From assembly GCA_937922005.1 (NCBI GenBank), contig CAKZWV010000060.1, positions 1 through 62,763 on the forward strand: a DNA stretch of 62,763 bases. The letters run 5' to 3'. The notes below the pieces were generated by a model. The model searched no databases and was not told where the DNA came from. It was given only the letters and a program-made list of their open reading frames with translations. Source of the DNA: an uncultured Clostridia bacterium. Lineage in GTDB: Bacteria; Bacillota; Clostridia; Saccharofermentanales; DTU023. This document shows, one piece after another, positions 1 through 62,763 of the stretch (the stretch's first letter is position 1; each line of letters opens with the position of its first letter). The translations under genes and the position numbers were made by a program.

Positions 1-186
1 ATAGGGGGTAGGCCAGGGCCAGGACCGTAAAAGTCTGGGAATTAGCAAGTATCACGTGGAGAGTCGGCAGGGTGATGAGGGCGGTCAAAAGCAGGGCAAA
101 ACCCTGGTATAGTCTGGGATTTTTTAAAAATGGTCCCTCTTTGATATCAAACAAATATTCCTTCCTTTCCTTACCCGATCGCCCTT

Positions 187-1113
187 TTACAGGGTGATGT
201 TGTAGAGCTGCTCCTGGGTAGTGTAGTAATCATTATCTTCTGGGTCGTAGATAGGGAGGGTAGATGGGGCCGCTTCGGTTGTCCCAACTTGGGCGTTGGT
301 TCCGGCTTTGTCGCTCGATCTGGCATCAACCTCGTCGTCCGTCGTAGACTCGTCGTTAGCTCCCGCCTGCCCTTTTTCCAGACCATTTTCCCTGACTTCT
401 TCATTCTGGTTGAGACTAGGTTCTTTAACGTTATTAGCTTCTGCCCGAGCCCGGTCGACTTCCTTTTGGATCGTGGTGAAAAAGTCGGCAGGAAAATCTT
501 CAGCGTGGTCCTTGGCAAAGGCCTCCACCCAATTGGGATTGTAGGAAGCGTAGTCAATCAGGGCATAGGCGGTCGCAAAACGAGTAACGGGCGTATCCAG
601 GGCCATGCCCGCCTTAACGGCTTCAAGAAAAAAAGCCAAGTTATAATCACTCCGATAGCCAATCTGGTAGCTCAGGGTAGCAGCCACTTCCCACTCATTG
701 CGGGCGGTCACATGCTGCCAGATCTCCTCCACCTGATCAGGAAAACGCCGATTCATATAGCCAAGTAGCTTAAAAAGGATCTGGTTGGTATCCCACCAAG
801 GTCGGTAGGTAATCATTTCAAAAATCTGGGTAAAGGCATCCTCAGAAAGCCTTCTTTTAAAATATACCAAATAATCCAAGGCCGCATACTGAAATTCCCG
901 GTAGTTTTGAATCCAGCAGGTATGGACGTATTCCCAGTCGATCGGAAGCTCTACCTTCGCTTCGGTGACGTAAAAGGGGGCGCAGAGCTGGCGGCGCTCC
1001 GCTGGGGTGACCCCTAAAAATTCAAAACGGTAATTGATGGCCTCTCGCATGGCCCGCCCCCGCTCTTGGTTGCTGGCCCGAATCATTTCGGTACAAATAT
1101 TTTTAAAAATCAA
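187..1113 (-). CDS. DNA alkylation repair enzyme family (AlkD/AlkC-like HEAT-repeat glycosylase) with acidic low-complexity C-terminal tail
   Basis: 308-aa ORF. The N-terminal ~220 aa has the all-helical W/Y-rich pattern of the DNA alkylation repair (AlkD) family. The C-terminal ~80 aa is D/E/T-rich and disordered. Confidence 0.5.
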   Translation of the reverse strand: MIFKNICTEMIRASNQERGRAMREAINYRFEFLGVTPAERRQLCAPFYVTEAKVELPIDWEYVHTCWIQNYREFQYAALDYLVYFKRRLSEDAFTQIFEMITYRPWWDTNQILFKLLGYMNRRFPDQVEEIWQHVTARNEWEVAATLSYQIGYRSDYNLAFFLEAVKAGMALDTPVTRFATAYALIDYASYNPNWVEAFAKDHAEDFPADFFTTIQKEVDRARAEANNVKEPSLNQNEEVRENGLEKGQAGANDESTTDDEVDARSSDKAGTNAQVGTTEAAPSTLPIYDPEDNDYYTTQEQLYNITL

Positions 1114-1409
1114 GACCTAAACCTCCATTTCTTTTTGTCTTATCTTAGACGAAGTAGAGGAAAATTTGTAGACAGCAGTTTAGGTCACACGGGGGGAAAT
1201 CTGTAAGGCAATAACTAGGGTCTGGAGGGAAAGCAGTAATTAGATTAAGATGAAAAACTTGCATGAAAAGAGTACATAGGTTATCATGTAAGCACCACAC
1301 CTTGCAAAAGCCAAGGCCTTTTTTTAACCTCGAAAAGCTCATTAATTGTGGATTATTGGGGGAAAAGGGGCGAGAGAAAATTTGCTAGGGTGATAATCCT
1401 TATTCGAAA

Positions 1410-2495
1410 ATGAGAAGGAGAATAGAGATGATTTCCATGAAAAACAAAAAGAACGCTGCTTTGCTGATTGCCTTTGGCATCTTGCTCAGCATGGGTTTGG
1501 GAGCTCTTTCCCTGCCCCCGATGACCCAGAGTCGTAGTCAAGTCTTAGCCGAGGAAGAAGCTTCCAAGACTGAGGAAGAAAGCAAGAAAGATAAAGCAAA
1601 AGAGACCGATAAGGCCAAAGAGACGGAGAAGGATAAGGAAACGGAGACCGTCAAAGAGACCGAGAAAGTTTCTGAAAAAGAGACAGAAAAGGCTAAAGAA
1701 ACAGAGAAAGACAAGGACAAAAATAAAGATAAAGACAAAGATAAGGACGCCAAAAAGGACAAAGAGGTTGATCCTAAGTTAGATCAAGAAAAAGAGGCTG
1801 AAAAGGCTGCCAAAGAATGGAAAAAAGATCCTTCTCTGTGGGCCACCAAGTCTTCTAAGAAAGATAAGACGATCACTGTGGCCGGGCAAGGTCAGGCCTT
1901 TACAGATCCAGATACCGTTTCTTTCAATGTCCGTGTCGAGACGACCAACCTCGACATTCTCAAGGCTCTGGCGGATAACACCGAATTTGCCAATGCCCTG
2001 GTCAAAAAGCTAAAAGACCTAGGCGTTGCCGATTCTGACATTCAGACGAGCAGAATGGATTTTTATATTGATTATGACTACAGCGGTGGGGAGCGGACCA
2101 TGAGAGGCTATAACGTGAGCCAGTCCTATGCCGTGACTCTTCGTAAAATCAGTGATTTTTCTACCATCGTGCCTGAAGTGATCAACGAGCATGTCATGAT
2201 TGATGGAGTTCAACTAAAAAAGGCCGATACTTCTGCTGAATATCAAAAGGCTGTTAGCCGGGCTTTGACCAATGCGGAGCAGGTCGCTGAGACTATTGCC
2301 AAACGCTTGGGCGTGAAGCTGGATCCTATCCCGAAGTTTGTCGATGAGAGCAATATGGGCTCTGATATTGGTTACTATGGCAGAGATTTTAAGATGGAGA
2401 ATATGGCCGGCGAAGGTGCCGGGGCACCCAGTCTGGAGACTGGGGCCATCACGGTTAGTGCTCAAGTCAAGGTTGTTTATCAGATCGTAGATTAG
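1410..2495 (+). CDS. SIMPL (DUF541) domain secreted protein with K/E/T-rich repeat linker
   Basis: Signal peptide (LLIAFGILLSMGLGALS) followed by KETEKDKE tandem repeats. The C-terminal domain ends in the SIMPL-typical '...GAITVSAQVKVVYQIV'. An RBS, aaggagaa, lies upstream. Confidence 0.6.
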   Translation: MRRRIEMISMKNKKNAALLIAFGILLSMGLGALSLPPMTQSRSQVLAEEEASKTEEESKKDKAKETDKAKETEKDKETETVKETEKVSEKETEKAKETEKDKDKNKDKDKDKDAKKDKEVDPKLDQEKEAEKAAKEWKKDPSLWATKSSKKDKTITVAGQGQAFTDPDTVSFNVRVETTNLDILKALADNTEFANALVKKLKDLGVADSDIQTSRMDFYIDYDYSGGERTMRGYNVSQSYAVTLRKISDFSTIVPEVINEHVMIDGVQLKKADTSAEYQKAVSRALTNAEQVAETIAKRLGVKLDPIPKFVDESNMGSDIGYYGRDFKMENMAGEGAGAPSLETGAITVSAQVKVVYQIVD

Positions 2496-2575
2496 ATCGT
2501 AAATTAGTAACATGCTAGCAAGGTAAAAAGCTAGTAGGGTTGCAAGCTCATAAGGTAGAAGAATAGGATAGATTC

Positions 2576-3784
2576 ATGGCAGATAGAGACCAACAAGGAC
2601 GTAAAAAAGGGCCCCAAGAGGATGATATCCAGATGGACCTTTCTAGGGTAATGGAGATGTCCGGGGCGGAAAATCCTTATGCAAGGGACTCTCGGCCCCA
2701 GACTGGGGCTAGTTCCTTTGGCCAGGATACCTCATACGACCAGGATAGTGGTCACAGCCAGGTGGCGCAGCAGGACCGGTATGGCCGTTCTGTCTTAGGC
2801 CACAAAGCCGGGGAGGGGGATCCTTCTGTGGAAGACCTGGACCCATTGGCCAACCAGGGTATACGCCGGTGGAACGGGGTGATGGCCTTGATTCTTGTGG
2901 TTCTAGGGATCGTCTTGATTGGAACAGGCGTTTATATCGCCTTCTTTTATAAAAATCCAAACCAGATTGATCCGGCACCGGGGAAGATGCTGAAGGCTGA
3001 AAGTAGTCAAGAAGCCCCTGTTCCCGTGGAAGACGTGGTTCTTAAGTTGGAAGACCTGGATGGGGAACATTTCCTTCGGGTTGAAAATAAGAATGCGGAC
3101 TATGCCATCAAAGAAGTAACCCTGACCTACGAAGTTCCTGTCAACCAGGCAACGGCATCAGACCAGAGAGAAAATAAAGATCAGAAGGATGGGGAGGAGG
3201 CAGCTTCCCAGGCAACGAAAGCAGGGGCGCAGACCCAAGTAGGTCCGCAATACCGACTTTTGCAGATTCCTTGCCCCATTGCTCCCCAGGGGGCTTCGGG
3301 CCTCCTATGGATCGCCAATCCGGAAGTTCTGCAAAACATTGCCTTTTTACAGTATGCAGTACGTCAGGGAGAAAAGCAGTATCTCATTACCTACAATTCG
3401 GCCTATGGGACCTATACCCTGGCGGATCAAAGCAAAGAAAAGCACCTCGGAGAGGCCCCTATGGTTTCAATGGATGACCTAAAGCTTGTGATCCAAGTCA
3501 AGGACGATACCCGAGTCGTAATGGTTAAAAATGGGTCTCAAGCAGAAATCTCTGGTCTCCAGGTGACCTACGAAGGCCCTAACCGAGTCCTAGGATATTT
3601 TAATATCTTTAGTGATCGGATTGCTGCAGGAGAGACAAAGACCTACGACGACATTGCCCTTCCAGAAGGGGATGTTCAAGTGATTTCCGTGGTTTATATA
3701 GCAAATAATCAGACAGTCATCACCTATGATGCAGTGAATGACCAATATGAATTTAGTACTATGAAGGATGTGCCGGCCGCATAG
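2576..3784 (+). CDS. hypothetical single-pass membrane protein (disordered N-terminus, one TM, beta-rich extracytoplasmic region)
   Basis: 402-aa ORF with a TM helix (VMALILVVLGIVLIGTGVYIAFF) and no recognisable catalytic motif. Confidence 0.35.
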   Translation: MADRDQQGRKKGPQEDDIQMDLSRVMEMSGAENPYARDSRPQTGASSFGQDTSYDQDSGHSQVAQQDRYGRSVLGHKAGEGDPSVEDLDPLANQGIRRWNGVMALILVVLGIVLIGTGVYIAFFYKNPNQIDPAPGKMLKAESSQEAPVPVEDVVLKLEDLDGEHFLRVENKNADYAIKEVTLTYEVPVNQATASDQRENKDQKDGEEAASQATKAGAQTQVGPQYRLLQIPCPIAPQGASGLLWIANPEVLQNIAFLQYAVRQGEKQYLITYNSAYGTYTLADQSKEKHLGEAPMVSMDDLKLVIQVKDDTRVVMVKNGSQAEISGLQVTYEGPNRVLGYFNIFSDRIAAGETKTYDDIALPEGDVQVISVVYIANNQTVITYDAVNDQYEFSTMKDVPAA

Positions 3785-3943
3785 GCGGGCTCCGTTAGGA
3801 AATATACGCAGGATACGTAAGTATTCAGGGAGTATTTGTTAAAGATCGCAAGTTTCAAGGTGGAATGAGCGATCTTTGATTATAGGGGTCTAAGTTTAGG
3901 CCTGGACTCTGGGCCTCCCATAGCAAGAAAGAAGGATGATAGG

Positions 3944-5314
3944 ATGGGACTCGTAAAGGCTTTGGCCGGTGCTGTTTCTGGCAGTTTAGCGGATCAGTGG
4001 TTAGAGGTTATAGAACCGGATGATATGAACGAAGGGGTTGTTTTTACCTCGGGGGTTATGGTCCGGAAAAATGACAAACGTAGTAGTAATCGGAAGGGAA
4101 CCGTGGATGTTATTTCTAACGGTTCTGCGGTCCATGTGTATGAAAATCAGTGCCTGCTCTTAGTAGAGAATGGGGCTATCGTTGACGTGGCAGCTGAGCC
4201 GGGCGTTTATACGGTCAATAATAGTTCGGAACCGTCGGTGTTCTCGGGGCCCTTCGGGGATGCCTTGAAGGCGTCTTTCAATCGTTTTAAGTATGGCGGG
4301 GGGACGCCCAATAAGCAGCTAGCTTTCTTTGTGAACCTGCAAGAGATCAAGGGGATCAAATTTGGTACTCGGAATCCCCTCCAGTATTTCGATGAGTTTT
4401 ATAATGCGGAGCTCTTCCTCCGGGCCTTTGGAACTTACTCGATTCGTGTCAAGGATCCGATCCTCTTTTATAAGGAAGTGATTCCCAAGAGTGCGCAGAC
4501 GCTCCACATGGATGACCTCAATGAGCAGTATCTCAACGAGTTCCTGACGGCCTTGCAGACTTCAATCAGCCAGATGTCGGTCGACAACTTCCGGATTTCG
4601 CATATTCCATCGAAATCCTTAGAATTATCCAAGTATATGGCCGATGCCTTGGATGAGGATTGGCTAAAAAATAGGGGCTTTGAGGTGGCCGCCGTTGCTA
4701 TTGCTAGCATTAGCTATGATGATGAGTCGAAAGAACTCATTAATATGCGCAATAAAGGGGCCATGCTCCAAGATCCTTCGATACGAGAGGGTTTTGTCCA
4801 AGGATCTGTGGCTCGCGGCCTTGAAAATGCCGGTTCCAATCCCAATGGGGCCGGACAAGCCTTTATTGGCATGGGCCTTGGGATGGGGGCTGGTGGCAAC
4901 TTTATGCAAGCGGCTTCTTCTAGTAACCAAGCTCAGATGCAGCAGGGCTATGGCCAGCAAGGCTATCCCGGCCAGTATCCTCCTCCAGGCTATGCTCCGT
5001 ATCCGTATCCTTACCCCTATCCGCCTCAAGGAGGGTATCCGCCTCAGGGTGGTTATCCCCCTCAAGGTGGCCAAGGCTACCCGCCCCAAGGAGGCCAGGG
5101 TTATCCCCCTCAAGGTGGCCAAGGCTACCCGCCCCAAGGAGGCCAGGGCTATCCACCCCAAGGCGGCCAAGGCTATCCTCCCCAGGGTAGCTATCCTCAG
5201 CAGGGTGGCTATCCTCAGCAAGGAGGCTATCCACCTCAAGGCGGCTACCCTCCCCAAGATGGCTCCGCTCCTAATCCTTCCCAAGGTCAAGCTCCTGAGG
5301 ATCAGGGCAATTAG
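3944..5314 (+). CDS. SPFH/band-7 family protein with C-terminal GYPPQGG proline-rich tandem repeats
   Basis: The N-terminal ~330 aa resemble SPFH-domain proteins. The C-terminus has more than 12 tandem copies of G(Q)GYPPQG. Antisense and alternate-frame ORFs over the repeat are artefacts. Confidence 0.55.
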
Positions 5315-5625
5315 GAATAGGGCTAGGGCATTATCGCAGGCTTGTTAAGCCTGGTATCCCGTCCGGGTATTCTCTCCTGGGCGGGATTTTATCTGTATAA
5401 GGAAGCAGGCTTGTTAAGTCATAAATGCCCGAATGTGGGGGGACCGACCTCCTCGAGTAGCGGGAGCCACTTCTAGGCCTGACTGATAGTTGGCGCAAAA
5501 GCCTGAGATGACGGGATTTGGCTTGCTATTTGCCCTTATTTTTAGTACTCTGTAAGAGGCCCTTCGTGGAGTTTTTGCTCACGGGGGCTTCTTTCGCATG
5601 GAATATTTGAAGAAGGAGAAGGTGA

Positions 5626-6336
5626 ATGCAAGACTCCAATCTTTATTTGGTCTTTACGGCGACACAATTGATGACGGGCCATGTTATTCGCTTCTGCAGT
5701 GGTGAAAAGTATAGTCATGTGTCGGTCAGCTTGAATGCTGACCTATTTCCGGTTTTTTCATATGCCCGACTTTACTATTCTCCGGCTTTTTATGGGGGCT
5801 TTACGGAAGAGTCGATGTACCGCTATACCAGGGAGACCCCCCTCAAGGTCTGCTCCTTGCCTATTCCTGCGGGGGCGGCGGAGAAAATCCAGGAAGAATT
5901 TACCTGGCGACTGGAAAATCCGGGTGCCTATAATTTTGCATCTCTGCTGACCTATCCCTTTCATATGCAGGCCCAGCATGATGATTCTTTTACCTGCACG
6001 GAATTTGCCTATCATCTTTTGAAAACCTATGCGCCTGATTTAGATCTTAAGGATCCGCCCTTGGTCAAGGGGAAGCAGCGGGGGGCAGTGAGCCTCCAAC
6101 AGATGCAAGCCTTGGCCGACCCCTACCTGGTCTATGAGGGTACGGTGGGGGACTTTCTCGACCGCCGGGATGATCAGGTGGAGCAGGAGCGTTTAGAAGC
6201 ATGGGCCCGGGACCACTATTTGACCAAGATCACTTGGGGGGAGAAGTGGCAGAGGTGGAAAAAGACGGGAGGGATGATCTGGTCGGAGATGACCTACTTA
6301 ATGCAGTGGATGCGAGAAGGCCCCCAGGCCAGGTAA
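5626..6336 (+). CDS. hypothetical protein; possible permuted papain-like amidase (YiiX/YaeF-like, His-then-Cys order)
   Basis: 236-aa ORF. 'YSHVSVSL' (His) precedes 'FTCTEFAY' (Cys), the order seen in permuted NlpC/P60-like folds. RBS aggagaagg. Confidence 0.35.
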   Translation: MQDSNLYLVFTATQLMTGHVIRFCSGEKYSHVSVSLNADLFPVFSYARLYYSPAFYGGFTEESMYRYTRETPLKVCSLPIPAGAAEKIQEEFTWRLENPGAYNFASLLTYPFHMQAQHDDSFTCTEFAYHLLKTYAPDLDLKDPPLVKGKQRGAVSLQQMQALADPYLVYEGTVGDFLDRRDDQVEQERLEAWARDHYLTKITWGEKWQRWKKTGGMIWSEMTYLMQWMREGPQAR

Positions 6337-6519
6337 GCTCTGCTCGAAGGGAGCGAAGAGGGCGTATTTGTTCCCGAATGATGCTGATGCGGGAGTATTT
6401 GCAACTTATTTCAAGGAGTTTTTCTCGTGAATTTTTTCGTGGGAAATTGTTCGTGGAAATTTTTTAGTAATTTTTTTAGTGATACCTTTAGTATTTTTTC
6501 GTAGTAAGGAGATAGAAGA

Positions 6520-8382
6520 ATGAAGATCGACGATCAAAAAGGTCAAAAGAAGTCGTTTTATGTGACGACCCCTATTTATTATACTTCTGCCAAATTGGGT
6601 ATTGGCAACGCTTACACCACGCTTTTGGCGGATGTCTTTGCTAGGTGGCACCGGCTTATGGGGGAGGATGTCTTTTTCCTCACTGGTACCGACGAGCACG
6701 GGAAGAAGATCCAACAAAAGGCGGAAGAAATGGGAATGGAACCGAAGGCCTACGTGGATGGACAGATTGCCCCAATCAAGGACCTGTGGAAGCTTTTTTC
6801 TATCTCCTACGATCATTTTATCCGCACGACGGACCCGGAGCATGTCGAAGTAGTCAAAACGGTCTTTCAAAAGCTCTATGATCAAGGGGACATTTATCTG
6901 GGCAAGTATGAGGGCCTTTATTGCATTCCCTGCGAGACCTGGTTTACGGGGACAGAGGCTCCTGACGGGATATGTCCGGATTGTGGGCGGCCTCTGACAG
7001 AAATGAATGAGGAATGCTATTTCTTCCGCCTCTCTAAATATGCCGACCGCCTGATCGCTTATCTAGATGAGCATCCGGATTTTATCCTTCCAGCCTTCCG
7101 GGCCAATGAGTTAAAGAGAAATTTCCTGGAAAAAGGCCTCCAGGACCTGGCCATTTCCCGGTCCACTTTTGATTGGGGCATTCCCTTGCCCTTTGACGAA
7201 AAACACGTGGCATACGTCTGGGTCGATGCTCTGAGCAACTATCTGACGGCCATTGGCTACCGGGCCGATGGGAAGGCAGATCCCGAGGCCCAGGCTCAAT
7301 TCGAGAAATATTGGCCAGCCGACCTCCAACTAGTGGGGAAAGATATTATTCGCTTCCACGGGATTATTTGGCCCATTTTATTGATGGCTTTAGATTTGCC
7401 CATGCCCAAGCACCTCTTTGCCCATGGCTGGCTCTTAAATCGGGGGCGGAAAATGAGTAAATCCAAAGGGAATACCATGGATCCAACTTTACTGAGCCAA
7501 ATAGTCCCGATCGACGGGATCCGCTATTATGTCCTCAGTGCGATGAATGATGGCGATGATGGGGACTACGACACGGATGAGCTCTTGGATCGGTCGAATT
7601 CTTTCTTAGCCAATGATGTAGGGAACCTCCTCAGTCGGACGGTAGCTATGATCCGGCAGAATTTCCCCGAGGGCTTTTCTGCGAAGACACTCGACGAGTT
7701 CCATAACCTGGTGGCCGCGATGCCCGAGGATTTCTTGGCTAGCGGCCTAGATGTCCAGGTGGATGATGCTCTGGCGGAGGCTGATCCTGCGGTCCGGAAG
7801 GAAAATCGAGACCGCTTGATTTGGAATCTTTGTGCACGGATGCGGGCGGGCCAGGAGGCCATGCACAAGGCCATGGAGGCTTTCCATGTAGTGAAGTCTT
7901 TGGATGCCCTGGCGGCTTGGACGGGGGCAGCCAACCTCTTTATTGACCAGACGAAACCTTGGGCTCTAGCCAAGTCGGAAGATCCGGCAGACCGAGATTT
8001 CTTGGCCCTGGGTCTTTTAGCCCTCACCGAGACCATGTATCAGCTGGCCGTCTATATGGAGCCCTTTGTGCCGGGTCTGGCTTTGGCTTATCTCAAGGGC
8101 CTTGGGATGGAAGTGCCGGAGGGGCAGGCCTTCTATGAGAACTTTAGTTTTGCTAGCTGCAAGTCTTTGGACCACATCCAGGCCGATCGACCCTTTGAAG
8201 AGGTGGCGGCCCTCTATCCTCGCCTGAAGAAGGCGGAGACCCTCAAGGCTATTGAAGATCTAATTCAGAAGGCGGCCAAGGAGGAAGCGGCGAAGGAGAA
8301 GGCAGCAGCAAAGGATAAGGCAGCGAAAGAAAAGGCAGCAGCCAAGGATTCTGCGCCTGCCAAGGAGGGCAAGGATGAGTAA
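6520..8382 (+). CDS. metG: methionine--tRNA ligase
   Basis: Class I synthetase with a KMSKS motif (KMSKSKGN), a Zn-knuckle CPDCG and an N-terminal 'PIYYTS..GNAYT' motif. A K/A/E-rich C-terminal tail replaces the usual tRNA-binding domain. Confidence 0.93.
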   Translation: MKIDDQKGQKKSFYVTTPIYYTSAKLGIGNAYTTLLADVFARWHRLMGEDVFFLTGTDEHGKKIQQKAEEMGMEPKAYVDGQIAPIKDLWKLFSISYDHFIRTTDPEHVEVVKTVFQKLYDQGDIYLGKYEGLYCIPCETWFTGTEAPDGICPDCGRPLTEMNEECYFFRLSKYADRLIAYLDEHPDFILPAFRANELKRNFLEKGLQDLAISRSTFDWGIPLPFDEKHVAYVWVDALSNYLTAIGYRADGKADPEAQAQFEKYWPADLQLVGKDIIRFHGIIWPILLMALDLPMPKHLFAHGWLLNRGRKMSKSKGNTMDPTLLSQIVPIDGIRYYVLSAMNDGDDGDYDTDELLDRSNSFLANDVGNLLSRTVAMIRQNFPEGFSAKTLDEFHNLVAAMPEDFLASGLDVQVDDALAEADPAVRKENRDRLIWNLCARMRAGQEAMHKAMEAFHVVKSLDALAAWTGAANLFIDQTKPWALAKSEDPADRDFLALGLLALTETMYQLAVYMEPFVPGLALAYLKGLGMEVPEGQAFYENFSFASCKSLDHIQADRPFEEVAALYPRLKKAETLKAIEDLIQKAAKEEAAKEKAAAKDKAAKEKAAAKDSAPAKEGKDE

Positions 8383-9337
8383 AAAGAAGAGAATTCTCCC
8401 TCCTATCCCCCAAGATCCCAGGATTCGCTATTTTGACACCCATAGCCACCTCCATGACCCCCAATTTGAGGAGGATCGCCTGGATGTCTTGGCCAAGGCG
8501 GATGAAGTAGGAGTGGACCGGATTCTTTTCCCATCGGCCAACATTGAGGATACCAAGCAAGCCTATGAGGCCGCCCTAGGGGTCCAGTTGCTCCGCCATA
8601 AGGGGAGGATGAACCTGCCGAGGACCTATGCCTCTCTGGGGGTTCATCCCCAGGAAGCAAAGTCCTGGGAAGGGGAGGCCAGCTATAAGGTCTGTAAGAC
8701 CATAGCAAGCCGCCCCGATGCCGGAGCCGGGGAACCCGTGATACTGGCGGTAGGGGAAATTGGTTTGGATTACCATGAGCCAGAGCCCCCGAGGGACCTG
8801 CAAAAGGAAGTCTTCCGGGCTCAGCTAGCCTTGGCGGATGAGCTTGACTTGCCGGTTATCATCCATATGCGAGACGCTACAGAGGATACTCTGGAGATTC
8901 TGAAGCCCTACATCGCTGAGGGCGGACTCAAGAAAAGAGGGGTTATTCACTGTTATTCGGGTTCCTGGGAGTCGGCCAAGATTTTCTTGGATTTAGGTTT
9001 TTACCTGGGTCTGGATGGTCCTTTGACCTATAAAAAGGCACAAAAGCCAGTCGAAGTGGCCCAAAATATTCCCTTGGATCGTCTCGTTTTAGAGACGGAT
9101 TCTCCTTATCTGACTCCGGAGCCCTGGCGGGGAAAACGAAATGATTCCCAGTACCTCCCCCTTATTGCTTGGCGGGCAGCCAGCGTGCGGGGAGTCATCG
9201 ATGGCCAGGAGGAGGCCAAGTCGCAAGAAGAGATTAGGGCCTTGAATCCGGATGAGGTGGAGGCCTATCGGGCTTTTTGTGAAGCTATTTATCAAAATTC
9301 CTTGAAATTATATGGCCTGGAGGATGAAGAAGCCTAG
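8375..9337 (+). CDS. TatD family metal-dependent hydrolase with ~50-aa internal insertion
   Basis: 'FDTHSHL' start and 'HCYSG' motifs. It follows and overlaps metG, as in the Bacillus metS-yabD arrangement. Confidence 0.8.
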   Translation: MSKKKRILPPIPQDPRIRYFDTHSHLHDPQFEEDRLDVLAKADEVGVDRILFPSANIEDTKQAYEAALGVQLLRHKGRMNLPRTYASLGVHPQEAKSWEGEASYKVCKTIASRPDAGAGEPVILAVGEIGLDYHEPEPPRDLQKEVFRAQLALADELDLPVIIHMRDATEDTLEILKPYIAEGGLKKRGVIHCYSGSWESAKIFLDLGFYLGLDGPLTYKKAQKPVEVAQNIPLDRLVLETDSPYLTPEPWRGKRNDSQYLPLIAWRAASVRGVIDGQEEAKSQEEIRALNPDEVEAYRAFCEAIYQNSLKLYGLEDEEA

Positions 9338-9589
9338 GGATAAACCTAGGGAGGGAGCCGGATTCCCTACTTAATGTAGATGGGTCCCCTGGCCTTCCTG
9401 GTTATGGACTGTAGCTTGGAGCCTAGGCTCTGTGCCTGGCTTGTAAGTTTGCTGTTGCAGGTTCGTAAGGGAGAAATGACATAAAAAGAGTATAGTAGAG
9501 CAAGGATAAACATAAGTGAGAAGCGGCCTTGCCTTTTCTAGGAGGGAGTATTTGCCCTGTCTAAAAAGTGAGGGTCGAAAGGAGAAAGT

Positions 9590-10528
9590 ATGAAAGTTGT
9601 TTTTTTGGAAGATTTTGAGAAGACGAATGAGGAATTGAAAGAACTGCTGGCGGCTGCGGCACCGGAGAAGGACCTGGAGCCGGTTCTTTGGGAGGGAGAG
9701 GATTTTGTAGAAAAAGAAAAGAAAACTCTCGATGAGGCTGAAATCCTCGTGACAGGAAATACTCCCGTAACCGCTGAGATTATGGAGGCTATGCCGGCGC
9801 TGAAGTTTATTAGCGTGGCCTTTACTGGCCTGGACCATGTAGACTTAAAGAAGGTTGAAGAAAAAAACATCAAGGTTCAAAATTGTGCGGGCTATGCAAC
9901 GGAAGCTGTGGCAGAGCTCAATATTCTCTTTACCTTAGCCTTGCTTAGAAAACTGCGGACGAATTTTATTCTGGCCAGGAATTCAGAGACCAGACTCTTC
10001 CCAGGCCGAGAGCTTCGGGGGCGTAAGGTCGGTATAGTGGGGACAGGGGCCATTGGCCAACGGACAGCGGAGCTCTTAAAGGCTTTTGGAGCGGAGGTCC
10101 TGGGCTGGTCGAGGACCCACTATGACACTTTCCAAGGAACCTATGTCGATGACCTGGCAACCCTGGTTGAGGAAGCGCAGATTATTATCTTGGCCCTGCC
10201 TTTGAATGAAGAGACCGAGGGCATCATCAATAAAGAGATTTTTGCAAAGATGAAGCCTGATACCTATCTGGTGAATACGGCCCGGGGGAAGCTCGTCGAT
10301 GTGTCAGCTGTTCCGGACGCCATTTCCCATGATACCTTGGCGGGGATTGCTTCGGATGTCTTCCAGACTGAGCCGCCCCTTTCCAGAGAAGATGTCCTTG
10401 TGGGCTTAAGCACTAGCGCCTTGGATAAGGTCTTGATCACCCCCCATATTGGCTTTTTTACTGAAGAAGCCTTGGCGGCTAGGCTGGAGATGGCCATGGC
10501 CCATATTGGGGAGTATTTGAAAAAGTAG
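9590..10528 (+). CDS. D-isomer-specific 2-hydroxyacid dehydrogenase family protein (NAD-binding)
   Basis: GxGxxG 'GIVGTGAIGQRTAELL' and a catalytic-domain pattern '...ARG..VD...'. RBS aaaggagaaag. Confidence 0.8.
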   Translation: MKVVFLEDFEKTNEELKELLAAAAPEKDLEPVLWEGEDFVEKEKKTLDEAEILVTGNTPVTAEIMEAMPALKFISVAFTGLDHVDLKKVEEKNIKVQNCAGYATEAVAELNILFTLALLRKLRTNFILARNSETRLFPGRELRGRKVGIVGTGAIGQRTAELLKAFGAEVLGWSRTHYDTFQGTYVDDLATLVEEAQIIILALPLNEETEGIINKEIFAKMKPDTYLVNTARGKLVDVSAVPDAISHDTLAGIASDVFQTEPPLSREDVLVGLSTSALDKVLITPHIGFFTEEALAARLEMAMAHIGEYLKK

Positions 10529-10643
10529 GATAGGCGAAAGTGCCGGCCTTGATGAAAGCGCAGGCTTTCGCAAGAGCGCAAGAGCTCAAGGGCGCAAGGT
10601 CGCAAGGGCGCAAGGGCGGAGGAGAGGATGGCTAGGACAAGGA

Positions 10644-13127
10644 GTGAAACCGATAATGAGGTCCTATAATTTTCGGGCATGGGTTGGGAGGCAGACCATC
10701 TGTCTCATTTGGTGTTTCCTTTTCGCTGTGCTGGGGGCAGGGATCGTTCCTAGCCCGGTGCTCTTGGCGGAAGAGCATAATGAGACGCCTTGGAAGGATG
10801 CCTTGGATGCAAGTCCCCGGGGTGAGGTTGTGGTCAGTGGCTATGCCTATTATGATCTTGCTCGGTCAATCATTCCTATGGTCAATGACCTTCGAAGAAG
10901 CCTGGGGATCGCCCCTTTAACCTATAATGTAAACCTCGAGCAGGCAGCCATGGTCCGAGCAGCGGAAACTTCAATGCTCTGGTCCCATATGCGCCCTGAT
11001 GGCACTTACATCTATGAGAGCCTTCCTTATTGTACGGGGGAAAATATTGCGGCAGGGAATACCAAGCCGGAAGAGGTTTTCCAGCAATGGGTAGATTCTG
11101 AACCGCACTACCGGGCGATGATCAATCCCCAGTACCGGAGCATCGGGGTGGGGGCCTTTGGGACGGCAGATGGAGAGCCACCCCGCTGGTGGTCGCAGAT
11201 TTTTTCCCTAGACCTGGGGGAAGATGCAAGCAATAGTGACCACTATGTGCAAGAAATATTCCCGGTCAAGATGACTGTGGGAACGGACCTTTTAACTCTA
11301 AAGGTGATGCAGGGTAAAGCGAGCGGGGGAATATTTGATTTAAGTCAGCTTTTGAAGGATATGAGTTATCGAAAGCGTCTGACGGATGAAATGCACCTTC
11401 TGGCAACCACCCATTATGATGCGGATGACCCTTATCAGGCTCATACGACCCTGGATCCTTCAATGGTCGTCTGGTCTTCAAGTCAACCAGATATCTTAAG
11501 CATCGATGACCAGGGGGTTACCCACCCGAAATCCTATGGCAAGGTGGAGATTTCTTGTGCTATGGCAGGGGACCTGGGGAAGGCGACTGGCTTGACGGAT
11601 AAGGTGGAGGTCGAGATCATCCCCACTCATTTCTGGCCCTTGCGAGTTCATCGAGACCTGGAGACAGCGGATGCCATGATGCAACAGGTCATCAAGAATA
11701 ATGAGATTCTCTTCGCCGAACAGGTGAAATTCTATGAGAAATACCATAAACAGCATGAGGGCTTGGATCCAGCTCGGGTGCCTTTGGATCGAGAGGCCTT
11801 AGATCAAGAAGGTTTGGATCCGGAGGCCCTTTTGCCTACTTTCCCCGAGGAGATGAGGGAGGCAGAATCCAAAGAAGGAGCGACAAAGCAGAACCCTGGT
11901 GGCCCTAATGGCAGCCCTAGTGGCAACCCTACTCCGACCCCTGGTATCCTGGATGAACCCCTTGAGGTCAGCCGGGAGACCCAGGCTACTGGAGAGTCTG
12001 AGGATACTGAGGATTCGCAGAATACTGGAGATTCGCAGATTTCTGGCGAAGCGAATGCGACTGGAGAGGCGAACAGCCAGGCAGACAACCTTTCTCAGGC
12101 GGGGGCAGAGGTGACTATGCCCCGCAAACCAGACCTAGTTTGGAGTAGTCAACTGGAATCCTATGGGCAGAAAATCCTGGAGTTATTAAGCTTTGGCGAG
12201 TCCAATGATGCTATTAATCTCTTTCCGTCTTTTACGGAGCTAGACCGGGAGCTCCCCCAGGGGATGCGCTACAATTGGCATATGTTCAGTAATTCTGATG
12301 TTAAAGAAGACAAGATGCCAACCATCCCTAATTATACCAACTCCTATGCTTCCGTCTGTTTGAGGAGTAAGGATAGCACCTATGTGATCTTTCTTTTTTC
12401 TGACCTGCCTGGGGACGGAGTTCATCTCATGAAGAATAGTGCTGCCGTGGATACGACGGTAGAGGCTTTTGATGACCTGGCGGCCTTCCAATTGCGCTTC
12501 CCGACAGGGAGTCAAGCACTGACTCCGGTCAAGGATCAGACCTTTGTTTTGGATGATGCTTACCAAGGTCGAGAGCCTAGTCCGGTCGCTCAAAATCAAG
12601 AAAAGCAGGGTGTCCATTGGCCGGCCGGGCTTAATTTTGACTATAGCACCCTCGAGCAACCGAGAAGAGATCCCCTCCCTGAAAAGACCTATGATTTTTA
12701 TCCCTTCTTAGTGAATCTGGAAGAGGATATTCAGCCTTTCATGGATCCCGATCCCCAGTTTCTCCAGCTTAGCAGTTCGGATCCTAGCGTGGCGACCCTT
12801 TCGGAGACGGGGTTTTTGACCGTTATGAAAAATGGAGAAACTACCTTAAAGGCAAAATTGACTGATGCCAAGGATTCGACTCATACCCTAGCGGAAACTT
12901 CTTTGCGCCTCACCGTGAATTTAGAGGCCCTTCGGCCCACAGAGGCCAGCCAAGCAGGAATCCAGGCAACTGAGATTAGCCCTGAAGAATTTGCGGCTAT
13001 GGAACAGGCGAAAAAGGATGCCAAGAAGCAACAAATATTGATCGCTACCGCCTGTGGTGGTTTGCTCCTAGCTATCGTAGTGACAATCGTCCTCTTGCTC
13101 CAACTGCGTAGGAGAAAAGACCAGTAA
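10644..13127 (+). CDS. CAP/SCP (PR-1-like) domain cell-surface protein with Ig-like region, acidic linker and C-terminal TM anchor
   Basis: Signal peptide. The CAP domain carries 'GENIAAG' and 'WVDSEPHYRAMINPQYRSIGVG'. The C-terminus has a hydrophobic helix plus RRRKDQ. Confidence 0.6.
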   Translation: MKPIMRSYNFRAWVGRQTICLIWCFLFAVLGAGIVPSPVLLAEEHNETPWKDALDASPRGEVVVSGYAYYDLARSIIPMVNDLRRSLGIAPLTYNVNLEQAAMVRAAETSMLWSHMRPDGTYIYESLPYCTGENIAAGNTKPEEVFQQWVDSEPHYRAMINPQYRSIGVGAFGTADGEPPRWWSQIFSLDLGEDASNSDHYVQEIFPVKMTVGTDLLTLKVMQGKASGGIFDLSQLLKDMSYRKRLTDEMHLLATTHYDADDPYQAHTTLDPSMVVWSSSQPDILSIDDQGVTHPKSYGKVEISCAMAGDLGKATGLTDKVEVEIIPTHFWPLRVHRDLETADAMMQQVIKNNEILFAEQVKFYEKYHKQHEGLDPARVPLDREALDQEGLDPEALLPTFPEEMREAESKEGATKQNPGGPNGSPSGNPTPTPGILDEPLEVSRETQATGESEDTEDSQNTGDSQISGEANATGEANSQADNLSQAGAEVTMPRKPDLVWSSQLESYGQKILELLSFGESNDAINLFPSFTELDRELPQGMRYNWHMFSNSDVKEDKMPTIPNYTNSYASVCLRSKDSTYVIFLFSDLPGDGVHLMKNSAAVDTTVEAFDDLAAFQLRFPTGSQALTPVKDQTFVLDDAYQGREPSPVAQNQEKQGVHWPAGLNFDYSTLEQPRRDPLPEKTYDFYPFLVNLEEDIQPFMDPDPQFLQLSSSDPSVATLSETGFLTVMKNGETTLKAKLTDAKDSTHTLAETSLRLTVNLEALRPTEASQAGIQATEISPEEFAAMEQAKKDAKKQQILIATACGGLLLAIVVTIVLLLQLRRRKDQ

Positions 13128-13170
13128 GGAGCGGGTAGATAGACCAAACGCCATGTTAAGAGCAGAAAAT

Positions 13171-13214
13171 AGAGCCCAGGGGTCTTATCTTGATTCCTGG
13201 GCTCTATTGTTGTT
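13171..13214. terminator. bidirectional hairpin terminator between convergent genes
   Basis: AGAGCCCAGG...CCTGGGCTCT, a 10-bp stem, flanked by T/A runs. Confidence 0.6.
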
Positions 13215-13280
13215 AACCGGGCTATATCTAGTTTTTTGGGCCTGCTTTGCCTGTATTTACTAGATGACGGAAGCCCTGAC

Positions 13281-14525
13281 CTACTTTTCCTCCACCAGAG
13301 GCCGGAAGCCCTGACCATAGATCTCATTATATTCGTAGATGATCATCATGGCCCGAGGGTCGATCTGCATAACCAGGTCGTGGATGACGGTCATTTGCCG
13401 GGTGGTACAGGCTGTTAGAATAATATTCTTGGGGTCTCCAGAATAGCCACCTAAGGCTGGCAAGATGGTCGTACCACGTTTGACGCTTCGGCCAATCCGG
13501 GCGTTGATCTCCTGGTATTTATCAGAGATAATCATCACCATCTTTCCAGAACTAAAGCCAATCATGATCTTTTCCATAACCTGAGACATGGTAAGGGAGA
13601 AAATCATCCCGAATAAGAAAGCATTAAAATTCTTGAAAATCGCAGCACCAGCCATGATAATAACGGTATTGATCCCCATGGTCAATTGCGCCAAGGATAT
13701 GTAAGGGAACATTTTGTGCAAAGGGATTAGGATGAGGTCGGTTCCGCCAGTAGAAGAGCCTGCCTGGTAGATGAGGCCCAGACCTATGCCCATGAATGCC
13801 GCCCCAAAAAGGGCGCACATGAGAGGGGAGTCGTTGTAGACTGGAATCATCGGACAAATGACGTCGGTCGCCAAAGTCAGGACCACCAGGGTCTGGAAGG
13901 TTCTGAGCATAAAACGCCGTCCCATCATCTTATAGGCGAAGAGGATAAGGGGGATGTTGAGAATAAGTGAACCAAGACCGATGGGCACATTGAAGAGGTG
14001 ATTCAGAATCAAGGCAATACCCTGGATACCTCCCGTTGCAAAATTCCCCTGTTTTGCAAAGTTATAGATCCCAATTCCAACGCACATGTTTCCAACGCAG
14101 TCAATCAGCAAACTTTTCGCAAATCGCTTAATTTTGTCCTTGGTGGGGAGCTTTTTTCTCTCTTTATTGATCTGGTCCCATGCTTCATATTCTGGGAGCA
14201 TTTTGGAAGCCATCGCTCGCTTTTCCGTAACTTCACCTTCTCCCCCCGGCTTGTCCAAACTGCTAGGATCCTTGAGAGGAGGATGATGTTGGGCCGTTAA
14301 TAGGCTTTCGGCTTCATTGGCCTGGGCAATTTCTGCCTGAATCTGCTCGAGCGTCAGCAGGGGACTTATCTCATCGGTCCCCTTGGCCATGTGCACCGCT
14401 GCGCCTTTCTGTTTTACCTTCTTGCCCTTCGCATCACCCGAGCCAGGCACCGTACCCTGGCCATTGATCTCGATTTCTTTCATAATACCCTCACTTGACT
14501 TCGGGGGTTGAAAAACCCCATCCAA
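13281..14525 (-). CDS. YitT family (DUF161 + DUF2179) membrane protein; ORF has ~100-aa K-rich N-terminal extension (true start may be internal)
   Basis: Core region 'GGIQGIALILNHLFNVPIGLGSLILNIPLILFAYKMMGRRF' plus C-terminal DUF2179-like region. Confidence 0.7.
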   Translation of the reverse strand: MDGVFQPPKSSEGIMKEIEINGQGTVPGSGDAKGKKVKQKGAAVHMAKGTDEISPLLTLEQIQAEIAQANEAESLLTAQHHPPLKDPSSLDKPGGEGEVTEKRAMASKMLPEYEAWDQINKERKKLPTKDKIKRFAKSLLIDCVGNMCVGIGIYNFAKQGNFATGGIQGIALILNHLFNVPIGLGSLILNIPLILFAYKMMGRRFMLRTFQTLVVLTLATDVICPMIPVYNDSPLMCALFGAAFMGIGLGLIYQAGSSTGGTDLILIPLHKMFPYISLAQLTMGINTVIIMAGAAIFKNFNAFLFGMIFSLTMSQVMEKIMIGFSSGKMVMIISDKYQEINARIGRSVKRGTTILPALGGYSGDPKNIILTACTTRQMTVIHDLVMQIDPRAMMIIYEYNEIYGQGFRPLVEEK

Positions 14526-14644
14526 CTGCGTAAAATTGGGAGAGGACCCCGCCGGAGCCGACTCTATCAGGCCAGCTCTCCGAGATCCTTACACCAAGGC
14601 AGATTATAACAAATTTGTGACAAATATTCCCTTAAGGAGCTCCT

Positions 14645-15355
14645 ATGACCCATCGTTCCCCCGACCCTTCTCCATCCACGCCTCTGGCCTCAGATGCCCC
14701 AGCAAATCATATTTCTAGCCAAGAAACCCCAAGCAAGGAGTTGCTAGACCGGGACTCCCCTGTGGCGGATGCCTCAGCCAAAGTTTCCGTTGTCATGTAC
14801 CAGCCGGGAGAGGATGACCCTCCGATGCTCAGCCCCAAAGAAGCCAAAAAGAAGTATCGACGTAGCGTCATTTTTCTCATCCTCATCATTATAGGTATCG
14901 GTGTGAGTGTGGGCATGGGGATCCGTAGGAATCGAGCCTACAGAAATCGCCATACCGAGGTTCTTTTAAGCAATGTTCAAAGCTTTTTTTCGGCTCTTTC
15001 CTCCTACGCCCAGGGAAAGGCTGACAAGACCTATCCTAGCTACTACGTCAACGGGGCCGATCCTGCTGCCGAAGGATTTTTAGGAAAAGTCAAAGAATGC
15101 CTCAACCCGAGCGCCAATCCTGCTATGGGCAGGGGCGAAGCAGGCTCGGAAGGCATCATAATTGAGGAACTCCAATGGGCAGATAAAAACGACCTAGCTG
15201 ATGAGGTTACCCTGATCATCCGCTTTGACTCAACCTGGGCAGCCCTCTTTCCGCATGGAGCCGAGGGGCTTGCCTTTCGCTATATTGGTGGACGCTGGTC
15301 TTATTGTCCATCCGTTTCCGCCAGTCCAGCTTTCTCAGCCAAACCCCAAGATTAA
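14645..15355 (+). CDS. hypothetical single-TM membrane protein
   Basis: S/P-rich N-terminus and a TM helix (VIFLILIIIGIGVSVGMGI). Confidence 0.3.
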   Translation: MTHRSPDPSPSTPLASDAPANHISSQETPSKELLDRDSPVADASAKVSVVMYQPGEDDPPMLSPKEAKKKYRRSVIFLILIIIGIGVSVGMGIRRNRAYRNRHTEVLLSNVQSFFSALSSYAQGKADKTYPSYYVNGADPAAEGFLGKVKECLNPSANPAMGRGEAGSEGIIIEELQWADKNDLADEVTLIIRFDSTWAALFPHGAEGLAFRYIGGRWSYCPSVSASPAFSAKPQD

Positions 15356-15473
15356 GAAATAAAGAAAAAATAACAAAAAACGGCAAGACCAAGTCTTGCC
15401 GTTTTTCTTTTTCATATTTTATCTTCGTAGCCAGCAGCTCTGAAATTACCAACTGAAGAGATCAGTTCAAGTC

Positions 15474-17204
15474 TTACTTTTTGATATAGATCTCTTTGAG
15501 TACTTTCACAGCCTCATCCATTGACATCCCAACTTTTACCTCAGGGCGATAGAGCATTTCAGTAATGAGCGCATCCATCTGATTGGGGTGGGGAACAGTC
15601 GTCCAATCCTGCTGGAAGATGGAGTCCGGGTAAACAAAACTATCAGCCATTAGACCGAAAGATTGGATAAATTCCTCATGGATTAGGTGGGTCCGAGCAG
15701 GCTGATCTGTCACATCTGTGGAAATACCAATGGCAGACCGGTTAATGGTAGGGGTCGAATCACTTCCCCACCACACATAGAAGATTCCCCAATCCCGGGT
15801 ATCATAACCCAGGGTCTTTTGAAGCTCTTTAAAGGGTTTAAAGATAAATTTGGAGTCGGTATCGGCCTTCTCGTCCTCCACCAACTTAATCTCAGGCACC
15901 CCTGGAATATCGTTTAACCAAGCAATGGTGTGCTTGACCGCAGCGATATCATCTTCGGTAGGATCTCCCTCGATTTTGACGGTCATGGACTCAGCTTCCC
16001 ATTTCCGCACCATGTGTTCCCCTTGATCATCGTACTCGGCTCGGCCAGCAATGGTGGGGAAATATTCCAGGGCAGCTTTCACAAAGTTAGGATCTAGGCT
16101 ATCCAGACGGTCCGCAAAGGGGACAAAACCAGGATCTCCGGGCATAGGATCTGCCGGAACATCAAACTGTGTAGTCTCAAACTCCTCAGGGATATCTTCA
16201 TTAGGCAGATAGGTCTTATAGAGGCTATAGATGGCCTTTCCTACTGGCTCACCAATCTTTACCTCTGGACGATAGAGCATTTCCAAAACAAGATCATCCA
16301 AGGGACTCGGTTCAGCTACTAGTTGACTCTTATCCTGGAAGATCGAATCCTTATAGTCACCGCAGACCGTTAAAAACCCCATGGATTTGACAAGGTTTTT
16401 AAAAATCAAATAATCCCGTTCTTCTCGGTCTTTTGCTTCGTCAGCAATACCGACGTCGCACGTCGTAAAGGCAGGATTCATATTGTCATCCCAATAGATA
16501 TAAAAGAATCCATGGTCGTCACGAGGGAAGTCGATGGTCTTTTTTATTTCTGCGAGAGGCGCAAAGATAAAGGTGTAATTTGCCTCATTTGCATCTTTGT
16601 CAACTAATTTGATCTTAGGCAGCCCATCCAGGCTATTCACCCAAGTAATGGCCTTATTCAAGGTGGCCAGATCCTCTTCAGAGGCCTCCCCCTTATAAGT
16701 TAACGTCAGGTCAGCCTTATTCCACTTACGGACGGGAGCCTTTTCTTCACCGTTATAGGCAGCAACCTTCGGCAAATATTCGAGGGCAGCCTTAATAAAC
16801 TTGGGATCTAATTCTTCAAGGCGATCGATATAAGGTTTGTAGCCCTCTTCCCCAGGCTTGGGCCCTTCCGGATAGGTAAAATCAATCTTTTTAGGGGACT
16901 TTTCATCTTTCTTGTCGCCCTTGGTCTCCTCTGTTTTCTTTGTCTCTTCTTCAGGAGCCTTCGTTTCTTCTGCACTAGCCGCCTCTGAACTTGGTGTTTC
17001 TGTTTCTGCAGCCGAGGTCTCCGTCTGAGCACTTTCTGCGCTGCTAGTTTGGGTGGGAGCTAGGGTCGGCAGGGTAGTTTGACTTGTTTTACTAAGCTCG
17101 GTTTTCTGATTCGTGCAGGCCGTCAATCCTGTGCCCGCGATCAAACAAGCCAGCAAGAGGGTCGTAACCTTTGCTGGCAAGTGATGTAATAATTTCTTCT
17201 TCAT
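15474..17204 (-). CDS. lipoprotein with internally duplicated ~230-aa domain of unknown function
   Basis: Lipobox LTAC after a signal peptide. Two homologous halves, 'FIKAALEY..W(V/L)N(S/D)L(D/P)G(L/V)P(K/E)IKLV..LYRPEVK', with an S/T/E-rich linker. Confidence 0.55.
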   Translation of the reverse strand: MKKKLLHHLPAKVTTLLLACLIAGTGLTACTNQKTELSKTSQTTLPTLAPTQTSSAESAQTETSAAETETPSSEAASAEETKAPEEETKKTEETKGDKKDEKSPKKIDFTYPEGPKPGEEGYKPYIDRLEELDPKFIKAALEYLPKVAAYNGEEKAPVRKWNKADLTLTYKGEASEEDLATLNKAITWVNSLDGLPKIKLVDKDANEANYTFIFAPLAEIKKTIDFPRDDHGFFYIYWDDNMNPAFTTCDVGIADEAKDREERDYLIFKNLVKSMGFLTVCGDYKDSIFQDKSQLVAEPSPLDDLVLEMLYRPEVKIGEPVGKAIYSLYKTYLPNEDIPEEFETTQFDVPADPMPGDPGFVPFADRLDSLDPNFVKAALEYFPTIAGRAEYDDQGEHMVRKWEAESMTVKIEGDPTEDDIAAVKHTIAWLNDIPGVPEIKLVEDEKADTDSKFIFKPFKELQKTLGYDTRDWGIFYVWWGSDSTPTINRSAIGISTDVTDQPARTHLIHEEFIQSFGLMADSFVYPDSIFQQDWTTVPHPNQMDALITEMLYRPEVKVGMSMDEAVKVLKEIYIKK

Positions 17205-17475
17205 GATTTCTCCTCATTGTCATTCATCATTCATCGAAAGGTTCTCACAGCCATTTATAAAAAGCCGAGTAAAGTTTTTTATCGATCCGAGAAAACTAAG
17301 ATCCGTCCCGCGGCGACTTAGCGCACGCCTTTCGATGGGTTCACGACTATTGTACAGTTTTGGAGAAATATTTCTAGGTCTAGCCCGACAAGGTCCAGGC
17401 TCATCTCCCATTTGGGGGAGCTTACTCCCCATCCAGGGGGTTCACCACTAACAGGAGTCTAATTACGAGCCGGGT

Positions 17476-17688
17476 CTAATCACCAACAGGGGGTTTAATA
17501 GGACTAATTCTTTCCGGGTCCTTGGGTGTCTTATCCTTGGACTGACAGGCTGTTAAAGTGCCAACAGACAAACACATCATGAGAGCGAAGATGACAAATG
17601 AGCGAATTATCCGCCTTCTTTTATTTCGTAAAACAAGTTTCGTCGGGATCTGATTTGGGTCATGATCCGAAGATTCATGGGTACGCAT
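17476..17688 (-). CDS. questionable small lipoprotein-like ORF
   Basis: 70-aa ORF with a lipobox (GTLTAC) but only a 22-aa mature part. It may be spurious or a remnant. Confidence 0.2.
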   Translation of the reverse strand: MRTHESSDHDPNQIPTKLVLRNKRRRIIRSFVIFALMMCLSVGTLTACQSKDKTPKDPERISPIKPPVGD

Positions 17689-17880
17689 GGTTCTTCCTCC
17701 TTATTTCCCTATAACAATTTGAACAAATGCTTCTACCCCACGCCTTCTCCCAGGATTCTTCTCAGGACAAGGCATTTTTGAAGTGTTCTTTAAGCCATTA
17801 TAAAGGATGAAAATAGAAAAAGAAACCTTTTTAGCACTTTATTTACAAAAAATTCATAAGTCCCTTTAGAAAATATCTGT

Positions 17881-17916
17881 CAATCAGAGGATAGAGCTTT
17901 CAATCAGAGGATAGAG
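17881..17916. promoter_or_regulatory. tandem direct repeat CAATCAGAGGATAGAG x2 (4-bp spacer) in an upstream region
   Basis: Exact 16-bp repeats at 17881-17896 and 17901-17916, upstream of the minus-strand ORF 17476..17688. This is a candidate regulator-binding site. Confidence 0.35.
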
Positions 17917-17965
17917 GCTCATAACGAGCACTTTTCCGGAGTTATCAACCTGTCATAAATCCTCC

Positions 17966-20900
17966 CTAGCTCACTGGCTTTTCTTTATCCTCCCTTTCTT
18001 GACCATGGGCTGTGTAGTAAAAGACTTGGTCGACCAAGGAGGTCAAGGAAGCTGGCGTATAAGAGGGCTGGTAGAGGGCATATTCCGGTTGGAAAAGAGG
18101 GAAGAGGGGGAGCTCATCACTTACATATTGGCAGATTTTTTGGTAGATCCTTTGTCGTTCATCGGGGTTGATAGCGACCGCAAGGTCCATAAGGAGGAGG
18201 TCCACATTGGGGTTGGCATAGGCCAAAAAGTTGTAGGTGAAAGATCCCTGGGCTGTAATATTAGAACTTGCCAAAAGTTGGTGAAAAAGCGGCTCTGTCG
18301 GTGCGTCTAGCTCAAAGAGAATCAGATCAAAATCAGCATTGCGCAGGGCCGCATCCAAGAGTTCCTGGGTGCTTAAACCCTTGATTTGGACAATGATTCC
18401 TTGATTTTGCAAACTCTTTTGAATTTGCTCTGCTAGGTTTCGATAAAGGTTGTTGTTCGAGGGGAAGATGAGTTTGATCTGCACTTGATCATTTTCCATC
18501 AATTCCTTAGCCGTTGCCGGGATATTGGGGAGGGGAACCTGCTTATTTGCAAGTTTTTCACGGTATTCTTTAATTCTTCGTAAAACCTGGGCGCTATAGG
18601 TTATGACAGGCGGATTGTCTTCCTTCTCCTTTACCTGGTAGCCCAGATTTTGTAAAAGCAGTTTTCCTCGTTCTGGCTGATAGGGCAAGGCTGAGATAGG
18701 ACTCTCATAGGGATAGATCCAAGAATTTGTGGGGACTGCCGAATCAGACCAGGCCCCCATTCCCTTAAGAAGGTTAGCAATTAGGGCTTCTCGGTCAATA
18801 TTGAGGCTGATAGCCCGACGAAAACCCATATCTGCACAGGGGGAGATGGGACTGCAGTTAAAGCCCAAAACCTCCAGGTGACCTGCCTTATGAGGCCATA
18901 AAAATGGCATGGCCTCCCCGGGATTTGCCTTCTTCTCCATACTAGGACCTTCAGGCAAGGAAATCTCAACGGGCCCGGCCTCCAAAGTCTTTCCTTGGGG
19001 GGGGGCTACAGAACTACTTGGCATCAGGTCTTCTGTGGTCTCTTCCGTAGAGGAACTGGGATCAGAAGAAAATGAGGGCTTGGAATCCAAAGTAGCAGAA
19101 GGGAGCGACATGTCCGTGGCAGGAGTCGAAGTCGCCGTGGAGCTAGGGCTCTCCAAGGCAGTGGCCCTTGCCCTGCTGGTTTCACCAGACTGAATAGAAG
19201 AAGGAGAACTAGAGCTACTTGACTGGTTGATCAGACCCGTGTCTCCTATTCTGTCCGGCTTCAAGGTTGTTGCTATGCCAATATGGTCATCCTCCGAAGC
19301 AAGAGAAAAATTTAGCATAGCCCCTTGAATGAGGTGGAGGGTCTGCAATTCTTCTGTCGTCAAACTATTCCCCAATTCAACACCAATCAGGGGTGCCCCC
19401 ACCCGGACGAAATTAGGATCGGTCAATTGATTGCGAGTAAGGGCAAAATCCTTCTTTTCCAGTTGAATTTGCCCTGTTAGGGCAACGTGGCGGTCCCAAT
19501 CCTTCGTTTCAGCGCCTAAGAGGCCTGGGGGTTTTGTAGCTGGATCCTCATCAGCATCCTCTTTTGCCTTGCTATCCGCCTGTCCCTCCTTATCTTTTTC
19601 CTTATCTTGGTTCAAGCTCTGCTCCTGGATCTCTTCCGCCCAATTCAAAAAATCGTCCATCGTCGGAAACTCATCTTTGTGGATTATCTGCAGCGAGGCC
19701 AGAACTTGCAAGTAAGCAGCGTGCGAAGGCAAATACTGACAAAGAATAGGTTGGTAGTCTGCTAGGGGCAGGCCCTTAGTTAAGGTAAAAGGGCTAGAAT
19801 AGACTTCAGTAGGATTCAAAGGATCCCTTTTCTCTTGAAGTCGAGGAATCCGCCATAGGGTCTCCTTATTGGGGGCCAGGAGGAGGCTTTGCTCCTCTTG
19901 GTTAATTTCTTGGACACAAAACAAACCAGATACAACGGGATTTTGTAAGAGATCCTTTTGTAAATGCCAGTATTCTACAGGAATCCTCTGCCAGATATGC
20001 TTAGGTAGGATCGGAAAACTCAATAAATGATCCAGTGCAGGAATATTTCCCCGGGAGAAGTGGAGGAGGATGGTGCGATCATCTGGGGTTTCTATCCCTT
20101 TGAGGGGGGCTACGTAAGCTGGCCCCTTGCCCCGATCTGCCAAAGACTGAAAGCGTTGAAGGATCTTACGAGTTTTGGGCACAGTCATCTCAGCCGTGCT
20201 AGCAGCCTTACTGGTGCGAACTTCGGTGTGGAGTTTCTCATCTTTATTAGCCCTCGGGAGGGTAGCAGGAAGGCTGGTTTCGTTAGAGGAACTGAGCGGG
20301 GAAGGAATGGTGAAGTCTTGAAGATTTAAAGGATTGAGATCTGTTACGAGGAGGTCTCCTGTGAAGAAAGGGTCTAAGGAAAGTAGGTGGTGGAGGCTAT
20401 TTCCCGTAGCTAAATCGATACTACGTTTTTGATAGTAGCTTTGGTAGAGGGTGGGATAACCGACCATATTGGAGACTAGGGCCCGGAAACGGAAGGGGGC
20501 CATGGGGTGAGCCAAAGCACTAAAGGTAAAGGCCACATCCTGAGAGGTGAGGGCCTCCCCATCACTCCAGGTCAGATCCGGCTGGAGGACGATCTGGACG
20601 GTCCGCCCATAATCCTGGACATCACAAGATTTAGCTAAAGCCAGTTGCTTCAGGCCACTGGACTCTTGAGCGCTTGCTTGGAGGGGCAGATATAGGATCC
20701 GGGTCAACCAACGCTCGGTGACGCTCTGATTATAAAAGGGATGAAATTGATAGGACAAGGGATCTTGCACAATAATAGCTGGGTAGCTCTTGAGGTCAGC
20801 CCCCTGGTCAACAGGCCCCTTGTCCTCAGCCTGAGTTGATTCTTGCGCTTTTATTGTTTCTTGCGCCCTTACAAGCGTTTCAGCAGGCCCAAGTGGATGA

Positions 20901-21031
20901 TTTCTTAGGCTAGATTCGCCCAAGTCCAAGCTCCGAGAGACAGGGCCTGGAAAGCGTGGTCCCATCATCAGGCCGATGATCATTAGGACTAGAAGGTAGA
21001 TTTTTTCTCTTTTCACCCTTGCATTCTTCAC
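17966..21031 (-). CDS. ABC transporter substrate-binding protein, family 5 (peptide/oligopeptide type), with large S/T/P-rich low-complexity insertion
   Basis: Signal/TM at the N-terminus and SBP_bac_5-like blocks ('ILPKHIW', C-terminal 'LPLFPLFQPEYALYQ'). Its 1021 aa compare with ~550 aa for a typical family member. Confidence 0.65.
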   Translation of the reverse strand: MKNARVKREKIYLLVLMIIGLMMGPRFPGPVSRSLDLGESSLRNHPLGPAETLVRAQETIKAQESTQAEDKGPVDQGADLKSYPAIIVQDPLSYQFHPFYNQSVTERWLTRILYLPLQASAQESSGLKQLALAKSCDVQDYGRTVQIVLQPDLTWSDGEALTSQDVAFTFSALAHPMAPFRFRALVSNMVGYPTLYQSYYQKRSIDLATGNSLHHLLSLDPFFTGDLLVTDLNPLNLQDFTIPSPLSSSNETSLPATLPRANKDEKLHTEVRTSKAASTAEMTVPKTRKILQRFQSLADRGKGPAYVAPLKGIETPDDRTILLHFSRGNIPALDHLLSFPILPKHIWQRIPVEYWHLQKDLLQNPVVSGLFCVQEINQEEQSLLLAPNKETLWRIPRLQEKRDPLNPTEVYSSPFTLTKGLPLADYQPILCQYLPSHAAYLQVLASLQIIHKDEFPTMDDFLNWAEEIQEQSLNQDKEKDKEGQADSKAKEDADEDPATKPPGLLGAETKDWDRHVALTGQIQLEKKDFALTRNQLTDPNFVRVGAPLIGVELGNSLTTEELQTLHLIQGAMLNFSLASEDDHIGIATTLKPDRIGDTGLINQSSSSSSPSSIQSGETSRARATALESPSSTATSTPATDMSLPSATLDSKPSFSSDPSSSTEETTEDLMPSSSVAPPQGKTLEAGPVEISLPEGPSMEKKANPGEAMPFLWPHKAGHLEVLGFNCSPISPCADMGFRRAISLNIDREALIANLLKGMGAWSDSAVPTNSWIYPYESPISALPYQPERGKLLLQNLGYQVKEKEDNPPVITYSAQVLRRIKEYREKLANKQVPLPNIPATAKELMENDQVQIKLIFPSNNNLYRNLAEQIQKSLQNQGIIVQIKGLSTQELLDAALRNADFDLILFELDAPTEPLFHQLLASSNITAQGSFTYNFLAYANPNVDLLLMDLAVAINPDERQRIYQKICQYVSDELPLFPLFQPEYALYQPSYTPASLTSLVDQVFYYTAHGQEREDKEKPVS

Positions 21032-21139
21032 CGTATTTGCTCTCCCTTTCTCTTTATTAGGTCTATTCTAAGCGTTCTATTAGGTCACCTTAGAAATTGG
21101 ACTATTTACCTAGGCTCCCAGCCATGGGCTCCCTTCCCC

Positions 21140-21460
21140 CTATTCTGGACTTTCCCAGAGAAGTTCGTACTTTCCTTGGGGCTTTTCAAGATAGACAGCC
21201 ATGAGATCTTCGACCATCATCATCTCCGGCGAAAAGGGGAGGTAAAAAGCCACACCCGTCCCACAAGAGACACTCAACTTGCGGGGAACAGGGACCAAGA
21301 TAGCCCGGGGATCCCCTAGGTCGCTGATATTTTCGAAAAAGTCGAGGGCGGCCAAGTGGGTGTGAAAAACAGCGATTTGCCTTGCCGGGGTAGGATGGGT
21401 TTGATGTTGAAGGTTGTTATTCTTTTGGTCGTTCATATTCTCTCGTAATTTGTGATTCAT
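21140..21460 (-). CDS. hypothetical small protein downstream of tusA-yeeE
   Basis: ORF only; no motif recognised. Confidence 0.25.
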   Translation of the reverse strand: MNHKLRENMNDQKNNNLQHQTHPTPARQIAVFHTHLAALDFFENISDLGDPRAILVPVPRKLSVSCGTGVAFYLPFSPEMMMVEDLMAVYLEKPQGKYELLWESPE

Positions 21461-21599
21461 AGTAAGAAGAAGGGGGCCCTGAGGCCCCCTAGATTCCGCT
21501 CCAGGTTGGCAGAAGAAGCAAGTAGAAAGACAACAGCTTGCCTTAGGGGCTAAGAGTTAACCTTCTTTGGGCTTCAGGTGGGGAGCGGGAAGAAATGTT

Positions 21600-21809
21600 T
21601 TATGCTTTGCGCTGTAAAGTTAACACAAATTCTTCCCCATTTTGGGTGCGTTTTACTTCATAGCCATGGTTTTGAGCATAGCGGGTCACGTTTTCGGTGG
21701 GGGTGATATCGTCTAACAGGATTTCTAAGCTATCAGGCTGCTGATCGAGCTGGGCTTTAGTCTGTAAAACAGGTTCCGGGCAGGATAGGCCTCTTACATC
21801 AAGAGTCAT
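21600..21809 (-). CDS. TusA-like sulfurtransferase (YeeD/TsuB-type)
   Basis: 69-aa ORF with a CPxP motif, 'RGLSCPEPV'. Confidence 0.85.
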   Translation of the reverse strand: MTLDVRGLSCPEPVLQTKAQLDQQPDSLEILLDDITPTENVTRYAQNHGYEVKRTQNGEEFVLTLQRKA

Positions 21810-21844
21810 AGTTTTCTCCTTTATCTTTTTAGGCTACGCCAGGC

Positions 21845-22972
21845 TTAGAGTGCCTTAGCTTTCGTGCCTTTGAGGGCTTGGTTGCGTCGAATCTGGGTGA
21901 CGACAATCACCGTAAGGACGACAAAGCCAATGATCACCATGCATTTTCCATTGGCGCTGATGCCACCTTGCTTGACCAGGACCCCGTCCTTAACGGTATC
22001 AGGGGCACCGGCTAGGCCAAAGTTATGGGAGAAGGCAGCTCCAATCAGCATCCCTAAGACGGTGATCGCAGAATCGATATTGCCAGTTCCTGTTAGGATG
22101 AGTTGGCGCAGGGGGCAGCCGCCAAGGAGGACGGATCCATAGCCAACTAAGGCCATGCCCAAAATATTCCAGACCACGCTGGAGTGAGCAATGGGCTGAC
22201 CGATCATGGAAAAATGCACCTTGTTAGCGATCAAATTGACGATAAAGGCGGAGACCAAAATCCCAATCGATCCAAGCAGCAAGGTCCAATCCTTCAGCAT
22301 AAATAGGTCACGGAAGCCACCAGCCATGCAGAGTCTCGACCGTTGGGCTAAGGCTCCAGCGACGAGAGCGACGCCAAGGCTCAAGTAAACATTGGCATGC
22401 ATGCTGCCAGGTCCTTTTTCGGAGAAGGCAAAGAGGGCAGGTACGGCAATGACCGCAATGAGGATGATGAGAGACGTAATAGGTAGGGCTACACCCTCCA
22501 GCTTAGGCTCATTATGGGTACGTCCCAGGGAGTAGCCTTTTTGTAAGGCGATCACTCCCATAAAAATACCTACAGCAAAACCAATAAGGGCAATCCAAGC
22601 GTTGAGGTCACCTGCGCTCATCCGAAGGACCAAGCGCATAGGGCAGCCTAAGAAGGCCAGGGCTCCAATCATGACGAAAAAGCCAATCGTGAAGCGTAAC
22701 AGAGGGGAAGAGCCTCCCCTTGCCTTAAATTCTTTGGTTGCCAAGCTAATGATCATAGAGCCCAGTAAGAGTCCAACAATTTCCGGTCGGAAATATTGAA
22801 CAGGTGCCGCAGTATGGAGCTTCAAGGCTCCGGCCGAATCTCTCAAGAAACAGGCAATACAAAGGCCCATGTTGCCAGGGTTGCCCGCCAGCATCAGGCC
22901 AATTGCCATAGCGCCCAAGAGCAATCCTACCCCAAGGGCTATCCATTTATCTTTATTCACAAATACCTCCAA
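21845..22972 (-). CDS. YeeE/YedE family sulfur-compound (thiosulfate) transporter
   Basis: Polytopic membrane protein with two Cys-containing repeats (GLCIACFLRD and RLCMAGGFRD). The ORF-track start is TTG; a GTG at 22960 sits 5 nt after GGAGG and is the more likely start. Confidence 0.8.
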   Translation of the reverse strand: MEVFVNKDKWIALGVGLLLGAMAIGLMLAGNPGNMGLCIACFLRDSAGALKLHTAAPVQYFRPEIVGLLLGSMIISLATKEFKARGGSSPLLRFTIGFFVMIGALAFLGCPMRLVLRMSAGDLNAWIALIGFAVGIFMGVIALQKGYSLGRTHNEPKLEGVALPITSLIILIAVIAVPALFAFSEKGPGSMHANVYLSLGVALVAGALAQRSRLCMAGGFRDLFMLKDWTLLLGSIGILVSAFIVNLIANKVHFSMIGQPIAHSSVVWNILGMALVGYGSVLLGGCPLRQLILTGTGNIDSAITVLGMLIGAAFSHNFGLAGAPDTVKDGVLVKQGGISANGKCMVIIGFVVLTVIVVTQIRRNQALKGTKAKAL

Positions 22973-23173
22973 TGTCTCCCGTAAGTAAAAAAATCTCGTC
23001 CCAAAGCTCGCCAGATGGCAGGTCTCTGGATCAAGACTTCTCTCTTCGGAATGCTAGATCTTGGTAGCCCTTTTTCCTACCCAATATAGTAAAACAAAGA
23101 GGATATTACAAGATACTGACAGGTCCCATCTGAGAACAGCGATGACAGCATAGCTCAATCGAGTAGGATACTA

Positions 23174-23902
23174 CTATGATACGAAAGTTTTCATCTTGGC
23201 ACAGCGGTGGCGTCGATACCAGTCGTCCCATTGTTCAAAAAAGATGACCAGGGAGACATAAGCTAGATCGACATAGAAGTAGAGTTTTTGATTGATGGCA
23301 AGCTGTGGAGGGAAACGCTTTACCATCATGTTTTCCAGCCATTGGCCATAGATAGGGACGATAAGAAAGACGGCGATAGCTAAACACATGAGGTAGAGGA
23401 ACAGAAGCAGCCCCTTGCCTGGCAGAGTATGCAAAAACCAGGTTTTCTCACTCTTCTGTTGCTGGAAAGAAAAGCCGGAATCTGGAACGACATCGACCCG
23501 AAGAAGCCATAAGGAGAAAAGACGTAATAGAAAAATGGGACGAATGACTCCAAAACAGGATAATAGGAGGGCACCGACTATGAATCTAGGGGCTATCAGT
23601 CGCAGCCAAAAGAGATATATAGGGGCACTAGTGGGGTAGGGGTTATCAGCGATGATGGTGATATTGATAAGGAGCCATATAAGAGCAAGAGCGATGACAC
23701 CGAGTTGAAGAAAACGCTTTATCCAGTTCGTCAACGTTGCATAGCGCTGAAAGGGTAGGAGGTCTTGCATCAACCTTGCCTGAAGGTCAGGATTTCCCGG
23801 AGCGAAGTTATGCTTCACAACCTGGCCACATTTGGGACAACAGATGTAGGTAGCCTCATGGGCGAAGAAGTAATATTGGCAAGCATTATTTTCGCAGATC
23901 AT
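23174..23902 (-). CDS. zinc-ribbon (CxxC...CxxC) polytopic membrane protein, paralog A
   Basis: N-terminal 'CENNAC...CCPKCG', 3-4 TM helices and a conserved C-terminus 'QLAINQKLYFYVDLAYVSLVIFFEQWDDWYRRHRCA'. Its termini are near-identical to 24248..24967 at the DNA level. Confidence 0.5.
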   Translation of the reverse strand: MICENNACQYYFFAHEATYICCPKCGQVVKHNFAPGNPDLQARLMQDLLPFQRYATLTNWIKRFLQLGVIALALIWLLINITIIADNPYPTSAPIYLFWLRLIAPRFIVGALLLSCFGVIRPIFLLRLFSLWLLRVDVVPDSGFSFQQQKSEKTWFLHTLPGKGLLLFLYLMCLAIAVFLIVPIYGQWLENMMVKRFPPQLAINQKLYFYVDLAYVSLVIFFEQWDDWYRRHRCAKMKTFVS

Positions 23903-23970
23903 AGGTCACCGAATTTCACTTATTGTGGCGTAATCTCGGGATTAAGGCCAAGTCCAATTCCATATTAAGG

Positions 23971-24144
23971 TTAACCATATCTATGTAATGTGCGGTTTAT
24001 GTCCGTAATTTCAGCCATAATTTCTATAGCGTAAGCATTTTCAGACGTTGTTTCTTCAGCCTTAACGAGTCGCATTTTACTTGGCATTACGATAGGGATA
24101 AGTATGGTAAAGCATAATAAAAAAAGAATAGAATTTTTCTTCAT
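23971..24144 (-). CDS. unannotated 57-aa ORF with signal-peptide-like N-terminus (MKKNSILFLLCFTILIPIVMPSKMRLVKA|EETTSENAYAIEIMAEITDINRTLHRYG)
   Basis: Translated by hand from the minus strand. ATG at 24144-24142, with GGAG 9 nt upstream (aaaggagaacttgcccATG) and a TAA stop at 23973-23971. Absent from the ORF track because it is under 60 aa. Confidence 0.45.
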   Translation of the reverse strand: MKKNSILFLLCFTILIPIVMPSKMRLVKAEETTSENAYAIEIMAEITDINRTLHRYG

Positions 24145-24247
24145 GGGCAAGTTCTCCTTTCAAGAAAACTGGATAAATGGTTGGTCTATTGATTGCCAAA
24201 TTAAACTTCTAGGTGGAAAACGTCTTGGTGTATGGCAGGTATTTCTT

Positions 24248-24967
24248 TTATAACCTTCTAATCTGGGCACAGCGGTGGCGTCGATACCAGTCGTCCCATT
24301 GCTCAAAACAGATGACCAGGGAGACATAAGCTAGATCGACATAGAAGTAGAGTTTCTGATTGATGGCAAGCTGTGGATAGCGACTTGGTGGCAAGATCTT
24401 TTCGTTCCATTGCTGGTAAGAAGGTACACGATGCCGGATAATCCATATTAGGAAAAGTAGGTAAAGTACTAGGATGATGCTCTTTCCTGGTAAGGTATGC
24501 CAGAACCAGGCTTTTTCATTCTTTCTCTGTTGGAAGGAAAAACCGGAATCAGGAATAACATTGACCCCCAACGTGCGTATAGACCAGCGTTGTGCTATAG
24601 ACATGAGTGGAATGGCCCCAAAACAAACCAAGAGGAAAAAAGCCGTACAGTAACGTTGGACTCCCATCTTGACTACCAATGAGCCAATAGATTCATCGTT
24701 CATAGAAACATTCGAAAGCGCAATACTGTTGCATGCACCCTCTATCAAGGCAAGAAGGATCAGGCCCATCCAAACCGCACCTTTTGTTCGATTGCTCATC
24801 TTGAGATAGCGCTGAAAGGGTAGGAGTTCTTGCATCAATCTAGCCTGAAGGTCAGGATTCCCGGGAGCGAAATTATGCTTCACAATCTGGCCACATTTGG
24901 GACAGCAGATGTAGGTAACCTCATGGGCGAAGAAGTAATATTGGCAAGCATTATTTTCGCAGATCAT
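24248..24967 (-). CDS. zinc-ribbon (CxxC...CxxC) polytopic membrane protein, paralog B
   Basis: Same architecture as 23174..23902. The N-terminal 55 aa and C-terminal 35 aa are almost identical and the middle is diverged. A strong SD (aaaggagg) is present. Confidence 0.5.
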   Translation of the reverse strand: MICENNACQYYFFAHEVTYICCPKCGQIVKHNFAPGNPDLQARLMQELLPFQRYLKMSNRTKGAVWMGLILLALIEGACNSIALSNVSMNDESIGSLVVKMGVQRYCTAFFLLVCFGAIPLMSIAQRWSIRTLGVNVIPDSGFSFQQRKNEKAWFWHTLPGKSIILVLYLLFLIWIIRHRVPSYQQWNEKILPPSRYPQLAINQKLYFYVDLAYVSLVICFEQWDDWYRRHRCAQIRRL

Positions 24968-25293
24968 AGCCGGCCTCCTTTGTCGCAGGAGCTTAAAGCT
25001 TAGTCAAAAGCTGGTAAATACCAAGGCGATCGTTACCAGGATTGTGTCCATGAATCAGCTTTGAAACCGCTTACTAGGTGGATTTTAATTGTTCTATGCG
25101 ATTATCATAGCAAATATAGGGGGCTGTAGCTAGGAAAATTGCTTGCTCTGACTAGATCCTTATCTTTTCCATGAGGGTCTCTGGGGAAAGGCGTTTTTGG
25201 CTCCCCAAAAAGAGAGAATCCTTCTTTTATGCGGTTATTTTTGGATATTCTTGAACATTGTGCTACTATCCTTCCTTTGTTATGATGGTGTTT

Positions 25294-25953
25294 TTACTCA
25301 GCACTCCTGCCCTCTCTAGACTGGTAATCTTCGGCTATACGGTCCTTCCAAGAGCAATTCAGTTCCTTGCTGGATCGAAAAAAAGAAAGGGTGTCGGAGA
25401 GGACCTCATAGTTAAGCTTCATTCCTACATTATCAGGAAGGTAGTCGACAGCACAGCTTGCGTCAATGCCCACACTTGCTGCAGTATCTACGGCATCGAT
25501 ATTGGCCCCTAGAAAGAGGAATTCCCAGCCATATTTTTCCTTCTGGCGCTCGATCATCGTCTTCACCTGGCTACTGCTATAGCAGTGACTGGAGTTTTCC
25601 ATCCCATCCGTAGTAATGATAAAGAGGGTGCGTTCCGGGACATCCTCTTTTCTGGCATATTTATGAATATTTCCAATGTGATGGATGGCTTCGCCGATGG
25701 CGTCGAGCAAGGCGGTGCTCCCGCAGGCACAATAATCCTCGTCTGTCATGGGGTCGACCTTCTGAATAGGGATACGGTCGTGGATGACTGTACTTATGTT
25801 GTTAAAGAGAACGGTTGAGACCCAGGCCTCGCCCTTCTCTTTTTTCTGTTTAGAGATTAAGGAGTTGAACCCTCCGATGGTATCTTTTTCCAAGCCGCTC
25901 ATAGAGCCGCTACGATCTAGGATGAATACGATTTCTGTCAAGTTCTTTTTCAT
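25294..25953 (-). CDS. standalone vWA (von Willebrand factor A) domain protein, TerY-like
   Basis: MIDAS motif 'DRSGSM' (DxSxS) plus a downstream T..DG. The likely start is the internal ATG at 25953, with GGAGG 8 nt upstream. No signal peptide. Confidence 0.7.
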   Translation of the reverse strand: MKKNLTEIVFILDRSGSMSGLEKDTIGGFNSLISKQKKEKGEAWVSTVLFNNISTVIHDRIPIQKVDPMTDEDYCACGSTALLDAIGEAIHHIGNIHKYARKEDVPERTLFIITTDGMENSSHCYSSSQVKTMIERQKEKYGWEFLFLGANIDAVDTAASVGIDASCAVDYLPDNVGMKLNYEVLSDTLSFFRSSKELNCSWKDRIAEDYQSREGRSAE

Positions 25954-26155
25954 GTTGAATACCTCCGTATAGAGAAATAGGACTATTTGTTGGTGCACCT
26001 TACAGTCTTATTGTAGGTCGGTATTCACGTTCTTTGGTCGCATGGTGAGCGACATTCTCGTAGCTCGCTAGCCTCTGGGGCATGTGATTCGTTCGCCCCG
26101 ATTATGAAATAATTGCGGATGATTATGGCAAGCTCACATACAAACTAATTCACCC

Positions 26156-27385
26156 TTAACCTCCAATCAAGCTCTGATCGAAGGCAAATACGGCCTCATT
26201 GATTTCAAAGACGTTATAGTTCCCATGTTCTACAAAATATTCCACAATGATGTCAAATTTATGAGAGTGAGAGAGGGCAAAGCCTGCTTTCATGAGCATA
26301 TCTTTCATTTCCTCAAGGGGTAATTCCAGGGCGATGGCAAAGGCGATGGCTGTTGACTTGGAGGGCCTATAGGCCGTATTAGAGCGGATCTTGGAGAAAA
26401 GCCTCCGATCAACGTTGGCCTTTTTATAACATTCGGCATCGGTCATGCCGGATTCGTCAATCTTGCGCAGGAGCATTTCAGAAAAGCTTTCATCGATCTC
26501 TTTTAGGGCCTCATTGAGCGAAGGCAGGCTCTTGAGGGAGAATTCATTAGGGATGCGATCAATTTGGATTTCTACAGGCTCTTCCCTAACCGAAAGCTCA
26601 TAAGACGAAAATTCATTATTGTAGGATAACTTGTCATGCTTATCTTGATAAAAGGCAATTCCATCATTGCCCTCATAGAGGGTATTCAGATCTTCCTCTT
26701 CATAAGGAGCACTTCCATCCTCGTCTTCAAAGGGGAGACTCCCATCAGCCCCCTCCTCAGAATAAGGACCTTGCTCGTTCGGTAAACGGTAATCTCTTTG
26801 CTTAAGCCCCAAGTGATAGGGGCCATGCGCATGCGTGTAGCGGTCCGTGCCTTGCGAATCCGTGTAGCGGTCATCGATGTAGGCAGCAAGGTCAGCAAAT
26901 AGTTTGTTACTGATCTGGTAGGACTTTTTGTCGAAAATGACCAGGTAAACCATCATATCGTGGTCAAGCAAAAAAGCACGGATCGTATCGATGGCAATCC
27001 TCAAGGCCTGATCCTTTGGATAAGCAAATATTCCAGCAGATATTAACGGAAAAGCTATTGATTCGCAGCCGTACTCATTAGCCAGCATAAGGGAAGTATG
27101 ATAGCAGGAAGTTAAAAGATCAGCTTCTCCCTGCTGGCCGCCAGACCAGCGGGGTCCGACAGCATGGATAACATACTTGCAGGGCAACTGGTAGGCTTTC
27201 GTGATTTTGGCACTTCCCGTCTTGCAGCCATGGAGGGTGGCGCATTCGGCTAAAAGTTTAGGCCCTGCCGCCCGGTGAATGCAGCCATCTACGCCACCAC
27301 CGCCCATTAGGGACTCGTTGGCAGCGTTGACGATGGCGTCAACCTTCATCTTGGTGATGTCATTTCTGACGATTTGCAGTGGCAT
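26156..27385 (-). CDS. Macro domain (MacroD-type ADP-ribose binding/hydrolase) fused to C-terminal XRE-type helix-turn-helix
   Basis: 'VNAANESLMGGGGVDGCIHRAAG' macro motifs, an acidic linker, then 'MTDAECYKKANVDRRLFSKIRSN...TAIAFAIALELPLEEMKDML', an XRE-like HTH. The second ATG, preceded by GGAGG, is the likely start. Confidence 0.65.
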   Translation of the reverse strand: MPLQIVRNDITKMKVDAIVNAANESLMGGGGVDGCIHRAAGPKLLAECATLHGCKTGSAKITKAYQLPCKYVIHAVGPRWSGGQQGEADLLTSCYHTSLMLANEYGCESIAFPLISAGIFAYPKDQALRIAIDTIRAFLLDHDMMVYLVIFDKKSYQISNKLFADLAAYIDDRYTDSQGTDRYTHAHGPYHLGLKQRDYRLPNEQGPYSEEGADGSLPFEDEDGSAPYEEEDLNTLYEGNDGIAFYQDKHDKLSYNNEFSSYELSVREEPVEIQIDRIPNEFSLKSLPSLNEALKEIDESFSEMLLRKIDESGMTDAECYKKANVDRRLFSKIRSNTAYRPSKSTAIAFAIALELPLEEMKDMLMKAGFALSHSHKFDIIVEYFVEHGNYNVFEINEAVFAFDQSLIGG

Positions 27386-27510
27386 AAAGGAACCTCCGTT
27401 CATTTTTGCATTGTGCCCTTTTCTGTGGCGACAGAATTATTTTAAATTCTTAAAAAGTTCTTGACAAGGAAGATACTATGCGATACGATGTATAGCACGA
27501 AAGGAGGTAT

Positions 27511-27834
27511 GTGATGGATGCTCAGTTGAAACGTGGTCTATTGGATATCTGTGTTTTAGCGGCCATCAAGAATGAGGATTCTTACGGCTATAAGATCATA
27601 AAAGACCTAACACCCTATGTCGAGCTTTCTGAATCAACCCTCTACAGCATTCTGAAGCGATTGGAAAAGGCCAATATGTTAGGGGTTCGCAGAGTGGAAC
27701 ACAACGGCAGACTCCGAAAATATTACCATATCACCCCAGAGGGGCTAGGGCGCATCGAAGAGTTTAAAGACGAGTGGCAACAAATAGAGAGGATTTACCA
27801 ATTCATAATAAAGGAGGATCATGGCAATGAATAA
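27511..27834 (+). CDS. PadR family transcriptional regulator
   Basis: 'LDICVLAAI...SYGYKIIKDL...TLYSILKRLEKANML', a winged-HTH PadR signature. Confidence 0.85.
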   Translation: MMDAQLKRGLLDICVLAAIKNEDSYGYKIIKDLTPYVELSESTLYSILKRLEKANMLGVRRVEHNGRLRKYYHITPEGLGRIEEFKDEWQQIERIYQFIIKEDHGNE

Positions 27835-28429
27835 GAAAGAATTTCTTGCCAACTTGCGAAATGCCTTGTCTGGCTTGCCGCAGGATGAAATAGAAGAGCG
27901 TTTGACGTTTTACGCTGAAATGCTCGACGACAGGATGGAAGAAGGACTATCTGAAGAAGAGGCCGTTTTGGCTGCTGGCCCAATAGATGATATTGTGAAG
28001 CAGGTTGTGGCAGAAGTGCCTTTGACTAAAATTGCTAAAGAAAGGATCCGTCCTAAGCACCAACTGGCTGGCTGGGAAATGATCCTTTTGATCTTGGGGG
28101 CCCCACTCTGGCTACCTCTTGGTTTGGCAGGAATCTTGACGATTCTTTCCGTCTATGTTTCTCTATGGGCGGTCATTATTTCTCTCTGGGCGATCTTTGC
28201 CTCTTTTGTACTATGTGGAGGCAGTCTCTTCCTGACCAGCCTTATTATGTGCCTTCGTGGCAGCTTTGTGGCAGGGCTAGCTTTGCTGGGGGCAGGGATG
28301 ATTTGTAGCGGATTATCTATTTTCATGTTTTATGCCTGCAAGGTCATTACGGCGGGTATTGTGAAGCTTACAAAGAAATTTACCTTGTGGGTAAAAAATT
28401 GCTTTATAGGGAAGGAAAAAGCGCAATGA
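27821..28429 (+). CDS. DUF1700 (HAAS-type) membrane protein
   Basis: N-terminal 'KKEFLANLRNALSGLPQDEIEERLTFYAEMLDD' followed by a multi-TM C-terminus. Second gene of the classic three-gene module. Confidence 0.7.
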   Translation: MAMNKKEFLANLRNALSGLPQDEIEERLTFYAEMLDDRMEEGLSEEEAVLAAGPIDDIVKQVVAEVPLTKIAKERIRPKHQLAGWEMILLILGAPLWLPLGLAGILTILSVYVSLWAVIISLWAIFASFVLCGGSLFLTSLIMCLRGSFVAGLALLGAGMICSGLSIFMFYACKVITAGIVKLTKKFTLWVKNCFIGKEKAQ

Positions 28430-29400
28430 AAAGGAAAACGAAAAATTGGCTTGGCGCAGGAGCTAGCCTTATCCTTGTTGGATTGATTCTTTATGTTGGT
28501 GCTATGACAGCTCTCAAGTGGGACTATGCGAAGATGTCTACGATCGATTATGTAAGTAATACGCATGAAATCAAGGAGTCTTTCCGTAATATCTCTCTGA
28601 AGACGGATGAAGCAAGAATTGTCTTTGCCTTGTCAAAGGATGGAAAGTGTAGGGTCGAGTGCTACGAGGAGGCCAAAGCTGTGCATGCTGTCGCTGTAAA
28701 AGAAGCTACCCTCTCCATTGAGATGACTCATACAAGGTCTTGGTATGATTATATTGGTATACATTATGAATCGCCGAAAATTACAGTATATCTTCCGAAG
28801 CAAGAGTACAATGCCCTGTCTATTAATTTAAATGTTGGAAATATTGAAATAGAGAATAAACTGGCTTTTACAAACGCAGATATCAGATTATCCACGGGTA
28901 ACGTGAACTATGGCGCATCTACGAAAGAAGCTATTCACATTCAGATTGGCACAGGGAATATTTCTGTGGGCAGATTGACAGCTGGCTCACTGGATATTTC
29001 CAGTGCGGTGGGGACGGTTGCCATTACGGATCTGACCTGCAAGAATGATCTTACTTTAGGTTTGACGACTGGCACAACAAGCTTAAACGATGTTTTCTGT
29101 GGAAATCTTGTCTCAACTGCCACGGCTGGCGAGATCACCCTCGATCATGTGATCGCAAGAGAAAAGTTTACCATCGAAAGAGATACGGGCAATATAAAAT
29201 TTAAGGGAAGCGATGCAGCTGAAATCCATGTAAAAACGAATACCGGAAATGTAAGTGGTAGTCTACTGACCAATAAGGTTTTTCTTGCCAAGAGTGAATC
29301 TGGTAAGGTTCATCTTCCCCCATCTACCACCGGCGGCCCATGCAAAATTGATGTGCTCACAGGGAATATCGATATGGAGATTGACGAGAAAGCTGAATGA
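28426..29400 (+). CDS. DUF4097 ('putative adhesin' beta-helix) domain membrane protein
   Basis: N-terminal TM followed by repetitive 'TGN(I/V)..' beta-helix rungs. Start chosen at MKRKTKNW, overlapping the upstream gene's stop. Confidence 0.7.
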   Translation: MKRKTKNWLGAGASLILVGLILYVGAMTALKWDYAKMSTIDYVSNTHEIKESFRNISLKTDEARIVFALSKDGKCRVECYEEAKAVHAVAVKEATLSIEMTHTRSWYDYIGIHYESPKITVYLPKQEYNALSINLNVGNIEIENKLAFTNADIRLSTGNVNYGASTKEAIHIQIGTGNISVGRLTAGSLDISSAVGTVAITDLTCKNDLTLGLTTGTTSLNDVFCGNLVSTATAGEITLDHVIAREKFTIERDTGNIKFKGSDAAEIHVKTNTGNVSGSLLTNKVFLAKSESGKVHLPPSTTGGPCKIDVLTGNIDMEIDEKAE

Positions 29401-29481
29401 AACGAAAAAAAATTGAATAGGACCGCATCTAAGACATCCGCCACATCCTGGAGGCTCGTATTAGCAATCTATGTCGGTCGG

Positions 29482-29510
29482 TTGACAAAGCCCCCTTATC
29501 TTTCTATACT
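29482..29510 (+). promoter_or_regulatory. sigma-70-type promoter for the rib leader (TTGACA-17-TATACT)
   Basis: ttgaca at 29482-29487, a 17-nt spacer, then tatact at 29505-29510. Confidence 0.5.
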
Positions 29511-29516
29511 GGTGCG

Positions 29517-29770
29517 AGTAGAGTAACCTTCAGGGCGGGGTGTAAGTCCCCACCGGCGGTGTGAGCCCGCAAGCTAGGCCTCCAGGAAGAAAATAGATAG
29601 GTAAATTCTTCTTTTTCCTTTTGGAGTCTGGCCGATCTCTAGGACCAAGAGAGCCGACAGTGACAGTCTGGATGAAAGAAGGAAACTTATGGATGGCCTG
29701 TGTTCATCCCATGTCCCCTTGCCCGCCTGGTGTCCCCTGTCTGTTGCTCGACCAACGAGGGGCTTTTTTT
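29517..29770 (+). promoter_or_regulatory. FMN riboswitch (RFN element) with intrinsic-terminator expression platform
   Basis: 'AGGGCGGGGTGTAAGTCCCCACCGGCGGT...GCCGACAGTGACAGTCTGGATGAAAGAAGG' matches the RFN consensus. A GC hairpin plus TTTTTTT at ~29735-29770 precedes ribD. Confidence 0.85.
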
Positions 29771-29878
29771 ATGCCCGGATTTAGATCGACTGGGGCCAGC
29801 GACTGCTGTGACTCGGCCTGACCTCTGCCCCATGGCTTTTATGGCCCAAGCTGGCCCCGAATTTGCCCCAGAAAGGAG

Positions 29879-31081
29879 TTGCCCACGAGGCTAGATACGA
29901 TGACTCTAGATGAACAATATATGCAAGAGGCCCTGGACCTGGCCCAGACTGCCCGCCGGGCCGTCCGTCCCAACCCGATGGTTGGGGCAATCCTTGTTAA
30001 GGATGGGAATATTTTGGCCAGGGGCTACCACAAAGGCCTGGGCCTGCCCCATGCCGAAATCGATGCTCTCCGCCAGGTGACCAAGGAGGAGGCAGAGGGA
30101 AGCACCCTCTATGTGACCCTGGAACCCTGCTGTCACCAGGGACGGACCCCGCCCTGCACCAAGGCCATTCAAGCGGCCAAGATCAAAAAGGTCGTCGTCG
30201 CCATGGAAGACCCTAATCCCAAGGTGGCGGGGAAGGGCCTGGCCATCCTCCAGGAAGCTGGTGTGGAAGTCGTTTCCGGAGTCCTCGAGGCAGAGGCTCG
30301 GAAAGTCAACGAAATTTTTATCCACTATATCAGCCAAGGCCTTCCCTATGTCGTAGCCAAATACGCCATGACCGCCGATGGCAAAATCGCAACGCATACC
30401 GGCGATTCTCAGTGGATTACGGGGGAAGAGGCCCGGGCCCACGTCCACAAGATACGGGCGGATCTCGCCGGAATTATGGTGGGCATTAACACCGTTCTTC
30501 ATGACGACCCCCTTTTGACCGCCCGCCTCCCCCAAGCCGTTCAGCCGGTCAGGATTATTTGTGACAGCCACCTCCGCCTGCCACTCACTTCCCAGCTGGC
30601 CCAAACAGCCCGGACCTACCGAACCATTGTGGCCTATGCTCCTGCTGCAAATACTCCCGCCTCTGTCGCAAGGCCCCAGGAGGCTCAGGCGTCGAAGGCG
30701 AGGGCCTTGGAGGCTCTAGGAGTGGAGCTCTTGCCCATTCCAGCCCGGGATAGGGAGTATTTGGATCTGAGGGCCCTCCTGAAGGCTTTGGCCGCTCGAG
30801 AGATCGATAGCCTTTTGGTGGAGGGAGGAGGTACCCTCCATGCCAGCCTTTTTGAGGAAAAGCTGGTGGACAAGGTCCTGGTTTATGTTGGCGGAAAACT
30901 CCTAGGGGGGAAAGAGGCACCTACTCCCCTGGAGGGGGTCGGTGTGGCCAAGATGAAGGATGCCATCCCCCTGACCCTCGAGGGCCTAGAATCCTGGGGA
31001 TCTGATGCCCTCTTAACCTACCGGGTGGAGGAGCAAGCGAAAGGAGGAGGGCCATGTTCACAGGCATCGTCGAAGAAGTAG
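29879..31081 (+). CDS. ribD: bifunctional riboflavin biosynthesis deaminase/reductase; carries ~30-aa in-frame insertion
   Basis: Deaminase motifs 'HAEIDAL' and 'PCCHQGRTPPC', plus a reductase domain. The insertion 'AANTPASVARPQEAQASKA' contains the dispersed motif GCAAATACTCCC. Confidence 0.9.
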   Translation: MPTRLDTMTLDEQYMQEALDLAQTARRAVRPNPMVGAILVKDGNILARGYHKGLGLPHAEIDALRQVTKEEAEGSTLYVTLEPCCHQGRTPPCTKAIQAAKIKKVVVAMEDPNPKVAGKGLAILQEAGVEVVSGVLEAEARKVNEIFIHYISQGLPYVVAKYAMTADGKIATHTGDSQWITGEEARAHVHKIRADLAGIMVGINTVLHDDPLLTARLPQAVQPVRIICDSHLRLPLTSQLAQTARTYRTIVAYAPAANTPASVARPQEAQASKARALEALGVELLPIPARDREYLDLRALLKALAAREIDSLLVEGGGTLHASLFEEKLVDKVLVYVGGKLLGGKEAPTPLEGVGVAKMKDAIPLTLEGLESWGSDALLTYRVEEQAKGGGPCSQASSKK

Positions 31082-31749
31082 GGATTATCCAAGGAATTCG
31101 ACCATCTGGGGCTGGTGGGGCTGCTCGCTTTACCATCCGTTGTCCAAAAATTCGCCCGGGGATTGCCCTGGGTGACAGTGTGGCGATCAATGGCCTGTGT
31201 CTGACGGCTGAGCATTTGGAACCGGAGGGCTTTTCAGCTGATGTGATGCCGGAGAGTGTCCGTCGGTCCAACCTAGGGACCCTCCAAGTGGGTTCCCGAG
31301 TCAATGCAGAGCGGGCCCTCCAGGCCGGGGGACGCTTGGGCGGCCATATTGTCACAGGGCACATTGATGGGACCGGCCAGCTCAAAAGCGTACGCCAAGA
31401 GGGCAACGCTCTCTGGGTTGAAATTACCTGTCCCTCGGCTCTGAGCCTATACCTGGCCCCCAAGGGCTCGATTGCCATTGACGGGGTGAGCCTTACCTTG
31501 GCCAAGGTCCTTCCAGACGGCTTTGCTGTATCCCTGATTCCTCATACGGTGGCTTCGACCACCTTGGCAACTCTGAATCCGGGAAGGACCTTTAACCTGG
31601 AATGCGACATCATAGGGAAATATGTCTACCGATATTTATGCCAGGGAGTATTTGCAGGAGGACCAGGAAGTCAGGAAGGGGCCTCGGCAGCAGCAAATAC
31701 TCCTAGACCCTTTGATGAAGGATTTTTACGAGAAAACGGGTTTCTATAA
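31054..31749 (+). CDS. ribE: riboflavin synthase alpha subunit; C-terminus carries palindromic-element insertion
   Basis: 'MFTGIVEEVG' start, two lumazine-binding repeats and a '...IGKYVYRYL' end motif, followed by extra residues encoded by the GGGAGTATTTGC...GCAAATACTCC element. Confidence 0.85.
   Translation: MFTGIVEEVGIIQGIRPSGAGGAARFTIRCPKIRPGIALGDSVAINGLCLTAEHLEPEGFSADVMPESVRRSNLGTLQVGSRVNAERALQAGGRLGGHIVTGHIDGTGQLKSVRQEGNALWVEITCPSALSLYLAPKGSIAIDGVSLTLAKVLPDGFAVSLIPHTVASTTLATLNPGRTFNLECDIIGKYVYRYLCQGVFAGGPGSQEGASAAANTPRPFDEGFLRENGFL
31643..31703. repeat. ~61-bp palindromic element (GGGAGTATTTGC-N38-GCAAATACTCC) inserted in-frame in the ribE 3' end
   Basis: Inverted 11/10-mer arms. The same 11-mer recurs at least 12 times in the window. 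Confidence 0.6.
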
Positions 31750-31879
31750 CCTTATAAATAAAGTTGACGATGATCGACACAACTCGAAATATGTCGGTTA
31801 CAAAGCGACCCTAAACCGGGCGAGAAAGGATATTATGGAAGAGAACAAAGATAGCTTGCAGACAAGCGAAGGAGCCAGC

Positions 31880-33193
31880 ATGGATAAAGAGATGATTGGT
31901 CAAGGCGCAACTGAGACCCAAGCCCAGATTCACGAGATTGAACAGGCCTTGGAAGACTTGCGTGCGGGGAAAATGATCCTCGTGACGGACGATCCCAAGC
32001 GGGAAAATGAGGGCGATCTGATTTGTGCGGCCGCATATGCGACCCCGGAAAATATCAACTTCATGGCGACGGAAGCTAAAGGACTGATTTGCTGTCCCTT
32101 GAGTCGGGAGTGGGCGGAGAAACTAGACCTCCAGCAGATGTGTGAGAATAATACAGATAACCATTCTACGGCCTTTACTGTGAGCATTGACCACCAGGAT
32201 ACATCGACGGGGATTTCTGCCTACGAAAGGTCTTATACCATTATGAAAATGGTTGAGCCTGGAGTAAAACCGGAAGATTTCCGCCGTCCAGGCCATGTCT
32301 TTCCCCTCCAAGCCCGAGATGGTGGGATCTTTGTCCGCAGTGGCCACACGGAGGCGACCGTAACCTTCTTGAGACTAGCCGGTCTTGATGAGGTTGGGGT
32401 TTGTTGCGAAGTTATGGCCCCATCCGGCCATATGATGCGGCGGGATGGTTTGCGCTACCTGGCTAAGACGTACAATCTCACCATGACGAGCATTGAGGCT
32501 CTCAAGACCTACTTAGAGCACCAGCCTCCGGTCTATCAGCCTCATATTATGAAGCGGGAGACGGAAGCTACTTTCCCCTGCCGCTATGGGGAAAACTTTA
32601 AGATTTACGGCTATGTCAATCAGAAGACCGGGGCCCAGCATGTGGCCCTGACCCTCGGTGAGTGGGAGCCCGATGAGCCAGTCCTTGTTCGCATTCACTC
32701 GGAGTGTCTGACTGGCGATGCCCTGGGTTCAGCTCGTTGTGACTGCGGCGACCAGTATGATCTTGCTATGAAGGCCATTGCTAGAGAGGGCAAAGGGGCC
32801 CTGATTTACCTGCGTCAGGAGGGGCGGGGAATCGGCCTGATCAATAAACTTAAGGCCTACCACCTCCAAGATGAAGGAATGGATACGGTGGAAGCTAATA
32901 TGGCTTTGGGCTTTCCAGCTGACGCCCGGGATTATTCGGAGGGAGCAGAGATCCTTTTGGACCTTGGTATCCATAAACTCCGCCTTTTGACCAATAATCC
33001 TGACAAGGTTCACAAAATTCGCCATTTTGGTCTGGAAGTCGTCGAGCGGGTCTCCATTGAGCCTGACCACAAGGAGACGAATGAGTTTTATCTGGCTACC
33101 AAGCGCAGGAAGATGGGACACGACCTGGTCAAAACGACTAGCGATGTACACCCGCCGGAGATGAACACGGCTAAGGATGAGGAAAATCTATAA
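31880..33193 (+). CDS. ribBA: bifunctional 3,4-dihydroxy-2-butanone-4-phosphate synthase / GTP cyclohydrolase II
   Basis: The DHBP synthase region has 'RENEGDL', and the GCHII region has '[15 protein letters not shown]' zinc cysteines. Start set at the ATG preceded by 'gaaggag'; the ORF-track N-terminal extension overlaps ribE. Confidence 0.85.
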
Positions 33194-33204
33194 GGAGAGA
33201 ATTT

Positions 33205-33678
33205 ATGCATATCATTGAAGGTAAGTACCTAGCTAAGGAAGCAAAATTTGCCATTGTGGCTGCCCGTTTTAATGATTTTATAGTCAGTCGCCTCGTTGAT
33301 GGGGCCTTAGATGCCCTGGATCGGCATGATGTTGCCAGCGACCATATTACCCTGGTAAAAGTTCCAGGAGCCTTTGAAATTCCGATGGTAGCGAAGAAAC
33401 TGGCGGAATCGGGAAAATTTGCAGCTGTTATATGCCTAGGAGCTGTAATTCGGGGGGCAACTTCCCACTATGATCTTGTCTGCAATGAAGTGGCCAAGGG
33501 TGTGGCTCAGATCGGCCTGCAGACTGGAATCCCCGTCCTTTTTGGGGTTGTCACAAGCGATACCATTGAGCAGGCAATCGAGCGAGCTGGCACCAAGGCT
33601 GGGAATAAAGGCTATGATGCAGCTATGGCAGCTCTTGAGCTGGTGAATGTGGTAGAGGGAATCGACCAACTTAGTTAG
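33205..33678 (+). CDS. ribH: 6,7-dimethyl-8-ribityllumazine synthase
   Basis: 157 aa with a '[12 protein letters not shown]...GAFEIP' lumazine synthase signature. Confidence 0.9.
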
Positions 33679-33740
33679 GCCTCGGGGAAGAGGGAAAAAA
33701 GGCTTTTATTGGGGGACAATGGATCGCAGAAGGAGTTGAG

Positions 33741-34670
33741 ATGATTAATATTACCATCCGTCAGTTGGAGGTTTTTGTGGAAGTCGTGGAGCAGATGAAT
33801 TATTCTGCGGCAAGTGAGAACCTCTTTTTGAGCCAATCTACGGTTAGTAAGCACATCGAGACTCTGGAAAATGTTCTTCAGATGATTCTCATTGATCGGG
33901 ATGATAAGAAAAATATTAGCATTACACCGGATGGACAACGTCTCTATCACTATGCAAAGGATATCGTTTCCCAGCTAAAGGAACTGGAGCAAAACCTCAG
34001 TAAGGATCAAAAAAAACAGATTCTCTTGGGGACTTCCAGCCTGCCTTCGCAGTTTATCTTGCCTAGCATTTTGTCGAAATTCCATGAAAAGGCCCCCGAG
34101 TATACTTTTGTCATCAAGGACAGCGATAGTGCAGGTGTCCACCAAATGCTCCTGCGCAATCTCATCGACGTTGGTTTTGTGGGCTCCAGGATTAAGCATC
34201 AGAGCCTTCGTTATCGGCCGATTGCTCAAGACCGCCTTTTCTTGGCTACCCCAACTTCTCTGAAGTTTATTGAAGCTAAGGACAAGGGCCTCCAGGGTGG
34301 GGACCTCTTGAGCAATCCCCTGATTTTGCGGGAGGAGGGCTCGGGCACGAGGAAGATGTTTGAAAAATATCTTCACCAGCATAAGATCAGCCTCACCAAT
34401 CTCAAGGTCTTTGCCTATGCGGACAACATTGAGAATATTAAGGAGATGGTCCAGCTTGGTTTAGGGGTCTCCCCCATCTCCAGCCTTACCGTGCAGAAGG
34501 AGCTGGAGCAAGGGACCCTGATGGCTTTTCCCATGGGAGAACCGGGCATTCAAAGAAACATTTATGTCGCCTGGAGGGCCGACACCATGGAACGACGCAA
34601 GGCGGAGGGTACGGCAGATGATTTTGTTACTTTCATGCATTTTGTGACCGGGCAAAAATGGCAATTTTAG
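33741..34670 (+). CDS. LysR family transcriptional regulator
   Basis: N-terminal HTH 'IRQLEVFVEVVEQMNYSAASENLFLSQSTVSKHIETLE' plus a substrate-binding domain. Confidence 0.85.
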   Translation: MINITIRQLEVFVEVVEQMNYSAASENLFLSQSTVSKHIETLENVLQMILIDRDDKKNISITPDGQRLYHYAKDIVSQLKELEQNLSKDQKKQILLGTSSLPSQFILPSILSKFHEKAPEYTFVIKDSDSAGVHQMLLRNLIDVGFVGSRIKHQSLRYRPIAQDRLFLATPTSLKFIEAKDKGLQGGDLLSNPLILREEGSGTRKMFEKYLHQHKISLTNLKVFAYADNIENIKEMVQLGLGVSPISSLTVQKELEQGTLMAFPMGEPGIQRNIYVAWRADTMERRKAEGTADDFVTFMHFVTGQKWQF

Positions 34671-34773
34671 GCAAGTATCATACCAGGGCCAACACCTTGA
34701 CGGATATAGTAACGAATATAGCAAGGTTGTTTGCCACCAATCATAATTAGGGCTATCGGAACGGGAGTACACC

Positions 34774-35610
34774 ATGGAAGAAAAGAAAGAAAGTAAGGTC
34801 CAACATTTTATTGGCATTGATATTGGGTCTACCTCAGCCAAAGTGGTTGTGTTAGGAACCGATGGTCAGATTGAGCAAACCTTTTTACAGCCCACAGGTT
34901 GGAGCAGTGTGGACACGGCTGAGGATTTGAAACGGCAAATGGAAGAAAAAGGGGTCGATTTTACTAGCTGTAAGAGCGTGGCCACGGGCTATGGGAGGGC
35001 AGCGGTTCCCTATGTCGATAAGACTGTAACGGAGATTACCTGCCACGCCCAGGGAGCTACCCGTTTGTACGAGAAGGATACGCTCATGATCATCGATATT
35101 GGCGGTCAAGATACGAAAATCATCAAGATCAAAGATGGGATGGTCGATGATTTTATGATGAATGATAAGTGTTCGGCTGGTACAGGGCGTTTCCTGGAGG
35201 TCATGGCTAATGTCTTGGGTATGAAGCCTGGGACTATGATCGAAATGGCCCGGGAGGGTGCTGCTTCGGGAACGACTATTAGTTCCATGTGCACTGTCTT
35301 TGCAGAATCCGAGGTCATCAGCCTGATTGGCAAGGGTGAATCCAAGGAAAACATTGCTTTTGGGATCATTGATTCCATCGTGAGTAAAGTAGCATCTCAA
35401 GCCAAGCGTATGCTTAGTTCTGGGGCAGGAAGTGGAGCTTATGCCGGGCAAGTTTGTCTGACAGGGGGCCTGTGCGATGCACCCTATATCATTGAGCTTC
35501 TAGGGGAAAAACTGGGCACGGAGGTGGTTACTAATCCCCTCGGCCGCTTTGCAGGTGCTTTAGGGGCGGCTGTCCAAGCAGAAAGATTAGCTAAAAGAGA
35601 AGAAGCCTAA
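34774..35610 (+). CDS. CoA-substrate-specific enzyme activase (BadF/BadG/BcrA/BcrD/HgdC ATPase family)
   Basis: 'IGIDIGSTSAKVVVL' acetate/sugar kinase-fold start and '...CSAGTGRFLE', typical of HgdC-like [4Fe-4S] ATP-dependent activators. Confidence 0.8.
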   Translation: MEEKKESKVQHFIGIDIGSTSAKVVVLGTDGQIEQTFLQPTGWSSVDTAEDLKRQMEEKGVDFTSCKSVATGYGRAAVPYVDKTVTEITCHAQGATRLYEKDTLMIIDIGGQDTKIIKIKDGMVDDFMMNDKCSAGTGRFLEVMANVLGMKPGTMIEMAREGAASGTTISSMCTVFAESEVISLIGKGESKENIAFGIIDSIVSKVASQAKRMLSSGAGSGAYAGQVCLTGGLCDAPYIIELLGEKLGTEVVTNPLGRFAGALGAAVQAERLAKREEA

Positions 35611-35626
35611 GGCTTGTCACTTAGTG

Positions 35627-35665
35627 CATGGTCTTTATGCATGGTCTTAGTGTATGGTCTTAGTG
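35627..35665. repeat. 3 x 13-bp tandem repeat (GCATGGTCTTTAT / GCATGGTCTTAGT / GTATGGTCTTAGT)
   Basis: Seen directly in the intergenic region, followed by small hairpins (AAAGCC..GGCTTT; CTTGAG..CTCAAG). Confidence 0.6.
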
Positions 35666-35764
35666 CCAAAGCCCTATAAAGGCTTTGTCGAAAAGTAGCA
35701 TAGGAGCCTTAAACCTTTGCTGCTTGAGAGGCTCAAGGCCTCAAGATAGGGATCGACTTGACTT

Positions 35765-37138
35765 ATGATCTACTTAGATAATGCTGCTACGAGCCTTGTT
35801 CGTCCTCCGGAGGTGGGAGAGGCCATTGTGGCCGCCCTTACTCAGGCTGGTAATTCAGGAAGGGGGACTGGGGACGCCAGCAATGCGACGGCTTATATGA
35901 TGTATCAGCTCCGGGCCAACCTGGCATCCTTTTTCGGTCTAGGGGTTCGGCAAGCTGCCCATGTTATTTTTACTAAAAATGCGACGGAAGCCCTTAACCT
36001 TGCTATTTTGTCGCTCTTACCGACTTACTTAGCCAGCAAGGCCAGGGATCAGGGAGAAGTTCAATCGGGAAAGACAGCAGATGCCTCTTTGAGGAATGTG
36101 GCAGTGCCTCCTACGGCTTTGGATCCCCTTCCCAGATCCCTGCCTCCCCTCCCCGAATCCCTGCTTTCTAGGCCGCCCCATATCATCGTAGCCGATTGGA
36201 ACCATAACTCGGTTCTCCGGCCCCTCTACCGCCTGGAAGACATGGGCCTAGTCAAGCTTGATATTTGGCGGTCGGGTGTTCAAGCAGGCCTGCCGGGCCA
36301 GGGACTTTTAGACCTAGGTGACCTGGATCGTCTATATCAGCCGGAAACCCAAGCCTTGGTGGTCTCTCATGCCTCCAATTTGACTGGGAATGCTCTCGAT
36401 CTGAGAGCCCTAGGGACATGGACTAAGGACCGTAAGCTGCTCTTTTTGGTAGATGCGGCCCAATCGGCAGGTCATCTACCCATCGATATGGAAGCGATGG
36501 GAATTGACCTGTTGGCCCTAACGGGCCACAAGGCCCTCCTGGGTCCGCAGGGAACCGGAGCCCTTTTGGTCCATTTACCTCACATCTTGGAGAAAAACCC
36601 AGCTTTTGCCCTGGACAAGTGTGTCCCCCTTATGGCAGGTGGGGCAGGAATCCTCTCTTTTGACCGAGATCAGCCTCCTATGGCGCCTGAACGCTTTGAA
36701 GCAGGGACCCTCAATGGCCACTCCTTGGCGGGTTGGTTGGCAGCGATGGAGTATTTGCAAAAGGAAGGGCTAGACAAGATCCACCAAGGAGAAATGATTC
36801 TTTTACGAAAACTCTATGAAGGCCTGGTTGGGCTCCCGGACCTGCGAATTTATGGGGATTTTTGCAAGGAAGTCTGGGAAAGCGGGCAAAGAACCCCGGT
36901 GTTGAGCTTTAATCTGGGAAAGACGTCCTCCAATTTTGTAGCTGAGGCCCTAGCTGAGCGCTTTGAGATCGCCTGTCGGGCAGGGGCCCACTGTGCCCCA
37001 CTCATGCATGAGGCTTTGGGAACAACGGACCAGGGAGCGGTGCGTTTTAGTTTGAATGCCTTTACGACCCTGGAGGAGGTGGAGGCAGGAGTGGGCGCTG
37101 TTAAGACCCTGGTGGAGGAAGGATTCGCCTCAAAATAG
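35765..37138 (+). CDS. aminotransferase class V-fold PLP enzyme (cysteine desulfurase family-like) with proline-rich insertion
   Basis: 'MIYLDNAATS', 'VIFTKNATEALN' and 'LALTGHKALLGPQGTGALLV', with the PLP lysine in HK. A ~50-aa P/L/S-rich insertion follows the first third. Confidence 0.75.
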   Translation: MIYLDNAATSLVRPPEVGEAIVAALTQAGNSGRGTGDASNATAYMMYQLRANLASFFGLGVRQAAHVIFTKNATEALNLAILSLLPTYLASKARDQGEVQSGKTADASLRNVAVPPTALDPLPRSLPPLPESLLSRPPHIIVADWNHNSVLRPLYRLEDMGLVKLDIWRSGVQAGLPGQGLLDLGDLDRLYQPETQALVVSHASNLTGNALDLRALGTWTKDRKLLFLVDAAQSAGHLPIDMEAMGIDLLALTGHKALLGPQGTGALLVHLPHILEKNPAFALDKCVPLMAGGAGILSFDRDQPPMAPERFEAGTLNGHSLAGWLAAMEYLQKEGLDKIHQGEMILLRKLYEGLVGLPDLRIYGDFCKEVWESGQRTPVLSFNLGKTSSNFVAEALAERFEIACRAGAHCAPLMHEALGTTDQGAVRFSLNAFTTLEEVEAGVGAVKTLVEEGFASK

Positions 37139-37284
37139 GCAAAAGCATTGCCTTATGGTATACTAGCGATGGGCTATCAGGAAAGTATTGTCTGCATGTA
37201 TCGCCGATGATAGTAAGTTTATAAGACTTGCCATTTGCTGCGATATACGTTTTGAATTGTCATATTTGTGTTAAAGGAGACCAA

Positions 37285-38571
37285 ATGCCAACGACAGATT
37301 ATCAAACCATGTGGAAAGATCTCGGGATGAATCTCGAGATGCACGATAACCTCTGTGCTGCCCTACCTATGGGTATCGAAGCCACCTTCCAAAATGAGAA
37401 AAACCGTCCCGAGGCCATGGGTTATTGGGATATGATCATCGCCCAGGTTCACGGCCTGCGCCCCGCCGAGTTGGTGGAGGAAAAGAAGAAGGGCCGCAAA
37501 GTCTTTGGAACTTTCTGCGTCTATGTGCCTGACGAGCTGATTATTGCTGCAAACGGGATCGTGACCGGTCTCTGCGGCGGGTCTGAGTTCTGGGTTCCTA
37601 GTGGGGAAGAAGTCTTACCGAAGAATACCTGCCCCCTGGTGAAGGCCTCCATCGGAGCACACAGGAGCAAGACTTGCCCCTTCTTTAGCTTGTCTGACAT
37701 CTACATTGGAGAGACCACCTGCGATGCCAAGAAGAAAGCCTATGAAATTTTGGCTGAAGATTCAGATGTATATGTCATGGACCTGCCTCAGATGAAGAGG
37801 GAAAAGGACCATGTCAAGTGGGCTGGTGAGATCGCTGAATTTGCCAAGGTCGTCGAGCGGGTCACTGGAAATAAGATTACCCCGGAAAAACTTAAGGAAG
37901 CGATTAAGATCATTAATAATCGCCGCAAAGCCATGGCAAGAGTCTTTGATGCCAGAAAGAATCCGGATAATGTGCCGATTTCTGGAACGGACTGCCTCTT
38001 AATGACGCAGATTGCTTTCTTTGACGATCCTGAGCGCTGCACCCAGATGTGCAACAAGCTGGCCGATGAGCTCGATGCCCGTAACAAAGAGGGCAACTCC
38101 GTTGCTCCCAATAGTTACAAGCGTCTCATGATCACCGGGACCCCCATGGCCGTGCCCAACTGGAAGGTCCACAGCATCATTGAGCACAATTTACCTGCCG
38201 TTGTGGTGTGCGAGGAGATGTGCACCGGGACCCGCTATGTGGAGAACTTGGTGGATGAGTCCGGGGAGACCCTGGAAGAGATGTATCGTCACCTGGCCGA
38301 TCGCTATCTCAAGAATAATTGTGCCTGCTTCACGCCAAACAAGGCCCGGGTCGAAGATGTCATTCAAAAGGCCAAAGACTACCATGTCGACGGGGTCATT
38401 GACTGCAGCTTGAGCTTCTGCAATCTCTATGAGACTGAGCAGTACGGGATTGGCAGGGCCTTGAAAGAAGCTGGCATCCCCTGCCTGTCGATTACAACGG
38501 ATTATGCAGATTCCGACAGCGAGCAGCTGAAGACCAGAATCGGCGCTTTTGTTGAAATGTTAGACAACTAG
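37285..38571 (+). CDS. 2-hydroxyacyl-CoA dehydratase family protein (HgdB/BcrC/BadD-like; possibly a double-cubane-cluster-type protein)
   Basis: Cys-rich family architecture next to a cognate activase gene. Start set at the ATG after 'aaggag'. Confidence 0.65.
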   Translation: MPTTDYQTMWKDLGMNLEMHDNLCAALPMGIEATFQNEKNRPEAMGYWDMIIAQVHGLRPAELVEEKKKGRKVFGTFCVYVPDELIIAANGIVTGLCGGSEFWVPSGEEVLPKNTCPLVKASIGAHRSKTCPFFSLSDIYIGETTCDAKKKAYEILAEDSDVYVMDLPQMKREKDHVKWAGEIAEFAKVVERVTGNKITPEKLKEAIKIINNRRKAMARVFDARKNPDNVPISGTDCLLMTQIAFFDDPERCTQMCNKLADELDARNKEGNSVAPNSYKRLMITGTPMAVPNWKVHSIIEHNLPAVVVCEEMCTGTRYVENLVDESGETLEEMYRHLADRYLKNNCACFTPNKARVEDVIQKAKDYHVDGVIDCSLSFCNLYETEQYGIGRALKEAGIPCLSITTDYADSDSEQLKTRIGAFVEMLDN

Positions 38572-38617
38572 GTTAAGACCTAGGAAATTAGCGTTCACTC
38601 CCTTCCCCTATTTTGAG

Positions 38618-38676
38618 CAAATACTCCCGACCGCTTGTGCCGCACAGGAGTGCTGGATAGGGGGAGGGAGTATTTG
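38618..38676. repeat. inverted pair of the dispersed 11-mer (CAAATACTCCC ... GGGAGTATTTG) with flanking ATAGGGGGAGGG-like motif
   Basis: Intergenic; the arms are 38618-38628 and 38666-38676. Confidence 0.6.
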
Positions 38677-38774
38677 TTATAGGGTGGCCCAATTTAGGGG
38701 GACGGAGCTACGAATGTAAGCTTCAACTGTGAGAGTTAGGTAGAAGGGTTTAGATTGATTTTAAAGGCTTTATT

Positions 38775-39038
38775 ATGGACAAAGTGATGCCAGTTCGCTA
38801 TTATGTAATCGTGCGTGGGCCAACGGAGGGGATGGCTCTGCACCATTATCTCAAGGAGGCCAATGTGCCCCAAAATATTGCGCCCGCCCCTCGGTTACCA
38901 AATTTTAAGATGCCTTGCGGAATGGCGTTGCGGGTGGAGGAGGCCCATTATGAGGCCCTCCTGGCGGCGCTTCAAGGACATGAAGATGAGTACGTAACGA
39001 TCGTCAAAGTGGGCGACCAAAAGGGAGGATCTGTATGA
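38775..39038 (+). CDS. DUF3343-like small protein (putative S/Se carrier-like)
   Basis: 87 aa; 'VRYYVIVRGPTEGMALHHYLKEANV...KMPCGMALRV' fits the DUF3343 size and pattern. Confidence 0.5.
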   Translation: MDKVMPVRYYVIVRGPTEGMALHHYLKEANVPQNIAPAPRLPNFKMPCGMALRVEEAHYEALLAALQGHEDEYVTIVKVGDQKGGSV

Positions 39039-40108
39039 TTTATTTTACCAGTGACTATTGTGAGTCTTGCCACCCTAAGTTGCTGCAAGCTATAGTGGAT
39101 CTGGGGGATCATCAATATCCGGGGTATGGAAAAGATGAGATTTCTGCCGAAACCCGGACTATGCTCAAGGAACAGTTGGATGCACCGGAGGCGGCCGTTC
39201 ACTTTATGGTCTCGGGAACCCAAAGTAACTTTATCTTGATGGCAGCGGCCTTGCGCCCCCATGAGGGGGTTCTTTGTGTGGAGACTGGTCACCCCAATGT
39301 CCATGAAACGGGGGCCGTTGAAGCGACCGGCCACAAGCTTCTTATTCTCCCACTTAAAGAGGGACCCCAGGATGGAAAGGTCGACCCTGAGTTGGTGGAC
39401 ATTTTCTGTAAGGATCACTTTAACTCCGCTTCCCCAGAACACCAGGTCAAACCGAAGATGATCTATATTTCTAATACTACCGAGTTGGGGACGGTTTACC
39501 ATAAGGCTGAGTTGGAAGCCCTCCGTAAGGTGGCCGATAAGTGGAATCTTTATCTTTTCATGGATGGGGCAAGATTGGGATCGGCTATGAAGGCCGAGAG
39601 TCAAGATTTAACAATGCAAGATTTACCGAAGCTTTGTGATGCCTTTACCATTGGGGGCACCAAGTGCGGTCTAGCCTTTGGGGAAGCCATGGTCATCATG
39701 AATCCGGCGATTCAGCAAGATTTTAGATATATCCAAAAACAAAAGGGAGCCATGCTGGCGAAGGGCTGGTTGATTGCTACTCAATTTAGGGCTGCCTTCC
39801 AGGATGGACTATTTTGGGAACTGGCTGACCATGAAAATAAAATGTCAATGAAGATTGCGGCTGCTTTTGCTAAAGCAGAGTCCGCAGGGGTAAGTTTTGC
39901 CTACCAACCCATTTCTAACCAGCTCTTTATCTGGATTCCTAATGACTTGGATGATTTGCTCAAGAAATCTTTTGTATACGAATATTCTGACTCGCAATTT
40001 GAACCCAATCGCAAGTTTACTCGCTGGGTCACTTCTTTCTGGACCAAGGAAGAGAATGTCCATGCCCTGGTGGAGGCCATTGATTCTTACTTAGCCGCCC
40101 GAGCCTAG
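39035..40108 (+). CDS. low-specificity threonine aldolase / beta-eliminating lyase family PLP enzyme
   Basis: 'FTSDY', 'GYGKDE', 'FMVSGTQSNF', 'HPNVHETGA' and 'FMDGARLGSA' follow the threonine aldolase pattern. Confidence 0.75.
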   Translation: MIYFTSDYCESCHPKLLQAIVDLGDHQYPGYGKDEISAETRTMLKEQLDAPEAAVHFMVSGTQSNFILMAAALRPHEGVLCVETGHPNVHETGAVEATGHKLLILPLKEGPQDGKVDPELVDIFCKDHFNSASPEHQVKPKMIYISNTTELGTVYHKAELEALRKVADKWNLYLFMDGARLGSAMKAESQDLTMQDLPKLCDAFTIGGTKCGLAFGEAMVIMNPAIQQDFRYIQKQKGAMLAKGWLIATQFRAAFQDGLFWELADHENKMSMKIAAAFAKAESAGVSFAYQPISNQLFIWIPNDLDDLLKKSFVYEYSDSQFEPNRKFTRWVTSFWTKEENVHALVEAIDSYLAARA

Positions 40109-40203
40109 TGAGCATCCTAGCTGGACCAAGCTAACTTTATTTCAGACCTGATTGATATCGCTGATTTATATTATATCGCTCATTGATATAAGTACGTCCT
40201 CTC

Positions 40204-40257
40204 AAAAAAACCGTCCCCCTTCTATCCTAGTAGCCTAGGTAAGGGGGACGGTTTCTA
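40204..40257. terminator. bidirectional rho-independent terminator
   Basis: AAAAAAACCGTCCCCCTT-loop-AAGGGGGACGGTTTCT: a 12-bp stem with A- and T-tracts on both sides, between convergent genes. Confidence 0.8.
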
Positions 40258-40294
40258 TATTCTTTCCTTGCGATCGGCTTTTGATGATTGGCCC

Positions 40295-41566
40295 TTAGTT
40301 ACCAAAGTTCATGACCAGGTAAGTTCTCCCATCTGTATCGGGGTAAAGGGCGACGCCCATTCTGGTTAAACTAGGGTTAAACATGTTCGCATAGTGGGCG
40401 GCTGAATTGTAGTAATCCATAAAGACTTCTTCAGCCGTTTGTGATCCTGTCGAAAAATATCCGGTATTTTCTGCCATAGCACAATTCCATCCGTAGCGGT
40501 CTGCAATCCATTGCAAGGCAAATACTCCTTCGTGGGTATGTCCCGTACTGTCTCCAGTTGACCGATAGCTTACACCGACTTGGGGTGCCCGGATATTAGC
40601 AATACTCTGCAAGGTAGCATCATTAGTCATAAGAGCTAGACCCAGCTGTTGCCGTACAGCATTGATGTTAGCCATGATGGTCTGAGCTGCCTGGGCATAG
40701 TCGGTGATGGCCCCAGTGCGATCAATGGCTTTTAAGAAGTCTTGGCCATTCTCAGATCCCTCTTGGGCTGTTCCTGTACCGGTGCCCTGGCCTTGACCGG
40801 CAGGAGCGGTCCCTTGGTTGTTCGCCCTGAAGACTGTGTAATGTTGCTTTTGACCATCTGCATCGATATAATCTACAACTTCCGAATGATAGCCTTGGTT
40901 TGCTGCTTCTGCAGGGGAGAGTTGGTTGCCTTCCGCATCTACAGGGGGAAGGGTCAAAATCTCGTTATTCATAGCCGGTTTTTCTAGGAAGCTCTGGTTA
41001 TTGTTCGTCAACTGGCCTTGTTGGGATGTATCGATAACAGCGTTAGGTGCTGTATTGATGGGATTGGTCGTCGTAGGCGGAGCTTGGGCTTGGACTTGGC
41101 TAGGCTTTTGTGCCTCAGAGATCTGAAGATCAGCAGTTTCTGCAGTCGTTGCCTTTGTCTCAGTAGCAGGCGTTGCCTTCGTTTCTTCCTCTTCTTCGGT
41201 TTCTGTCTCGGTTGATTCGGTACTCCCACTCATCAGTTGAGCTATCAGTTCACTTTCCTTACTTTCATTGGCCTTCCGGAAGGCCTCAGCCTCTGCTTCT
41301 TTAATGTATTTGCTGCGCTCTTCTTCCATTTTATCCAGATCGTCTTGGGGTGGCTGGGTAGGTGCCGTTGTCTGAACTTCGATTTTATACTTCTTATCTG
41401 GCTTAGGGGTTAATACGGATTCTTCCTTCTTTTTACATCCGCTTAGGGTGAGAAGGGTTGTACCCGCCAACACCAGGGTCAAAGCGCTCCGCATCATGGC
41501 CTTGCCTGGATGCGCCAGCAGCTTGTCCTGGATAGAAGTATTCGCTTTATCTATATCTTGACTCAT
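40295..41566 (-). CDS. CAP/SCP-domain lipoprotein with long T/E/Q-rich low-complexity region
   Basis: Lipobox LTLSGC. The C-terminal CAP domain carries 'HTHEGVFALQWIADRYGWNCAMAEN' and 'HYANMFNPSLTRMGVALY'. Confidence 0.65.
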   Translation of the reverse strand: MSQDIDKANTSIQDKLLAHPGKAMMRSALTLVLAGTTLLTLSGCKKKEESVLTPKPDKKYKIEVQTTAPTQPPQDDLDKMEEERSKYIKEAEAEAFRKANESKESELIAQLMSGSTESTETETEEEEETKATPATETKATTAETADLQISEAQKPSQVQAQAPPTTTNPINTAPNAVIDTSQQGQLTNNNQSFLEKPAMNNEILTLPPVDAEGNQLSPAEAANQGYHSEVVDYIDADGQKQHYTVFRANNQGTAPAGQGQGTGTGTAQEGSENGQDFLKAIDRTGAITDYAQAAQTIMANINAVRQQLGLALMTNDATLQSIANIRAPQVGVSYRSTGDSTGHTHEGVFALQWIADRYGWNCAMAENTGYFSTGSQTAEEVFMDYYNSAAHYANMFNPSLTRMGVALYPDTDGRTYLVMNFGN

Positions 41567-41797
41567 GATCCTTGGATCTCCTTTTTTCTCTCCATTGTTT
41601 GTAATAATTTGTGAAGTTCGTATCCTTCCTGGGAGAGGATGATTGTCTCATTTGTTTTCGTGGCGTGGATACGGTAGCGACGTCATCATAACCTAAAACT
41701 TGAGAAAGTGCAAAAATTCAGGCCCCATTCCCCGTTGTCTAGCAAGAAAAAAGCAAGCCATAAGATTTGCATCCTGGCTTGCTATATACTTTCAACC

Positions 41798-41874
41798 TGG
41801 CGTCCCAGGTGCGACTTGAACGCACGGCGTTTCGCTTAGGAGGCGAACCCTCTATCCAACTGAGGTACTGGGAC
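41798..41874 (-). tRNA. tRNA-Arg (anticodon CCU)
   Basis: Hand-folded 77-nt cloverleaf on the minus strand: acceptor GTCCCAG/CTGGGAC, D-arm CCTC..GAGG, anticodon loop CTCCTAA, T-arm GTGCG-TTCAAGT-CGCAC, encoded CCA. Confidence 0.85.
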
Positions 41875-42272
41875 AAGTGACAAGCAACAGGCTTAGTGTA
41901 GCACTTTTTCCTAATTTTGTCTAGCAAACGACATAGAATACAAACAACGGCCAGTGGAAAACAACATAGCTTATGAAGCCCGGCCGCCAAAAAACTTGCT
42001 TACAAACCCCTGCCGCCAGAAAATGACAAAGAACCAACAGCTGTGGGCAGACTAAGTTTAGCGACTCCTACAAATTCTCCTTCAGAAAAAGAAAAACAAG
42101 AGGCAAAAAAAAAGAGAATTGTATATCTTTAAAGACAGGATTCATGCGACCATGTTAAGATGCTTCAACCGCCAAATGGAAACGTTGACTGGCGATTAGA
42201 CTAGAAACATGGTTAGCGAATAAGCAAAATCGTTTTCAAGCAAGTCAGGTCCAAGCCGAGAAAGGAATTCCT

Positions 42273-43481
42273 ATGCCCCTGTTTTCTTTAGATGAATCAA
42301 ATTTATCCCTTTGGGTGACAGCCAGTTCAGGCACCGAGGCCTGCATCAAACGGGAAATGTCCCATCTGGGCTATGAGGCCCCCCCTTTTGTTGAGGGGAG
42401 AGGAGAAATCATGGGGACTTGGAAGGATCTAGCTCGACTCAATCTCCACCTAGCGGTGGCTGACCGGGTCCTGGTGCGTTTGGCCGAACTCCCCAATGTA
42501 AAGGACTTTGATACCCTCTTTGAGATGGTCCGCTCCTATCCTTGGCCTATTTTATTGCCCTTCGATGCCCAGGTGACCCTGTGGGTGAAAAGCACCCAAT
42601 CTCAACTGAGCTCCCTAAGGACCATCCAGTCAGTGGCGGATAAGGCCATTGTTCAAAGAATGCAGGAACATTATCATACCCGACAAAGACTACCAAAGAG
42701 TGGGGCCCGCTACCAAATTGAATTGCGTCTGTTCCAAGATACCCTTACCCTCAGCCTCAATAGTTCCGGGCCTGGCTTGAATCGTCGGTCTTATCGGGCC
42801 GCCACTGGGGACGCTCCCCTTCGTGAAACCCTAGCAGCGGCCATGTTGGACCTTAGTTTTTGGAATCCAAGCCGCCCCCTCTTAGATTGTTTTACAGGAT
42901 CTGGAACGATCTTGATCGAAGCTGCTTGTCGGGCTAGAAAAATTGCTCCTGGCCTCCAAAGGGATTTTGACTTTGCCCATTGGAGCTGGCCCGGTTTACC
43001 AGAATTTCAGGGTAAGCAGCTTTTGGAGGCGGTCCGGCAAGAAGCCCAGGCAGATATCATTTCAACTCAAGAAGCTGCGCTTGACCTCACAGGTTATGAA
43101 ATCGATCCACAAGTCTGTGAGCTGGCCTTACACAATGCAAAACTTGCCGGGGTGGGTGAAGATATCAACTTTGTGGCAGAGGATTTTCGGATGGCTGACT
43201 TTTCACGGCCAGGCACGGTCATTATCAGTAATCCCCCATATGGGGAGCGTTTGGGAAAAGTACCAGAAGTAATCAAAATGATGCGATTTTTAGGAGACCG
43301 CCTCCGAGAAAATCCCTATCTCAGTCTATACCTGTTGACGGATGATACTTTCTTAGAAAGAGAAATTGGGCGTAAGGCCGACAAGAGACGCAAGCTCTAC
43401 TCCGGCAACAAGGAAGTGACCCTCTATTGTTTTGCCAGCGCCAAACCACCTAAAAAACCCAAATCCGAGGATCAGGCATAG
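42273..43481 (+). CDS. THUMP-domain class I SAM-dependent RNA methyltransferase (RlmKL/YpsC-like)
   Basis: 'IISNPPYGERLG' (NPPY motif) and 'DCFTGSGTILIEAA' (SAM-binding motif I). Confidence 0.8.
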   Translation: MPLFSLDESNLSLWVTASSGTEACIKREMSHLGYEAPPFVEGRGEIMGTWKDLARLNLHLAVADRVLVRLAELPNVKDFDTLFEMVRSYPWPILLPFDAQVTLWVKSTQSQLSSLRTIQSVADKAIVQRMQEHYHTRQRLPKSGARYQIELRLFQDTLTLSLNSSGPGLNRRSYRAATGDAPLRETLAAAMLDLSFWNPSRPLLDCFTGSGTILIEAACRARKIAPGLQRDFDFAHWSWPGLPEFQGKQLLEAVRQEAQADIISTQEAALDLTGYEIDPQVCELALHNAKLAGVGEDINFVAEDFRMADFSRPGTVIISNPPYGERLGKVPEVIKMMRFLGDRLRENPYLSLYLLTDDTFLEREIGRKADKRRKLYSGNKEVTLYCFASAKPPKKPKSEDQA

Positions 43482-43568
43482 GGCCTCATCCAGCCCATTC
43501 AGTAAGAGTCTCGGCCAAAATACCTTAGCCACGGGCTCAGCAGCGATTTCAGAAGCATCCAGCTCCCT

Positions 43569-45011
43569 TTAAAAGAGGTCCCGGCTGAAATGAAAGGCCA
43601 TATCGGCAAAGCGGAGCCGACAGCGGTCAGGGAGGAGGTAGAGCTCATGGCGGTTCAGGCGCTTCCCGTCGAGCAAGGTCCCATTGACCGAGCCTAAATC
43701 CTGAATAAAATAATCCTCGCCGAATTTGCTGATTCTCGCATGTCGCCGGCCCACGGCCTTCGTGGGTAGGACAAAGTCACAGAGGGCAGCATCCCGACCA
43801 ATGATAAATTCGGACGTGAGGATAAAGGCCCGCAAACCTTCCTTTTCTCGTCCGGACCCAGGTAGGCCTTCAGAGATGACGGCAAAGGAATTGCTTTCTA
43901 CGTGATCTGGCAGGGGCAGGGTCTTTTCTTTGGACTGGTTCTGGAGTATTTGTCTCTGAAGCTGACGACGAGCTTGCCTTTGTCCCCAAACACCCCAGAG
44001 GCCGGATAAGCCTTTTTCATTTCCGGCATCCATGAGACCTGAGCTGTTTTCCTCTCCTTCAAAGTTATAGTCAGCAGCTGCTTCGGCAACCTTGTTGGCC
44101 AAGGCTTGGTCTATTGGTGCCTTGCCCCCGAATAAATATTTAACTTTCTGCCAAAGACTGTCCGGCTGCCTTTCGGGTTGAGCCCAAATACCTCCGGGAT
44201 GGTCTTCCAGGTCAACCATGGCTTCTTGGACTTTTTGGCGCTCTAAGAGCCATTTCTTCTTTTTTTCAGGACTAGCTAAGTTCTGCACCCGGAGCTGGGC
44301 TTCCAAACGCTCTCGCCTTTCGATTTGGTCGGGGTGGGGGAGGTGGGTCTTGGCTAGTTCCACCTCTGAACGCAATTTACTAAAGTTTTTCTCTTGAAAA
44401 TAGTTCTGCAAGACCATGCGAAGACGGTCACCTAAAAAGTAGCGGTCGCAGATTTCGTCGATGAGGTTTCTGTCCGTGGTGGAAGAAACGATATCGCTGG
44501 CATAATCCTTCTCATCGGGAGCCCCGTCTTCCTTCTCTTGCAGACCACTTTCCGTATCGTTAGCCATTCCGTCGTTAGCCTTTTTATCGTTATCCCTTCT
44601 ATCGTTATCCTTCGTTACTTGCTTGATGGAGGTAAAGGTCTTTTCAGGAAGGGGAAGGGAGAGGATGGCCACATCGGAGAATTCGTCATAGGGGTCATAA
44701 AGATAGATCCAAGAAGCTCGCATCAAATCCAGATCGAGGTTGAGCATTTGATCTTGGTTGGCCAGGCAAGCGTCGGAAATAGCACAGAGTCGATCTAGGC
44801 CAAGGAGAGGCGAGGCTGGCAGGGGATCCTCAGAGAGGGGACAGAGGTCTTGAGGAACTTGAATTTGAAAGAAAGCTTGCGGCAGTTTTGTTTTATCTTC
44901 CTTTTCTTCCCAATAGACGAGGGGGAGAGTGTGACGAGGACGCTCTTGGAGGAGGACATGGAGTTGCCATGGGTCCACTTGGGCCGTTCCTTTAGATTGA
45001 AATACCAACAT
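43569..45011 (-). CDS. FHA-domain protein (C-terminal FHA) associated with Tad locus
   Basis: C-terminal 'FIIGRDAALCDFVLPTKAVGRRHARISKFGEDYFIQDLGSVNGTLLDGKRL', an FHA fold. The N-terminal 380 aa are uncharacterised. Confidence 0.65.
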   Translation of the reverse strand: MLVFQSKGTAQVDPWQLHVLLQERPRHTLPLVYWEEKEDKTKLPQAFFQIQVPQDLCPLSEDPLPASPLLGLDRLCAISDACLANQDQMLNLDLDLMRASWIYLYDPYDEFSDVAILSLPLPEKTFTSIKQVTKDNDRRDNDKKANDGMANDTESGLQEKEDGAPDEKDYASDIVSSTTDRNLIDEICDRYFLGDRLRMVLQNYFQEKNFSKLRSEVELAKTHLPHPDQIERRERLEAQLRVQNLASPEKKKKWLLERQKVQEAMVDLEDHPGGIWAQPERQPDSLWQKVKYLFGGKAPIDQALANKVAEAAADYNFEGEENSSGLMDAGNEKGLSGLWGVWGQRQARRQLQRQILQNQSKEKTLPLPDHVESNSFAVISEGLPGSGREKEGLRAFILTSEFIIGRDAALCDFVLPTKAVGRRHARISKFGEDYFIQDLGSVNGTLLDGKRLNRHELYLLPDRCRLRFADMAFHFSRDLF

Positions 45012-45112
45012 AGGATAAGGAGGAGAAAGCCTGACGCAGCCGCCTGGTTTTCTCCTCGAGCCTCCTTTCTTAGGGAGTATTTGCCAAGCCTTCGGAGAGA
45101 CTGGACCTCGGA

Positions 45113-45508
45113 TTAATTGTAGCTAATGCTGTCAATGACTTTCTTATCAAAGACCTTTTTGAAGAGGTCTGTTGAAAATTTGACGATTTGTGACTTGAAT
45201 GTCAAGGCAAGGGCTAGGAGAATAGCGATAATAATGACGATTTCTAAAGTTCCCATTCCCTGCTTATCCTTGGCCTTATCCCAAGCACAATGCGCTAGGG
45301 TGTCGGCCTTGACATAGAGCTGATTGAGTCTGTCTTGCAGCCTAGCAGTCAAGGAGAGTGGGTGAGGAGAAGCACCGAGGTGCCTAGAGGGACTTGGTTC
45401 ACCGAGCGTGGGCCCTCCGCTATCAGGGGCCGAGACCGGCCGAAAATGCTGGAATGTTTGTTGTATCATGGATCTATCCTTTCTTTGTTCGTGCCACAAG
45501 AAGCGCAT
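45113..45508 (-). CDS. Flp/Fap-type pilin-like protein; ORF has anomalously long N-terminal region
   Basis: 'KQG|MGTLEIVIIIAILLALALTF' gives a G/xxxxE class-III signal-like motif and a hydrophobic stretch. No in-frame start codon fits a normal ~20-aa leader. Confidence 0.45.
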   Translation of the reverse strand: MRFLWHEQRKDRSMIQQTFQHFRPVSAPDSGGPTLGEPSPSRHLGASPHPLSLTARLQDRLNQLYVKADTLAHCAWDKAKDKQGMGTLEIVIIIAILLALALTFKSQIVKFSTDLFKKVFDKKVIDSISYN

Positions 45509-45739
45509 CTGTATGTGCCATATGGGTACGTATATTTATGCCATCAAAGGTGCATTTTTTCGATCTCATCTGCTGTACAGACTACATAGGCCTCACCTCC
45601 CTTCTTGTCTTTCATCATTTTTTCTGATATTTGATCTTTTCTTCAAATATTCCCTATGTTAATTGGAAATGCTCAAAAATTATCTGTATTATTCCAGAAT
45701 ACTGCAGAATGCTCCCAGGCCCCCGCTTCCACCTTTTTC

Positions 45740-47596
45740 CTAGCCGCCAATAAAGCCTGCCAGGGCGGGCAAAACAGAACTGAGAATGACGAGGAGTAAG
45801 TCTAGACCCAGGGGAATGACGAGGAGGATATTGCGGTTTTCCAGGTCTTTGCGCATGGCATTTTTATAGACGTCCCAGCAGGCAACAGCCTCAAGTTGCA
45901 GGATATCTAGGAGTTCTTTGCCCCCGTCTCGATCGTAGCGGGCGATCAATTGCAGGGCGCTAGAAATCTCATTAGAGGGAACTTTGTGACTGAGACCTTG
46001 GAGGGCATCCGCTGCCGTAACCCCAGTTGCAATTTCCCTTTGTAAATGACGGAAGTCTTGGCGAATGAGGGATTCTTTATTGCGGCTCGGAAAGAAAGTC
46101 TTCCTTGTGGCAGTGCTCAAAGTCCTTCCATATGGAGCGTAACTTATAGATGAACCTAGAGCACCAGAGGAAGCATATCCCCCAGGCGAAGCCAAGTCAG
46201 CAGAAGCTGCAAGACCACCCATATTCGCTAAAGCCTGCTGACTACCACTCCCTAGGCTAGACATCGGGCCGCCTGTCTGCCCATGGTAAAAATCTAGGTC
46301 ACCTTCCCCTAAGAAGCTTTGATAAGCCAGGTCCAGGGCCTTGTTCAGGCTAAGGCCACTGCTTAAAAGAATGTGACATAAATTAAGGAAGGAGGGGTAT
46401 TCCAACCGGTATTCCTGTTGTATCTTTTTTTCTAGATGTAAGAGTTCGGCGTCTTGGAGGAGGCTCGGTGCTATAGTGAATAAAATGCCAAGACAGGGAT
46501 TTAGATCCGCCAGCACCAAGAGAAAAATGGCAAAAATCGCACCTCCAGCACACAGACAAAGTTTTTGCTGGATGTAGTAAGGAAAGGGGTCAGGTGTTCC
46601 TTTACTAGCCTCCTCCAGCCAAGAGGAATCGAGGCCTCCTAGCTTTTTTTGTTTTCCTTCCTTGCCCTTGTTTCGAATTAGATTGACCCGCCAGGATCGG
46701 CGAACGGCCCCAGCTAACTTGAATCCCAAACTTGAAGGCAAAAAACTAATGATATGGTCGCTTAATTGTGCAATCCAGGGGGGGACTGGGGCTTTCACCT
46801 CCATCTCCTTGAATTTGATGGTACGTTCTTTATAGGGATCCGCCCCGGCGATAATGACAAGAGCAATGGATCCCGAGAGAATGGCCCCTAAAAAAAGCAC
46901 CTGCATCATGGCTGGACCCCAGGGGGCTTCCTTTAGGGGGACTAAATAGGTCGGTGATCCTTGATTGAGGAAAAACATGATGACAAAAGGCATGAAAATT
47001 AGGATCAAGGCCTCTGTATTTTTCGCACTTTGCTCTGCCACAATCTCATCCTGCGTCGTCAACTCTTCGCTCAGAGCCCGATGGCTGTGGCGGATATAAT
47101 TGTCCATCCGCCCGCCAAAACGGTGCAAAAATGGAAGAATCGAGAGAAAGGACTTAGCTTTGGGACAGCGAAAGCGCTGGTTAAAAAGGGAAAGGGCCTC
47201 CCCCAAGCCTAGTTTCGACATGAGGGCCCCTTTGAGGAGGGAGAGGGCCTTAGCTAGGCTGCTATGGTGGCCCGTTTGCTGACTCACTACCCGGTAGGCA
47301 CTGGTGAGACTTGTTTCCAAACTTTGCCCTGCAGCGATCCGACTACTCAAATACTCTAGCAACACCAAAAATTGCTTGACCTTCCTATGTTTTCCTCTGC
47401 CCTGAAAAAAACTTTGGTAGGCCCAGGTAAGGGGAATCGTAGCCACGGCACCGCAAAGCCAGTCCCGAGTGGAAGTGAGAGGCCAAACACTAAGACCAAC
47501 AAGAATCGTAAGGATGGCCGCAAGTAAAAAGGGAAGAAGCTCCCACATCCGCTGGCAAAAGGCCCGGATTTTTACTTTTCCTAACTTTGTTTTCAT
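45740..47596 (-). CDS. fused TadB/TadC-like (T2SS F-domain) pilus assembly membrane protein
   Basis: 618 aa with two GspF/TadC-like membrane domains; it overlaps tadA by 4 nt. Confidence 0.65.
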   Translation of the reverse strand: MKTKLGKVKIRAFCQRMWELLPFLLAAILTILVGLSVWPLTSTRDWLCGAVATIPLTWAYQSFFQGRGKHRKVKQFLVLLEYLSSRIAAGQSLETSLTSAYRVVSQQTGHHSSLAKALSLLKGALMSKLGLGEALSLFNQRFRCPKAKSFLSILPFLHRFGGRMDNYIRHSHRALSEELTTQDEIVAEQSAKNTEALILIFMPFVIMFFLNQGSPTYLVPLKEAPWGPAMMQVLFLGAILSGSIALVIIAGADPYKERTIKFKEMEVKAPVPPWIAQLSDHIISFLPSSLGFKLAGAVRRSWRVNLIRNKGKEGKQKKLGGLDSSWLEEASKGTPDPFPYYIQQKLCLCAGGAIFAIFLLVLADLNPCLGILFTIAPSLLQDAELLHLEKKIQQEYRLEYPSFLNLCHILLSSGLSLNKALDLAYQSFLGEGDLDFYHGQTGGPMSSLGSGSQQALANMGGLAASADLASPGGYASSGALGSSISYAPYGRTLSTATRKTFFPSRNKESLIRQDFRHLQREIATGVTAADALQGLSHKVPSNEISSALQLIARYDRDGGKELLDILQLEAVACWDVYKNAMRKDLENRNILLVIPLGLDLLLVILSSVLPALAGFIGG

Positions 47597-48726
47597 GTCA
47601 CATCCCTCACATAGACTGGCTCCAGGATAAAGCGCCCATCTTCATAGTCTTTTAAGCGTTGGACTTCTTGGACGATTCTTTTCCCATTGGGGAGGCGGAC
47701 GAGATGGATAATGAGATCGATAGCGGAGACGATGAGGCGGCGGATGGCCTCCCAGGGGAGGGCCGAATTCATCAAAATCATGAGACAAATTCGGTCCAGC
47801 ATCTCCACGGGACTATTTCCGTGTCCTGTGGACATGGACCCAGGGTGACCCGTGCTCATGGCCTGGACCATATCAAAGGCCTCCCCGCCCCGCACCTCCC
47901 CAACAATGATCCTGTCAGGGCGGAGGCGCAAAGACGAGCGAATGAGATCGCCCAAAGTCACTTCACCCGTCCCATCAGGGCCTGGTGGCCTAGCCTCCAA
48001 GCGGAGGAGGTTGTCCACCCCCTGAAGCTCCAGCTCCAAAGAGTCCTCGATCGTGATAATCCGCTCATTTTTGGGAATACAAGCGGATAGAGCATTTAAA
48101 AAGGTCGTTTTGCCTGTACCGGTCCCTCCTGAGCAAAAAATACTCTTGCGCCCGACAACTGCTTCCTTTAAGGTTTCGGCAAGCTCATCGGGAAGGGTCC
48201 CAGCAGAAACAAGATTTTCAAGGCTCGGCTTGATCCCAGTAAAGCGTCGAATGCTTAGGGCAGGCCCATAGGGGGCAGCTGGCGGCAAAACTGCCTGGAT
48301 CCGGGACCCATCCTGGAGACGCATCCCCGCTATGGGCTTTTGTTCATTGATGATTTTATTGGCCTGGCCAAAGAGCCGACTAATGAAGTCTGTCAAATCC
48401 TCCTGGTCATGAAAGGAAATATTCACTCTCCTCAAGAGCCCAGCCTGTTCCACGAAGACATCCTGGGGGCCATTGACCATGATTTCGGTAATTTCCGGTC
48501 GAGAAAAGAACTCTTGTAGGATATCCAGGCCCCGCATCTTGTTGTAGACCTGACTACAGAGATCAGCCTTTTGACTGAGGGTCAGTTGCTCCTGGCTAGG
48601 CATGGCGCTGACTATCCGTCCAATCAATCGGCGGAGTTCCTGGTCTGGCAAACTTTCGATGGCAATATTTTGGCTGACCAATAGCTCTAGAACCTGCTGA
48701 CAGAGCTTCTCATTTTGCATTTTCAT
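47593..48726 (-). CDS. TadA/CpaF-family type II/IV secretion ATPase
   Basis: Walker A 'CSGGTGTGKTTFLNAL', Walker B 'RIIVGEVRGGEA' and a His-box. Confidence 0.85.
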   Translation of the reverse strand: MKMQNEKLCQQVLELLVSQNIAIESLPDQELRRLIGRIVSAMPSQEQLTLSQKADLCSQVYNKMRGLDILQEFFSRPEITEIMVNGPQDVFVEQAGLLRRVNISFHDQEDLTDFISRLFGQANKIINEQKPIAGMRLQDGSRIQAVLPPAAPYGPALSIRRFTGIKPSLENLVSAGTLPDELAETLKEAVVGRKSIFCSGGTGTGKTTFLNALSACIPKNERIITIEDSLELELQGVDNLLRLEARPPGPDGTGEVTLGDLIRSSLRLRPDRIIVGEVRGGEAFDMVQAMSTGHPGSMSTGHGNSPVEMLDRICLMILMNSALPWEAIRRLIVSAIDLIIHLVRLPNGKRIVQEVQRLKDYEDGRFILEPVYVRDVT

Positions 48727-48809
48727 CGTACAAATACTCCCTCAAATCTTTTCTTCGATAGTTATCTAGAATTCTGCCCCCCAATATGCCCACCTCTTTT
48801 CCTCTAGAC

Positions 48810-49931
48810 TTATCTAGCAAACCATCGGATTTTCCCAGCTTTTTGTCGCTTTTTCTCTTCAAAATATTCCTCCCTGGTTTTACGGTCGGCAATGTATTTC
48901 AGCTCTATAACTTTGATATTGTCTGGTAGACCAGCTAAAAGGAGTCGCAATTCCTGGCGGGCAAAAAAATCCGCTGTACCTGGCCCAGGCGGGAAGTCAC
49001 AGTAAAAGCGGTCAGCGGCTCGAACGAGGGGGACCAAGTGACTGAGGGGGAGGTGGGCCTCAATAAGGCAGTGGCTGTCTTCCTCTAAGTCTGTCATCAT
49101 TTTGGCATAGGCCCGAGCACATTGGACGAGGGTCTCAGGTTTGCACTGCAAAACATCTTCAGCCCGGCCGTTGAGCTTGGGGCCATAGTAGGAACCGATA
49201 TCTAGGGCATAGGGCTTGATGGTATGGAGGAGGGTTTGCTGGTCGGGCTCTAGGCCATTTTCCCAGGCTAAAAGGGCAGTTGATAGGCCCATATGGTCCG
49301 GGGCATCCGGCTCTTCATAGTCTGGTCCTACGACAGCTAGGGGCAACTGAAGCTCGAAAATTGGCATGAAAGGTAAATAGAGGCAACTTTCCCCTTTTTG
49401 CGCATATTCTCGTAGCTTCTTACGGATAAATTGTCGACGCAGCCCAGGATCAAAGGCAGATACCACCATAAATCCGTCCCCTGCTTTTTCTTCGTCAGCT
49501 GGGAGGAGGTTGGCGATCTTACGCAGGCCCGCCTCTAGGACTTGGAATATTTGGCTGACGGATGCAAAGGGATGAAAGGATTCAATAGGCCCCTCCCATT
49601 CCACAGCCATCGCTCTTAGGGTCTCAGGACTGCCTTTCCAGAGGAGTATCTTTTTCTTTGGCGGTATATCTGCTAGATTCCCTAAAATCTGCCTCCAGAG
49701 GGCCGGATCATCGTTCCAGTATTGGGCATCAAAAATAAGAACATCTAGGCGATCGCCTTCCTTTAAGAGATTCTCTTGCTCATTTTCATGTATCCTTTCT
49801 CTAACTTTTCGAACTTTTTCAGAGGACCAGTCATCAATCTCGTAGCTGCCACCAGATAGGTCCTGCAAGGCTCGACCTAGACGGTGAGCATAGGCTGGAT
49901 TGGTGTCGGCAATGCCAATATGAATCTTCAT
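48810..49931 (-). CDS. TadZ/CpaE-like protein (REC-like N-domain, degenerate ParA/MinD-like domain lacking Walker A)
   Basis: 'MKIHIGIADTNPAYAHRL' is receiver-like. The position upstream of tadA suits TadZ. No P-loop was recognised, so this is a weak call. Start set at the ATG with AAGGAG upstream. Confidence 0.35.
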   Translation of the reverse strand: MKIHIGIADTNPAYAHRLGRALQDLSGGSYEIDDWSSEKVRKVRERIHENEQENLLKEGDRLDVLIFDAQYWNDDPALWRQILGNLADIPPKKKILLWKGSPETLRAMAVEWEGPIESFHPFASVSQIFQVLEAGLRKIANLLPADEEKAGDGFMVVSAFDPGLRRQFIRKKLREYAQKGESCLYLPFMPIFELQLPLAVVGPDYEEPDAPDHMGLSTALLAWENGLEPDQQTLLHTIKPYALDIGSYYGPKLNGRAEDVLQCKPETLVQCARAYAKMMTDLEEDSHCLIEAHLPLSHLVPLVRAADRFYCDFPPGPGTADFFARQELRLLLAGLPDNIKVIELKYIADRKTREEYFEEKKRQKAGKIRWFAR

Positions 49932-50084
49932 GGCTACGTCCAAGCTCCTTTCCGAGGTGGTATATCTGCAACCTGGCACTAGTCTAGGACCTGGCCCATT
50001 TTTTGATTGTGAAAAAGATCGACAAATTTCGACAATTGTCGAAATAACCTTAATTACGTTCCTTTTTGTGGTTGTTTTGCAACT

Positions 50085-50205
50085 AGAATTGTGTTACCAT
50101 ATTTTCCACGCCAAATAATCCAGGCACGGACCTGGCCCGATGGGTGACAACCGGGGGCGTTCCTACCGGTGGCTAACAACCGGATTTCTAAAAAAGGAGA
50201 AAAAA
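50085..50205 (+). promoter_or_regulatory. metK leader with SAM-riboswitch-like core (GGACCUGGCCCGAUG...ACAACCGG) — candidate only
   Basis: A putative promoter TTGCAA-17-TATTTT precedes it. The core resembles the SAM-I 'GGGACUGGCCCGAUGA' block, but the full consensus is not met. Confidence 0.25.
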
Positions 50206-50211
50206 CAAGAA

Positions 50212-51411
50212 ATGGGAAAAAGATGGACTTTTACGTCTGAATCTGTGACAGAGGGACACCCGGATAAAATTTGCGATCAGATTGCCGATGCGATTTTGGA
50301 TGAACTCATGAGAGAAGAGTCTACCGCCCGGGTAGCTTGCGAGACTTGTGTGAGCACGGGCCAAGTTTTTGTTTTTGGGCAAATTACGGCTCGGGATGCC
50401 TATTGCGATATCCCCAAGGTGGCCCGCGATGTCATTCGTGATATTGGCTATACCCATAATCAATTGGGTTTTGATGCCGATGCCTGTTCAGTGATCACCG
50501 CTATTGGCGAGCAATCCCCCGACATTGCCTCTGGGGTAGATCGGTCCTACGAGCTTCGCACTGGGGCTGTCGTCGATGAGGGACAGGAAGATTTGGGGGC
50601 AGGGGACCAGGGTATGGTCTTTGGCTATGCCAATCGGGATACAGAAGTCTTAATGCCCATGCCCATCCAGTTGGCTCACCGCCTATCTCGCACCTTGACT
50701 CAGGTTCGCAAAGACAAATATTCTGACCTCCTTCGTCCTGACGGCAAGACTCAGGTGACGGTGGTCTACGAGGATCATACTCCGGTTCACTTAGATACTA
50801 TCGTGCTTTCTACCCAACATAGTCCTGAGGTCGATATGCCGACTCTCAGGGATCTGATCGTGGAGGAGGTCCTCAAGCCTTCCCTCCCTCCTGAGCTTTT
50901 TGATGAGAAGACGAAGCTATTGATCAATCCCAGTGGCCGTTTTGTGGTTGGCGGGCCCCAAGGGGACTCCGGTCTGACGGGGCGGAAGTTGATCGTTGAC
51001 ACCTATGGGGGCTTTGCCCACCACGGCGGTGGGGCCCTTTCCGGTAAGGATTGCACAAAAGTTGATCGGTCCGGTGCCTATGCGGCCCGTTTTGCGGCCA
51101 AGAATATCGTGGCAGCCGGCCTTGCCGATGCCTGTGAAGTGACTCTGGCCTATGCCATTGGGGTTGCTGAGCCGGTGGATATCAATGTTAATACTTTTGG
51201 GACGGGCAAGGTCTCTGATCCAGAGATTGAGAAAGCCCTTCGCTCGGTTATGTCCTTTACCCCCAAGGCCATTATCAACCGCTTTGACCTCCGTCACTTT
51301 ACCTATCGGCCCGTAGCCAACTATGGGCACTTTGGCCGGGAGGATCTCAACCTGCCTTGGGAGCATTTGGACCTCGTTCCTGACCTTCAAGAGGCCCTAC
51401 CTCACGCTTAA
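50212..51411 (+). CDS. metK: S-adenosylmethionine synthetase
   Basis: '[25 protein letters not shown]' and '[12 protein letters not shown]'. Start set at the ATG after aaaaaggag. Confidence 0.92.
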
Positions 51412-52208
51412 TGATCTTTTGGGAGACCCTTTTTGAGCTCTTACACACGGAAACTTGTCTCATTTGTGGATGTTCTTTACGGCGGAGCCTGCTACGGGCT
51501 TGGGCAGACTTTGCTGACCTAGCGGTAGGGGCTCAAGCTGGAGTAGCCCCTAGCCACGGGGGCTATTCTTCCGAAGAGCCCCTGTCCAATTTCATTTGCT
51601 CCCATTGTCTGGCTAGTTTTCCCTTTGAACGCCCCCTAGCTGTTAAAACCTTAGCCCAGGGTCTGCCGGTCATCTACTTGGGAGAATTTATCGACTCCTG
51701 TAGGGTCTTAGTCCACCAACTAAAATTTGCTAAAGTTCGTGAGGCAGGTTGGGTCTTAGGCTGGTTAGCAGCAAAAGTTTTGGGGCCCTATTGGGCCGCT
51801 ACGGCCCCTAGTCAAAGGCCGGATGTCCTAGTTCCCATGCCTCTAGCTAAGGAAAGACGCCAAGAGAGGGGCTATAACCAATGCGCCGTCATTGGTGAGG
51901 TCTTGAGCAAAAGCCTAGCTTTCCCTATGGACGAGGAGCTTTTGCTTCGGACGAAAGAAACCCAGCCCCAATCTGGGCTGCATACCATCCAAGAACGGGC
52001 AGAAAATTTAAAAGGCGCCTTTGCTGTCTCCCCAGCCTGCCTTCAACAGGGGGCCTTAGAGGGAGTCACAATTCTCCTCTTAGATGATGTTTGCACGACG
52101 GGGGCTACTTTTCAGGCGGGGGCCCGTCCTCTGCAAGATCTAGGGGCTGAGGTAATTTGTCTTGCGATGGGAAGGGGGCATTTTGTGGATCGGGCCCGAT
52201 GGACCTAG
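51411..52208 (+). CDS. comFC: ComF family protein (double zinc-ribbon + phosphoribosyltransferase domain)
   Basis: N-terminal CxxC pairs (CLICGC...CSHC) and a PRTase motif 'ILLLDDVCTTGATF'. Confidence 0.7.
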   Translation: MIFWETLFELLHTETCLICGCSLRRSLLRAWADFADLAVGAQAGVAPSHGGYSSEEPLSNFICSHCLASFPFERPLAVKTLAQGLPVIYLGEFIDSCRVLVHQLKFAKVREAGWVLGWLAAKVLGPYWAATAPSQRPDVLVPMPLAKERRQERGYNQCAVIGEVLSKSLAFPMDEELLLRTKETQPQSGLHTIQERAENLKGAFAVSPACLQQGALEGVTILLLDDVCTTGATFQAGARPLQDLGAEVICLAMGRGHFVDRARWT

Positions 52209-52517
52209 GTCCTTCTTTCTGGGGAAACGTCCAAAAGCATCTGAGAATCCTAGCGGCACATTTTTGCAAAGATTCTAAATTTGAACTATACTTAATCATG
52301 CCTGATCGCCATACTACGTTTTTGAACCTTCATCGTTTTTTTAGGTACCACGGGTCGAAGTGGAATACGGTCAAGTCTTACTTGAAAAAGGGAAGAAAGG
52401 CCTAAGACCACCGCAGGGTACCATCCTGGCTGAGTATGCTAGGTGTCAAAATCAGTAGACGGTCAGGTTTTTGTTATCAGAAATACAGAAATGGGAACGA
52501 TCGGAGAAATGAGATAA

Positions 52518-53939
52518 ATGCAGGTATATAATGATTTAACTAGAAAAATGGAAGAGCTAACGCCGCAAAAAGAAGGCGAATATCGGGTTTACGTCTGTGG
52601 GCCCACTGTGTATGATCTTTTCCATCTCGGAAATGCGAGACCTTTTGTCATCTATGACACCCTGCGCCGCTATCTGGAGTACCAGGGCAATAAGGTCCTC
52701 TATGTGCAAAATTTTACGGATGTTGATGATAAACTTATTAATCGGGCGAATCTGCTAAAAACCACGGTCCATGATCTGGCTGACAAGATGATTGTGGAGT
52801 ATTTTGTGGATGCGGATGGCCTAGGCATTGAGCGGGCCAGCCATTATCCCCGGGCAAGCGAAGTCATTGACGACATTGTTGAGTTTATCAAGACCCTGGA
52901 AGACAAGGGATATGCCTATGTTTTGGAAGACGGCGTCTACTTTGATACAGCGAAATTCCCTTCTTATGGCAAATTATCCCGCCTCAACAAGGACGAGCTC
53001 GAAACCGGAGCCTCGCAACGGGGGAATCTGAACCAAGAAAAGCGCTCTCCCCTGGATTTTGTCTTATGGAAGTTTAAAAAAGAAGGGGAGCCTGCTTGGC
53101 CTTCACCTTGGGGTGAGGGACGGCCGGGTTGGCATATTGAGTGCTCGGCCATGTCTAAGAAGTACTTAGGGCCAACCTTGGATATTCACTGTGGCGGTCA
53201 AGATCTGCTCTTTCCCCACCATGAAAATGAAATCGCTCAAAGTGAAGCTGCCAACGATGCGCCTTTCGTGCGTTTTTGGCTCCACAACGGTTTTATCAAC
53301 GTCGATGACAGCAAAATGGCTAAGTCGCGGGGCAACTTCTTTACTGTTCGAGAGCTTGCTAACAAATATTCCTACAAGGCTTTGCGCCTTTTCATCCTCC
53401 AGACCCAGTATCGGATGCCCATCAATTTTACGAGCGAGGCTTTAGAAGCGGCTGAGAAGGGCTATGAGCGTCTGGTCCATGGCTATAATAACTTACTCTT
53501 CCTCCTAGGGGCTGAGGCCCAGGAGGGAGCCTTGCCGACCTTGCCTGCAGATATGGTGGAAGAACTTGCCAAGGATCGGGACCAGGCCAAGAGTGATTTC
53601 CTGGCGGCCTTAGATGATGATCTGAATACAGCTGCTGCTGTGGCTGCAGTCTTCCAATTGGTTCGCACCTATAATACCCTAACTGGATCCTATAGCCTCT
53701 CAAAAGAAGACCTGACGGCGGGCAAGGACCTCATCCAAGAACTAGCCAACGTCTTAGGCTTTGCCAACTTAGAGGCAAAACCTGCCATTGACGATCAAGT
53801 CATGAATCTGGTTCACGAGAGGGTCCAAGCAAAAGAGGCTAAGGACTATGCCAAGGCCGACGCTTTGCGAGCGCAGATAGAAGAACTCGGCTATACGGTG
53901 GAAGATACGGCAGCCGGTCCGAAGGTGAGAAAGCTCTAA
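52518..53939 (+). CDS. cysS: cysteine--tRNA ligase
   Basis: 'YVCGPTVYDLFHLGNAR' (HIGH), a KMSKS variant 'KMAKSRGN' and a Zn-binding Cys/His. Confidence 0.93.
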   Translation: MQVYNDLTRKMEELTPQKEGEYRVYVCGPTVYDLFHLGNARPFVIYDTLRRYLEYQGNKVLYVQNFTDVDDKLINRANLLKTTVHDLADKMIVEYFVDADGLGIERASHYPRASEVIDDIVEFIKTLEDKGYAYVLEDGVYFDTAKFPSYGKLSRLNKDELETGASQRGNLNQEKRSPLDFVLWKFKKEGEPAWPSPWGEGRPGWHIECSAMSKKYLGPTLDIHCGGQDLLFPHHENEIAQSEAANDAPFVRFWLHNGFINVDDSKMAKSRGNFFTVRELANKYSYKALRLFILQTQYRMPINFTSEALEAAEKGYERLVHGYNNLLFLLGAEAQEGALPTLPADMVEELAKDRDQAKSDFLAALDDDLNTAAAVAAVFQLVRTYNTLTGSYSLSKEDLTAGKDLIQELANVLGFANLEAKPAIDDQVMNLVHERVQAKEAKDYAKADALRAQIEELGYTVEDTAAGPKVRKL

Positions 53940-53943
53940 GGCG

Positions 53944-54450
53944 ATGTGCTCCTCCTCGGATGAATCCCAGCAGGGAGTATTTGTTCCCCAAGAAGGCTCT
54001 TGGGGACTAACAGCCTGGCCTTTAAACGAAGAACCTTTATCGGTGCGGGAGGTCAATCAGCTACCTTTATCCTCTTTGGCCTGGGTTGGCGACGCCGTCT
54101 ATGAGATTCAGGTCCGCCTCTATCTTATCCGCCACCATCAAATCCGAACGGGGAAATTACATTTTATGGCCATTCCCTATGTCTCAGCCCCAGGTCAGGC
54201 AGCCATTTTGCGCCACTTGGAGGAGACTTACCCCCTATCTCCTGAAGAGCGGGCCATTGTACACAGGGGGGTCAATTTTCATACCGTAAGCAAGGCTAAA
54301 CACGCCAGCCAGGGAGAATATCGACGAGCTACGGCCTTCGAAATTTTGTTGGGCTGGCTTTACTGCGTTGGGCAGCATGATCGTCTGGAAGATATTATCA
54401 ATGTGGCCATTCGTTTTATCCAAGGAAAGTTGCGGGAGGAGCAGTCATGA
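53944..54450 (+). CDS. mrnC: mini-ribonuclease III
   Basis: 'LAWVGDAVYEIQVRLYLI' RNase III-like signature. Position between cysS and rlmB as in Bacillus. The true start is probably a few codons downstream of the ORF-track start. Confidence 0.75.
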   Translation: MCSSSDESQQGVFVPQEGSWGLTAWPLNEEPLSVREVNQLPLSSLAWVGDAVYEIQVRLYLIRHHQIRTGKLHFMAIPYVSAPGQAAILRHLEETYPLSPEERAIVHRGVNFHTVSKAKHASQGEYRRATAFEILLGWLYCVGQHDRLEDIINVAIRFIQGKLREEQS

Positions 54451-55706
54451 ATCAAGATTCAAATCGTAGGTCAGGACGTCGCCAAGGCGGTGAAGATCGT
54501 AGGATAGGCTACGGAGAAGGCCGGGCGGCTAAGCGCTCGCCAGCCTACAGGAAAGGTCGCTCAGCTAGGCGCTCCCAAGACCGCCCCTACGCAAGTGGCG
54601 GTCCATCCTTCAAAGCCCGCCCTTATTCGAAGGATAGCTCGGGTTTTAAGGGCCGTCCTTATTCAAAGGATCGCTTCGATTCTAAGGCTCGTCCTTATTC
54701 GAAGGATCACTCCGATTTTAAGGATCGTCCTTATTCAAAGAATCGCTCTGATTTTAAGGCCCGTCCTTATCCTGGTGACCGCAAAAATAATCCTGCCCCC
54801 CTTGATGAAGAAAATTTTGATTTGCTAGATGATTTGGCGGATGATTTGGTAGAAAATTCGGCATCTGCCCCGGAGGAGAGGGAGAATCTACGTTTTGAAG
54901 ATGAATTAGTATTTGGCCGCAATGCGGTACGCGAAGCTGTCCAGGCCGGTTTAAGCCTCAATAAGATTTATGTGGCTGAGGGGGAGGAGGGAGGCCTGGG
55001 TGGAGACCGTCGACTTAAGGATATTTATCAAGAAGCTGTAGAAAAAGGCTACTTGGTTCAATTGGTGCCCAAGGCCAAACTAGATCGGATGTGTGCGGGC
55101 CATCAAGGCAAACACCAAGGGATTGCCGCCATGGCCTCTCCGATTACCTATGCCGATCCCTACGATGTTTTGAAGACGGTCATCAGTGAAAAAAAACAAA
55201 TCACCGTCATTTTATTGGATCAGATTGAAGATTCTTATAATTTGGCGTCGATGATTCGCAGTGCCGAATGCGCAGGAGCAGACCTCATTGTTATGCCGGA
55301 ACGGAGGTCAGTAGCTGTCAACTACCTAGTGGCTCGGGAATCTGCCGGGGCCTTAGCTCACGTGCCTGTTGCCCGGGTCGGCAACCTTCGCCATTTCATG
55401 AAAACTTTGAAAGATCAAGGCTTTTGGATTTATGGCCTAGATATGGAAGGAACCGTCAACTATCGGCATGAAAAGTACCCGGACCGGGTGGCTATCGTGA
55501 CGGGGAATGAGGGGAAAGGCCTTCGTCCCAGTACCCTACAGGACTGTGATTTTATCCTTTCCATCCCCATGCAGGGAAAAATCAATTCCCTCAATGCCGC
55601 CGTGGCCACCGCCCTCGTCCTCTTTGAGATTGCTGGATCTCGGGCCGATGCCCGTCAAGCTCAGGGGGAAGGTACTCGCCCAGCCCAGGGGGTCGGTACC
55701 AACTAA
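54447..55706 (+). CDS. rlmB: 23S rRNA (guanosine-2'-O)-methyltransferase RlmB (SpoU/TrmH family) with N-terminal R/K-rich 'RPYSKD' tandem repeats
   Basis: SpoU motifs 'ILLDQIEDSYNLASMIRSAECAG' and 'ILSIPMQGKINSLNAAVA'. The N-terminal ~120 aa are repetitive. Confidence 0.8.
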   Translation: MNQDSNRRSGRRQGGEDRRIGYGEGRAAKRSPAYRKGRSARRSQDRPYASGGPSFKARPYSKDSSGFKGRPYSKDRFDSKARPYSKDHSDFKDRPYSKNRSDFKARPYPGDRKNNPAPLDEENFDLLDDLADDLVENSASAPEERENLRFEDELVFGRNAVREAVQAGLSLNKIYVAEGEEGGLGGDRRLKDIYQEAVEKGYLVQLVPKAKLDRMCAGHQGKHQGIAAMASPITYADPYDVLKTVISEKKQITVILLDQIEDSYNLASMIRSAECAGADLIVMPERRSVAVNYLVARESAGALAHVPVARVGNLRHFMKTLKDQGFWIYGLDMEGTVNYRHEKYPDRVAIVTGNEGKGLRPSTLQDCDFILSIPMQGKINSLNAAVATALVLFEIAGSRADARQAQGEGTRPAQGVGTN

Positions 55707-55849
55707 AACCTAGGAGCAGTGTCCTAACTTACCCAGGGTGGTGATGTCCGTCCTGCCCAGGGGAACGGCATCCCCTAAGTCAAGTCTGACACCTGTCCCT
55801 AGCAAGAAACAAGACCATTAGCGAACGAAAAGACAAGAAAGGAGTCCAT

Positions 55850-57229
55850 ATGCGTAACCACCACCGACACCCAAGCCATGAACCTCTAGGACATGATCGG
55901 CGCTTGCCCCGCACCTGGCTTTCCTTAATCCTTATGCTCCTGCTTGTCTTGCCACTTAGCACCCTGGGTGCCTGCAAAAGATCCCAGTTCAAGCACTATG
56001 GACAAGAAATTGGCGAGCTACTCTCCAATTCGCCCGATGCAGTGATGTTTAGTAATGACGCAGATGGCAAAATGACGGCCCTAGGGATTGTTCAGGCCAT
56101 GGTCCAAGCCATTAACAATGAAGATACTTGCAAGGCCATGTATGACTCTCTGCCTAGTTCGGCTGTGAAAGATATAGATTTTTCCACCTTTCAAAAATAT
56201 ATCGGCAGTTTGCGACCCAGAAAACAGGAGAAAATCTATAATATTCGACGCCTAACCGAGAGTCAGAAAAAAGCTATGGTTTTTACTGTAAGTTCAGTAT
56301 GGACTGGGATGAATGACCTAGCGAAAAATAGTCAGTTCTTTTACCTGGACTATGTCTACATGGATCTTCAGCCGACGAGCATTGTAGTGGCCCTACAGAG
56401 TCGGGAGGACGGGACCCCCTACTTTTCGTCAGATTGGGTCAACGCCATCAACACGATAGCCGACTTTTCTGCCCTATATTTTAATGCTATTCAGAGCAAA
56501 AACCTTCCCGCCCTCGAGTTTATCCTGGCCCAAGGCAACCAGCCGACTGCTCAACCCACTGCCTTTTCCTCCATTGCACAAGAAAAGGCCCGGATTATTT
56601 ATGACTATTATTGCAATCAAGGTAACCAGGCAAATTATCTGTTAAGAACGGACCTGATTATGCCCGGTGTCATGCGGATCCAGCAGGAATACATTGAAGG
56701 AAAAGAACAAGCCATCCAGAGGCTGGTGAGTATCTACCGGATCAATGGCAAATATACCATCGCCGAACCCATCGAGAGCAACCTCAAGGAGGAGGATAGT
56801 CAACTTTATGCCTACGGCCTGCCTCTCTCAGACTTGTCTACGAATCCCCAGAACCTGACACTATCGAGTGATGATTTGCAAATGATCCTAGGCAAGGTCA
56901 AGGCCTTAACGGCGACGGACGAGGAAGGCTCATACCAGGCGGAGTATTTTGGACTCAAACTCTTATTTAAGGGGACGGCAGACCTAGCCGCTCAGACCTG
57001 GCAAGGGGAAATTCGACAAATCGAAGTGAGTAGCAGGATTTATTCTTTTGGCCCCAACCAGCACATACAGGTTGGGAGCCCCGTGGCCCAATTGTTGGCT
57101 TCCTATCCTTTTGCAGATGCCACCCAATATACCCTGGCTGGGACCTTCCAAGGACAAAAGGTCCAGCTCAGCATGATTACCAAAGACGAGAGGATCGAGC
57201 GGATGGTTTGGATCCTCCTTCACGATTAG
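55850..57229 (+). CDS. hypothetical secreted/lipoprotein
   Basis: Signal peptide with LGAC lipobox-like motif; no recognised domain. Confidence 0.4.
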   Translation: MRNHHRHPSHEPLGHDRRLPRTWLSLILMLLLVLPLSTLGACKRSQFKHYGQEIGELLSNSPDAVMFSNDADGKMTALGIVQAMVQAINNEDTCKAMYDSLPSSAVKDIDFSTFQKYIGSLRPRKQEKIYNIRRLTESQKKAMVFTVSSVWTGMNDLAKNSQFFYLDYVYMDLQPTSIVVALQSREDGTPYFSSDWVNAINTIADFSALYFNAIQSKNLPALEFILAQGNQPTAQPTAFSSIAQEKARIIYDYYCNQGNQANYLLRTDLIMPGVMRIQQEYIEGKEQAIQRLVSIYRINGKYTIAEPIESNLKEEDSQLYAYGLPLSDLSTNPQNLTLSSDDLQMILGKVKALTATDEEGSYQAEYFGLKLLFKGTADLAAQTWQGEIRQIEVSSRIYSFGPNQHIQVGSPVAQLLASYPFADATQYTLAGTFQGQKVQLSMITKDERIERMVWILLHD

Positions 57230-57280
57230 GCAGCCCTGCACCGCCCCAGCTCGCCCCACCCTTGCCCAAGCACCGCCCCG

Positions 57281-57314
57281 GCCCTGTCCCAGCCTCAGCC
57301 CTGTCCTAGCCTCA
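57281..57314. repeat. 2 x 17-bp tandem repeat GCCCTGTCC(C/T)AGCCTCA in a C-rich intergenic tract
   Basis: Seen directly in the sequence. Confidence 0.5.
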
Positions 57315-57352
57315 GATAGATACCTTTGGAATTTTAGAAAGAACCCAGTTAT

Positions 57353-59104
57353 ATGAAGCCCATGGAACGACTTATGATATATATGCGCCGCCACCTAGGG
57401 GCCATCTTATTTTGCCTTTTTCTAGTCGTGACGGAATCGATTATTGTCACCTTGATTCCCCGTTATACGGGTCTTATCATCAATGAAGGCATCTTGAAAT
57501 CGGACCTCAAGCAGGTATATGCTTACGGTTTTCGCATCCTGCTGCTCGGTTTCACGGCCTTGGCCATTGGGGCCTGGGCCCGGCCATTTGGGTCCAAAAT
57601 TGCCCACCAGATTGCCGGAGAGATCCGCCAAGACTATTATGCCAAGATTCAGACTCTCTCCTTTGAAGAACTAGACCGACTTGCTGTATCCGCCATGATC
57701 AGCAAGATGACTCGAGATATTGATCGGATTACCGTGTCATTGCGCCTCTTTCTCGTGATGATTCCCCGGCTCCCGATCAGCATTTTCGTTGCCCTCTTCA
57801 TCGAGTGGCAGATCAATCGGCAATTGACCCTGATTTTCCTTATTTCCTTTATCCCTCTGACCCTCTTTGGCACCTATCTCTTTATTCGAGAGATGACCAA
57901 GCGGATCCAGGCCATGCGTAAGAGCGCCGATCGCCTCGATGCTCGTGTGAAAGAAAATTTCTTGTCGGCCCAGGAAGTCAAGAACTACGTCCGGGAAGGC
58001 TTTGAAATCCAAAAATTTGAAGGAAACAACCAAGATCTCTGGGAAAAAGACTGGGATATCATGAGGCTCTTTGCCGTGATTATGCCCATGCCTAAGCTCC
58101 TCATTACCGGCGTCGTGATCCTGATCCTCTTTGTCGGAACTCGCTTCGTCCTCAATGAACAAATGCTCCTCGGCGACCTTCAAACCTTCATGACTTATAC
58201 CACGCAGATTATGATGTCTGTCATGGGCTCTGCCATGATCATCCACCAGCTCTACATGGGGGTTGTGATGATGGGCAGGGTCAATGAAGTTTTTGAAGCA
58301 AAGAGTGAAGAAGATCCTGGCAAGCTAACGACCATTTCTAACTACGACCTTGAATTCTCGAATGTAAGCTTTACTTATCAGGGGCTGAAGAGTCCCGTTC
58401 TCAAGGATATTTCCTTTAAGGTTCCAGCTGGCTCCTCCCTGGCTATCATTGGGGAAACGGGCTCTGGGAAGAGCTCCCTGGTCCAACTCATTCCCCGCCT
58501 CTATGAGATCAATAGCGGGTCCATTCTCATTGGAAACACACCGATTCAGGAATATTCTCTGAAAACCCTTCGAGATCATTGCGATATCATTCTCCAACAG
58601 AATACGCTCTTCAGCGGGACCATTCGAGAAAATCTCCAATGGGGGGATGCCGATGCCAGCGACGAAGAGATAGAGGCAGCCTTAAAATTGGCAGACGCCT
58701 GGGAGTTTGTCCAAAAGAAAGAGGGTGGCCTAGAGGCTAAGGTAGAACAAGAAGGAACGAACTTCTCCGGAGGCCAGCGCCAACGTTTGTGTATCACCAG
58801 ATCTCTTCTGAAAAAGCCTAATATTATGGTCTTTGATGATTGTTTTAGTGCCTTGGATATGGAAACAGGCCGAGAAATTTTACGGAATATGGCAACCATG
58901 CACAAGTCAGCTCATGGTCCGGACAAGGCCCCAGTCACCCGAATTATCATCTCACAGCGGATCGAAAACATTAAAGATGCCGACCAGATTCTAGTCCTCA
59001 ACCGAGGGCAGATCTCTGGTCTGGGGACCCATCAGGAACTCTACGAGACCAACGACATCTATCGCTCCATATGTACCTCACAGCAGATGGGATTGGCGGT
59101 GTAA
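57353..59104 (+). CDS. ABC transporter ATP-binding/permease protein (exporter type, half-transporter)
   Basis: Six-TM N-domain; Walker A 'GETGSGKSS', signature 'FSGGQRQRL' and Walker B 'MVFDD'. Confidence 0.85.
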   Translation: MKPMERLMIYMRRHLGAILFCLFLVVTESIIVTLIPRYTGLIINEGILKSDLKQVYAYGFRILLLGFTALAIGAWARPFGSKIAHQIAGEIRQDYYAKIQTLSFEELDRLAVSAMISKMTRDIDRITVSLRLFLVMIPRLPISIFVALFIEWQINRQLTLIFLISFIPLTLFGTYLFIREMTKRIQAMRKSADRLDARVKENFLSAQEVKNYVREGFEIQKFEGNNQDLWEKDWDIMRLFAVIMPMPKLLITGVVILILFVGTRFVLNEQMLLGDLQTFMTYTTQIMMSVMGSAMIIHQLYMGVVMMGRVNEVFEAKSEEDPGKLTTISNYDLEFSNVSFTYQGLKSPVLKDISFKVPAGSSLAIIGETGSGKSSLVQLIPRLYEINSGSILIGNTPIQEYSLKTLRDHCDIILQQNTLFSGTIRENLQWGDADASDEEIEAALKLADAWEFVQKKEGGLEAKVEQEGTNFSGGQRQRLCITRSLLKKPNIMVFDDCFSALDMETGREILRNMATMHKSAHGPDKAPVTRIIISQRIENIKDADQILVLNRGQISGLGTHQELYETNDIYRSICTSQQMGLAV

Positions 59105-59106
59105 GT

Positions 59107-61413
59107 ATGGCAAAGAAAAATAAAAAACAAACGAACCAAAGAGAAAATCAAAATCAGACCCTCGACAAGGCATCACCCCAGACGACGAATAGCAAAGGGC
59201 AAGCAAAGAAAAACAACCAAAGAGACGACCAAAATATAACCAGCAAATTAGTCCGTCACGGGCGTAGTGGCAAGGCCTTCACACGAGAGGCCATTGTCAG
59301 CATCTACCGAACCTACATGCGCCAAGACCTTTGGACGGTTCTGCTCGCAGTAGTTTTCATTGGCATTTCCCAATATGCTATGACTTATGGGACCTCCCTG
59401 CTCAAGCCGATCATCAATAGCACCATCGCACTCATGGGTAAGGAGGCTGGCGACCAGGCTACAGGAGAGGCCCTAGGCTTCCTTATCGGGAAGATGGCCC
59501 TCTTCATGCTGACCTCTGCTTTTCTTGACTTTTACACTGCCCGCACCATGAGCAAATTTTCCACCCGGGTTAGCTACCGGATGCGCGAGGGTCTCTTCAA
59601 ACAAATCCAGCAGATGCCCTTATCTTTTTACGACGAGTATAAGCCGGGTGAAGTGATGAGCTCTTTTACCAATGATATTTTTAACATCGCCGATGCCCTC
59701 CAAGAGCCCCTGCCCAATACCATTTCATCACTATTTTTCATCATCATTACGATCATCTTTATGCTCATCTTGAGCCCGATCATGACCCTTATCATGCTTT
59801 CGATGATGGGATTATTTGTTCTATTGGTGGTGCGACTTGGGAAGGCCAGTGCTAAAAACTTCAGCGCTTCTCAGGCTGGCTTGGCCGACCTGACAGCCTA
59901 TATCACGGAGTACCTCCAAGGGCAAAAGGTCATCAAAAACTTTAATCAAGAGGCTAAGATCCAGGAAGGGATGGACGGCTACATCAAACGTTATGCCAAA
60001 GAGCGCCACCAGGCTACGGCTGCCGCCACGATTATTTTCCCCATTTCCCGGATCATGACCATTCTTATCTTTGCGGCGATGGCTGTGATCGGGTCGATTT
60101 TTATCATCAAGCAGAAATTTGGCATGGATATCGGTACCCTGGTTACTACCCTCCAATACACCAACTCATTCACGGGGCCCGTCATGAACATGGCCGGCCA
60201 GATCCAGACTATCATCATGGCTCTGACCTCCATCCAACGAATTTACAACTACCTCATCCAGTCCCCTGAACAAGATTTAGGCCGTATTCTTGCCGTCCAA
60301 GCAAATACTCCCGCCCTCACCCCCGCTTCTCCTGATTTTTCTGCTTCCCCAGCATCGACCGACTTCACTGCAACCCCCTCCGCCCCCGCATCTCGCCTGA
60401 ACAAGGGCCGCCGCTACTGGATGATCAAAAAGACGGATTTGGAAGCTTTGGATCGAGATCTTAAAGAAAAAGAATCCAAGTCCGGTTTTGTCGTGACTCA
60501 GTGGGAGAAGCAGCGCCAGGAGCTCAACCAGCTCCGCCAGCTCTTCAAGGAAGCCGATGATCCTGCCTATGGGGATGATTTGCTCGCCCCACCAACGATC
60601 TTTAATCATCTTAGCCTAGAGAGCAAGATTGGCAATCAGGAGACCGTTGATGATCCCCAGTCCTATCTTTTTGCCCCTCTCGAAGGCAAGGTGGAGTTTC
60701 AGAATGTCAGTTTTGCCTATCAGGATGATGACTATGTACTCCGCAATCTCAGCTTTGTTGCCGAACCTGGTCGCCGGGTTGCCTTTGTTGGCAAAACTGG
60801 GTCCGGCAAAACAACTGTCGTTAAGCTCTTAGCCCGCTACTACGAGATATCTGAGGGGGAGATTTTCCTTGATGGGATCAATACCAAGCTGATTGCCAAG
60901 CCCAGCCTTCGGGGTCAAATTGGGATGGTTAGCCAAGAGCAACATATGTTCTCGGGTACCATCGCCGACAACATCGCCTATGGCCGTCTCAACGCTTCCC
61001 AGGAAGATATCGAAGCAGCCGCCAGCCTGGTCGGAGCGGACTATTTCATTCGCCGCCTCGATGATGGCTACCAGACCCATATCAGCTCTGATGAAAGCAT
61101 GGCCCTTTCCCGCGGACAAATGCAGCTCATCTCTATTGCCCGGGCCGACATTAAAAATCCCAGCATCCTCGTCCTTGACGAAGCAACCTCCTCGGTTGAC
61201 ACCCTCACCGAGCAAAAGATCGGCAAGGCCATGGACGAGATGATGAAGCAAAGGACCGTCATCGCCATTGCCCACCGGCTCAGTACCGTCATGGACAGCC
61301 ACGAAATCATCTACCTCGACGAAGGCCAAGTCTGTGAACGGGGCAACCACGACACCCTCATGGCCCTCCAAGGCAAATACTATCTCCTCAACCGTGGTGC
61401 TGTCCTTGAGTAA
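59107..61413 (+). CDS. ABC transporter ATP-binding/permease protein with ~120-aa in-frame insertion between TMD and NBD (heterodimer partner)
   Basis: Walker A 'GKTGSGKTT', signature 'LSRGQMQLI' and Walker B 'LVLDEA'. The insertion 'QANTPALTPASPDFS...' carries the dispersed motif GCAAATACTCCC. Confidence 0.8.
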   Translation: MAKKNKKQTNQRENQNQTLDKASPQTTNSKGQAKKNNQRDDQNITSKLVRHGRSGKAFTREAIVSIYRTYMRQDLWTVLLAVVFIGISQYAMTYGTSLLKPIINSTIALMGKEAGDQATGEALGFLIGKMALFMLTSAFLDFYTARTMSKFSTRVSYRMREGLFKQIQQMPLSFYDEYKPGEVMSSFTNDIFNIADALQEPLPNTISSLFFIIITIIFMLILSPIMTLIMLSMMGLFVLLVVRLGKASAKNFSASQAGLADLTAYITEYLQGQKVIKNFNQEAKIQEGMDGYIKRYAKERHQATAAATIIFPISRIMTILIFAAMAVIGSIFIIKQKFGMDIGTLVTTLQYTNSFTGPVMNMAGQIQTIIMALTSIQRIYNYLIQSPEQDLGRILAVQANTPALTPASPDFSASPASTDFTATPSAPASRLNKGRRYWMIKKTDLEALDRDLKEKESKSGFVVTQWEKQRQELNQLRQLFKEADDPAYGDDLLAPPTIFNHLSLESKIGNQETVDDPQSYLFAPLEGKVEFQNVSFAYQDDDYVLRNLSFVAEPGRRVAFVGKTGSGKTTVVKLLARYYEISEGEIFLDGINTKLIAKPSLRGQIGMVSQEQHMFSGTIADNIAYGRLNASQEDIEAAASLVGADYFIRRLDDGYQTHISSDESMALSRGQMQLISIARADIKNPSILVLDEATSSVDTLTEQKIGKAMDEMMKQRTVIAIAHRLSTVMDSHEIIYLDEGQVCERGNHDTLMALQGKYYLLNRGAVLE

Positions 61414-61604
61414 GCCATATGTTTTGGCTACAGAAATGCCTCCTGTAGCCTCATTATTCCCCAATCATGTGCTGTCCTTGAGTAAACCATATGAGCTCTA
61501 TGAGCTCCCCAACAGAGGTGTTACCCCTAAGGAAGCTGCGTAAACCGCCTCAATTTACCTTATATCGACCGAATGTCTTGATTCTAATATTTTTTCTTTT
61601 TTCC

Positions 61605-61633
61605 TTGACAAATATTCCCGCATCCGTTATAAT
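61605..61633 (+). promoter_or_regulatory. consensus sigma-70 promoter (TTGACA-17-TATAAT) driving the tRNA-Arg gene
   Basis: ttgaca at 61605-61610, a 17-nt spacer, then tataat at 61628-61633. Confidence 0.7.
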
Positions 61634-61707
61634 GTCCCTTGTACTCGATTCTGAGCTTTCCCTTTGCCCCGGATCAAAGGCTGATTATGCTCGGTTGAGT
61701 GCGATAA

Positions 61708-61784
<77 letters not shown>

Positions 61785-61788
61785 CATG

Positions 61789-61822
61789 AAAACCCCGTAA
61801 GCGAATGCTTACGGGGTTTTTC
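61789..61822 (+). terminator. rho-independent terminator after tRNA-Arg
   Basis: CCCCGTAAGC-GAAT-GCTTACGGGG followed by TTTTT. Confidence 0.85.
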
Positions 61823-62081
61823 TTTTTCTTTCACAGATTTGACTGAGTGTGCCGAGGCTAGTTACCATATAGAAGCAACTACCGGGTTTTCTTTCTTTGC
61901 CACAGACCTGACTGCGAGGGGAGGAGCTGAAGCGACCAGCCTTGCAAGGCGTTTTTTCTTCCACGACCAACAGCTTAGCCATGAGTATATAAGCATCTAG
62001 AATGACGCACCTGCCAGGGGTGCGTCGAGAGTAGGACTGAGGTACGACTCAAAAAGGTCCCGCCTTACAGCGAGACCTTAA

Positions 62082-62763
62082 ATTTTCAATCCACGCACCC
62101 GCAAGGGGTGCGAAGTATGGTTCTGAAAATCATACTATACCAATGTTAATTTCAATCCACGTATTCACCTAGAATTCGAAGGAATTTTATCCTGTTTTCC
62201 AGTCTACCACGTAACGATGTAAAAGTGCAATTGGTCAAGAAGAGATCAACGTAAGGTCAAAGGTAGATACTTTACAAGCGGTGCACGGACTAGGGATGAT
62301 GTCCAATAAAGTGTGGGTGCGACTTGGGAATTGGTAAGATATAGATAAACTAGAGAGAGGATTTCAATCCACGCACCCGCAAGGGGTGCGACGACCCTAA
62401 CCTCTTTAATCGATGAGCACCTCCGGATTTCAATCCACGCACCCGCAAGGGGTGCGACGCGACACCATCACGCCCAGCAAGTGCCACGGCTCATTTCAAT
62501 CCACGCACCCGCAAGGGGTGCGACCTCCGATATGCTCCAGGGGATTGGGGCAACGGAGATTTCAATCCACGCACCCGCAAGGGGTGCGACAACAACTCCG
62601 GGGATGTTGGGGAGGTCGGCTGGCAATTTCAATCCACGCACCCGCAAGGGGTGCGACTTTCTCCACTGCTCCGGGCGACGATTTTTGAGAAAATTTCAAT
62701 CCACGCACCCGCAAGGGGTGCGACAGAAACCCTATTCAATGCCCGTATCTCTTACAGGATTTC
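62082..62763 (-). CRISPR. CRISPR array, type I-C-like 32-bp repeat (GTCGCACCCCTTGCGGGTGCGTGGATTGAAAT in the inferred transcription orientation); 7 intact repeats + 2 decayed distal repeats; truncated by window end
   Basis: Perfect repeats at 62360, 62426, 62492, 62558, 62625, 62692 and 62758 (partial), with 34-35-bp unique spacers. Degenerate repeats at 62082 and 62148, and a palindromic relic at 62004-62026. The repeat ends in ATTGAAAT on the minus strand, which puts the leader and cas genes beyond the 3' edge of the window. Confidence 0.85.

Follow-up and report, generated by a model that had tools for sequence, protein, structure and literature searches.

The window, the 62.8-kb stretch of DNA analyzed here, comes from an uncultured Gram-positive-type lineage of Clostridia. 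It carries metG, ribD, ribE and cysS, genes for a 2-hydroxyacid dehydrogenase, a mini-RNase III and an ABC protein, and a Tad/Flp-type pilus locus. A ComF-family gene is also present, with a match below the NCBIfam cut-off. The pilus is of the Tad type, not ComG/type IVa, and neither a ComP-type receptor nor a type IVa pilus is seen in the window. The + strand bears the majority of the genes and shows positive GC skew. Across this region, including the pilus locus, are scattered copies of an 11-base word, GGGAGTATTTG (Table 1). The analysis covered 63 kb of the window genome and, from sister species, about 100 kb of orthologous sequence.

Abundance and distribution of the word

GGGAGTATTTG ranks first by count among the 11-mers of the window, with 13 exact copies, nine on the + and four on the - strand, against expectations of 0.03 (dinucleotide shuffles), 0.04 (order-3 Markov) and 0.29 (order-5 Markov). 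Allowing up to one mismatch gives 28 copies against 1.4 expected, with about 14 one-mismatch variants above chance beside the 13 exact copies. The over-representation described in an initial annotation of this DNA is therefore confirmed. Its list of copies overlooked two exact ones, 30753(+) in ribD and 48731(-); the copy that it placed at 31643 is real and starts at 31644, and its near-matches are likewise real, with starts at 6360, 11327, 36747 and 40519(-). The extended form that it ascribed to several copies did not hold, as GGGGGAGGGAGTATTTG occurs only at 38660 and GGAGGGAGTATTTG at two sites. When the copies are aligned with their flanks, the similarity ends after 11-12 bases and target-site duplications are absent. 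The preceding position is A or C in 12 of the 13 exact copies and the following one C or T in 11, so that the usual form is (A/C)GGGAGTATTTG(C/T), with no semi-conserved bases beyond these two positions among the 13. The word is asymmetric and not a palindrome.

Seven of the 13 exact copies are intergenic, as against 14% of the window sequence (P = 1e-3). The sense orientation is found in 9/13; this 9:4 imbalance between strands falls short of significance, though the word may still have some polarity. The copies stand at no fixed distance from starts or promoters, the distances to start codons ranging from 4 to >100 nt. A 20-kb stretch (10.6-30.6 kb) is without exact copies. Of the parts of the window that were sampled, it includes the one that diverges fastest (~73-82% identity at 10.5-18 kb), where the genes are of secreted and surface types; in sister species, the sampled parts orthologous to the stretch have no exact copies either. 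The word is confined to a single clade, of genus level, within the uncultured Clostridia/Eubacteriales. It is the commonest 11-mer in each contig of three sister species, three species have a copy every 4.3-4.8 kb, and it was not found in more distant relatives (~52% RibD identity). Scans of genome, JGI metagenome and viral collections did not turn up the genus of the window.

Table 1. Copies of the word in the window, their settings, and the orthologous sites in sister species A, B and C
Position	Strand	Form	Setting	Sister species
3828..3838	+	exact	intergenic, 44 nt past stop codon, 106 nt before SPFH-family gene	one substitution in A (GGGAGTATATG); neighbouring hairpin kept
6360..6370	+	one mismatch, GGGCGTATTTG	20 nt upstream of exact copy 6391	decaying; more degraded in A and B
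6391..6401	+	exact	intergenic, upstream of metG	unchanged in A and B; conserved island GGGAGTATTTGCAA amid spacer with substitutions and large indels
9544..9554	+	exact	36 nt upstream of 2-hydroxyacid dehydrogenase ATG, in ~165-nt conserved non-coding block	A identical; B differs by one substitution (GGGAGGATTTG)
10509..10519	+	exact	last six codons of 2-hydroxyacid dehydrogenase gene, frame G-E-Y-L	unchanged in A and B; sequence right past stop codon unalignable
30648..30658	-	exact	ribD, frame A-N-T-P, edge of length-variable lineage-specific loop	present in B and C; destroyed in A by two substitutions (CAAATATTCCT), no indel
30753..30763	+	exact	ribD, frame R-E-Y-L, loop also present in other RibD proteins	unchanged in A, B and C
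31644..31654	+	exact	ribE C-terminal linker, frame G-V-F	unchanged in A, B and C; linker directly downstream varies by indels
31694..31704	-	10/11, AGGAGTATTTG	faces 31644, frame A-N-T-P	degenerating partner of 31644; differs in A and C
38618..38628	-	exact	47 nt past HGD-D gene stop codon; 5' arm of 59-bp inverted pair	A and C identical; B differs by one substitution
38666..38676	+	exact	3' arm of inverted pair, 99 nt upstream of Se/S-carrier gene	unchanged in A, B and C; spacer between arms diverges
45073..45083	+	exact	flanked by flp-like pilin and FHA-domain genes, antisense to each	no change in A or B (local identity ~77%)
45644..45654	-	one mismatch, GGGAATATTTG	136 nt upstream of flp-like gene	exact word in A
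48731..48741	-	exact	4 nt upstream of TadA/CpaF-type ATPase gene ATG	ATG distance identical in A and B though intergenic length differs (about 30 vs 83 nt)
53973..53983	+	exact	34 nt past cysS stop; N-terminal extension of mini-RNase III ORF, frame G-V-F	unchanged in B
59808..59818	+	one mismatch, GGGATTATTTG	membrane domain of ABC gene	exact word in B, via one substitution changing Leu to Val
60302..60312	-	exact	ABC gene, frame A-N-T-P, start of ~115-120-residue lineage-specific segment	unchanged in B; low-complexity stretch right behind varies by indels

Conservation and turnover between sister species

Species A and B are ~84-86% identical to the window and allow 23 orthologous comparisons of exact copies. 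Exact copies are unchanged in 9/11 cases in A and 10/12 in B, whereas full conservation extends to only 23% and 29% of background 11-mers, whether counted globally or within ±150 nt (P = 6e-5 and 1.4e-4, respectively). By our own count from these comparisons, the motif bases are ~98% identical against the 84-86% background. One-mismatch variants, conserved in 5/13 and 6/14 cases (A and B), do not differ from background. Antisense copies (45073, 60302, 30648 and 38618) are conserved in 5/7 comparisons and sense copies in 14/16, and this similar retention favors a reading at the level of DNA. Local RNA or regulatory constraint could explain part of the conservation, because the leader holding copy 9544 is conserved throughout, so that conservation there is not specific to the motif, and because copy 48731 overlaps a ribosome-binding site, its GGGAG probably doubling as the Shine-Dalgarno sequence.

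Presence or absence of a copy as a block was not seen in any of the 23 comparisons. All four losses are by one or two base substitutions, as are two of the three sister-only gains. At sites 45644 and 59808, one-mismatch precursors have turned exact by substitution in the sisters, and the exact ortholog in species A indicates that the two forms at 45644 interconvert by a single transition. At ~30 kb the nearest relative of the window switches from A (96-100%) to B (93-97%), a mosaic identity that shows homologous recombination between sister lineages. We consider it highly probable that GGGAGTATTTG is a functional, non-mobile word acting at the level of DNA.

Coding copies and inverted pairs

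All six coding copies fall in poorly conserved segments (termini, linkers and lineage-specific loops). The initial annotation had read the reverse-orientation coding copies, one each in ribD, ribE and the ABC gene, as A-N-T-P and had placed them where these proteins carry extra residues; both points stand, as the aligned homologs are without these segments. The RibD loop has 10-45 residues more than its homologs, the RibE C-terminal linker ~15-22, and the ABC protein ~115-120 between its membrane and ATPase domains. Length variation beside the coding copies is due to direct repeats of low complexity, for example CCCAGGAGGC in ribD, between which slippage occurs. The two ribD copies are not the ends of one insertion, since the invariant residues K266, L270 and G274 stand between them.

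Inverted pairs had been reported at 38618(-)/38666(+) and 31644(+)/31694(-, 10/11), with spacers of 37 and 39 nt; both are present, and a further pair lies at 30648(-)/30753(+) (spacer 94 nt). In simulations, finding two exact pairs on opposite strands no more than 120 nt apart has P = 0.009. Both arm orders occur, which no single element could generate. As for the hairpins proposed at the first two pairs, the fold of the 38618/38666 pair is strong (-49 kcal/mol; z = -3.6 vs shuffled sequence, with an alternative pairing possible), whereas the ribE pair (z = -0.3) folds no better than shuffles, and the same holds for single copies. The pairs have no T-tract and their spacers are long (37-94 nt); none of the terminators predicted in 1-12 kb coincides with a copy, and Rfam gave no match. 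Some copies appear to have a local secondary role, as suggested by the probable Shine-Dalgarno sequence at 48731 and the predicted stable hairpin of the 38618/38666 pair.

Discussion

Our preferred reading, held tentatively at a probability of roughly 0.35, is that the word serves in DNA uptake or self-recognition, by analogy with the uptake sequences of the DUS and USS type. The DNA-uptake machinery would include a receptor that reads the word specifically on double-stranded DNA, and word-bearing fragments from conspecifics would be preferentially taken up and then recombined into the chromosome. The word does not move as a unit; rather, point substitution creates and removes copies, and exact ones, once arisen, stay unchanged at fixed chromosomal positions. 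Biased uptake with recombination (through molecular drive and/or selection) would restore exact copies and let them accumulate wherever the underlying sequence tolerates them. The confinement of coding copies to tolerant protein segments is more in keeping with accumulation under drive than with a position-specific function. Competence of the host is hinted at by the sub-cut-off ComF-family match and the Tad-type pilus. To our knowledge, uptake sequences are known solely from two proteobacterial families, and the prior for this reading is accordingly low.

The main rival, possible but distinctly doubtful, is that the word is bound by an abundant protein that recognizes specific DNA sites and has no link to uptake, be it chromosome-organizing, nucleoid-associated or a very broad regulator; a monomer of it would read either orientation, and ordinary purifying selection would maintain each site. 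The asymmetry of the word, its occurrence in both orientations, the conservation of fixed positions within and between genes and the intergenic enrichment all agree with this. So does the window itself, which we take to be origin-proximal by Firmicute gene order (metG-tatD; cysS-mrnC-rlmB), as binding sites of chromosome-organizing or nucleoid-associated type often cluster near the origin. However, one copy per ~4.8 kb implies several hundred sites per genome, far more than for parS, NBS or matS; exact copies are about as many as one-mismatch variants, a stricter match than in most operators; and neither the variable distance to starts or promoters nor the confinement of coding copies to tolerant protein parts is what such a site would predict. 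Improbable, in our view, is that the word acts in RNA, whether its GGGAG is a Shine-Dalgarno or anti-anti-SD element, the word is targeted by a small RNA or an RNA-binding protein, or pairing with its complement builds a processing or terminator hairpin. The sense excess, the position of copy 48731 at 4 nt from the ATG in three species, the 38618/38666 fold and the conserved leader around 9544 point that way, but the similar retention of antisense copies, the spread of start-codon distances, the copies inside ORFs at C-termini and loops, the folding of single copies and of the ribE pair at the level of shuffles, and the lack of an Rfam match or of a coinciding predicted terminator (1-12 kb) speak against it.

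Two further explanations we regard as very improbable. The frequency of the word is close to that of Chi in E. coli (~1 per 5 kb) and nine of 13 copies are on the + strand, as for a Chi-like or KOPS/SRS-like signal, polar and aligned with the direction of replication, that AddAB or FtsK/SpoIIIE would read in recombination or segregation; yet known Chi and KOPS/SRS words have 5-8 bases rather than 11-12, the strand bias lacks significance, and such signals are not marked by enrichment between genes, by inverted pairs close together or by conservation of individual sites. The initial annotation had instead proposed a short palindromic element of RPE, MITE or REP kind that inserts often in frame, with the 11-mer as its terminal repeat. 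The A-N-T-P copies do edge the lineage-specific segments, two facing copies roughly bound the extra linker of RibE, and an unrelated palindromic repeat of Rhodobacterales holds the same 11-mer in its conserved 20-mer arms. This reading is nevertheless largely refuted by the short, non-palindromic shared sequence without target-site duplications, the mostly solitary copies, the pairs in both arm orders, the invariant residues between the ribD copies, turnover by substitution rather than by block, and the slippage origin of adjoining length variation. Copies 30753, 10509 and, in species B, 59808 involve no insertion; at 30753 the loop is only ~1 residue longer than in distant homologs. The earlier interpretation as a whole is partly supported: the evidence favors its fallback idea of a DNA-uptake-sequence-like motif or a protein-binding site.

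With respect to the uptake reading, the behavior of GGGAGTATTTG closely matches, by analogy, that published for DUS and USS. The DUS of Neisseriaceae (GCCGTCTGAA and dialects) is likewise an asymmetric word of 10-12 bp with one or two semi-conserved flanking bases, hugely over-represented in both orientations and with close inverted pairs; it is concentrated intergenically and in those parts of core genes that are permissive, and diversifying genes have few copies (PMC2397512, PMC3630211). DUS are ~97% identical against ~85% background, with 71% exactly conserved, and single-mismatch DUS-1 elements are in mutation-selection balance (PMC2397512, PMC3630211). For GGGAGTATTTG and DUS alike, exact copies are ~97-98% conserved against ~85% background, one-mismatch forms turn over and lineages recombine. 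On the other hand, GGGAGTATTTG is unrelated in sequence and without the CTG core common to all DUS dialects, the DUS hosts are beta-proteobacteria, the inverted pairs here are long-spaced and not terminator-like, and the density of one copy per ~4.8 kb is ~2-10 times below that of DUS, which number ~900-5900 per 2-2.5 Mb genome (PMC3630211). The USS of Pasteurellaceae (AAGTGCGGT), defined as highly conserved repeated words of 9-11 nt (PMC1852404), similarly occur in genes in particular reading frames and tolerant segments, and as opposite-strand pairs (PMC1852404, PMC2397512); their sequence is unrelated, their host and machinery differ, and GGGAGTATTTG has a lower density and, in its 13 copies, none of their AT-rich extended flanks.

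Other repeats share fewer features. RPEs and bacterial MITEs resemble the present word in their in-frame copies in housekeeping genes where relatives lack the residues, but RPEs are families of ~150 bp with a consensus and a conserved encoded peptide (PMC10969869), as against 11-12 shared bases here, and neither palindrome nor insertion polymorphism is seen for GGGAGTATTTG. HIP1 of cyanobacteria (GCGATCGC) is also a hyper-abundant short word kept at orthologous positions, with a debated function; it is an 8-bp palindrome tied to methyltransferase sites, whereas GGGAGTATTTG is asymmetric, 11-12 bp long and without evident methylation-site structure. REPs, which are extragenic imperfect palindromes of 20-40 nt, and the Rhodobacterales repeat are again short, abundant, partly intergenic and in some cases inversely paired, in contrast to the mostly solitary, non-palindromic copies of the window, which also lie inside genes. 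In the Rhodobacterales repeat the identical 11-mer forms part of a conserved 20-mer in hairpin stems, which run on through complementary flanks of variable sequence to a total of ~30 bp; outside this repeat it shows no enrichment in Rhodobacterales (2-3 copies per 8-kb locus), and as 596 Gb were searched, its sharing with GGGAGTATTTG is plausibly a coincidence.

Abundance and Phyletic Distribution of the Word

An unbiased k-mer count places GGGAGTATTTG as the top 11-mer of the window, with 13 exact copies in 62,763 bases (9 on the plus and 4 on the minus strand), against an expectation of 0.03 from dinucleotide-preserving shuffles and of 0.04 or 0.29 from order-3 or order-5 Markov models. The strong over-representation seen in the initial annotation is thereby confirmed. 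With up to one mismatch allowed, the count rises to 28 against 1.4 expected, and the only other repeated long words in the window are those of the CRISPR array at its right end. In the positions first listed, the exact copies at 30753(+) and 48731(-) had been missed and several coordinates were off by one. Flanking preferences are limited to the positions immediately adjacent to the word, namely -1, where 8 of 13 copies have A and 4 have C, and +1, where 7 have C and 4 have T; beyond these the flanks are random, and the common sequence comprises 11-12 bases only. The extended form GGGGGAGGGAGTATTTG, once ascribed to several copies, is present at a single site. There is no dyad symmetry within the word, and the 9:4 strand ratio is not significant in a window that lacks a replication origin.

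The window is the entire contig of a metagenome-assembled genome with a Firmicute-like gene order (metG-tatD; cysS-mini-RNase III-rlmB). The closest named relatives of its MetRS come from Eubacteriales/Clostridia MAGs at only 46-50% identity, and the homologs of its RibD form a tight group at 87-94% identity before falling to 52%. Exact-protein look-ups, which returned no record for the product of the ORF at 1410-2495, gathered two kinds of contigs from relatives: those of the same species (L001-L006), which are 99.2-100% identical to the window and uninformative for comparison, and those of three sister species, A (L056, L059, L063), B (L058, L062, L064), and C (L057), with 84%, 86%, and 94% DNA identity to the window, respectively. 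In every sister contig GGGAGTATTTG is again the top 11-mer, at one copy per 4.3-4.5 kb (one per 4.8 kb in the window), and two of the sister species have 11 exact copies each in ~47 and ~50 kb. Because it leads in all these contigs and is missing from two more distant relatives, the word is, as far as these contigs indicate, a genus-level signature, and it provides a sharp marker by which contigs can be assigned to this genus. The window and the ~47 and ~50 kb of the sisters extrapolate to several hundred copies per genome. Nothing from the window's genus came up in pattern scans of genome, JGI metagenome, and viral collections, the viral collection giving no match at all to the word pattern, and a full-text literature search with the 11-mer and its complement retrieved only unrelated eukaryotic primer sequences. 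The CRISPR array runs off the contig, and no cas genes are found within the window.

Placement of the Copies

Seven of the 13 copies are intergenic in a window with only 14% intergenic sequence (P = 1e-3). The other six are coding, and all of these lie in tolerant places, such as termini, linkers, and lineage-specific loops (see the table). One copy, at 48731, stands 4 nt upstream of the ATG of a TadA/CpaF-type ATPase in the window and in species A and B, and its GGGAG probably doubles as the ribosome-binding site. A reading of GGGAG plus TTG as the Shine-Dalgarno and start of mini-ORFs was rejected: 3 nt is too short a spacing, and the frames downstream lack conservation. None of the promoters or terminators predicted in the scanned 1-12 kb coincides with or overlaps a copy, and no second promoter element is found at a fixed distance from the copies. 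In Rfam 15, the window reaches threshold only for an FMN riboswitch and a tRNA, and no family overlaps a copy.

No exact copy occurs between 10.6 and 30.6 kb, a 20-kb block with largely secreted or surface-type genes (CAP, DUF2927, a large solute-binding-like protein, and hypothetical paralogs). Its 10.5-18 kb part is the fastest diverging of the sampled parts of the window (~73-82% identity), and there the orthologous sequence of the sisters is likewise without exact copies. The block was considered as a recent island, but this reading was rejected on the synteny with the sister species of the two stretches sampled, at 10.6-18.5 kb and 24.9-30.6 kb. Two adjacent paralogous genes without a Pfam match lie inside this block, along with a third gene of similar size.

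Positions of coding copies of the word and of other features in the window
Feature	Position	Gene or region	Description
Coding copy	10509	2-hydroxyacid dehydrogenase	Last six codons
Coding copy		Mini-RNase III	N-terminal extension
Coding copies, two	30753 and one other	RibD	Surface loop
Coding copy		RibE	Linker
Coding copy		ABC protein	Insertion
In-frame tandem repeats	5051-5263	SPFH-family protein	GYPPQGGQ units
In-frame tandem repeats	8272-8337	MetRS C-terminus	KEKAAA-type units
In-frame tandem repeats	30660-30700	RibD	QEAQA units; sister species differ in length through slippage at CCCAGGAGGC
In-frame tandem repeats	54576-54791	RlmB N-terminal extension	36-nt units
Non-coding block, ~165 nt	9438-9590	Upstream of 2-hydroxyacid dehydrogenase	Nearly base-for-base in three species, other spacers diverging
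Paralogous genes	23174-23902, 24248-24967		83-86% identical DNA stretches
Third gene of similar size	25294-25998
FMN riboswitch	29522-29687	Upstream of ribD-ribE-ribBA-ribH	Canonical, 81.7 bits
Long ORF	31622-33193	ribBA	Conserved Shine-Dalgarno and ATG at 31835
Alternative pairings	38593-38676	Between HGD-D and Se/S-carrier genes	Kept in three species
tRNA	61708-61781
Degenerate CRISPR repeat copies	61989, 62077
CRISPR array	62355 to window end		At least 6 regular 32-nt repeats (ATTTCAATCCACGCACCCGCAAGGGGTGCGAC), 66-67-nt period

Conservation between Sister Species

Exact copies prove identical in 9 of the 11 comparisons made with species A and in 10 of the 12 made with species B (82-83%), as against 23% (A) and 29% (B) fully conserved background 11-mers (P = 6e-5 and 1.4e-4, respectively); a background restricted to +-150 nt around the copies gives the same figures. 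Counted from the orthologous alignments, the motif bases are ~98% identical versus 84-86% for the background. One-mismatch variants are conserved in only 5/13 (A) and 6/14 (B) instances, which is background-like and significantly below the rate of exact copies (Fisher test, P = 0.04 for either species). At 6391 the word forms a conserved island amid spacer substitutions and large indels; at 45073 it is kept despite ~77% local identity; at 38618/38666 the arms are kept and the intervening spacer diverges; and at 3828 the word is mutated in species A with the adjacent hairpin retained. At 9544 the entire ~165-nt leader is conserved, and therefore the word is not singled out there. This non-coding block is a candidate for an unannotated leader or riboswitch-like RNA, with a sub-threshold match to Rfam Clostridiales-2 at 9481-9585 (E = 0.14). 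Antisense copies are conserved (5/7) about as often as sense copies (14/16), which points to recognition of the word on DNA, or at any rate not exclusively in mRNA.

The Word Is Not a Mobile Element on Available Evidence

The initial annotation proposed a short palindromic element of the RPE/MITE type that inserts in frame. What favors this proposal is the location of certain copies: as was noted there, the reverse copies in ribD, ribE, and the ABC gene all encode A-N-T-P (3/3) and sit in segments that are extra relative to homologs. These amount to 10-45 residues in the RibD loop, a RibE C-terminal linker longer by ~15-22 residues than in solved or related RibE proteins, and ~115-120 residues separating the membrane and ATPase domains of the ABC exporter. 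RPE families, however, have members of ~150 bp that encode a conserved peptide (PMC10969869), whereas GGGAGTATTTG lacks a full-length consensus of tens to ~150 bp, terminal inverted repeats, the target-site duplications of MITEs, or filled and empty sites. Aligning the copies with their flanks to define an element yielded nothing common past 11-12 bases, and turnover is by substitutions. Among 23 comparisons of orthologous sites in species A and B, none shows a copy present or absent as a block. There are four losses, at 3828 and 30648 in species A and at 9544 and 38618 in species B, each by one or two substitutions. Of the three exact copies found only in a sister, two correspond to window variants with one mismatch and differ from them by a single substitution: 45644 (species A) and 59808 (species B, where the substitution changes Leu to Val in a membrane helix). 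The third, L063:2498 of species A, differs at three positions with no indel from GAGAAAATTTG, with which it aligns at window 1374.

Moreover, the coding copies at 30753, 10509, and, in species B, 59808 entail no block insertion, and the ribD pair was rejected as insertion boundaries, as the invariant RibD residues K266, L270, and G274 fall between both copies. The length variation beside coding copies is low-complexity repeat slippage, such as the ribD deletion between CCCAGGAGGC direct repeats, and low-complexity repeats are common in the proteins of this organism generally. In sum, on available evidence GGGAGTATTTG is not a mobile element, and the RPE/MITE reading appears very improbable. 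In the same operon, whose assignment the FMN riboswitch confirms, the long ORF overcalls ribBA (sister calls are of 438-491 residues), and the spacer between ribE and ribBA varies strongly, each species having tandem repeats of its own.

Most copies are solitary. Of three inverted pairs, among them those reported at the outset, two are exact (opposite strands, <120 nt apart; P = 0.009 for the excess in simulations), and the third, in ribE, has a 10/11 partner. Arm order differs among the three: it is CAAATACTCCC...GGGAGTATTTG in the 38.6-kb pair as well as in ribD, and the reverse in ribE; the two orders cannot derive from one palindromic element, because reverse-complementing a hairpin keeps its arm order. 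The spacers are of 37-94 nt without a T-tract, and a fold much better than that of shuffled sequence is limited to the intergenic pair (z = -3.6). Upstream of that pair lies ACTCCCTTCCCCTAT, the complement of ATAGGGGGAGGGAGT, a stretch overlapping the plus copy; the two resulting pairings are mutually exclusive and may constitute an attenuator-like switch.

Recombination between Lineages

The identity between the window and its sisters is uneven. Species A is 96-100% identical at 27.5-29.7 kb and only 84-88% beyond, species B is 93-97% identical across ~30-38 kb, and outside these 27.5-38 kb tracts both are 75-90% identical to the window. Differences in selective constraint cannot explain such a flip of the nearest relative from A to B; hence, the alignments indicate that sister lineages exchange kilobase-scale tracts by homologous recombination, for which the route may be transformation, transduction, or conjugation.

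A Candidate Uptake-type Signal and Its Rivals

The word is abundant, restricted to a clade, non-mobile, conserved irrespective of orientation, and permissively placed, in lineages that recombine. From here, we infer receptor binding, uptake bias, and drive: the word would be an uptake-sequence type of signal, recognized at the level of DNA; a receptor of the DNA-uptake apparatus would favor fragments carrying it, and recombination would restore and spread exact copies wherever the sequence tolerates them. The same combination of features has been measured for the neisserial DUS and, in outline, for the Pasteurellaceae USS. Words of this class have 9-12 nt, are highly conserved, and recur hundreds to thousands of times in a genome. 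DUS are ~97% identical against a background of ~85%, with 71% exactly conserved across genomes, and single-mismatch DUS-1 elements are in mutation-selection balance (PMC2397512), much as here exact copies are well conserved and one-mismatch forms turn over. DUS and USS occupy permissive positions and frequently form close inverted repeats (PMC2397512, PMC1852404); like them, the word occurs in both orientations without a conserved flanking element, differs between species by substitutions rather than by transposition, and prefers permissive core-genome sites, with none exact in the fast-evolving 10.5-18 kb. On the other hand, its density is 2-10 times below published DUS counts (PMC3630211) and its inverted pairs do not appear terminator-like. 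On direct comparison, neither the CTG core of the GCCGTCTGAA-type DUS nor the core of the AAGTGCGGT-type USS is found in GGGAGTATTTG (PMC1852404, PMC3630211), which is therefore not a member of either sequence family. It would work like DUS/USS outside both families, as a candidate uptake-type word in a new phylum-level setting.

We place the probability of this uptake-type reading at only about 0.35, because the host is uncultured, uptake sequences are known from two proteobacterial families only, the density is lower, the pairs do not appear terminator-like, and a few copies overlap other constrained features, and because the examined sequence comprises ~63 kb of this genome and ~100 kb of orthologous sister sequence. 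To our knowledge, sequence-specific DNA uptake has been demonstrated experimentally in those two families alone. For uptake bias, the function that defines the class, the hints are indirect: a ComF-family gene next to metK (below the NCBIfam cut-off) and a Tad/Flp-type pilus locus with motif copies (Flp-like pilin at 45113-45508), which are only suggestive, and the mosaic recombination between species. Slightly more doubtful is the fuller proposition of a first uptake or self-recognition system outside Proteobacteria. In it, AGGGAGTATTTG would be the mark by which a deep-branching, uncultured genus of Clostridia labels its own DNA, to be read by a receptor of the pilus or competence machinery, perhaps the Tad/Flp-type pilus whose genes neighbor comF.

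The chief rival takes the word for a site bound by an abundant protein of chromosome-organizing or broadly regulatory function. It predicts the same conservation but accounts less well for the very high number of sites, their strict exactness, and their placement only where proteins tolerate the word; we consider it unlikely. A function exerted in RNA fits a few sites and is made improbable by the conserved antisense and intragenic copies. Polar signals of the Chi/KOPS type are words of 5-8 nt, strongly co-oriented with replication; the word here has 11-12 nt and a non-significant strand ratio, and such a role appears very improbable. Sigma-54/sigma-H promoter elements, the Bacteroides -7 box, RfaH ops, and T7-like promoters were discarded by eye for unfit spacing or bases and for want of a second promoter element at a fixed distance, as were the DnaA box, parS, NBS, and dif.

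The origin of uptake sequences is debated between selection for safe "sex" and selfish molecular drive. If the uptake-type reading is true, the word offers an independent replicate in a lineage that is unrelated, uncultured, and of Gram-positive type and that has another type of pilus, and indicates a new kind of DNA receptor. Sequence-biased transformation would then have evolved independently and be more widespread than currently thought, and scans of MAGs for conserved over-represented words could uncover hidden competence systems. Even as the site of an abundant DNA-binding protein, the word would be a new genus-wide cis-element with several hundred copies.

Palindromic Repeats Sharing the 11-mer

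REP/BIME elements are imperfect palindromes of 20-40 nt in extragenic locations; the word differs in that it lacks dyad symmetry within itself and has 6 of 13 copies inside ORFs. A scan of the genome collection for CAAATACTCCC-N20-50-GGGAGTATTTG returned 49 loci, of which ~43 represent one palindromic repeat of Rhodobacterales/Paracoccaceae and six are unrelated hairpins. A JGI metagenome scan with the opposite arm order gave the same repeat and singleton hairpins, none from the window's genus. In this repeat the 11-mer lies within a conserved 20-mer (GCCTCCGGCGGGAGTATTTG), and the stem continues via variable complementary flanks to ~30 bp in all. The sharing of the 11-mer with the Clostridia word is a probable coincidence, since 596 Gb contain a great many hairpins and the Rhodobacterales loci show no other enrichment of the word. 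The Rhodobacterales repeat itself is abundant and compound palindromic, as if lodged inside host hairpins (L007-L055 and L065-L082, from genomes and metagenome contigs), and probably represents a REP/MITE-like family, undescribed or little described, that has no relation to the word of the Clostridia.

Follow-up and report, generated by a model that had tools for sequence, protein, structure and literature searches.

A macrodomain-HTH gene and its vWA partner form a widespread mobile pair in gut Clostridia that looks like an uncharacterized response to ADP-ribosylation

Domain architecture of the two encoded proteins

Two genes stand side by side on the minus strand of the window (the whole 62.8-kb stretch of DNA analyzed), at the positions and in the orientation given by a preliminary description of this DNA. 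The first, here called macro-HTH (26156..27385), encodes a protein of 409 aa. Its start at 27385 (MPLQIV...), with a GGAGG 8 nt upstream, is the same in all homologs. The second (25294..25953, minus strand) encodes a 219-aa protein beginning MKKNLTE, assigned as a vWA protein from an AlphaFold2 model, a sequence alignment, and PHROGs.

The N-terminal part of macro-HTH (aa 1-165, nt 26891-27385, minus strand) is a MacroD-type macrodomain. It is covered by the Pfam Macro profile (E=2.8e-45, residues 19-131, profile positions 1-118 of 118) and by the O-acetyl-ADP-ribose deacetylase model NF001664 of NCBIfam (206 bits vs. a cut-off of 200), and its closest PDB sequence relatives are DR_2288, MACROD1/2, and YmdB-type proteins. 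The ADP-ribose-binding and catalytic motifs of macrodomains comprise N-x6-GGG-[VLI]-D, a following His, and a G-[IV]-[YF]-G loop. Across 18 homologs, the stretches NAAN, GGGGVDG..IH, and FPLIS.G..GYP do not vary, with N20, N23, G28-G31, V32, D33, H37, F112-P113, S116, G118, and Y122 all fixed. Judged by these motifs, both the ADP-ribose-binding and the catalytic elements are present and the domain is predicted to be catalytically intact. While these 165 aa resemble the MacroD/YmdB O-acetyl-ADP-ribose deacetylases (E ~1e-45, signature motifs kept), the latter are single-domain enzymes, whereas macro-HTH adds a conserved helix, a linker, a DNA-binding domain, and a gene partner. The conserved "LFADIAAYIDDRY" helix and an acidic, variable linker occupy aa ~166-290, and the linker, whose acidic character had been pointed out before, is ~60 aa longer than in relatives (330-350 aa overall).

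The C-terminal region (aa ~295-409, nt 26159-26503, minus strand) is predicted to hold an XRE-type HTH with two extra helices. Pfam gave nothing above threshold here (top model HTH_26, E=0.18, 12.5 bits vs. a cut-off of 22), PHROGs returned only a family of "unknown function" (phrog_4031), and PDB sequence and profile searches with the HTH and the vWA protein were empty or spurious. Since sequence-only detection failed for both domains, they were settled by structure prediction, which for the HTH region gave a five-helix XRE fold with C.AhdI, C.Esp1396I, C.BclI, P22 c2, and 434 repressor among the best structural matches. The proposed fusion of a MacroD-type domain to an XRE-type HTH is thus borne out by family models for the former and by the predicted fold, although not by Pfam, for the latter.

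Similarly, Pfam vWA-type models stayed below threshold on the second protein (VWA, E=0.05; VWA_CoxE, E=0.049). Its AlphaFold2 model (pLDDT 88.8) matches vWA and I-domains with a probability of 1.0, including TRAP (E=1e-8), integrin I domains, and CMG2. Foldseek returned 349 PDB matches at E<=1e-3, the best 50 of which are almost all vWA/I-domain proteins (TM 0.6-0.68), and phage vWA proteins in BFVD match at TM 0.75-0.83. The MIDAS pattern is D13-x-S15-x-S17, T80, D116, and across 38 homologs D13, S17, T80, and D116 are invariant while S15 is >=90% conserved; a C-terminal helix, WK.RI.EDY, is conserved as well. No signal peptide or membrane segment was found, and strand 1 opens the protein directly. 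On the strength of this model, the protein is a cytoplasmic single-domain vWA with a Rossmann-like fold and the MIDAS residues present, which agrees with the earlier reading of a cytoplasmic ~220-aa vWA with an intact MIDAS. PHROGs placed it in another family of "unknown function" (phrog_7371, E=1e-53). PADLOC matched neither protein, nor the membrane paralogs encoded nearby, save for one insignificant CARF_2M match.

Gene linkage, spread, and neighborhood

Macro-HTH has >8000 full-length homologs and is found at at least 569 loci in species-representative genomes. Its C-terminal domain is present in 7120 clusters at 50% identity, and single 90%-identity clusters hold up to ~19,500 (vWA) and ~5,000 (macro-HTH) metagenomic sequences. 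A neighborhood check of 80 macro-HTH genome loci identified vWA as its true conserved partner, present in 64 of them and, in 62 of these 64, downstream on the same strand; seven of the 16 loci without vWA have <1 kb of downstream DNA. ORF clustering across the 80 loci left macro-HTH and vWA as the only conserved genes. The pair is also found on IMG/VR viral contigs and in one complete gut phage genome, and its sequence identity is high across genera. We conclude that macro-HTH and vWA make up a mobile unit of two genes that is widespread among gut Clostridia. Its carriers include Pseudoflavonifractor capillosus ATCC 29799, Intestinimonas butyriciproducens, and Vescimonas fastidiosa.

This linkage bears on the proposal that macro-HTH, vWA, two zinc-ribbon (ZnR) membrane paralogs, a 59-aa peptide ORF, and yedE/tusA together make up one functional cluster. 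In the window these genes do share a strand with short gaps: the 326 bp separating vWA from paralog B and the 68 bp separating the peptide ORF from paralog A were as described, whereas the gap between paralog B and the peptide ORF measures 97, not 103 bp. Near-identical relatives also retain the order PadR-HAAS-DUF4097/macro/vWA, with contigs that break at the paralog repeat (the two paralogs are 59% identical to each other). However, the ZnR-membrane paralogs, the 59-aa ORF, YedE, TusA, PadR, and HAAS have no homolog in the 80 genome and 80 viral loci, and conservation is limited to two genes. As a conserved system, the extended same-strand cluster is refuted, and we consider it very improbable that it acts as one functional unit. 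The pair previously labeled yeeE/tusA itself scores best as a YedE/YedF-type putative selenium transporter pair (TIGR04112, 465 bits).

Accessory genes in related loci point to an ADP-ribose theme. An ADP-ribosylglycohydrolase gene (ADP_ribosyl_GH, ARH) occurs in 20 of the 160 loci, either 3-14 nt after vWA or with a palindrome of its own (described below), and each of the 20 either carries macro-HTH or a diverged version of its HTH domain, or sits at a contig end that truncates the upstream DNA. An HD_4 gene occurs in four loci and once substitutes for vWA behind the palindrome. Neither an ARH nor an HD_4 gene is present in the window.

The mobility of the pair raises the possibility that it is counter-defence cargo of phages and conjugative elements, in which the unit would erase host ADP-ribosylation-based immunity (transferase toxins, ADP-ribose-derived signals) and vWA would bind and block a host defence protein. 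Beyond its presence on viral contigs and its high cross-genus identity, this idea can draw on the phage-borne versions, which are those that add ARH, on a promiscuous element in which the pair sits just upstream of MobC/NikA and relaxase genes, and on one locus (L001) where it adjoins a variable slot carrying GmrSD. Many copies, the window's included, nevertheless occupy ordinary stretches of chromosome that lack mobile-element genes in the vicinity. The regulatory mechanism would also be the same as in the explanation that we favor, an inducible ADP-ribosylation response; the main difference is which party the genes serve. We regard it as a minor possibility.

Predicted operator, promoter, and leader of the vWA gene

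Between the two genes lies a 19-bp palindrome, TGTCGC-TCACCAT-GCGACC (26036..26054, minus strand), which is predicted to be the HTH operator. It is the single match to TGTCGC-N7-GCGACC in the window, where 0.03 would be expected, and, with the predicted start of vWA transcription as reference, it is centered at about -42 and spans about -51 to -33. Of 62 genome loci, 60 have the palindrome ahead of vWA, once per locus and 61-159 nt before the vWA ATG, and it remains beside vWA where the two genes are separated by a Y-family polymerase, YolD, or other cargo. Additional matches in L001 and L003 were taken as chance occurrences, as they lie within coding regions and have no -10 box. In a vWA-anchored IMG/VR set, with palindromes counted at <=1 mismatch, 31 of 38 loci with macro-HTH carried it vs. 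6 of 42 without (Fisher p=1.2e-9, with loci taken as unrelated; many are related via horizontal transfer, so that locus counts overstate independence). Random 170-nt segments contained such a palindrome in 3 of 480 cases. Moreover, the arms vary with the HTH: recognition helices starting with D-[RK]-K pair with GTCGC/GCGAC arms, and those starting with S-[KR]-Q pair with a TTGAC arm, the latter pairing recurring in four locus sets whose operator sequences are distinct. From this co-occurrence and co-variation, the palindrome is a candidate cognate site of the HTH.

Exactly 20 nt past the palindrome is TACAAT (26010..26015, minus strand), the -10-like hexamer of a promoter dedicated to vWA. Among 88 unique leaders, 85 have a TAnnnT at this offset (T1 is kept in 85, A2 in 86, and T6 in 86). 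This predicted promoter is unorthodox because its -35 position is poor (ACCAAA) and the GCGACC/TTGACC arm stands 20 nt from the -10; the sequence does not give the sign of control. The gene for macro-HTH has a promoter-like site of its own, TTGTCA-17-TAAAAT (27439..27467, minus strand), which is a consensus match only, lies back to back with the PadR promoter, and is not kept in other loci. An AGAATT-N6-AATTCT palindrome overlapping its -10 was rejected as a conserved operator, being local to the window's macro promoter. The regions upstream of macro-HTH are unrelated between loci, and none of them holds a conserved operator.

The vWA leader is further predicted, by RNAalifold and RNAfold, to act as an insulator against read-through (25962..26026, minus strand). 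It consists of an anti-SD, GAATACCG (26019-26026), a hairpin, ATAAGACT...AGTCCTAT (25977-26011), and the vWA SD, GGAGG (25962-25966), which the first two can sequester. Across 19 leaders, the hairpin comprises 14 pairs with compensatory changes in 8, and the alignment shows it together with a U-run. Because the 5' arm of the hairpin overlaps the -10 and the start site, RNA initiated at the vWA promoter would lack this arm, and RNAfold gives -23.3 kcal/mol for read-through RNA vs. -3.9 kcal/mol for promoter-initiated RNA. Simple co-transcription of the two genes is therefore doubtful: the stretch between them holds a promoter-like -10 as well as the covarying hairpin, by which read-through RNA would be terminated or masked.

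The same leader could instead be read as a cis-regulatory RNA, in which P1 (GUCGC-N7-GCGAC) and a terminator/anti-SD hairpin would control co-transcribed genes by attenuation while the HTH has its target elsewhere. The palindrome can itself fold as an RNA hairpin in read-through transcripts, the second hairpin both covaries and has a U-run, and macro-HTH and vWA share a strand with short gaps. On the other hand, the P1 arms show no covariation but stay constant, the -10 positions T1, A2, and T6 hardly vary even though T1 and A2 are unpaired, the element is kept where an unrelated gene precedes vWA, the arm sequence shifts with the HTH recognition-helix residues, and the leader matches no Rfam family. 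RNA-level control thus seems improbable. Invariant palindrome arms beside a freely covarying hairpin argue for, without proving, recognition of duplex DNA by a protein.

Another function for the HTH would be to tether the hydrolase to DNA, where it would remove ADP-ribose from DNA or DNA-bound proteins, with vWA as a damage-tolerance accessory and the palindrome as a secondary loading or autoregulatory site. Genes around the pair lend this some substance: a Y-family polymerase (Pfam IMS) and YolD lie between macro-HTH and vWA in ~19 loci of a mobilizable-element version, EEP-family nucleases recur beside the pair, and phage vWA homologs are found amid ERF, SSB, exonuclease, and DNA polymerase genes. 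For vWA homologs without macro-HTH, this placement in phage replication and recombination modules hints at a DNA-linked rather than a chaperone role. Yet the polymerase/YolD insert is confined to one closely related element and absent from most loci, and the fixed 20-nt spacing between palindrome and -10, together with the matching recognition-helix changes, is the mark of a gene regulator and not of a general tether. Thymidine-linked DNA ADP-ribosylation is reversed by macrodomains of the TARG1/DarG type, while the domain here is of the MacroD type. DNA-targeted repair as the main role is rather unlikely. Given the placement of the palindrome, the -10 offset, the tracking of macro-HTH, and the co-variation of arms and helix, the most likely role of macro-HTH is that of transcription factor at a promoter dedicated to vWA and insulated from read-through. 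This lends support to the earlier idea of an ADP-ribose-linked DNA-binding regulator, which the ARH and HD_4 genes of other loci also support.

Relation to known systems and proposed mechanism

Literature searches on macro + vWA, macro + XRE, YegL + vWA, and ARH + vWA + phage returned general papers only, none describing the macro-HTH/vWA pair. The closest described analog is the predicted ARG-centered counter-ADP-ribosylation systems of Iyer, Burroughs, Anantharaman, and Aravind (Viruses 2022, PMC9503650, section 3.8), which bring together an HTH factor that senses ADP-ribose, ARG, an alarmone-type HD, and a vWA chaperone. In both cases no transferase is linked, the HTH factor is of the one-component kind with an ADP-ribose-type sensor, a gene for a vWA "peptide-binding chaperone" belongs to the set, and variable accessory genes go along with horizontal mobility; two further ARG-centered components, the ADP-ribosylglycohydrolase and the alarmone-type HD phosphatase, have counterparts in the 20 and 4 related loci noted above. 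However, the published systems have ARG as their core and a Nudix-HTH or WYL-HTH as their factor, are found in actinobacteria, planctomycetes, and proteobacteria, and include Macro only as an occasional accessory, with no Macro-XRE-HTH fusion, vWA pairing, or operator described. Here it is the Macro-XRE-HTH fusion and vWA that are constant, the carriers are Clostridia with their phages and elements, and the sensor fold is Macro rather than Nudix or WYL. With ARG an optional gene that the window lacks, macro-HTH/vWA is an analog and not a member of these systems.

Other likenesses are partial. Macro-HTH, like NrtR and NadR, joins a nucleotide- or ADP-ribose-handling enzyme fold to an HTH in what would be a one-component regulator. 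NrtR is a Nudix-winged-HTH ADP-ribose-responsive repressor, and NadR is an HTH fused to NAD-metabolizing enzymes; macro-HTH differs in its Macro sensor with intact catalytic motifs, its C-terminal XRE-type HTH, and its predicted regulon, the vWA gene rather than NAD biosynthesis. Restriction-modification C proteins and lambda-type cI, XRE factors that act next to or over the -35, share the XRE fold and a palindromic operator, here a predicted one, centered near -42, but lack an enzymatic domain. DarTG and SirTM-macro operons likewise place a macrodomain of an ADP-ribosylation-reversing type beside a partner gene. As the preliminary description had it, though, macro-HTH is not DarG-like and has no transferase partner: its macrodomain is of the MacroD/YmdB and not the DarG/TARG1 type, no transferase is a conserved neighbor, and DarT, sirtuin, GcvH-L, and LplA2 are replaced by vWA, under predicted HTH control, and variable genes. 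Finally, vWA resembles TerY/YegL (COG4245; TerY-P triad) as a small cytoplasmic MIDAS-vWA of ~220 aa, and JGI calls one homolog YegL. The TerY-like label is a COG-style name only, as the ter genes, Ser/Thr kinase, and PP2C phosphatase of the TerY-P triad and ter operon were not seen in the 160 loci.

The domain identities, gene linkage, operator/-10 architecture, and HTH-operator co-variation seen computationally suggest the following mechanism; what we infer in it is that the HTH binds DNA, in which direction it regulates, that ADP-ribose is the signal, and the part played by vWA. Macro-HTH would be bifunctional, with a MacroD-type ADP-ribosyl hydrolase/ADP-ribose-binding domain and, across a flexible linker, an XRE-type HTH that, presumably as a dimer, would bind TGTCGC-N7-GCGACC before the second gene. 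Because this site spans about -51 to -33 of the dedicated promoter, its occupancy would decide whether the small cytoplasmic MIDAS-vWA is made and, in related loci, an ADP-ribosylglycohydrolase or HD_4 hydrolase would come under the same control. Read-through transcripts from upstream would be terminated, or their ribosome-binding site masked by the hairpin; with the hairpin 5' arm lying upstream of the internal start site, translation would thus be restricted to promoter-initiated RNA. The macrodomain most likely couples this switch to ADP-ribose or ADP-ribosylated substrates, although, its catalytic motifs being intact, it may serve as an enzyme only, with the HTH regulating constitutively. 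What the switch delivers would be a vWA that binds peptides in a Mg2+-dependent manner and, with or without extra de-ADP-ribosylating enzymes, deals with ADP-ribosylated targets. This would amount to an inducible response to the ADP-ribosylation that foreign transferases impose, in use by cells and carried as well by their phages and mobilizable elements. We consider this account as a whole, a macro-HTH switch on the vWA promoter serving an inducible ADP-ribosylation response, to be on balance probable. A bolder version is tentative and must be held doubtful: macro-HTH would be an enzyme-coupled ADP-ribosylation sensor that switches on a tightly silenced vWA effector (with ARH/HD helpers in some loci), vWA would be a reader or neutralizer of ADP-ribosylated proteins or transferases, and the two would form an unrecognized immune or counter-immune system, very common among the Clostridia of the human gut and in their phages and mobilizable elements.

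Macro-HTH/vWA thus looks like an uncharacterized response to ADP-ribosylation, a function that we infer. Bacterial responses to externally imposed ADP-ribosylation (phage transferases, toxins) are almost unknown, and the sole proposal we found is computational, ARG-centered, and concerns other phyla. The pair would make the counter-ADP-ribosylation idea compact and testable, with one regulator-enzyme, a 19-bp operator, a promoter, and an output gene. Macro-HTH would be a macrodomain-based transcription factor that, should ligand control prove real, would be of use as a biosensor for ADP-ribose. The unit would also let a function be assigned to a large family of small vWA proteins in bacteria and phages that lack annotation.

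Architecture of the macrodomain-HTH and vWA proteins

The 409-residue protein encoded at 26156-27385 (minus strand) is, as the preliminary description had it, a macrodomain fused through an acidic linker to a C-terminal helix-turn-helix (HTH) region (hereafter macro-HTH). Its start, MPLQIV, is common to all homologs, with GGAGG 8 nt upstream. The first ~165 residues form a MacroD-type macrodomain (Pfam Macro, E = 2.8e-45; NCBIfam NF001664, 206 bits for a cut-off of 200) whose best matches among solved structures are DR_2288, MACROD1/2, and YmdB, and whose ADP-ribose-binding and catalytic motifs (NAAN, GGGGVDG..IH, and FPLIS.G..GYP) were invariant across 18 homologs. It is joined to the C-terminal domain by a conserved helix, LFADIAAYIDDRY, and by an acidic, variable linker. 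The linker exceeds that of most relatives by ~60 residues, and this region (26500-26890) is prone to indels: the protein has 409 residues here, 370 in a relative that is 85% identical, and 428 in another, while the family mostly spans 330-350. The domain search proposed for confirming the HTH yielded no match above threshold in sequence libraries for the last ~115 residues (HTH_26 at best, E = 0.18), and no PDB sequence match. A profile of this domain matched 7120 clusters (50% identity), and the domain lay C-terminally in 150 of the 150 best hits listed. Just 38 of the 150 best carriers listed (P0241-P0390) have a Macro domain; many others are short, consisting only of a "YIxxxY" helix, a linker, and the HTH, and a few have different N-terminal domains. 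Some of these Macro-less carriers are probably fragments or chimeras, and Macro-less regulators from the same HTH family may exist.

The downstream gene (25294-25953, minus strand) encodes 219 residues that matched Pfam VWA below threshold (E = 0.05). By its structural model (pLDDT 88.8), the product is a vWA domain: Foldseek retrieved TRAP, integrin I domains, and CMG2 (E ~1e-8, probability 1.0), and phage vWA proteins superpose on it with TM scores of 0.75-0.83. Among the MIDAS residues, D13, S17, T80, and D116 do not vary and S15 is conserved to at least 90%, in line with the intact MIDAS read earlier from the sequence. Homologs lacking both macro-HTH and the palindrome discussed below (34-50% identity) are frequent in actinophages and Pseudomonas phages, and sit in replication and recombination modules in the phages examined. 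SEA-PHAGES records differ in naming one full-length homolog (34% identity), from Microbacterium phage Phrancesco (gene 61; L086) and its relatives: some use "hypothetical protein" and others "DNA ligase", a label that looks like an annotation error.

Conservation and genomic context of the pair

More than 8000 full-length macro-HTH homologs were retrieved, and at one genome per species the gene occupies at least 569 loci, mainly in Oscillospiraceae, Lachnospiraceae, and other gut Clostridia. A vWA ortholog was found in 64 of the 80 best genome loci: 62 have it directly downstream on the same strand, one has it upstream, and one has it in convergent orientation. These counts are not independent, many loci being kin through horizontal transfer. 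Seven of the 16 loci without vWA have <1 kb of downstream sequence. All-against-all ORF clustering of the 80 loci returned exactly two conserved genes, macro-HTH and vWA.

The larger cluster envisaged in the preliminary description fared differently from its core: the pairing is conserved, but the other members are absent from 160 related loci. The zinc-ribbon membrane paralogs, 59-aa ORF, YedE, TusA, Se-carrier-like ORF, PadR, and HAAS had no homologs in the 80 genome loci, nor in 80 vWA-anchored viral loci. Judged from these comparisons, all of these genes are merely local neighbours, and we regard it as extremely improbable that the cluster is one functional unit. Near-identical metagenomic relatives do keep the PadR-HAAS-DUF4097/macro/vWA order; their contigs all end ~350-400 bp beyond vWA, a pattern that assembly breakage at the two paralogs (59% identical) would produce.

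Several features of the window's own surroundings were also recorded. The paralogs (23174-24967, minus strand) are multi-pass membrane proteins with near-identical N- and C-termini that flank the 59-aa ORF and matched no Pfam, NCBIfam, or PHROG family. The genes first named yeeE/tusA (21140-22972, minus strand) score as a putative selenium transporter of the YedE family (TIGR04112, 465 bits) and as a YedF/TusA-like protein, followed by a 106-aa ORF with a weak Se/S-carrier match; by these profiles, they are a selenium-handling trio and not thiosulfate uptake genes. The divergent PadR-HAAS-DUF4097 operon (27386-29400, plus strand) lies upstream of macro-HTH, and the promoter-like sites of the two overlap back to back (27420-27470). 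A palindrome over the -10 of the putative macro-HTH promoter, AGAATT-N6-AATTCT, may be the PadR operator, in which case macro-HTH would be under PadR control in this strain only. G+C content is 43-46% over 23001-29000 (paralogs, vWA, macro-HTH, and PadR operon) vs. 48-59% in the flanks (59% on the rib operon side), which suggests acquired DNA, although the surroundings showed neither an integrase nor a mobile-element gene.

Elsewhere, other genes join the pair. Of the 160 related loci, 20, nearly all viral contigs, carry a gene for an ADP-ribosylglycohydrolase (ADP_ribosyl_GH in Pfam, with E values as low as 2e-36) 3-14 nt past the vWA stop; L107 and L108 instead have it between macro-HTH and vWA with its own palindrome. 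An HD_4 gene (RelA/SpoT-type HD) lies between the two in three loci, and in L063 takes the place of vWA behind the palindrome. A mobilisable element found in several genera (L001-L005, L008, L010, L025, L088-L096, L170) carries the pair in the order macro-HTH, variable slot (a 510-aa unknown protein, or GmrSD in L001), Y-family polymerase, YolD, vWA, SIMPL, MobC/NikA, and relaxase. The unit adjoins the presumed oriT side of this element, whose polymerase is named "DNA methylase" by PGAP in Vescimonas. On the Selenomonas plasmid pSRC2, the unit is accompanied, among others, by genes for an EEP nuclease, an AAA ATPase, a Nudix-type pyrophosphohydrolase, a nucleoside 2-deoxyribosyltransferase, and DUF262. 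More NAD-/nucleotide-related genes adjoin the unit in L107 (4664-6298) and L169 (7783-9950), among them those for a NadR-kinase-like ATPase (AAA_28), a protein that joins a peptidase motif to a second MacroD-type domain, a Nudix-type pyrophosphohydrolase, and a nucleoside 2-deoxyribosyltransferase. A reading of the pair as counter-defence cargo of mobile elements bears on these contexts, and is one we consider unlikely.

A predicted operator in the vWA leader

Alignment of intergenic regions revealed a 19-bp palindrome, TGTCGC-N7-GCGACC, at 26036-26054, its sole match in 62.8 kb (0.03 expected). It is single-copy in nearly every locus, 61-159 nt 5' of the vWA start, and remains beside vWA where 1-4.6 kb of other genes split the pair and where vWA lies upstream of, or convergent with, macro-HTH. 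No comparable motif was found upstream of macro-HTH itself. A second exact TGTCGC-N7-GCGAC in coding sequence upstream of macro-HTH (L001, 7413-7430; L003, 8087-8104) has no TAnnnT at +20 and is probably a chance match.

Three computational lines favour the prediction that the HTH of macro-HTH binds this palindrome. Among vWA-anchored IMG/VR loci, the palindrome (≤1 mismatch) was present in 31 of 38 with macro-HTH and 6 of 42 without (Fisher p = 1.2e-9, uncorrected for relatedness). Two of these six (L093, L110) have <~2 kb of upstream DNA and two (L099, L100) carry a divergent HTH-domain copy downstream; the other 36 loci matched at random level. The seven macro-HTH loci without the standard palindrome have variant palindromes and divergent HTH domains. 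Recognition helices starting D-[RK]-K (N[IV]DRKLFSKIR) go with GTCGC/GCGAC arms, and those starting S-[KR]-Q (NISRQHFSKI and similar) with one TTGAC arm, the latter in four locus sets with distinct operator sequences.

Exactly 20 nt past GCGACC, 85 of 88 distinct leaders have a TAnnnT hexamer (consensus TATAAT; T1, A2, and T6 each in at least 85 of 88) that bears the sequence signature of a -10 box, which would put the palindrome between roughly -51 and -33, with its centre near -42. The promoter is unorthodox, with a poor -35. A hairpin follows, its 5' arm starting within the -10 box, its stems covarying (14 pairs, 8 compensatory), and its 3' end being a U-run or Shine-Dalgarno sequence; no Rfam family matched the leader. 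In folding predictions, read-through RNA forms a terminator or SD-masking structure (-23 to -36 kcal/mol), and RNA from the internal promoter is open. That the leader is an RNA attenuator nevertheless seems very improbable: the palindrome arms are invariant while the adjoining hairpin covaries freely, a pattern more in keeping with a protein that recognises duplex DNA than with an RNA hairpin.

Relation to known systems and proposed mechanism

The component parts, MacroD enzymes, XRE regulators, and vWA/MIDAS domains, are already known. The pair belongs to neither the TerY-P triad, to whose kind of module the vWA gene had been assigned, nor DarTG, as had been anticipated, nor SirTM-macro or ARG (ADP-ribosylglycohydrolase)-centred systems, since a defining partner is missing in each case. 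ARG-centred systems, which combine HTH factors of the Nudix or WYL kind with HD phosphatases and vWA chaperones and are proposed to counter viral ADP-ribosylation (Iyer et al. 2022, PMC9503650), are conceptually similar, but predicted and from other phyla. In the literature we found no account of a Macro-XRE fusion that acts as a regulator or of its conserved linkage to a small vWA gene, nor of the operator/-10/insulator layout or the co-variation of recognition helix and operator. Pipelines annotate macro-HTH as "O-acetyl-ADP-ribose deacetylase" or "macro domain-containing protein", and vWA as "vWA domain-containing protein" or hypothetical.

We propose that macro-HTH is a one-component regulator-enzyme whose HTH would sit on an operator overlapping the -35 region of a promoter private to vWA. 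The poor -35 and -42 centre resemble activator-dependent promoters, e.g., those of C-proteins and lambda cI; a repressor would fit the layout equally well. That macro-HTH is instead a DNA-tethered repair enzyme is a reading we hold to be decidedly unlikely. The macrodomain retains the full catalytic signature. For the regulator-enzyme, following the reasoning of Iyer et al. 2022 on ARG-centred systems, operator occupancy would depend on whether the macrodomain binds or turns over ADP-ribose, O-acetyl-ADP-ribose, or ADP-ribosylated substrates, and vWA may bind proteins that are ADP-ribosylated or otherwise targeted, in a Mg2+-dependent manner, this role being the weakest part of the model. Read-through transcripts would be silenced, so that vWA, along with the ADP-ribosylglycohydrolase or HD protein where present, would be made only when the private promoter fires.

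Follow-up and report, generated by a model that had tools for sequence, protein, structure and literature searches.

A conserved four-gene module places a double-cubane cluster protein beside a selenocysteine-lyase-type enzyme and a DUF3343 carrier, with a possible role in selenide formation

Four genes in the window (the whole 62,763-nucleotide stretch analysed here, from an uncultured Clostridia bacterium) are one copy of a conserved module that occurs across many gut anaerobes. The open reading frames at 34774-35610, 35765-37138, 37285-38571 and 38775-39038 encode, respectively, the ATPase partner, a selenocysteine (Sec)-lyase-type enzyme, a double-cubane cluster protein (DCCP) and a selenium/sulfur carrier. 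In the window the module is placed under a LysR regulator of the selenium type. We hypothesise, with a probability of slightly under one half (about 0.45), that the module spends ATP to free selenide reductively from selenium bound to the carrier, for use by SelD. The context seen here suggests a testable role for the DCCP reductase, namely the making of selenide for selenium use.

The preliminary description listed six genes on the forward strand, and their coordinates and families were all verified by an ORF check and family models. The LysR-family regulator (33741-34670; PF00126, HTH_1, and PF03466, LysR_substrate) is co-directional with the activase gene and lies 103 bp upstream of it. It scores 268.9 bits against NF040786 (LysR_Sec_metab, cutoff 250), and belongs to the subfamily associated with selenium metabolism (LysR_Se). 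The activase follows at 34774-35610, the class-V PLP enzyme of aminotransferase fold at 35765-37138 (PF00266, 216 bits), the HGD-D family DCCP at 37285-38571 (PF06050, 397 bits), the DUF3343 or Se_S_carrier protein at 38775-39038 (PF11823, 35.5 bits against a cutoff of 25), and a beta-eliminating lyase of the threonine aldolase family, also a PLP enzyme, at 39035-40108 (PF01212, 103 bits). The DCCP gene is taken to start at the ATG at 37285, the longest ORF opening at a TTG at 37228. A 13-nt tandem repeat of 3.6 copies (35620-35666; Tandem Repeats Finder score 59) lies between the activase and class-V genes. In the source lineage, purifying selection acts on each of the six genes, with dN/dS of 0.02-0.15; the value for LysR against the sister locus L085 is 0.018, and that for DUF3343 is 0.088.

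The 37285-38571 protein is, on sequence and structural model, a class-I DCCP of the selenium-module subclade, predicted to carry an [8Fe-9S] cluster. It scores 476 bits against NCBIfam NF040772 (cutoff 350), and PDB entries 6ENO and 7YYL match residues 5-426 at E 1e-130. The seven cysteines of the double-cubane motif are all found in the alignment (Cys 78, 97, 116, 146, 313, 346 and 379). The AlphaFold2 model (pLDDT 91) fits 6ENO with a TM score of 0.95-0.97 and an rmsd of 1.2 Å, the superposition covering 422 columns at 48% identity. The model also contains the N-terminal four-helix extension of class I, which in class-I DCCPs leaves only narrow channels for small molecules (PMC7317905). When every window ORF of 40 aa or more was searched with an HMM of the family, this was the single hit, and no other PF06050-type gene is present. 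A subunit of a heteromeric dehydratase or benzoyl-CoA reductase was considered and rejected, the scores being 118 against a cutoff of 700 for HadC, 88 against 454 for BzdN and 69 against 421 for BcrC. The family scores and the structure thus place the protein with DCCP rather than with HgdA/HgdB, and the earlier suggestion that a lone HGD-D protein with its own activase represents the DCCP arrangement is upheld.

The activase is a BcrAD/BadFG-type electron-transfer ATPase ('archerase'), scoring 209 bits against TIGR00241 (cutoff 125) and 164.7 bits against PF01869. Its matches in the PDB include 1HUX (HgdC, 166.7 bits) and the DCCP reductase DCCP-R (7YYL_E, 137.8 bits), and the alignment retains both cysteine contexts that ligate the cluster, NDKC.AGTGRF and S.CTVFAESE.

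The class-V enzyme appears to belong to the EF2568/SclA lineage (selenocysteine lyase / cysteine desulfurase type II). TIGR01977 is its best NCBIfam match, at 321.7 bits, although this is under the cutoff of 377; orthologues at the same position in the module clear that model with 443 and 402 bits. The score against the SclA model NF040779, 257.8 bits, is likewise under the cutoff. Both the PLP lysine (TGHK) and the catalytic cysteine (GAHCAP) are kept. A proline-rich insertion some 50 aa long (aa 82-130), which contains a 21-bp tandem duplication (36124-36164), is specific to the lineage and is not found in homologues or in PDB 5B7S. There is an asparagine where SufS has His124, human selenocysteine lyase has Asp146 and SclA reportedly has His100. 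With this residue and the score below the TIGR01977 cutoff, the selenium specificity of the enzyme is putative. SclA itself, the E. faecalis member of the EF2568 family, prefers selenocysteine, with cysteine acting as a competitive inhibitor (bioRxiv 10.1101/2020.02.07.939272).

Linkage was analysed in 80 related loci from species-level genomes of several phyla, these being the best matches to the window DCCP and representing one subclade only. They are drawn from Lachnospiraceae, Oscillospiraceae, Coriobacteriia, Bacteroidales, Dehalococcoidales and one Methanocorpusculum MAG. Within 3 kb of the DCCP gene there is a DUF3343 gene in 75 of the 80 loci, an activase gene in 63 and a class-V lyase gene in 63. 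Gene order is found in many variants, with the DCCP-DUF3343 pair nearly invariant. The linkage of DCCP to the class-V PLP enzyme and DUF3343 is therefore conserved across phyla. In 13 of the 80 loci there is also a second DCCP paralogue.

Cys24 is present in the DCCP of every one of the 80 loci, while none of 40 DCCP_Ch-type or 13 paralogue sequences has it, and within this comparison it is diagnostic of the selenium-module subclade. In the AlphaFold2 model it is positioned in the N-terminal helices that form the channel. The DUF3343 protein of the window conserves an internal cysteine (PCGMAL), and 74 of 79 module DUF3343 homologues end in a tail ...RDRYC. Since Cys24 is invariant in the channel helices and the carrier usually has this C-terminal cysteine, the two together suggest a possible thiol relay to the active site. 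The window DUF3343, compared with the 79 homologues, does not have the tail, which counts against the relay. In the literature searched we found no description of the module, of the invariant Cys24 or of the C-terminal cysteine of the carrier.

The preliminary description proposed a substrate containing sulfur or selenium, and the evidence sharpens this towards selenium. Besides the LysR_Se regulator and the EF2568/SclA orthologues, there are selenium genes that recur near the module in the 80 loci: yedF (27), selD (17), selB (10), selA (7) and yedE (7), often within 10 kb of the module DCCP in other genomes. Another selenium operon lies on the reverse strand of the window, 11 kb upstream of the module. 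It encodes a putative selenium transporter of the YedE family (21845-22972; TIGR04112 seleno_YedE, 464.9 bits against a cutoff of 200) and, downstream of yedE, a TusA/SirA-like protein of sulfurtransferase fold with a CPEP motif (21600-21809; PF01206, 67.6 bits). The third gene (21140-21460) probably encodes a divergent DUF3343-like protein: PF11823 gives 19.6 bits (E 6e-4), below the cutoff of 25, and the protein matches the core PvPR..SCG motif of an HMM of module DUF3343. Against the selenide reading, the 62-kb window itself contains no selD, selA or selB. The link to selenium has been partly seen before, in a STRING table for Slackia (PMC5322559) and in the co-occurrence of DCCP with SelD, 955 of 970 DCCPs being in SelD-containing assemblies (bioRxiv 10.1101/2022.07.06.499078).

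It is worth adding that the spacer between the DCCP and DUF3343 genes contains a nested inverted repeat (38597-38676, forward strand), as previously described for 38618-38676. It is built of two copies of the dispersed 11-mer CAAATACTCCC in inverted orientation. The window has 13 copies in all, where chance would give 0.08; the copies share a short core only, and their flanks are unrelated. The arms of the hairpin were located at 38618-38635 and 38659-38676, nested in a second pair at 38597-38611 and 38657-38671, and the spacer has a fold z of -4.2. The window and the sister locus L085 have identical stems but differ in the loop, the flanking genes having a dS of about 0.7. No Rfam family matches the hairpin at 38597-38676.

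Our reading rests on what the genes encode, on the DCCP fold and its cluster-binding motif, and on the linkage, the selenium context and purifying selection; from these we infer which way selenium flows, what the chemical substrate is and that its reduction has to be driven by ATP. The lyase would take selenium from free L-selenocysteine to form an enzyme-bound perselenide, at which step selenium from YedE/TusA-type import may also join, and would hand it to a cysteine of DUF3343. The ATPase, driven by MgATP, would load low-potential electrons onto the [8Fe-9S] cluster of DCCP, which would then turn the carrier-bound zero-valent selenium into selenide (HSe-). Alternatively, other oxidised small selenium species might enter through the narrow channels and be reduced to HSe-. 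In either case the selenide would be the substrate of the selenophosphate synthetase SelD. From standard potentials, the Se(0)/HSe- couple is calculated to lie at about -0.72 V at pH 7 and 1 M, and at about -0.55 V at micromolar selenide, below ferredoxin. Thiols readily reduce protein-bound perselenides in vitro, and an ATP-driven step is therefore not obviously required. In addition, the selenium link may bypass the lyase and carrier neighbours, because DCCP_Ch-type pairs co-occur with SelD yet have no such neighbours in the four loci examined.

The beta-eliminating lyase bears on a different proposal, that DCCP serves catabolism by reducing an organic or amino-acid-derived compound, with two PLP enzymes feeding it for energy metabolism. 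The lyase ORF begins at 39035 and overlaps the DUF3343 stop codon by 4 nt, and the gene is kept in the sister species. DCCPs are also able to reduce acetylene, hydrazine and azide in vitro. However, the gene is in none of the 80 loci, and the relatives L086 and L087 have it at the corresponding place on the chromosome with no module present. It is therefore not a member of the pathway but a co-transcribed passenger or resident neighbour outside the conserved module. Its scores against LtaE and GntG are far under the cutoffs. With this gene absent from the loci and syntenic without the module, nothing supports the amino-acid-derived substrate suggested earlier, apart from selenocysteine as the probable substrate of the Sec-lyase-type enzyme. 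Among the neighbours in the 80 loci there is no recurrent set of catabolic enzymes and no recurring transporter beyond YedE and housekeeping genes in small subsets; the non-selenium genes that recur, for ECF transporter subunits, pyrophosphatase and truA, are likewise housekeeping genes of unrelated function, each confined to a few of the loci. We regard a catabolic role as very unlikely.

The Sec-lyase-type enzyme and DUF3343 could also serve in maturation, inserting selenium into the cluster of DCCP (for instance as a selenide bridge that yields [8Fe-8S-Se]), with DCCP reducing another small molecule. The adjacency of a Sec-lyase-type enzyme and a carrier, tight and independent of gene order, resembles a dedicated maturation system, as NifS and NifU are for nitrogenase. 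A selenium cofactor is raised as a formal possibility by Haft from the 955/970 co-occurrence (bioRxiv 10.1101/2022.07.06.499078). Against this, DCCP_Ch built [8Fe-9S] in E. coli without lyase or carrier partners (PMC7317905), and its clade has neither as neighbours in the four loci examined. Known selenium cofactor routes use selenophosphate and a dedicated maturase, and none is linked to the module. No substrate-specific metabolic genes recur, and a role inside selenium metabolism fits better; we consider a selenium cofactor unlikely. A reading based on sulfur would have a NifS-like cysteine desulfurase and a DUF3343 persulfide carrier build or repair [8Fe-9S], or DCCP reduce persulfide or polysulfide, with the nearby selenium genes mirroring only a shared anaerobic lifestyle. 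It is consistent with the SufS-type catalytic cysteine and PLP lysine of the window lyase, with its scores under the family cutoffs, and with the occurrence of DUF3343 in SelD-lacking organisms and the failure of one study to find a selenium-specific DUF3343 branch (PMC5322559). Yet the recurrent neighbours are selD, selA, selB, yedF and yedE, not suf, isc or nif genes, the window regulator clears a selenium LysR equivalog model, and the orthologous lyases are in the EF2568/SclA family, in which SclA, the characterised member, favours selenocysteine and cysteine competes as an inhibitor. This makes sulfur distinctly unlikely.

Several known systems resemble the selenide-releasing module proposed here. 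The heteromeric HadBC, HgdAB and BcrBC/BzdNO share the PF06050 superfamily and the kind of ATP-driven activator, but the window DCCP is a single subunit with seven motif cysteines rather than three, and in its model the N-terminal helices occlude the CoA funnel. In the SAO (selenocysteine-assisted organometallic) loci described by Haft (bioRxiv 10.1101/2022.07.06.499078), DCCP and activase likewise adjoin selenium-related genes and co-occur strongly with SelD. Family annotation of the window ORFs suggests no sao-type cassette among those annotated; the partners here are the Sec-lyase-type enzyme and DUF3343, and that work mentions neither DUF3343, SclA nor LysR. SclA of Enterococcus faecalis (EF2568), from a selD / xanthine dehydrogenase locus, has the class-V family, catalytic cysteine, PLP lysine and selenium-gene context in common with the window lyase. 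The latter differs in its sub-cutoff scores, the asparagine at the His100 position, the 50-aa insertion and its linkage to DCCP, SclA being linked to yqeB, yqeC or xdh.

In Slackia heliotrinireducens (Shel_25110-25470; PMC5322559), LysR_Se, an 'HGD subunit' (DCCP), an activase, a Sec-lyase-family protein and DUF3343 are clustered much as in the window. Both have yedE, a SirA-like gene and DUF3343, the last a probable assignment in the window, and the same order of these three is reported there. The Slackia locus also has selD, selA, selB, yedF, a second DCCP paralogue and a second DUF3343, counted as absent from the 62-kb window; its dehydratase and activase genes were left uninterpreted (PMC5322559). 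The pair DCCP/DCCP-R of Carboxydothermus hydrogenoformans (CHY_0487/0488; PDB 6ENO, 7YYL) shares with the window the fold, the register of the seven cysteines, the class-I four-helix extension and an adjoining ASKHA-type ATPase. The window DCCP falls in another subclade, being about 47% identical to the DCCP_Ch group and about 64% to the selenium-module group, whose members have an extra invariant Cys24 and in most cases Cys309 as well; for its activase, HgdC (1HUX, 167 bits) is a slightly better match than DCCP-R (138 bits). Four DCCP_Ch-type loci examined contain DCCP followed by activase only, whereas the window adds the Sec-lyase-type enzyme and DUF3343.

ORF listing and scans against Pfam and NCBIfam bear out the six co-directional genes of the preliminary description. 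All are on the forward strand: a LysR regulator (33741-34670; Pfam HTH_1 and LysR_substrate), a BcrAD/BadFG-type activase (34774-35610; TIGR00241, 209 bits against a cutoff of 125), a class-V aminotransferase-fold enzyme (35765-37138; PF00266), a PF06050 protein (37285-38571) whose ATG is preceded by AAAGGAG, a DUF3343/Se_S_carrier protein (38775-39038; PF11823) and a beta-eliminating lyase (39035-40108; PF01212) whose ATG overlaps the DUF3343 stop codon. Upstream is a riboflavin operon, ribD-ribE-ribBA-ribH, which stops 62 bp short of the LysR gene and is itself preceded by an FMN riboswitch (RF00050, 29522-29687, 81.7 bits). This riboswitch and a tRNA are the sole Rfam matches in the window, with none inside the cluster. 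Downstream, on the opposite strand, is a CAP-domain gene; two large CAP/SCP-domain proteins are encoded in the window, at 10644-13127 and 40295-41566. A terminator scan of 33000-41000 did not rise above the shuffled expectation and a promoter scan of the same region did so weakly. A LysR-type box in the LysR-activase spacer was considered and dropped, the only candidate dyad being in an 11-nt segment missing from the sister species. The activase-lyase spacer carries 3.6 copies of a 13-nt tandem repeat, CTTAATGCATGGT, at 35620-35666.

The PF06050 protein is a class-I double-cubane cluster protein (DCCP; predicted [8Fe-9S] cluster). It passes the equivalog model NF040772 with 476.2 bits against a cutoff of 350, the runner-up family being HadC at 117.8 bits, and it falls far under the cutoffs for the subunits of heteromeric enzymes (HadC 118/700, HadB 34/750, BzdN 88/454 and BcrC 69/421 bits). 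It aligns end to end with the structurally characterised DCCP of Carboxydothermus hydrogenoformans (DCCP_Ch; PDB 6ENO and 7YYL) with E 1e-130, HadC and BzdN reaching only 1e-23 to 1e-20. The DCCP gene stands alone, with no second PF06050 gene in the window. Clustering with heteromeric HgdA/HgdB, named beforehand as the result that would speak against a DCCP, is thus not what the scores, the alignments and the single-gene count show. The adjacent activase is the nearby ATP-dependent reductase, and keeps both of the Cys contexts of the bridging [4Fe-4S] cluster.

The double-cubane cysteine pattern is also present. Cys 78, 97, 116, 146, 313, 346 and 379 align with the seven cysteines of the 6ENO motif, namely the six cluster ligands and Cys94 of DCCP_Ch. 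Their spacing is X18-X18-X29-X166-X32-X32, and the published regular expression (CX19CX18-19CX29C...) finds no match in the protein. This is a matter of notation, because 6ENO too has X18 as its first gap, as the gapless HMMER alignment shows, and the idea that a motif cysteine is missing was therefore rejected. An AlphaFold model built with 58 homologues has a pLDDT of 91 and superimposes on 6ENO with a TM score of 0.95-0.97 and an rmsd of 1.2 Å. Its N-terminal helices are predicted at residues 6-12, 17-36, 45-53 and 58-68, and the alignment to 6ENO begins at residue 5, so that alignment and model agree on the presence of the four-helix extension that distinguishes class I from the YjiM-type class II. 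With this extension in place, the CoA funnel of DCCP_Ch is shut and two narrow channels remain (PMC7317905).

Linkage of these genes in other genomes, proposed as a check, is strongly conserved. A single scan of 185,579 species-representative genomes, a set from which the species of the window is missing, gave 80 loci as the best matches to the window DCCP, all of one subclade (60-68% identical to it). They come from several phyla, and include Lachnospiraceae, Oscillospiraceae, Coriobacteriia/Eggerthellales, Lancefieldella, Bacteroidales, Dehalococcoidales and a Methanocorpusculum MAG. Neighbours were counted using HMMs made from unbiased clusters of all ORFs in the 80 loci. Within 3 kb of DCCP, DUF3343 is found in 75 loci, usually 0-50 bp downstream, and the activase and the class-V enzyme in 63 each; the loci lacking either of the latter two are mostly truncated contigs. 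Gene order varies widely: 17 loci have lyase-DCCP-carrier-activase, others have the activase-lyase-DCCP-carrier order of the window, and there are further arrangements, the DCCP-DUF3343 pair staying adjacent despite the shuffling. The other recurring neighbours are mainly selenium genes, with yedF in 27/80 loci, selD in 17, selB in 10, and selA and yedE in seven each, all within 10 kb of DCCP. A few small groups of loci also share unrelated housekeeping genes, namely ECF transporter subunits, a pyrophosphatase and truA.

The beta-eliminating lyase does not belong to this unit. It had been proposed as a pathway member, and this was rejected: the gene is absent from all 80 loci, and two relatives that lack the selenium module (L086 and L087) carry it in the same position, with the RlmL, Tad-pilus and metK genes of the window as its neighbours. 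It is a passenger. The protein matches the broad family PF01212 only, missing both LtaE (42.7 bits against 312) and GntG (45.9 against 230), and its nearest homologues, which share about 50% identity with it, are generic members of the 'threonine aldolase family'. From its place in the relatives without the module, it appears that the module was inserted between ribH and a resident beta-eliminating lyase gene; the locus of a sister species (L085) shares the arrangement of the window. In L087 this gene is also flanked by a CAP-domain gene. The Tad/Flp-type pilus of the window is encoded at 43569-49979.

The DCCPs of the module form a group distinct from the structurally characterised type. The window DCCP has a median identity of about 64% to the 80 module DCCPs, against about 47% identity to 40 proteins of DCCP_Ch type and about 35% to a second, divergent DCCP paralogue, which 13 of the 80 genomes encode no more than 10 kb from the module (L011, L014, L020, L021, L024, L037, L045, L047, L056, L058, L066, L070 and L073). 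The four loci of DCCP_Ch type that were examined, from Carboxydothermus, Desulfosporosinus, Thermincola and Carboxydocella, each have only DCCP followed by activase. In an alignment of 134 DCCPs, Cys24 (codon 37354-37356) is invariant in 80/80 module DCCPs and absent from the 40 DCCP_Ch-type proteins and the 13 paralogues; the paralogues also lack Cys348. Cys309 is carried by 94% of the module DCCPs as against 28% of the DCCP_Ch group. In the model, Cys24 is predicted to lie in helix 17-36, within the N-terminal extension that forms the channels.

The DUF3343 carrier passes PF11823 with 35.5 bits against a cutoff of 25, and has the internal cysteine of the P.PR...CG motif that is kept by the partner DUF3343 proteins. 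No NCBIfam model was found that matches the DCCP-adjacent subfamily. A C-terminal cysteine (...R(D/N)(R/K)(Y/F)C-COOH, for example RDRYC or RNRFC) ends 74 of the 79 DCCP-adjacent proteins, a subfamily feature defined in this analysis and not taken from the literature. The window protein, ending KGGSV, and that of the sister locus L085, ending EGGSV, are among the five exceptions. In nine loci a second, canonical DUF3343 is found upstream of the activase. Neither the carrier C-terminal cysteine nor Cys24 of DCCP was found described in the searchable open-access papers and bioRxiv.

For the class-V enzyme the best families are TIGR01977 (EF2568) and SclA (NF040779), with EF2568 being SclA of Enterococcus faecalis. 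The window enzyme misses both (321.7/377 and 257.8/525 bits), while orthologues in the module position pass TIGR01977 (443 and 402 bits) and not SclA; the shortfall of the window enzyme coincides with lineage-specific insertions. The PLP lysine (TGHK) and the catalytic loop cysteine (RAGAHCAP) that mark type-II desulfurases and Sec lyases are shared by at least 80% of the 65 homologues compared, and both line up with 5B7S. Throughout the module family there is an Asn (HN motif) where SufS has His124 and human Sec lyase Asp146, which is the position reported to govern specificity. The characterised member, E. faecalis SclA, prefers selenocysteine (bioRxiv 10.1101/2020.02.07.939272). A Pro-rich insertion of about 50 residues (aa 82-130; 36008-36154), which contains a 21-bp tandem duplication at 36124-36164, is missing from the homologues and from 5B7S. 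In L085, where the gene call is 488 aa long, the insertion is longer and of different sequence.

All six genes are under purifying selection. Against L085, dN/dS is 0.018-0.037 for LysR, activase, DCCP and beta-eliminating lyase, 0.088 for DUF3343 and 0.146 for the class-V lyase, with dS of 0.24-1.3; the raised value of about 0.15 for the class-V enzyme is due to its variable Pro-rich insertion. The tail-less carrier, the lyase insertion and the long spacers could be read as gene decay, which was rejected on the basis of dN/dS values of 0.02-0.15 for all six.

The window has a selenium context of its own. The LysR protein passes NF040786, the selenium metabolism-associated LysR (LysR_Se), by a modest margin (268.9 bits, cutoff 250). 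Adjacency of LysR_Se was rejected as a general feature of the module, as about 10/80 loci have a LysR nearby and these belong to a different cluster, the one tested scoring 125.9 against 250. A second selenium-type operon is found 11 kb upstream, on the reverse strand at 21140-22972. It consists of yedE (21845-22972; TIGR04112, 465 bits), a TusA/SirA-like gene downstream of it (21600-21809), and a 106-aa ORF (21140-21460) that is probably a divergent DUF3343 (PF11823, 19.6 bits, under threshold). This is the order found in Slackia heliotrinireducens (PMC5322559). HMMs built from the SelD, SelA and SelB proteins of the loci found no selD, selA or selB in the window. Also on the reverse strand are two tandem paralogues, 59% identical, at 23174-23902 and 24248-24967, each product having a zinc-ribbon-like N-terminus with a membrane segment after it; neither gave a family match.

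The inverted repeat noted earlier at 38618-38676, in the DCCP-DUF3343 spacer, does exist, and lies nested within a longer repeat (38597-38671). When the hairpin region (38597-38676) is compared with its counterpart in L085 (9578-9760), the stems are identical and the loop and downstream spacer differ, L085 having a 48-nt deletion there relative to the window. Invariant stems with a variable loop suggest a constrained structure, as judged from two sequences. Given that DUF3343 directly follows DCCP in most genomes, the spacer is a lineage-specific addition. The core of the inverted repeat is the 11-mer CAAATACTCCC (reverse complement GGGAGTATTTG), of which the window has 13 copies where chance predicts 0.08, or about one per 4.8 kb, at 3828, 6391, 9544, 10509, 30648, 30753, 31644, 38618, 38666, 45073, 48731, 53973 and 60302. 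The sites are both genic and intergenic, and two pairs are inverted (30648/30753 and 38618/38666). A longer dispersed element was rejected, as the 11-mer core alone is common to the sites and the flanks are unrelated; the outer-arm pattern CTCCCTTCCCCTATT is not over-represented (6 matches, 3.9 expected). This density, together with the inverted pairs, is reminiscent of DNA uptake sequences or some other short genome-wide signal.

What, then, does the module do? DCCPs have been known since 2018, and their physiological substrate is still stated to be unknown (PMC9351452). They take electrons only from their ATPase, as dithionite and Ti(III) citrate fail to reduce the cluster, and they act on small molecules, reducing acetylene, hydrazine and azide among others (PMC9351452; PMC7317905). 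Haft (2022, bioRxiv 10.1101/2022.07.06.499078) found 955 of 970 DCCPs in SelD-containing assemblies. The partners described here are an enzyme of Sec-lyase type, a cysteine-bearing carrier and, more loosely, selD, yedF and yedE, and we infer from them that DCCP functions within selenium metabolism, which is the most economical reading of the module. We hypothesise that it would carry out an ATP-driven reduction of carrier-bound zero-valent selenium (perselenide) to HSe- for SelD; the input might alternatively be another oxidised selenium species. The carrier C-terminal cysteine and Cys24 of DCCP point to a relay of thiols that would lead into the narrow channel. A literature search turned up no citable Se(0)/HSe- potential; calculated from standard potentials, it comes to about -0.72 V (pH 7, 1 M), or about -0.55 V at micromolar selenide, a low value that would rationalise the use of an energised electron. 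Protein perselenides are reduced more easily than bulk Se(0), and the redox argument is therefore suggestive only.

Three rival explanations were considered. The DCCPs of this subclade could hold a selenium-containing double-cubane cofactor, for example with a selenide bridge ([8Fe-8S-Se]), installed by the adjacent Sec-lyase-type enzyme and DUF3343. A selenium-containing cluster is what Haft called a 'formal possibility', and we consider it unlikely; if true, selenium would gain a fourth role in biology, beside those in selenocysteine, selenouridine and the molybdenum-hydroxylase cofactor, and one within a nitrogenase-like cluster. The module might instead serve in sulfur or Fe-S maturation, or DCCP might be a reductase of an organic substrate; no recurring set of catabolic enzymes surrounds the module across the 80 loci.

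The reading that places the module within selenium metabolism joins two open questions, the natural substrate of DCCPs and the delivery of reduced selenium to selenophosphate synthetase in strict anaerobes. It makes the first of these directly testable, with Cys24 and the DUF3343 C-terminal cysteine as diagnostic residues. If confirmed, it would give the first natural function of a DCCP, and supply a missing step in the way Clostridia and Coriobacteriia that abound in the gut assimilate selenium. The window adds one more member, from a lineage outside the species-representative set, and a peculiar one, with its tail-less carrier, insertion-bearing lyase and passenger PLP gene. The component families were already known, as were the correlation of DCCP with selenium (the Haft 2022 preprint) and the Slackia gene cluster, given by Lin et al. 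(2015) in a STRING table only. New with respect to the searchable open-access papers and bioRxiv are the grouping of the four genes into one module, the conservation of this module across phyla irrespective of gene order, the diagnostic cysteines, and the separation of the module from the structurally characterised DCCP clade.
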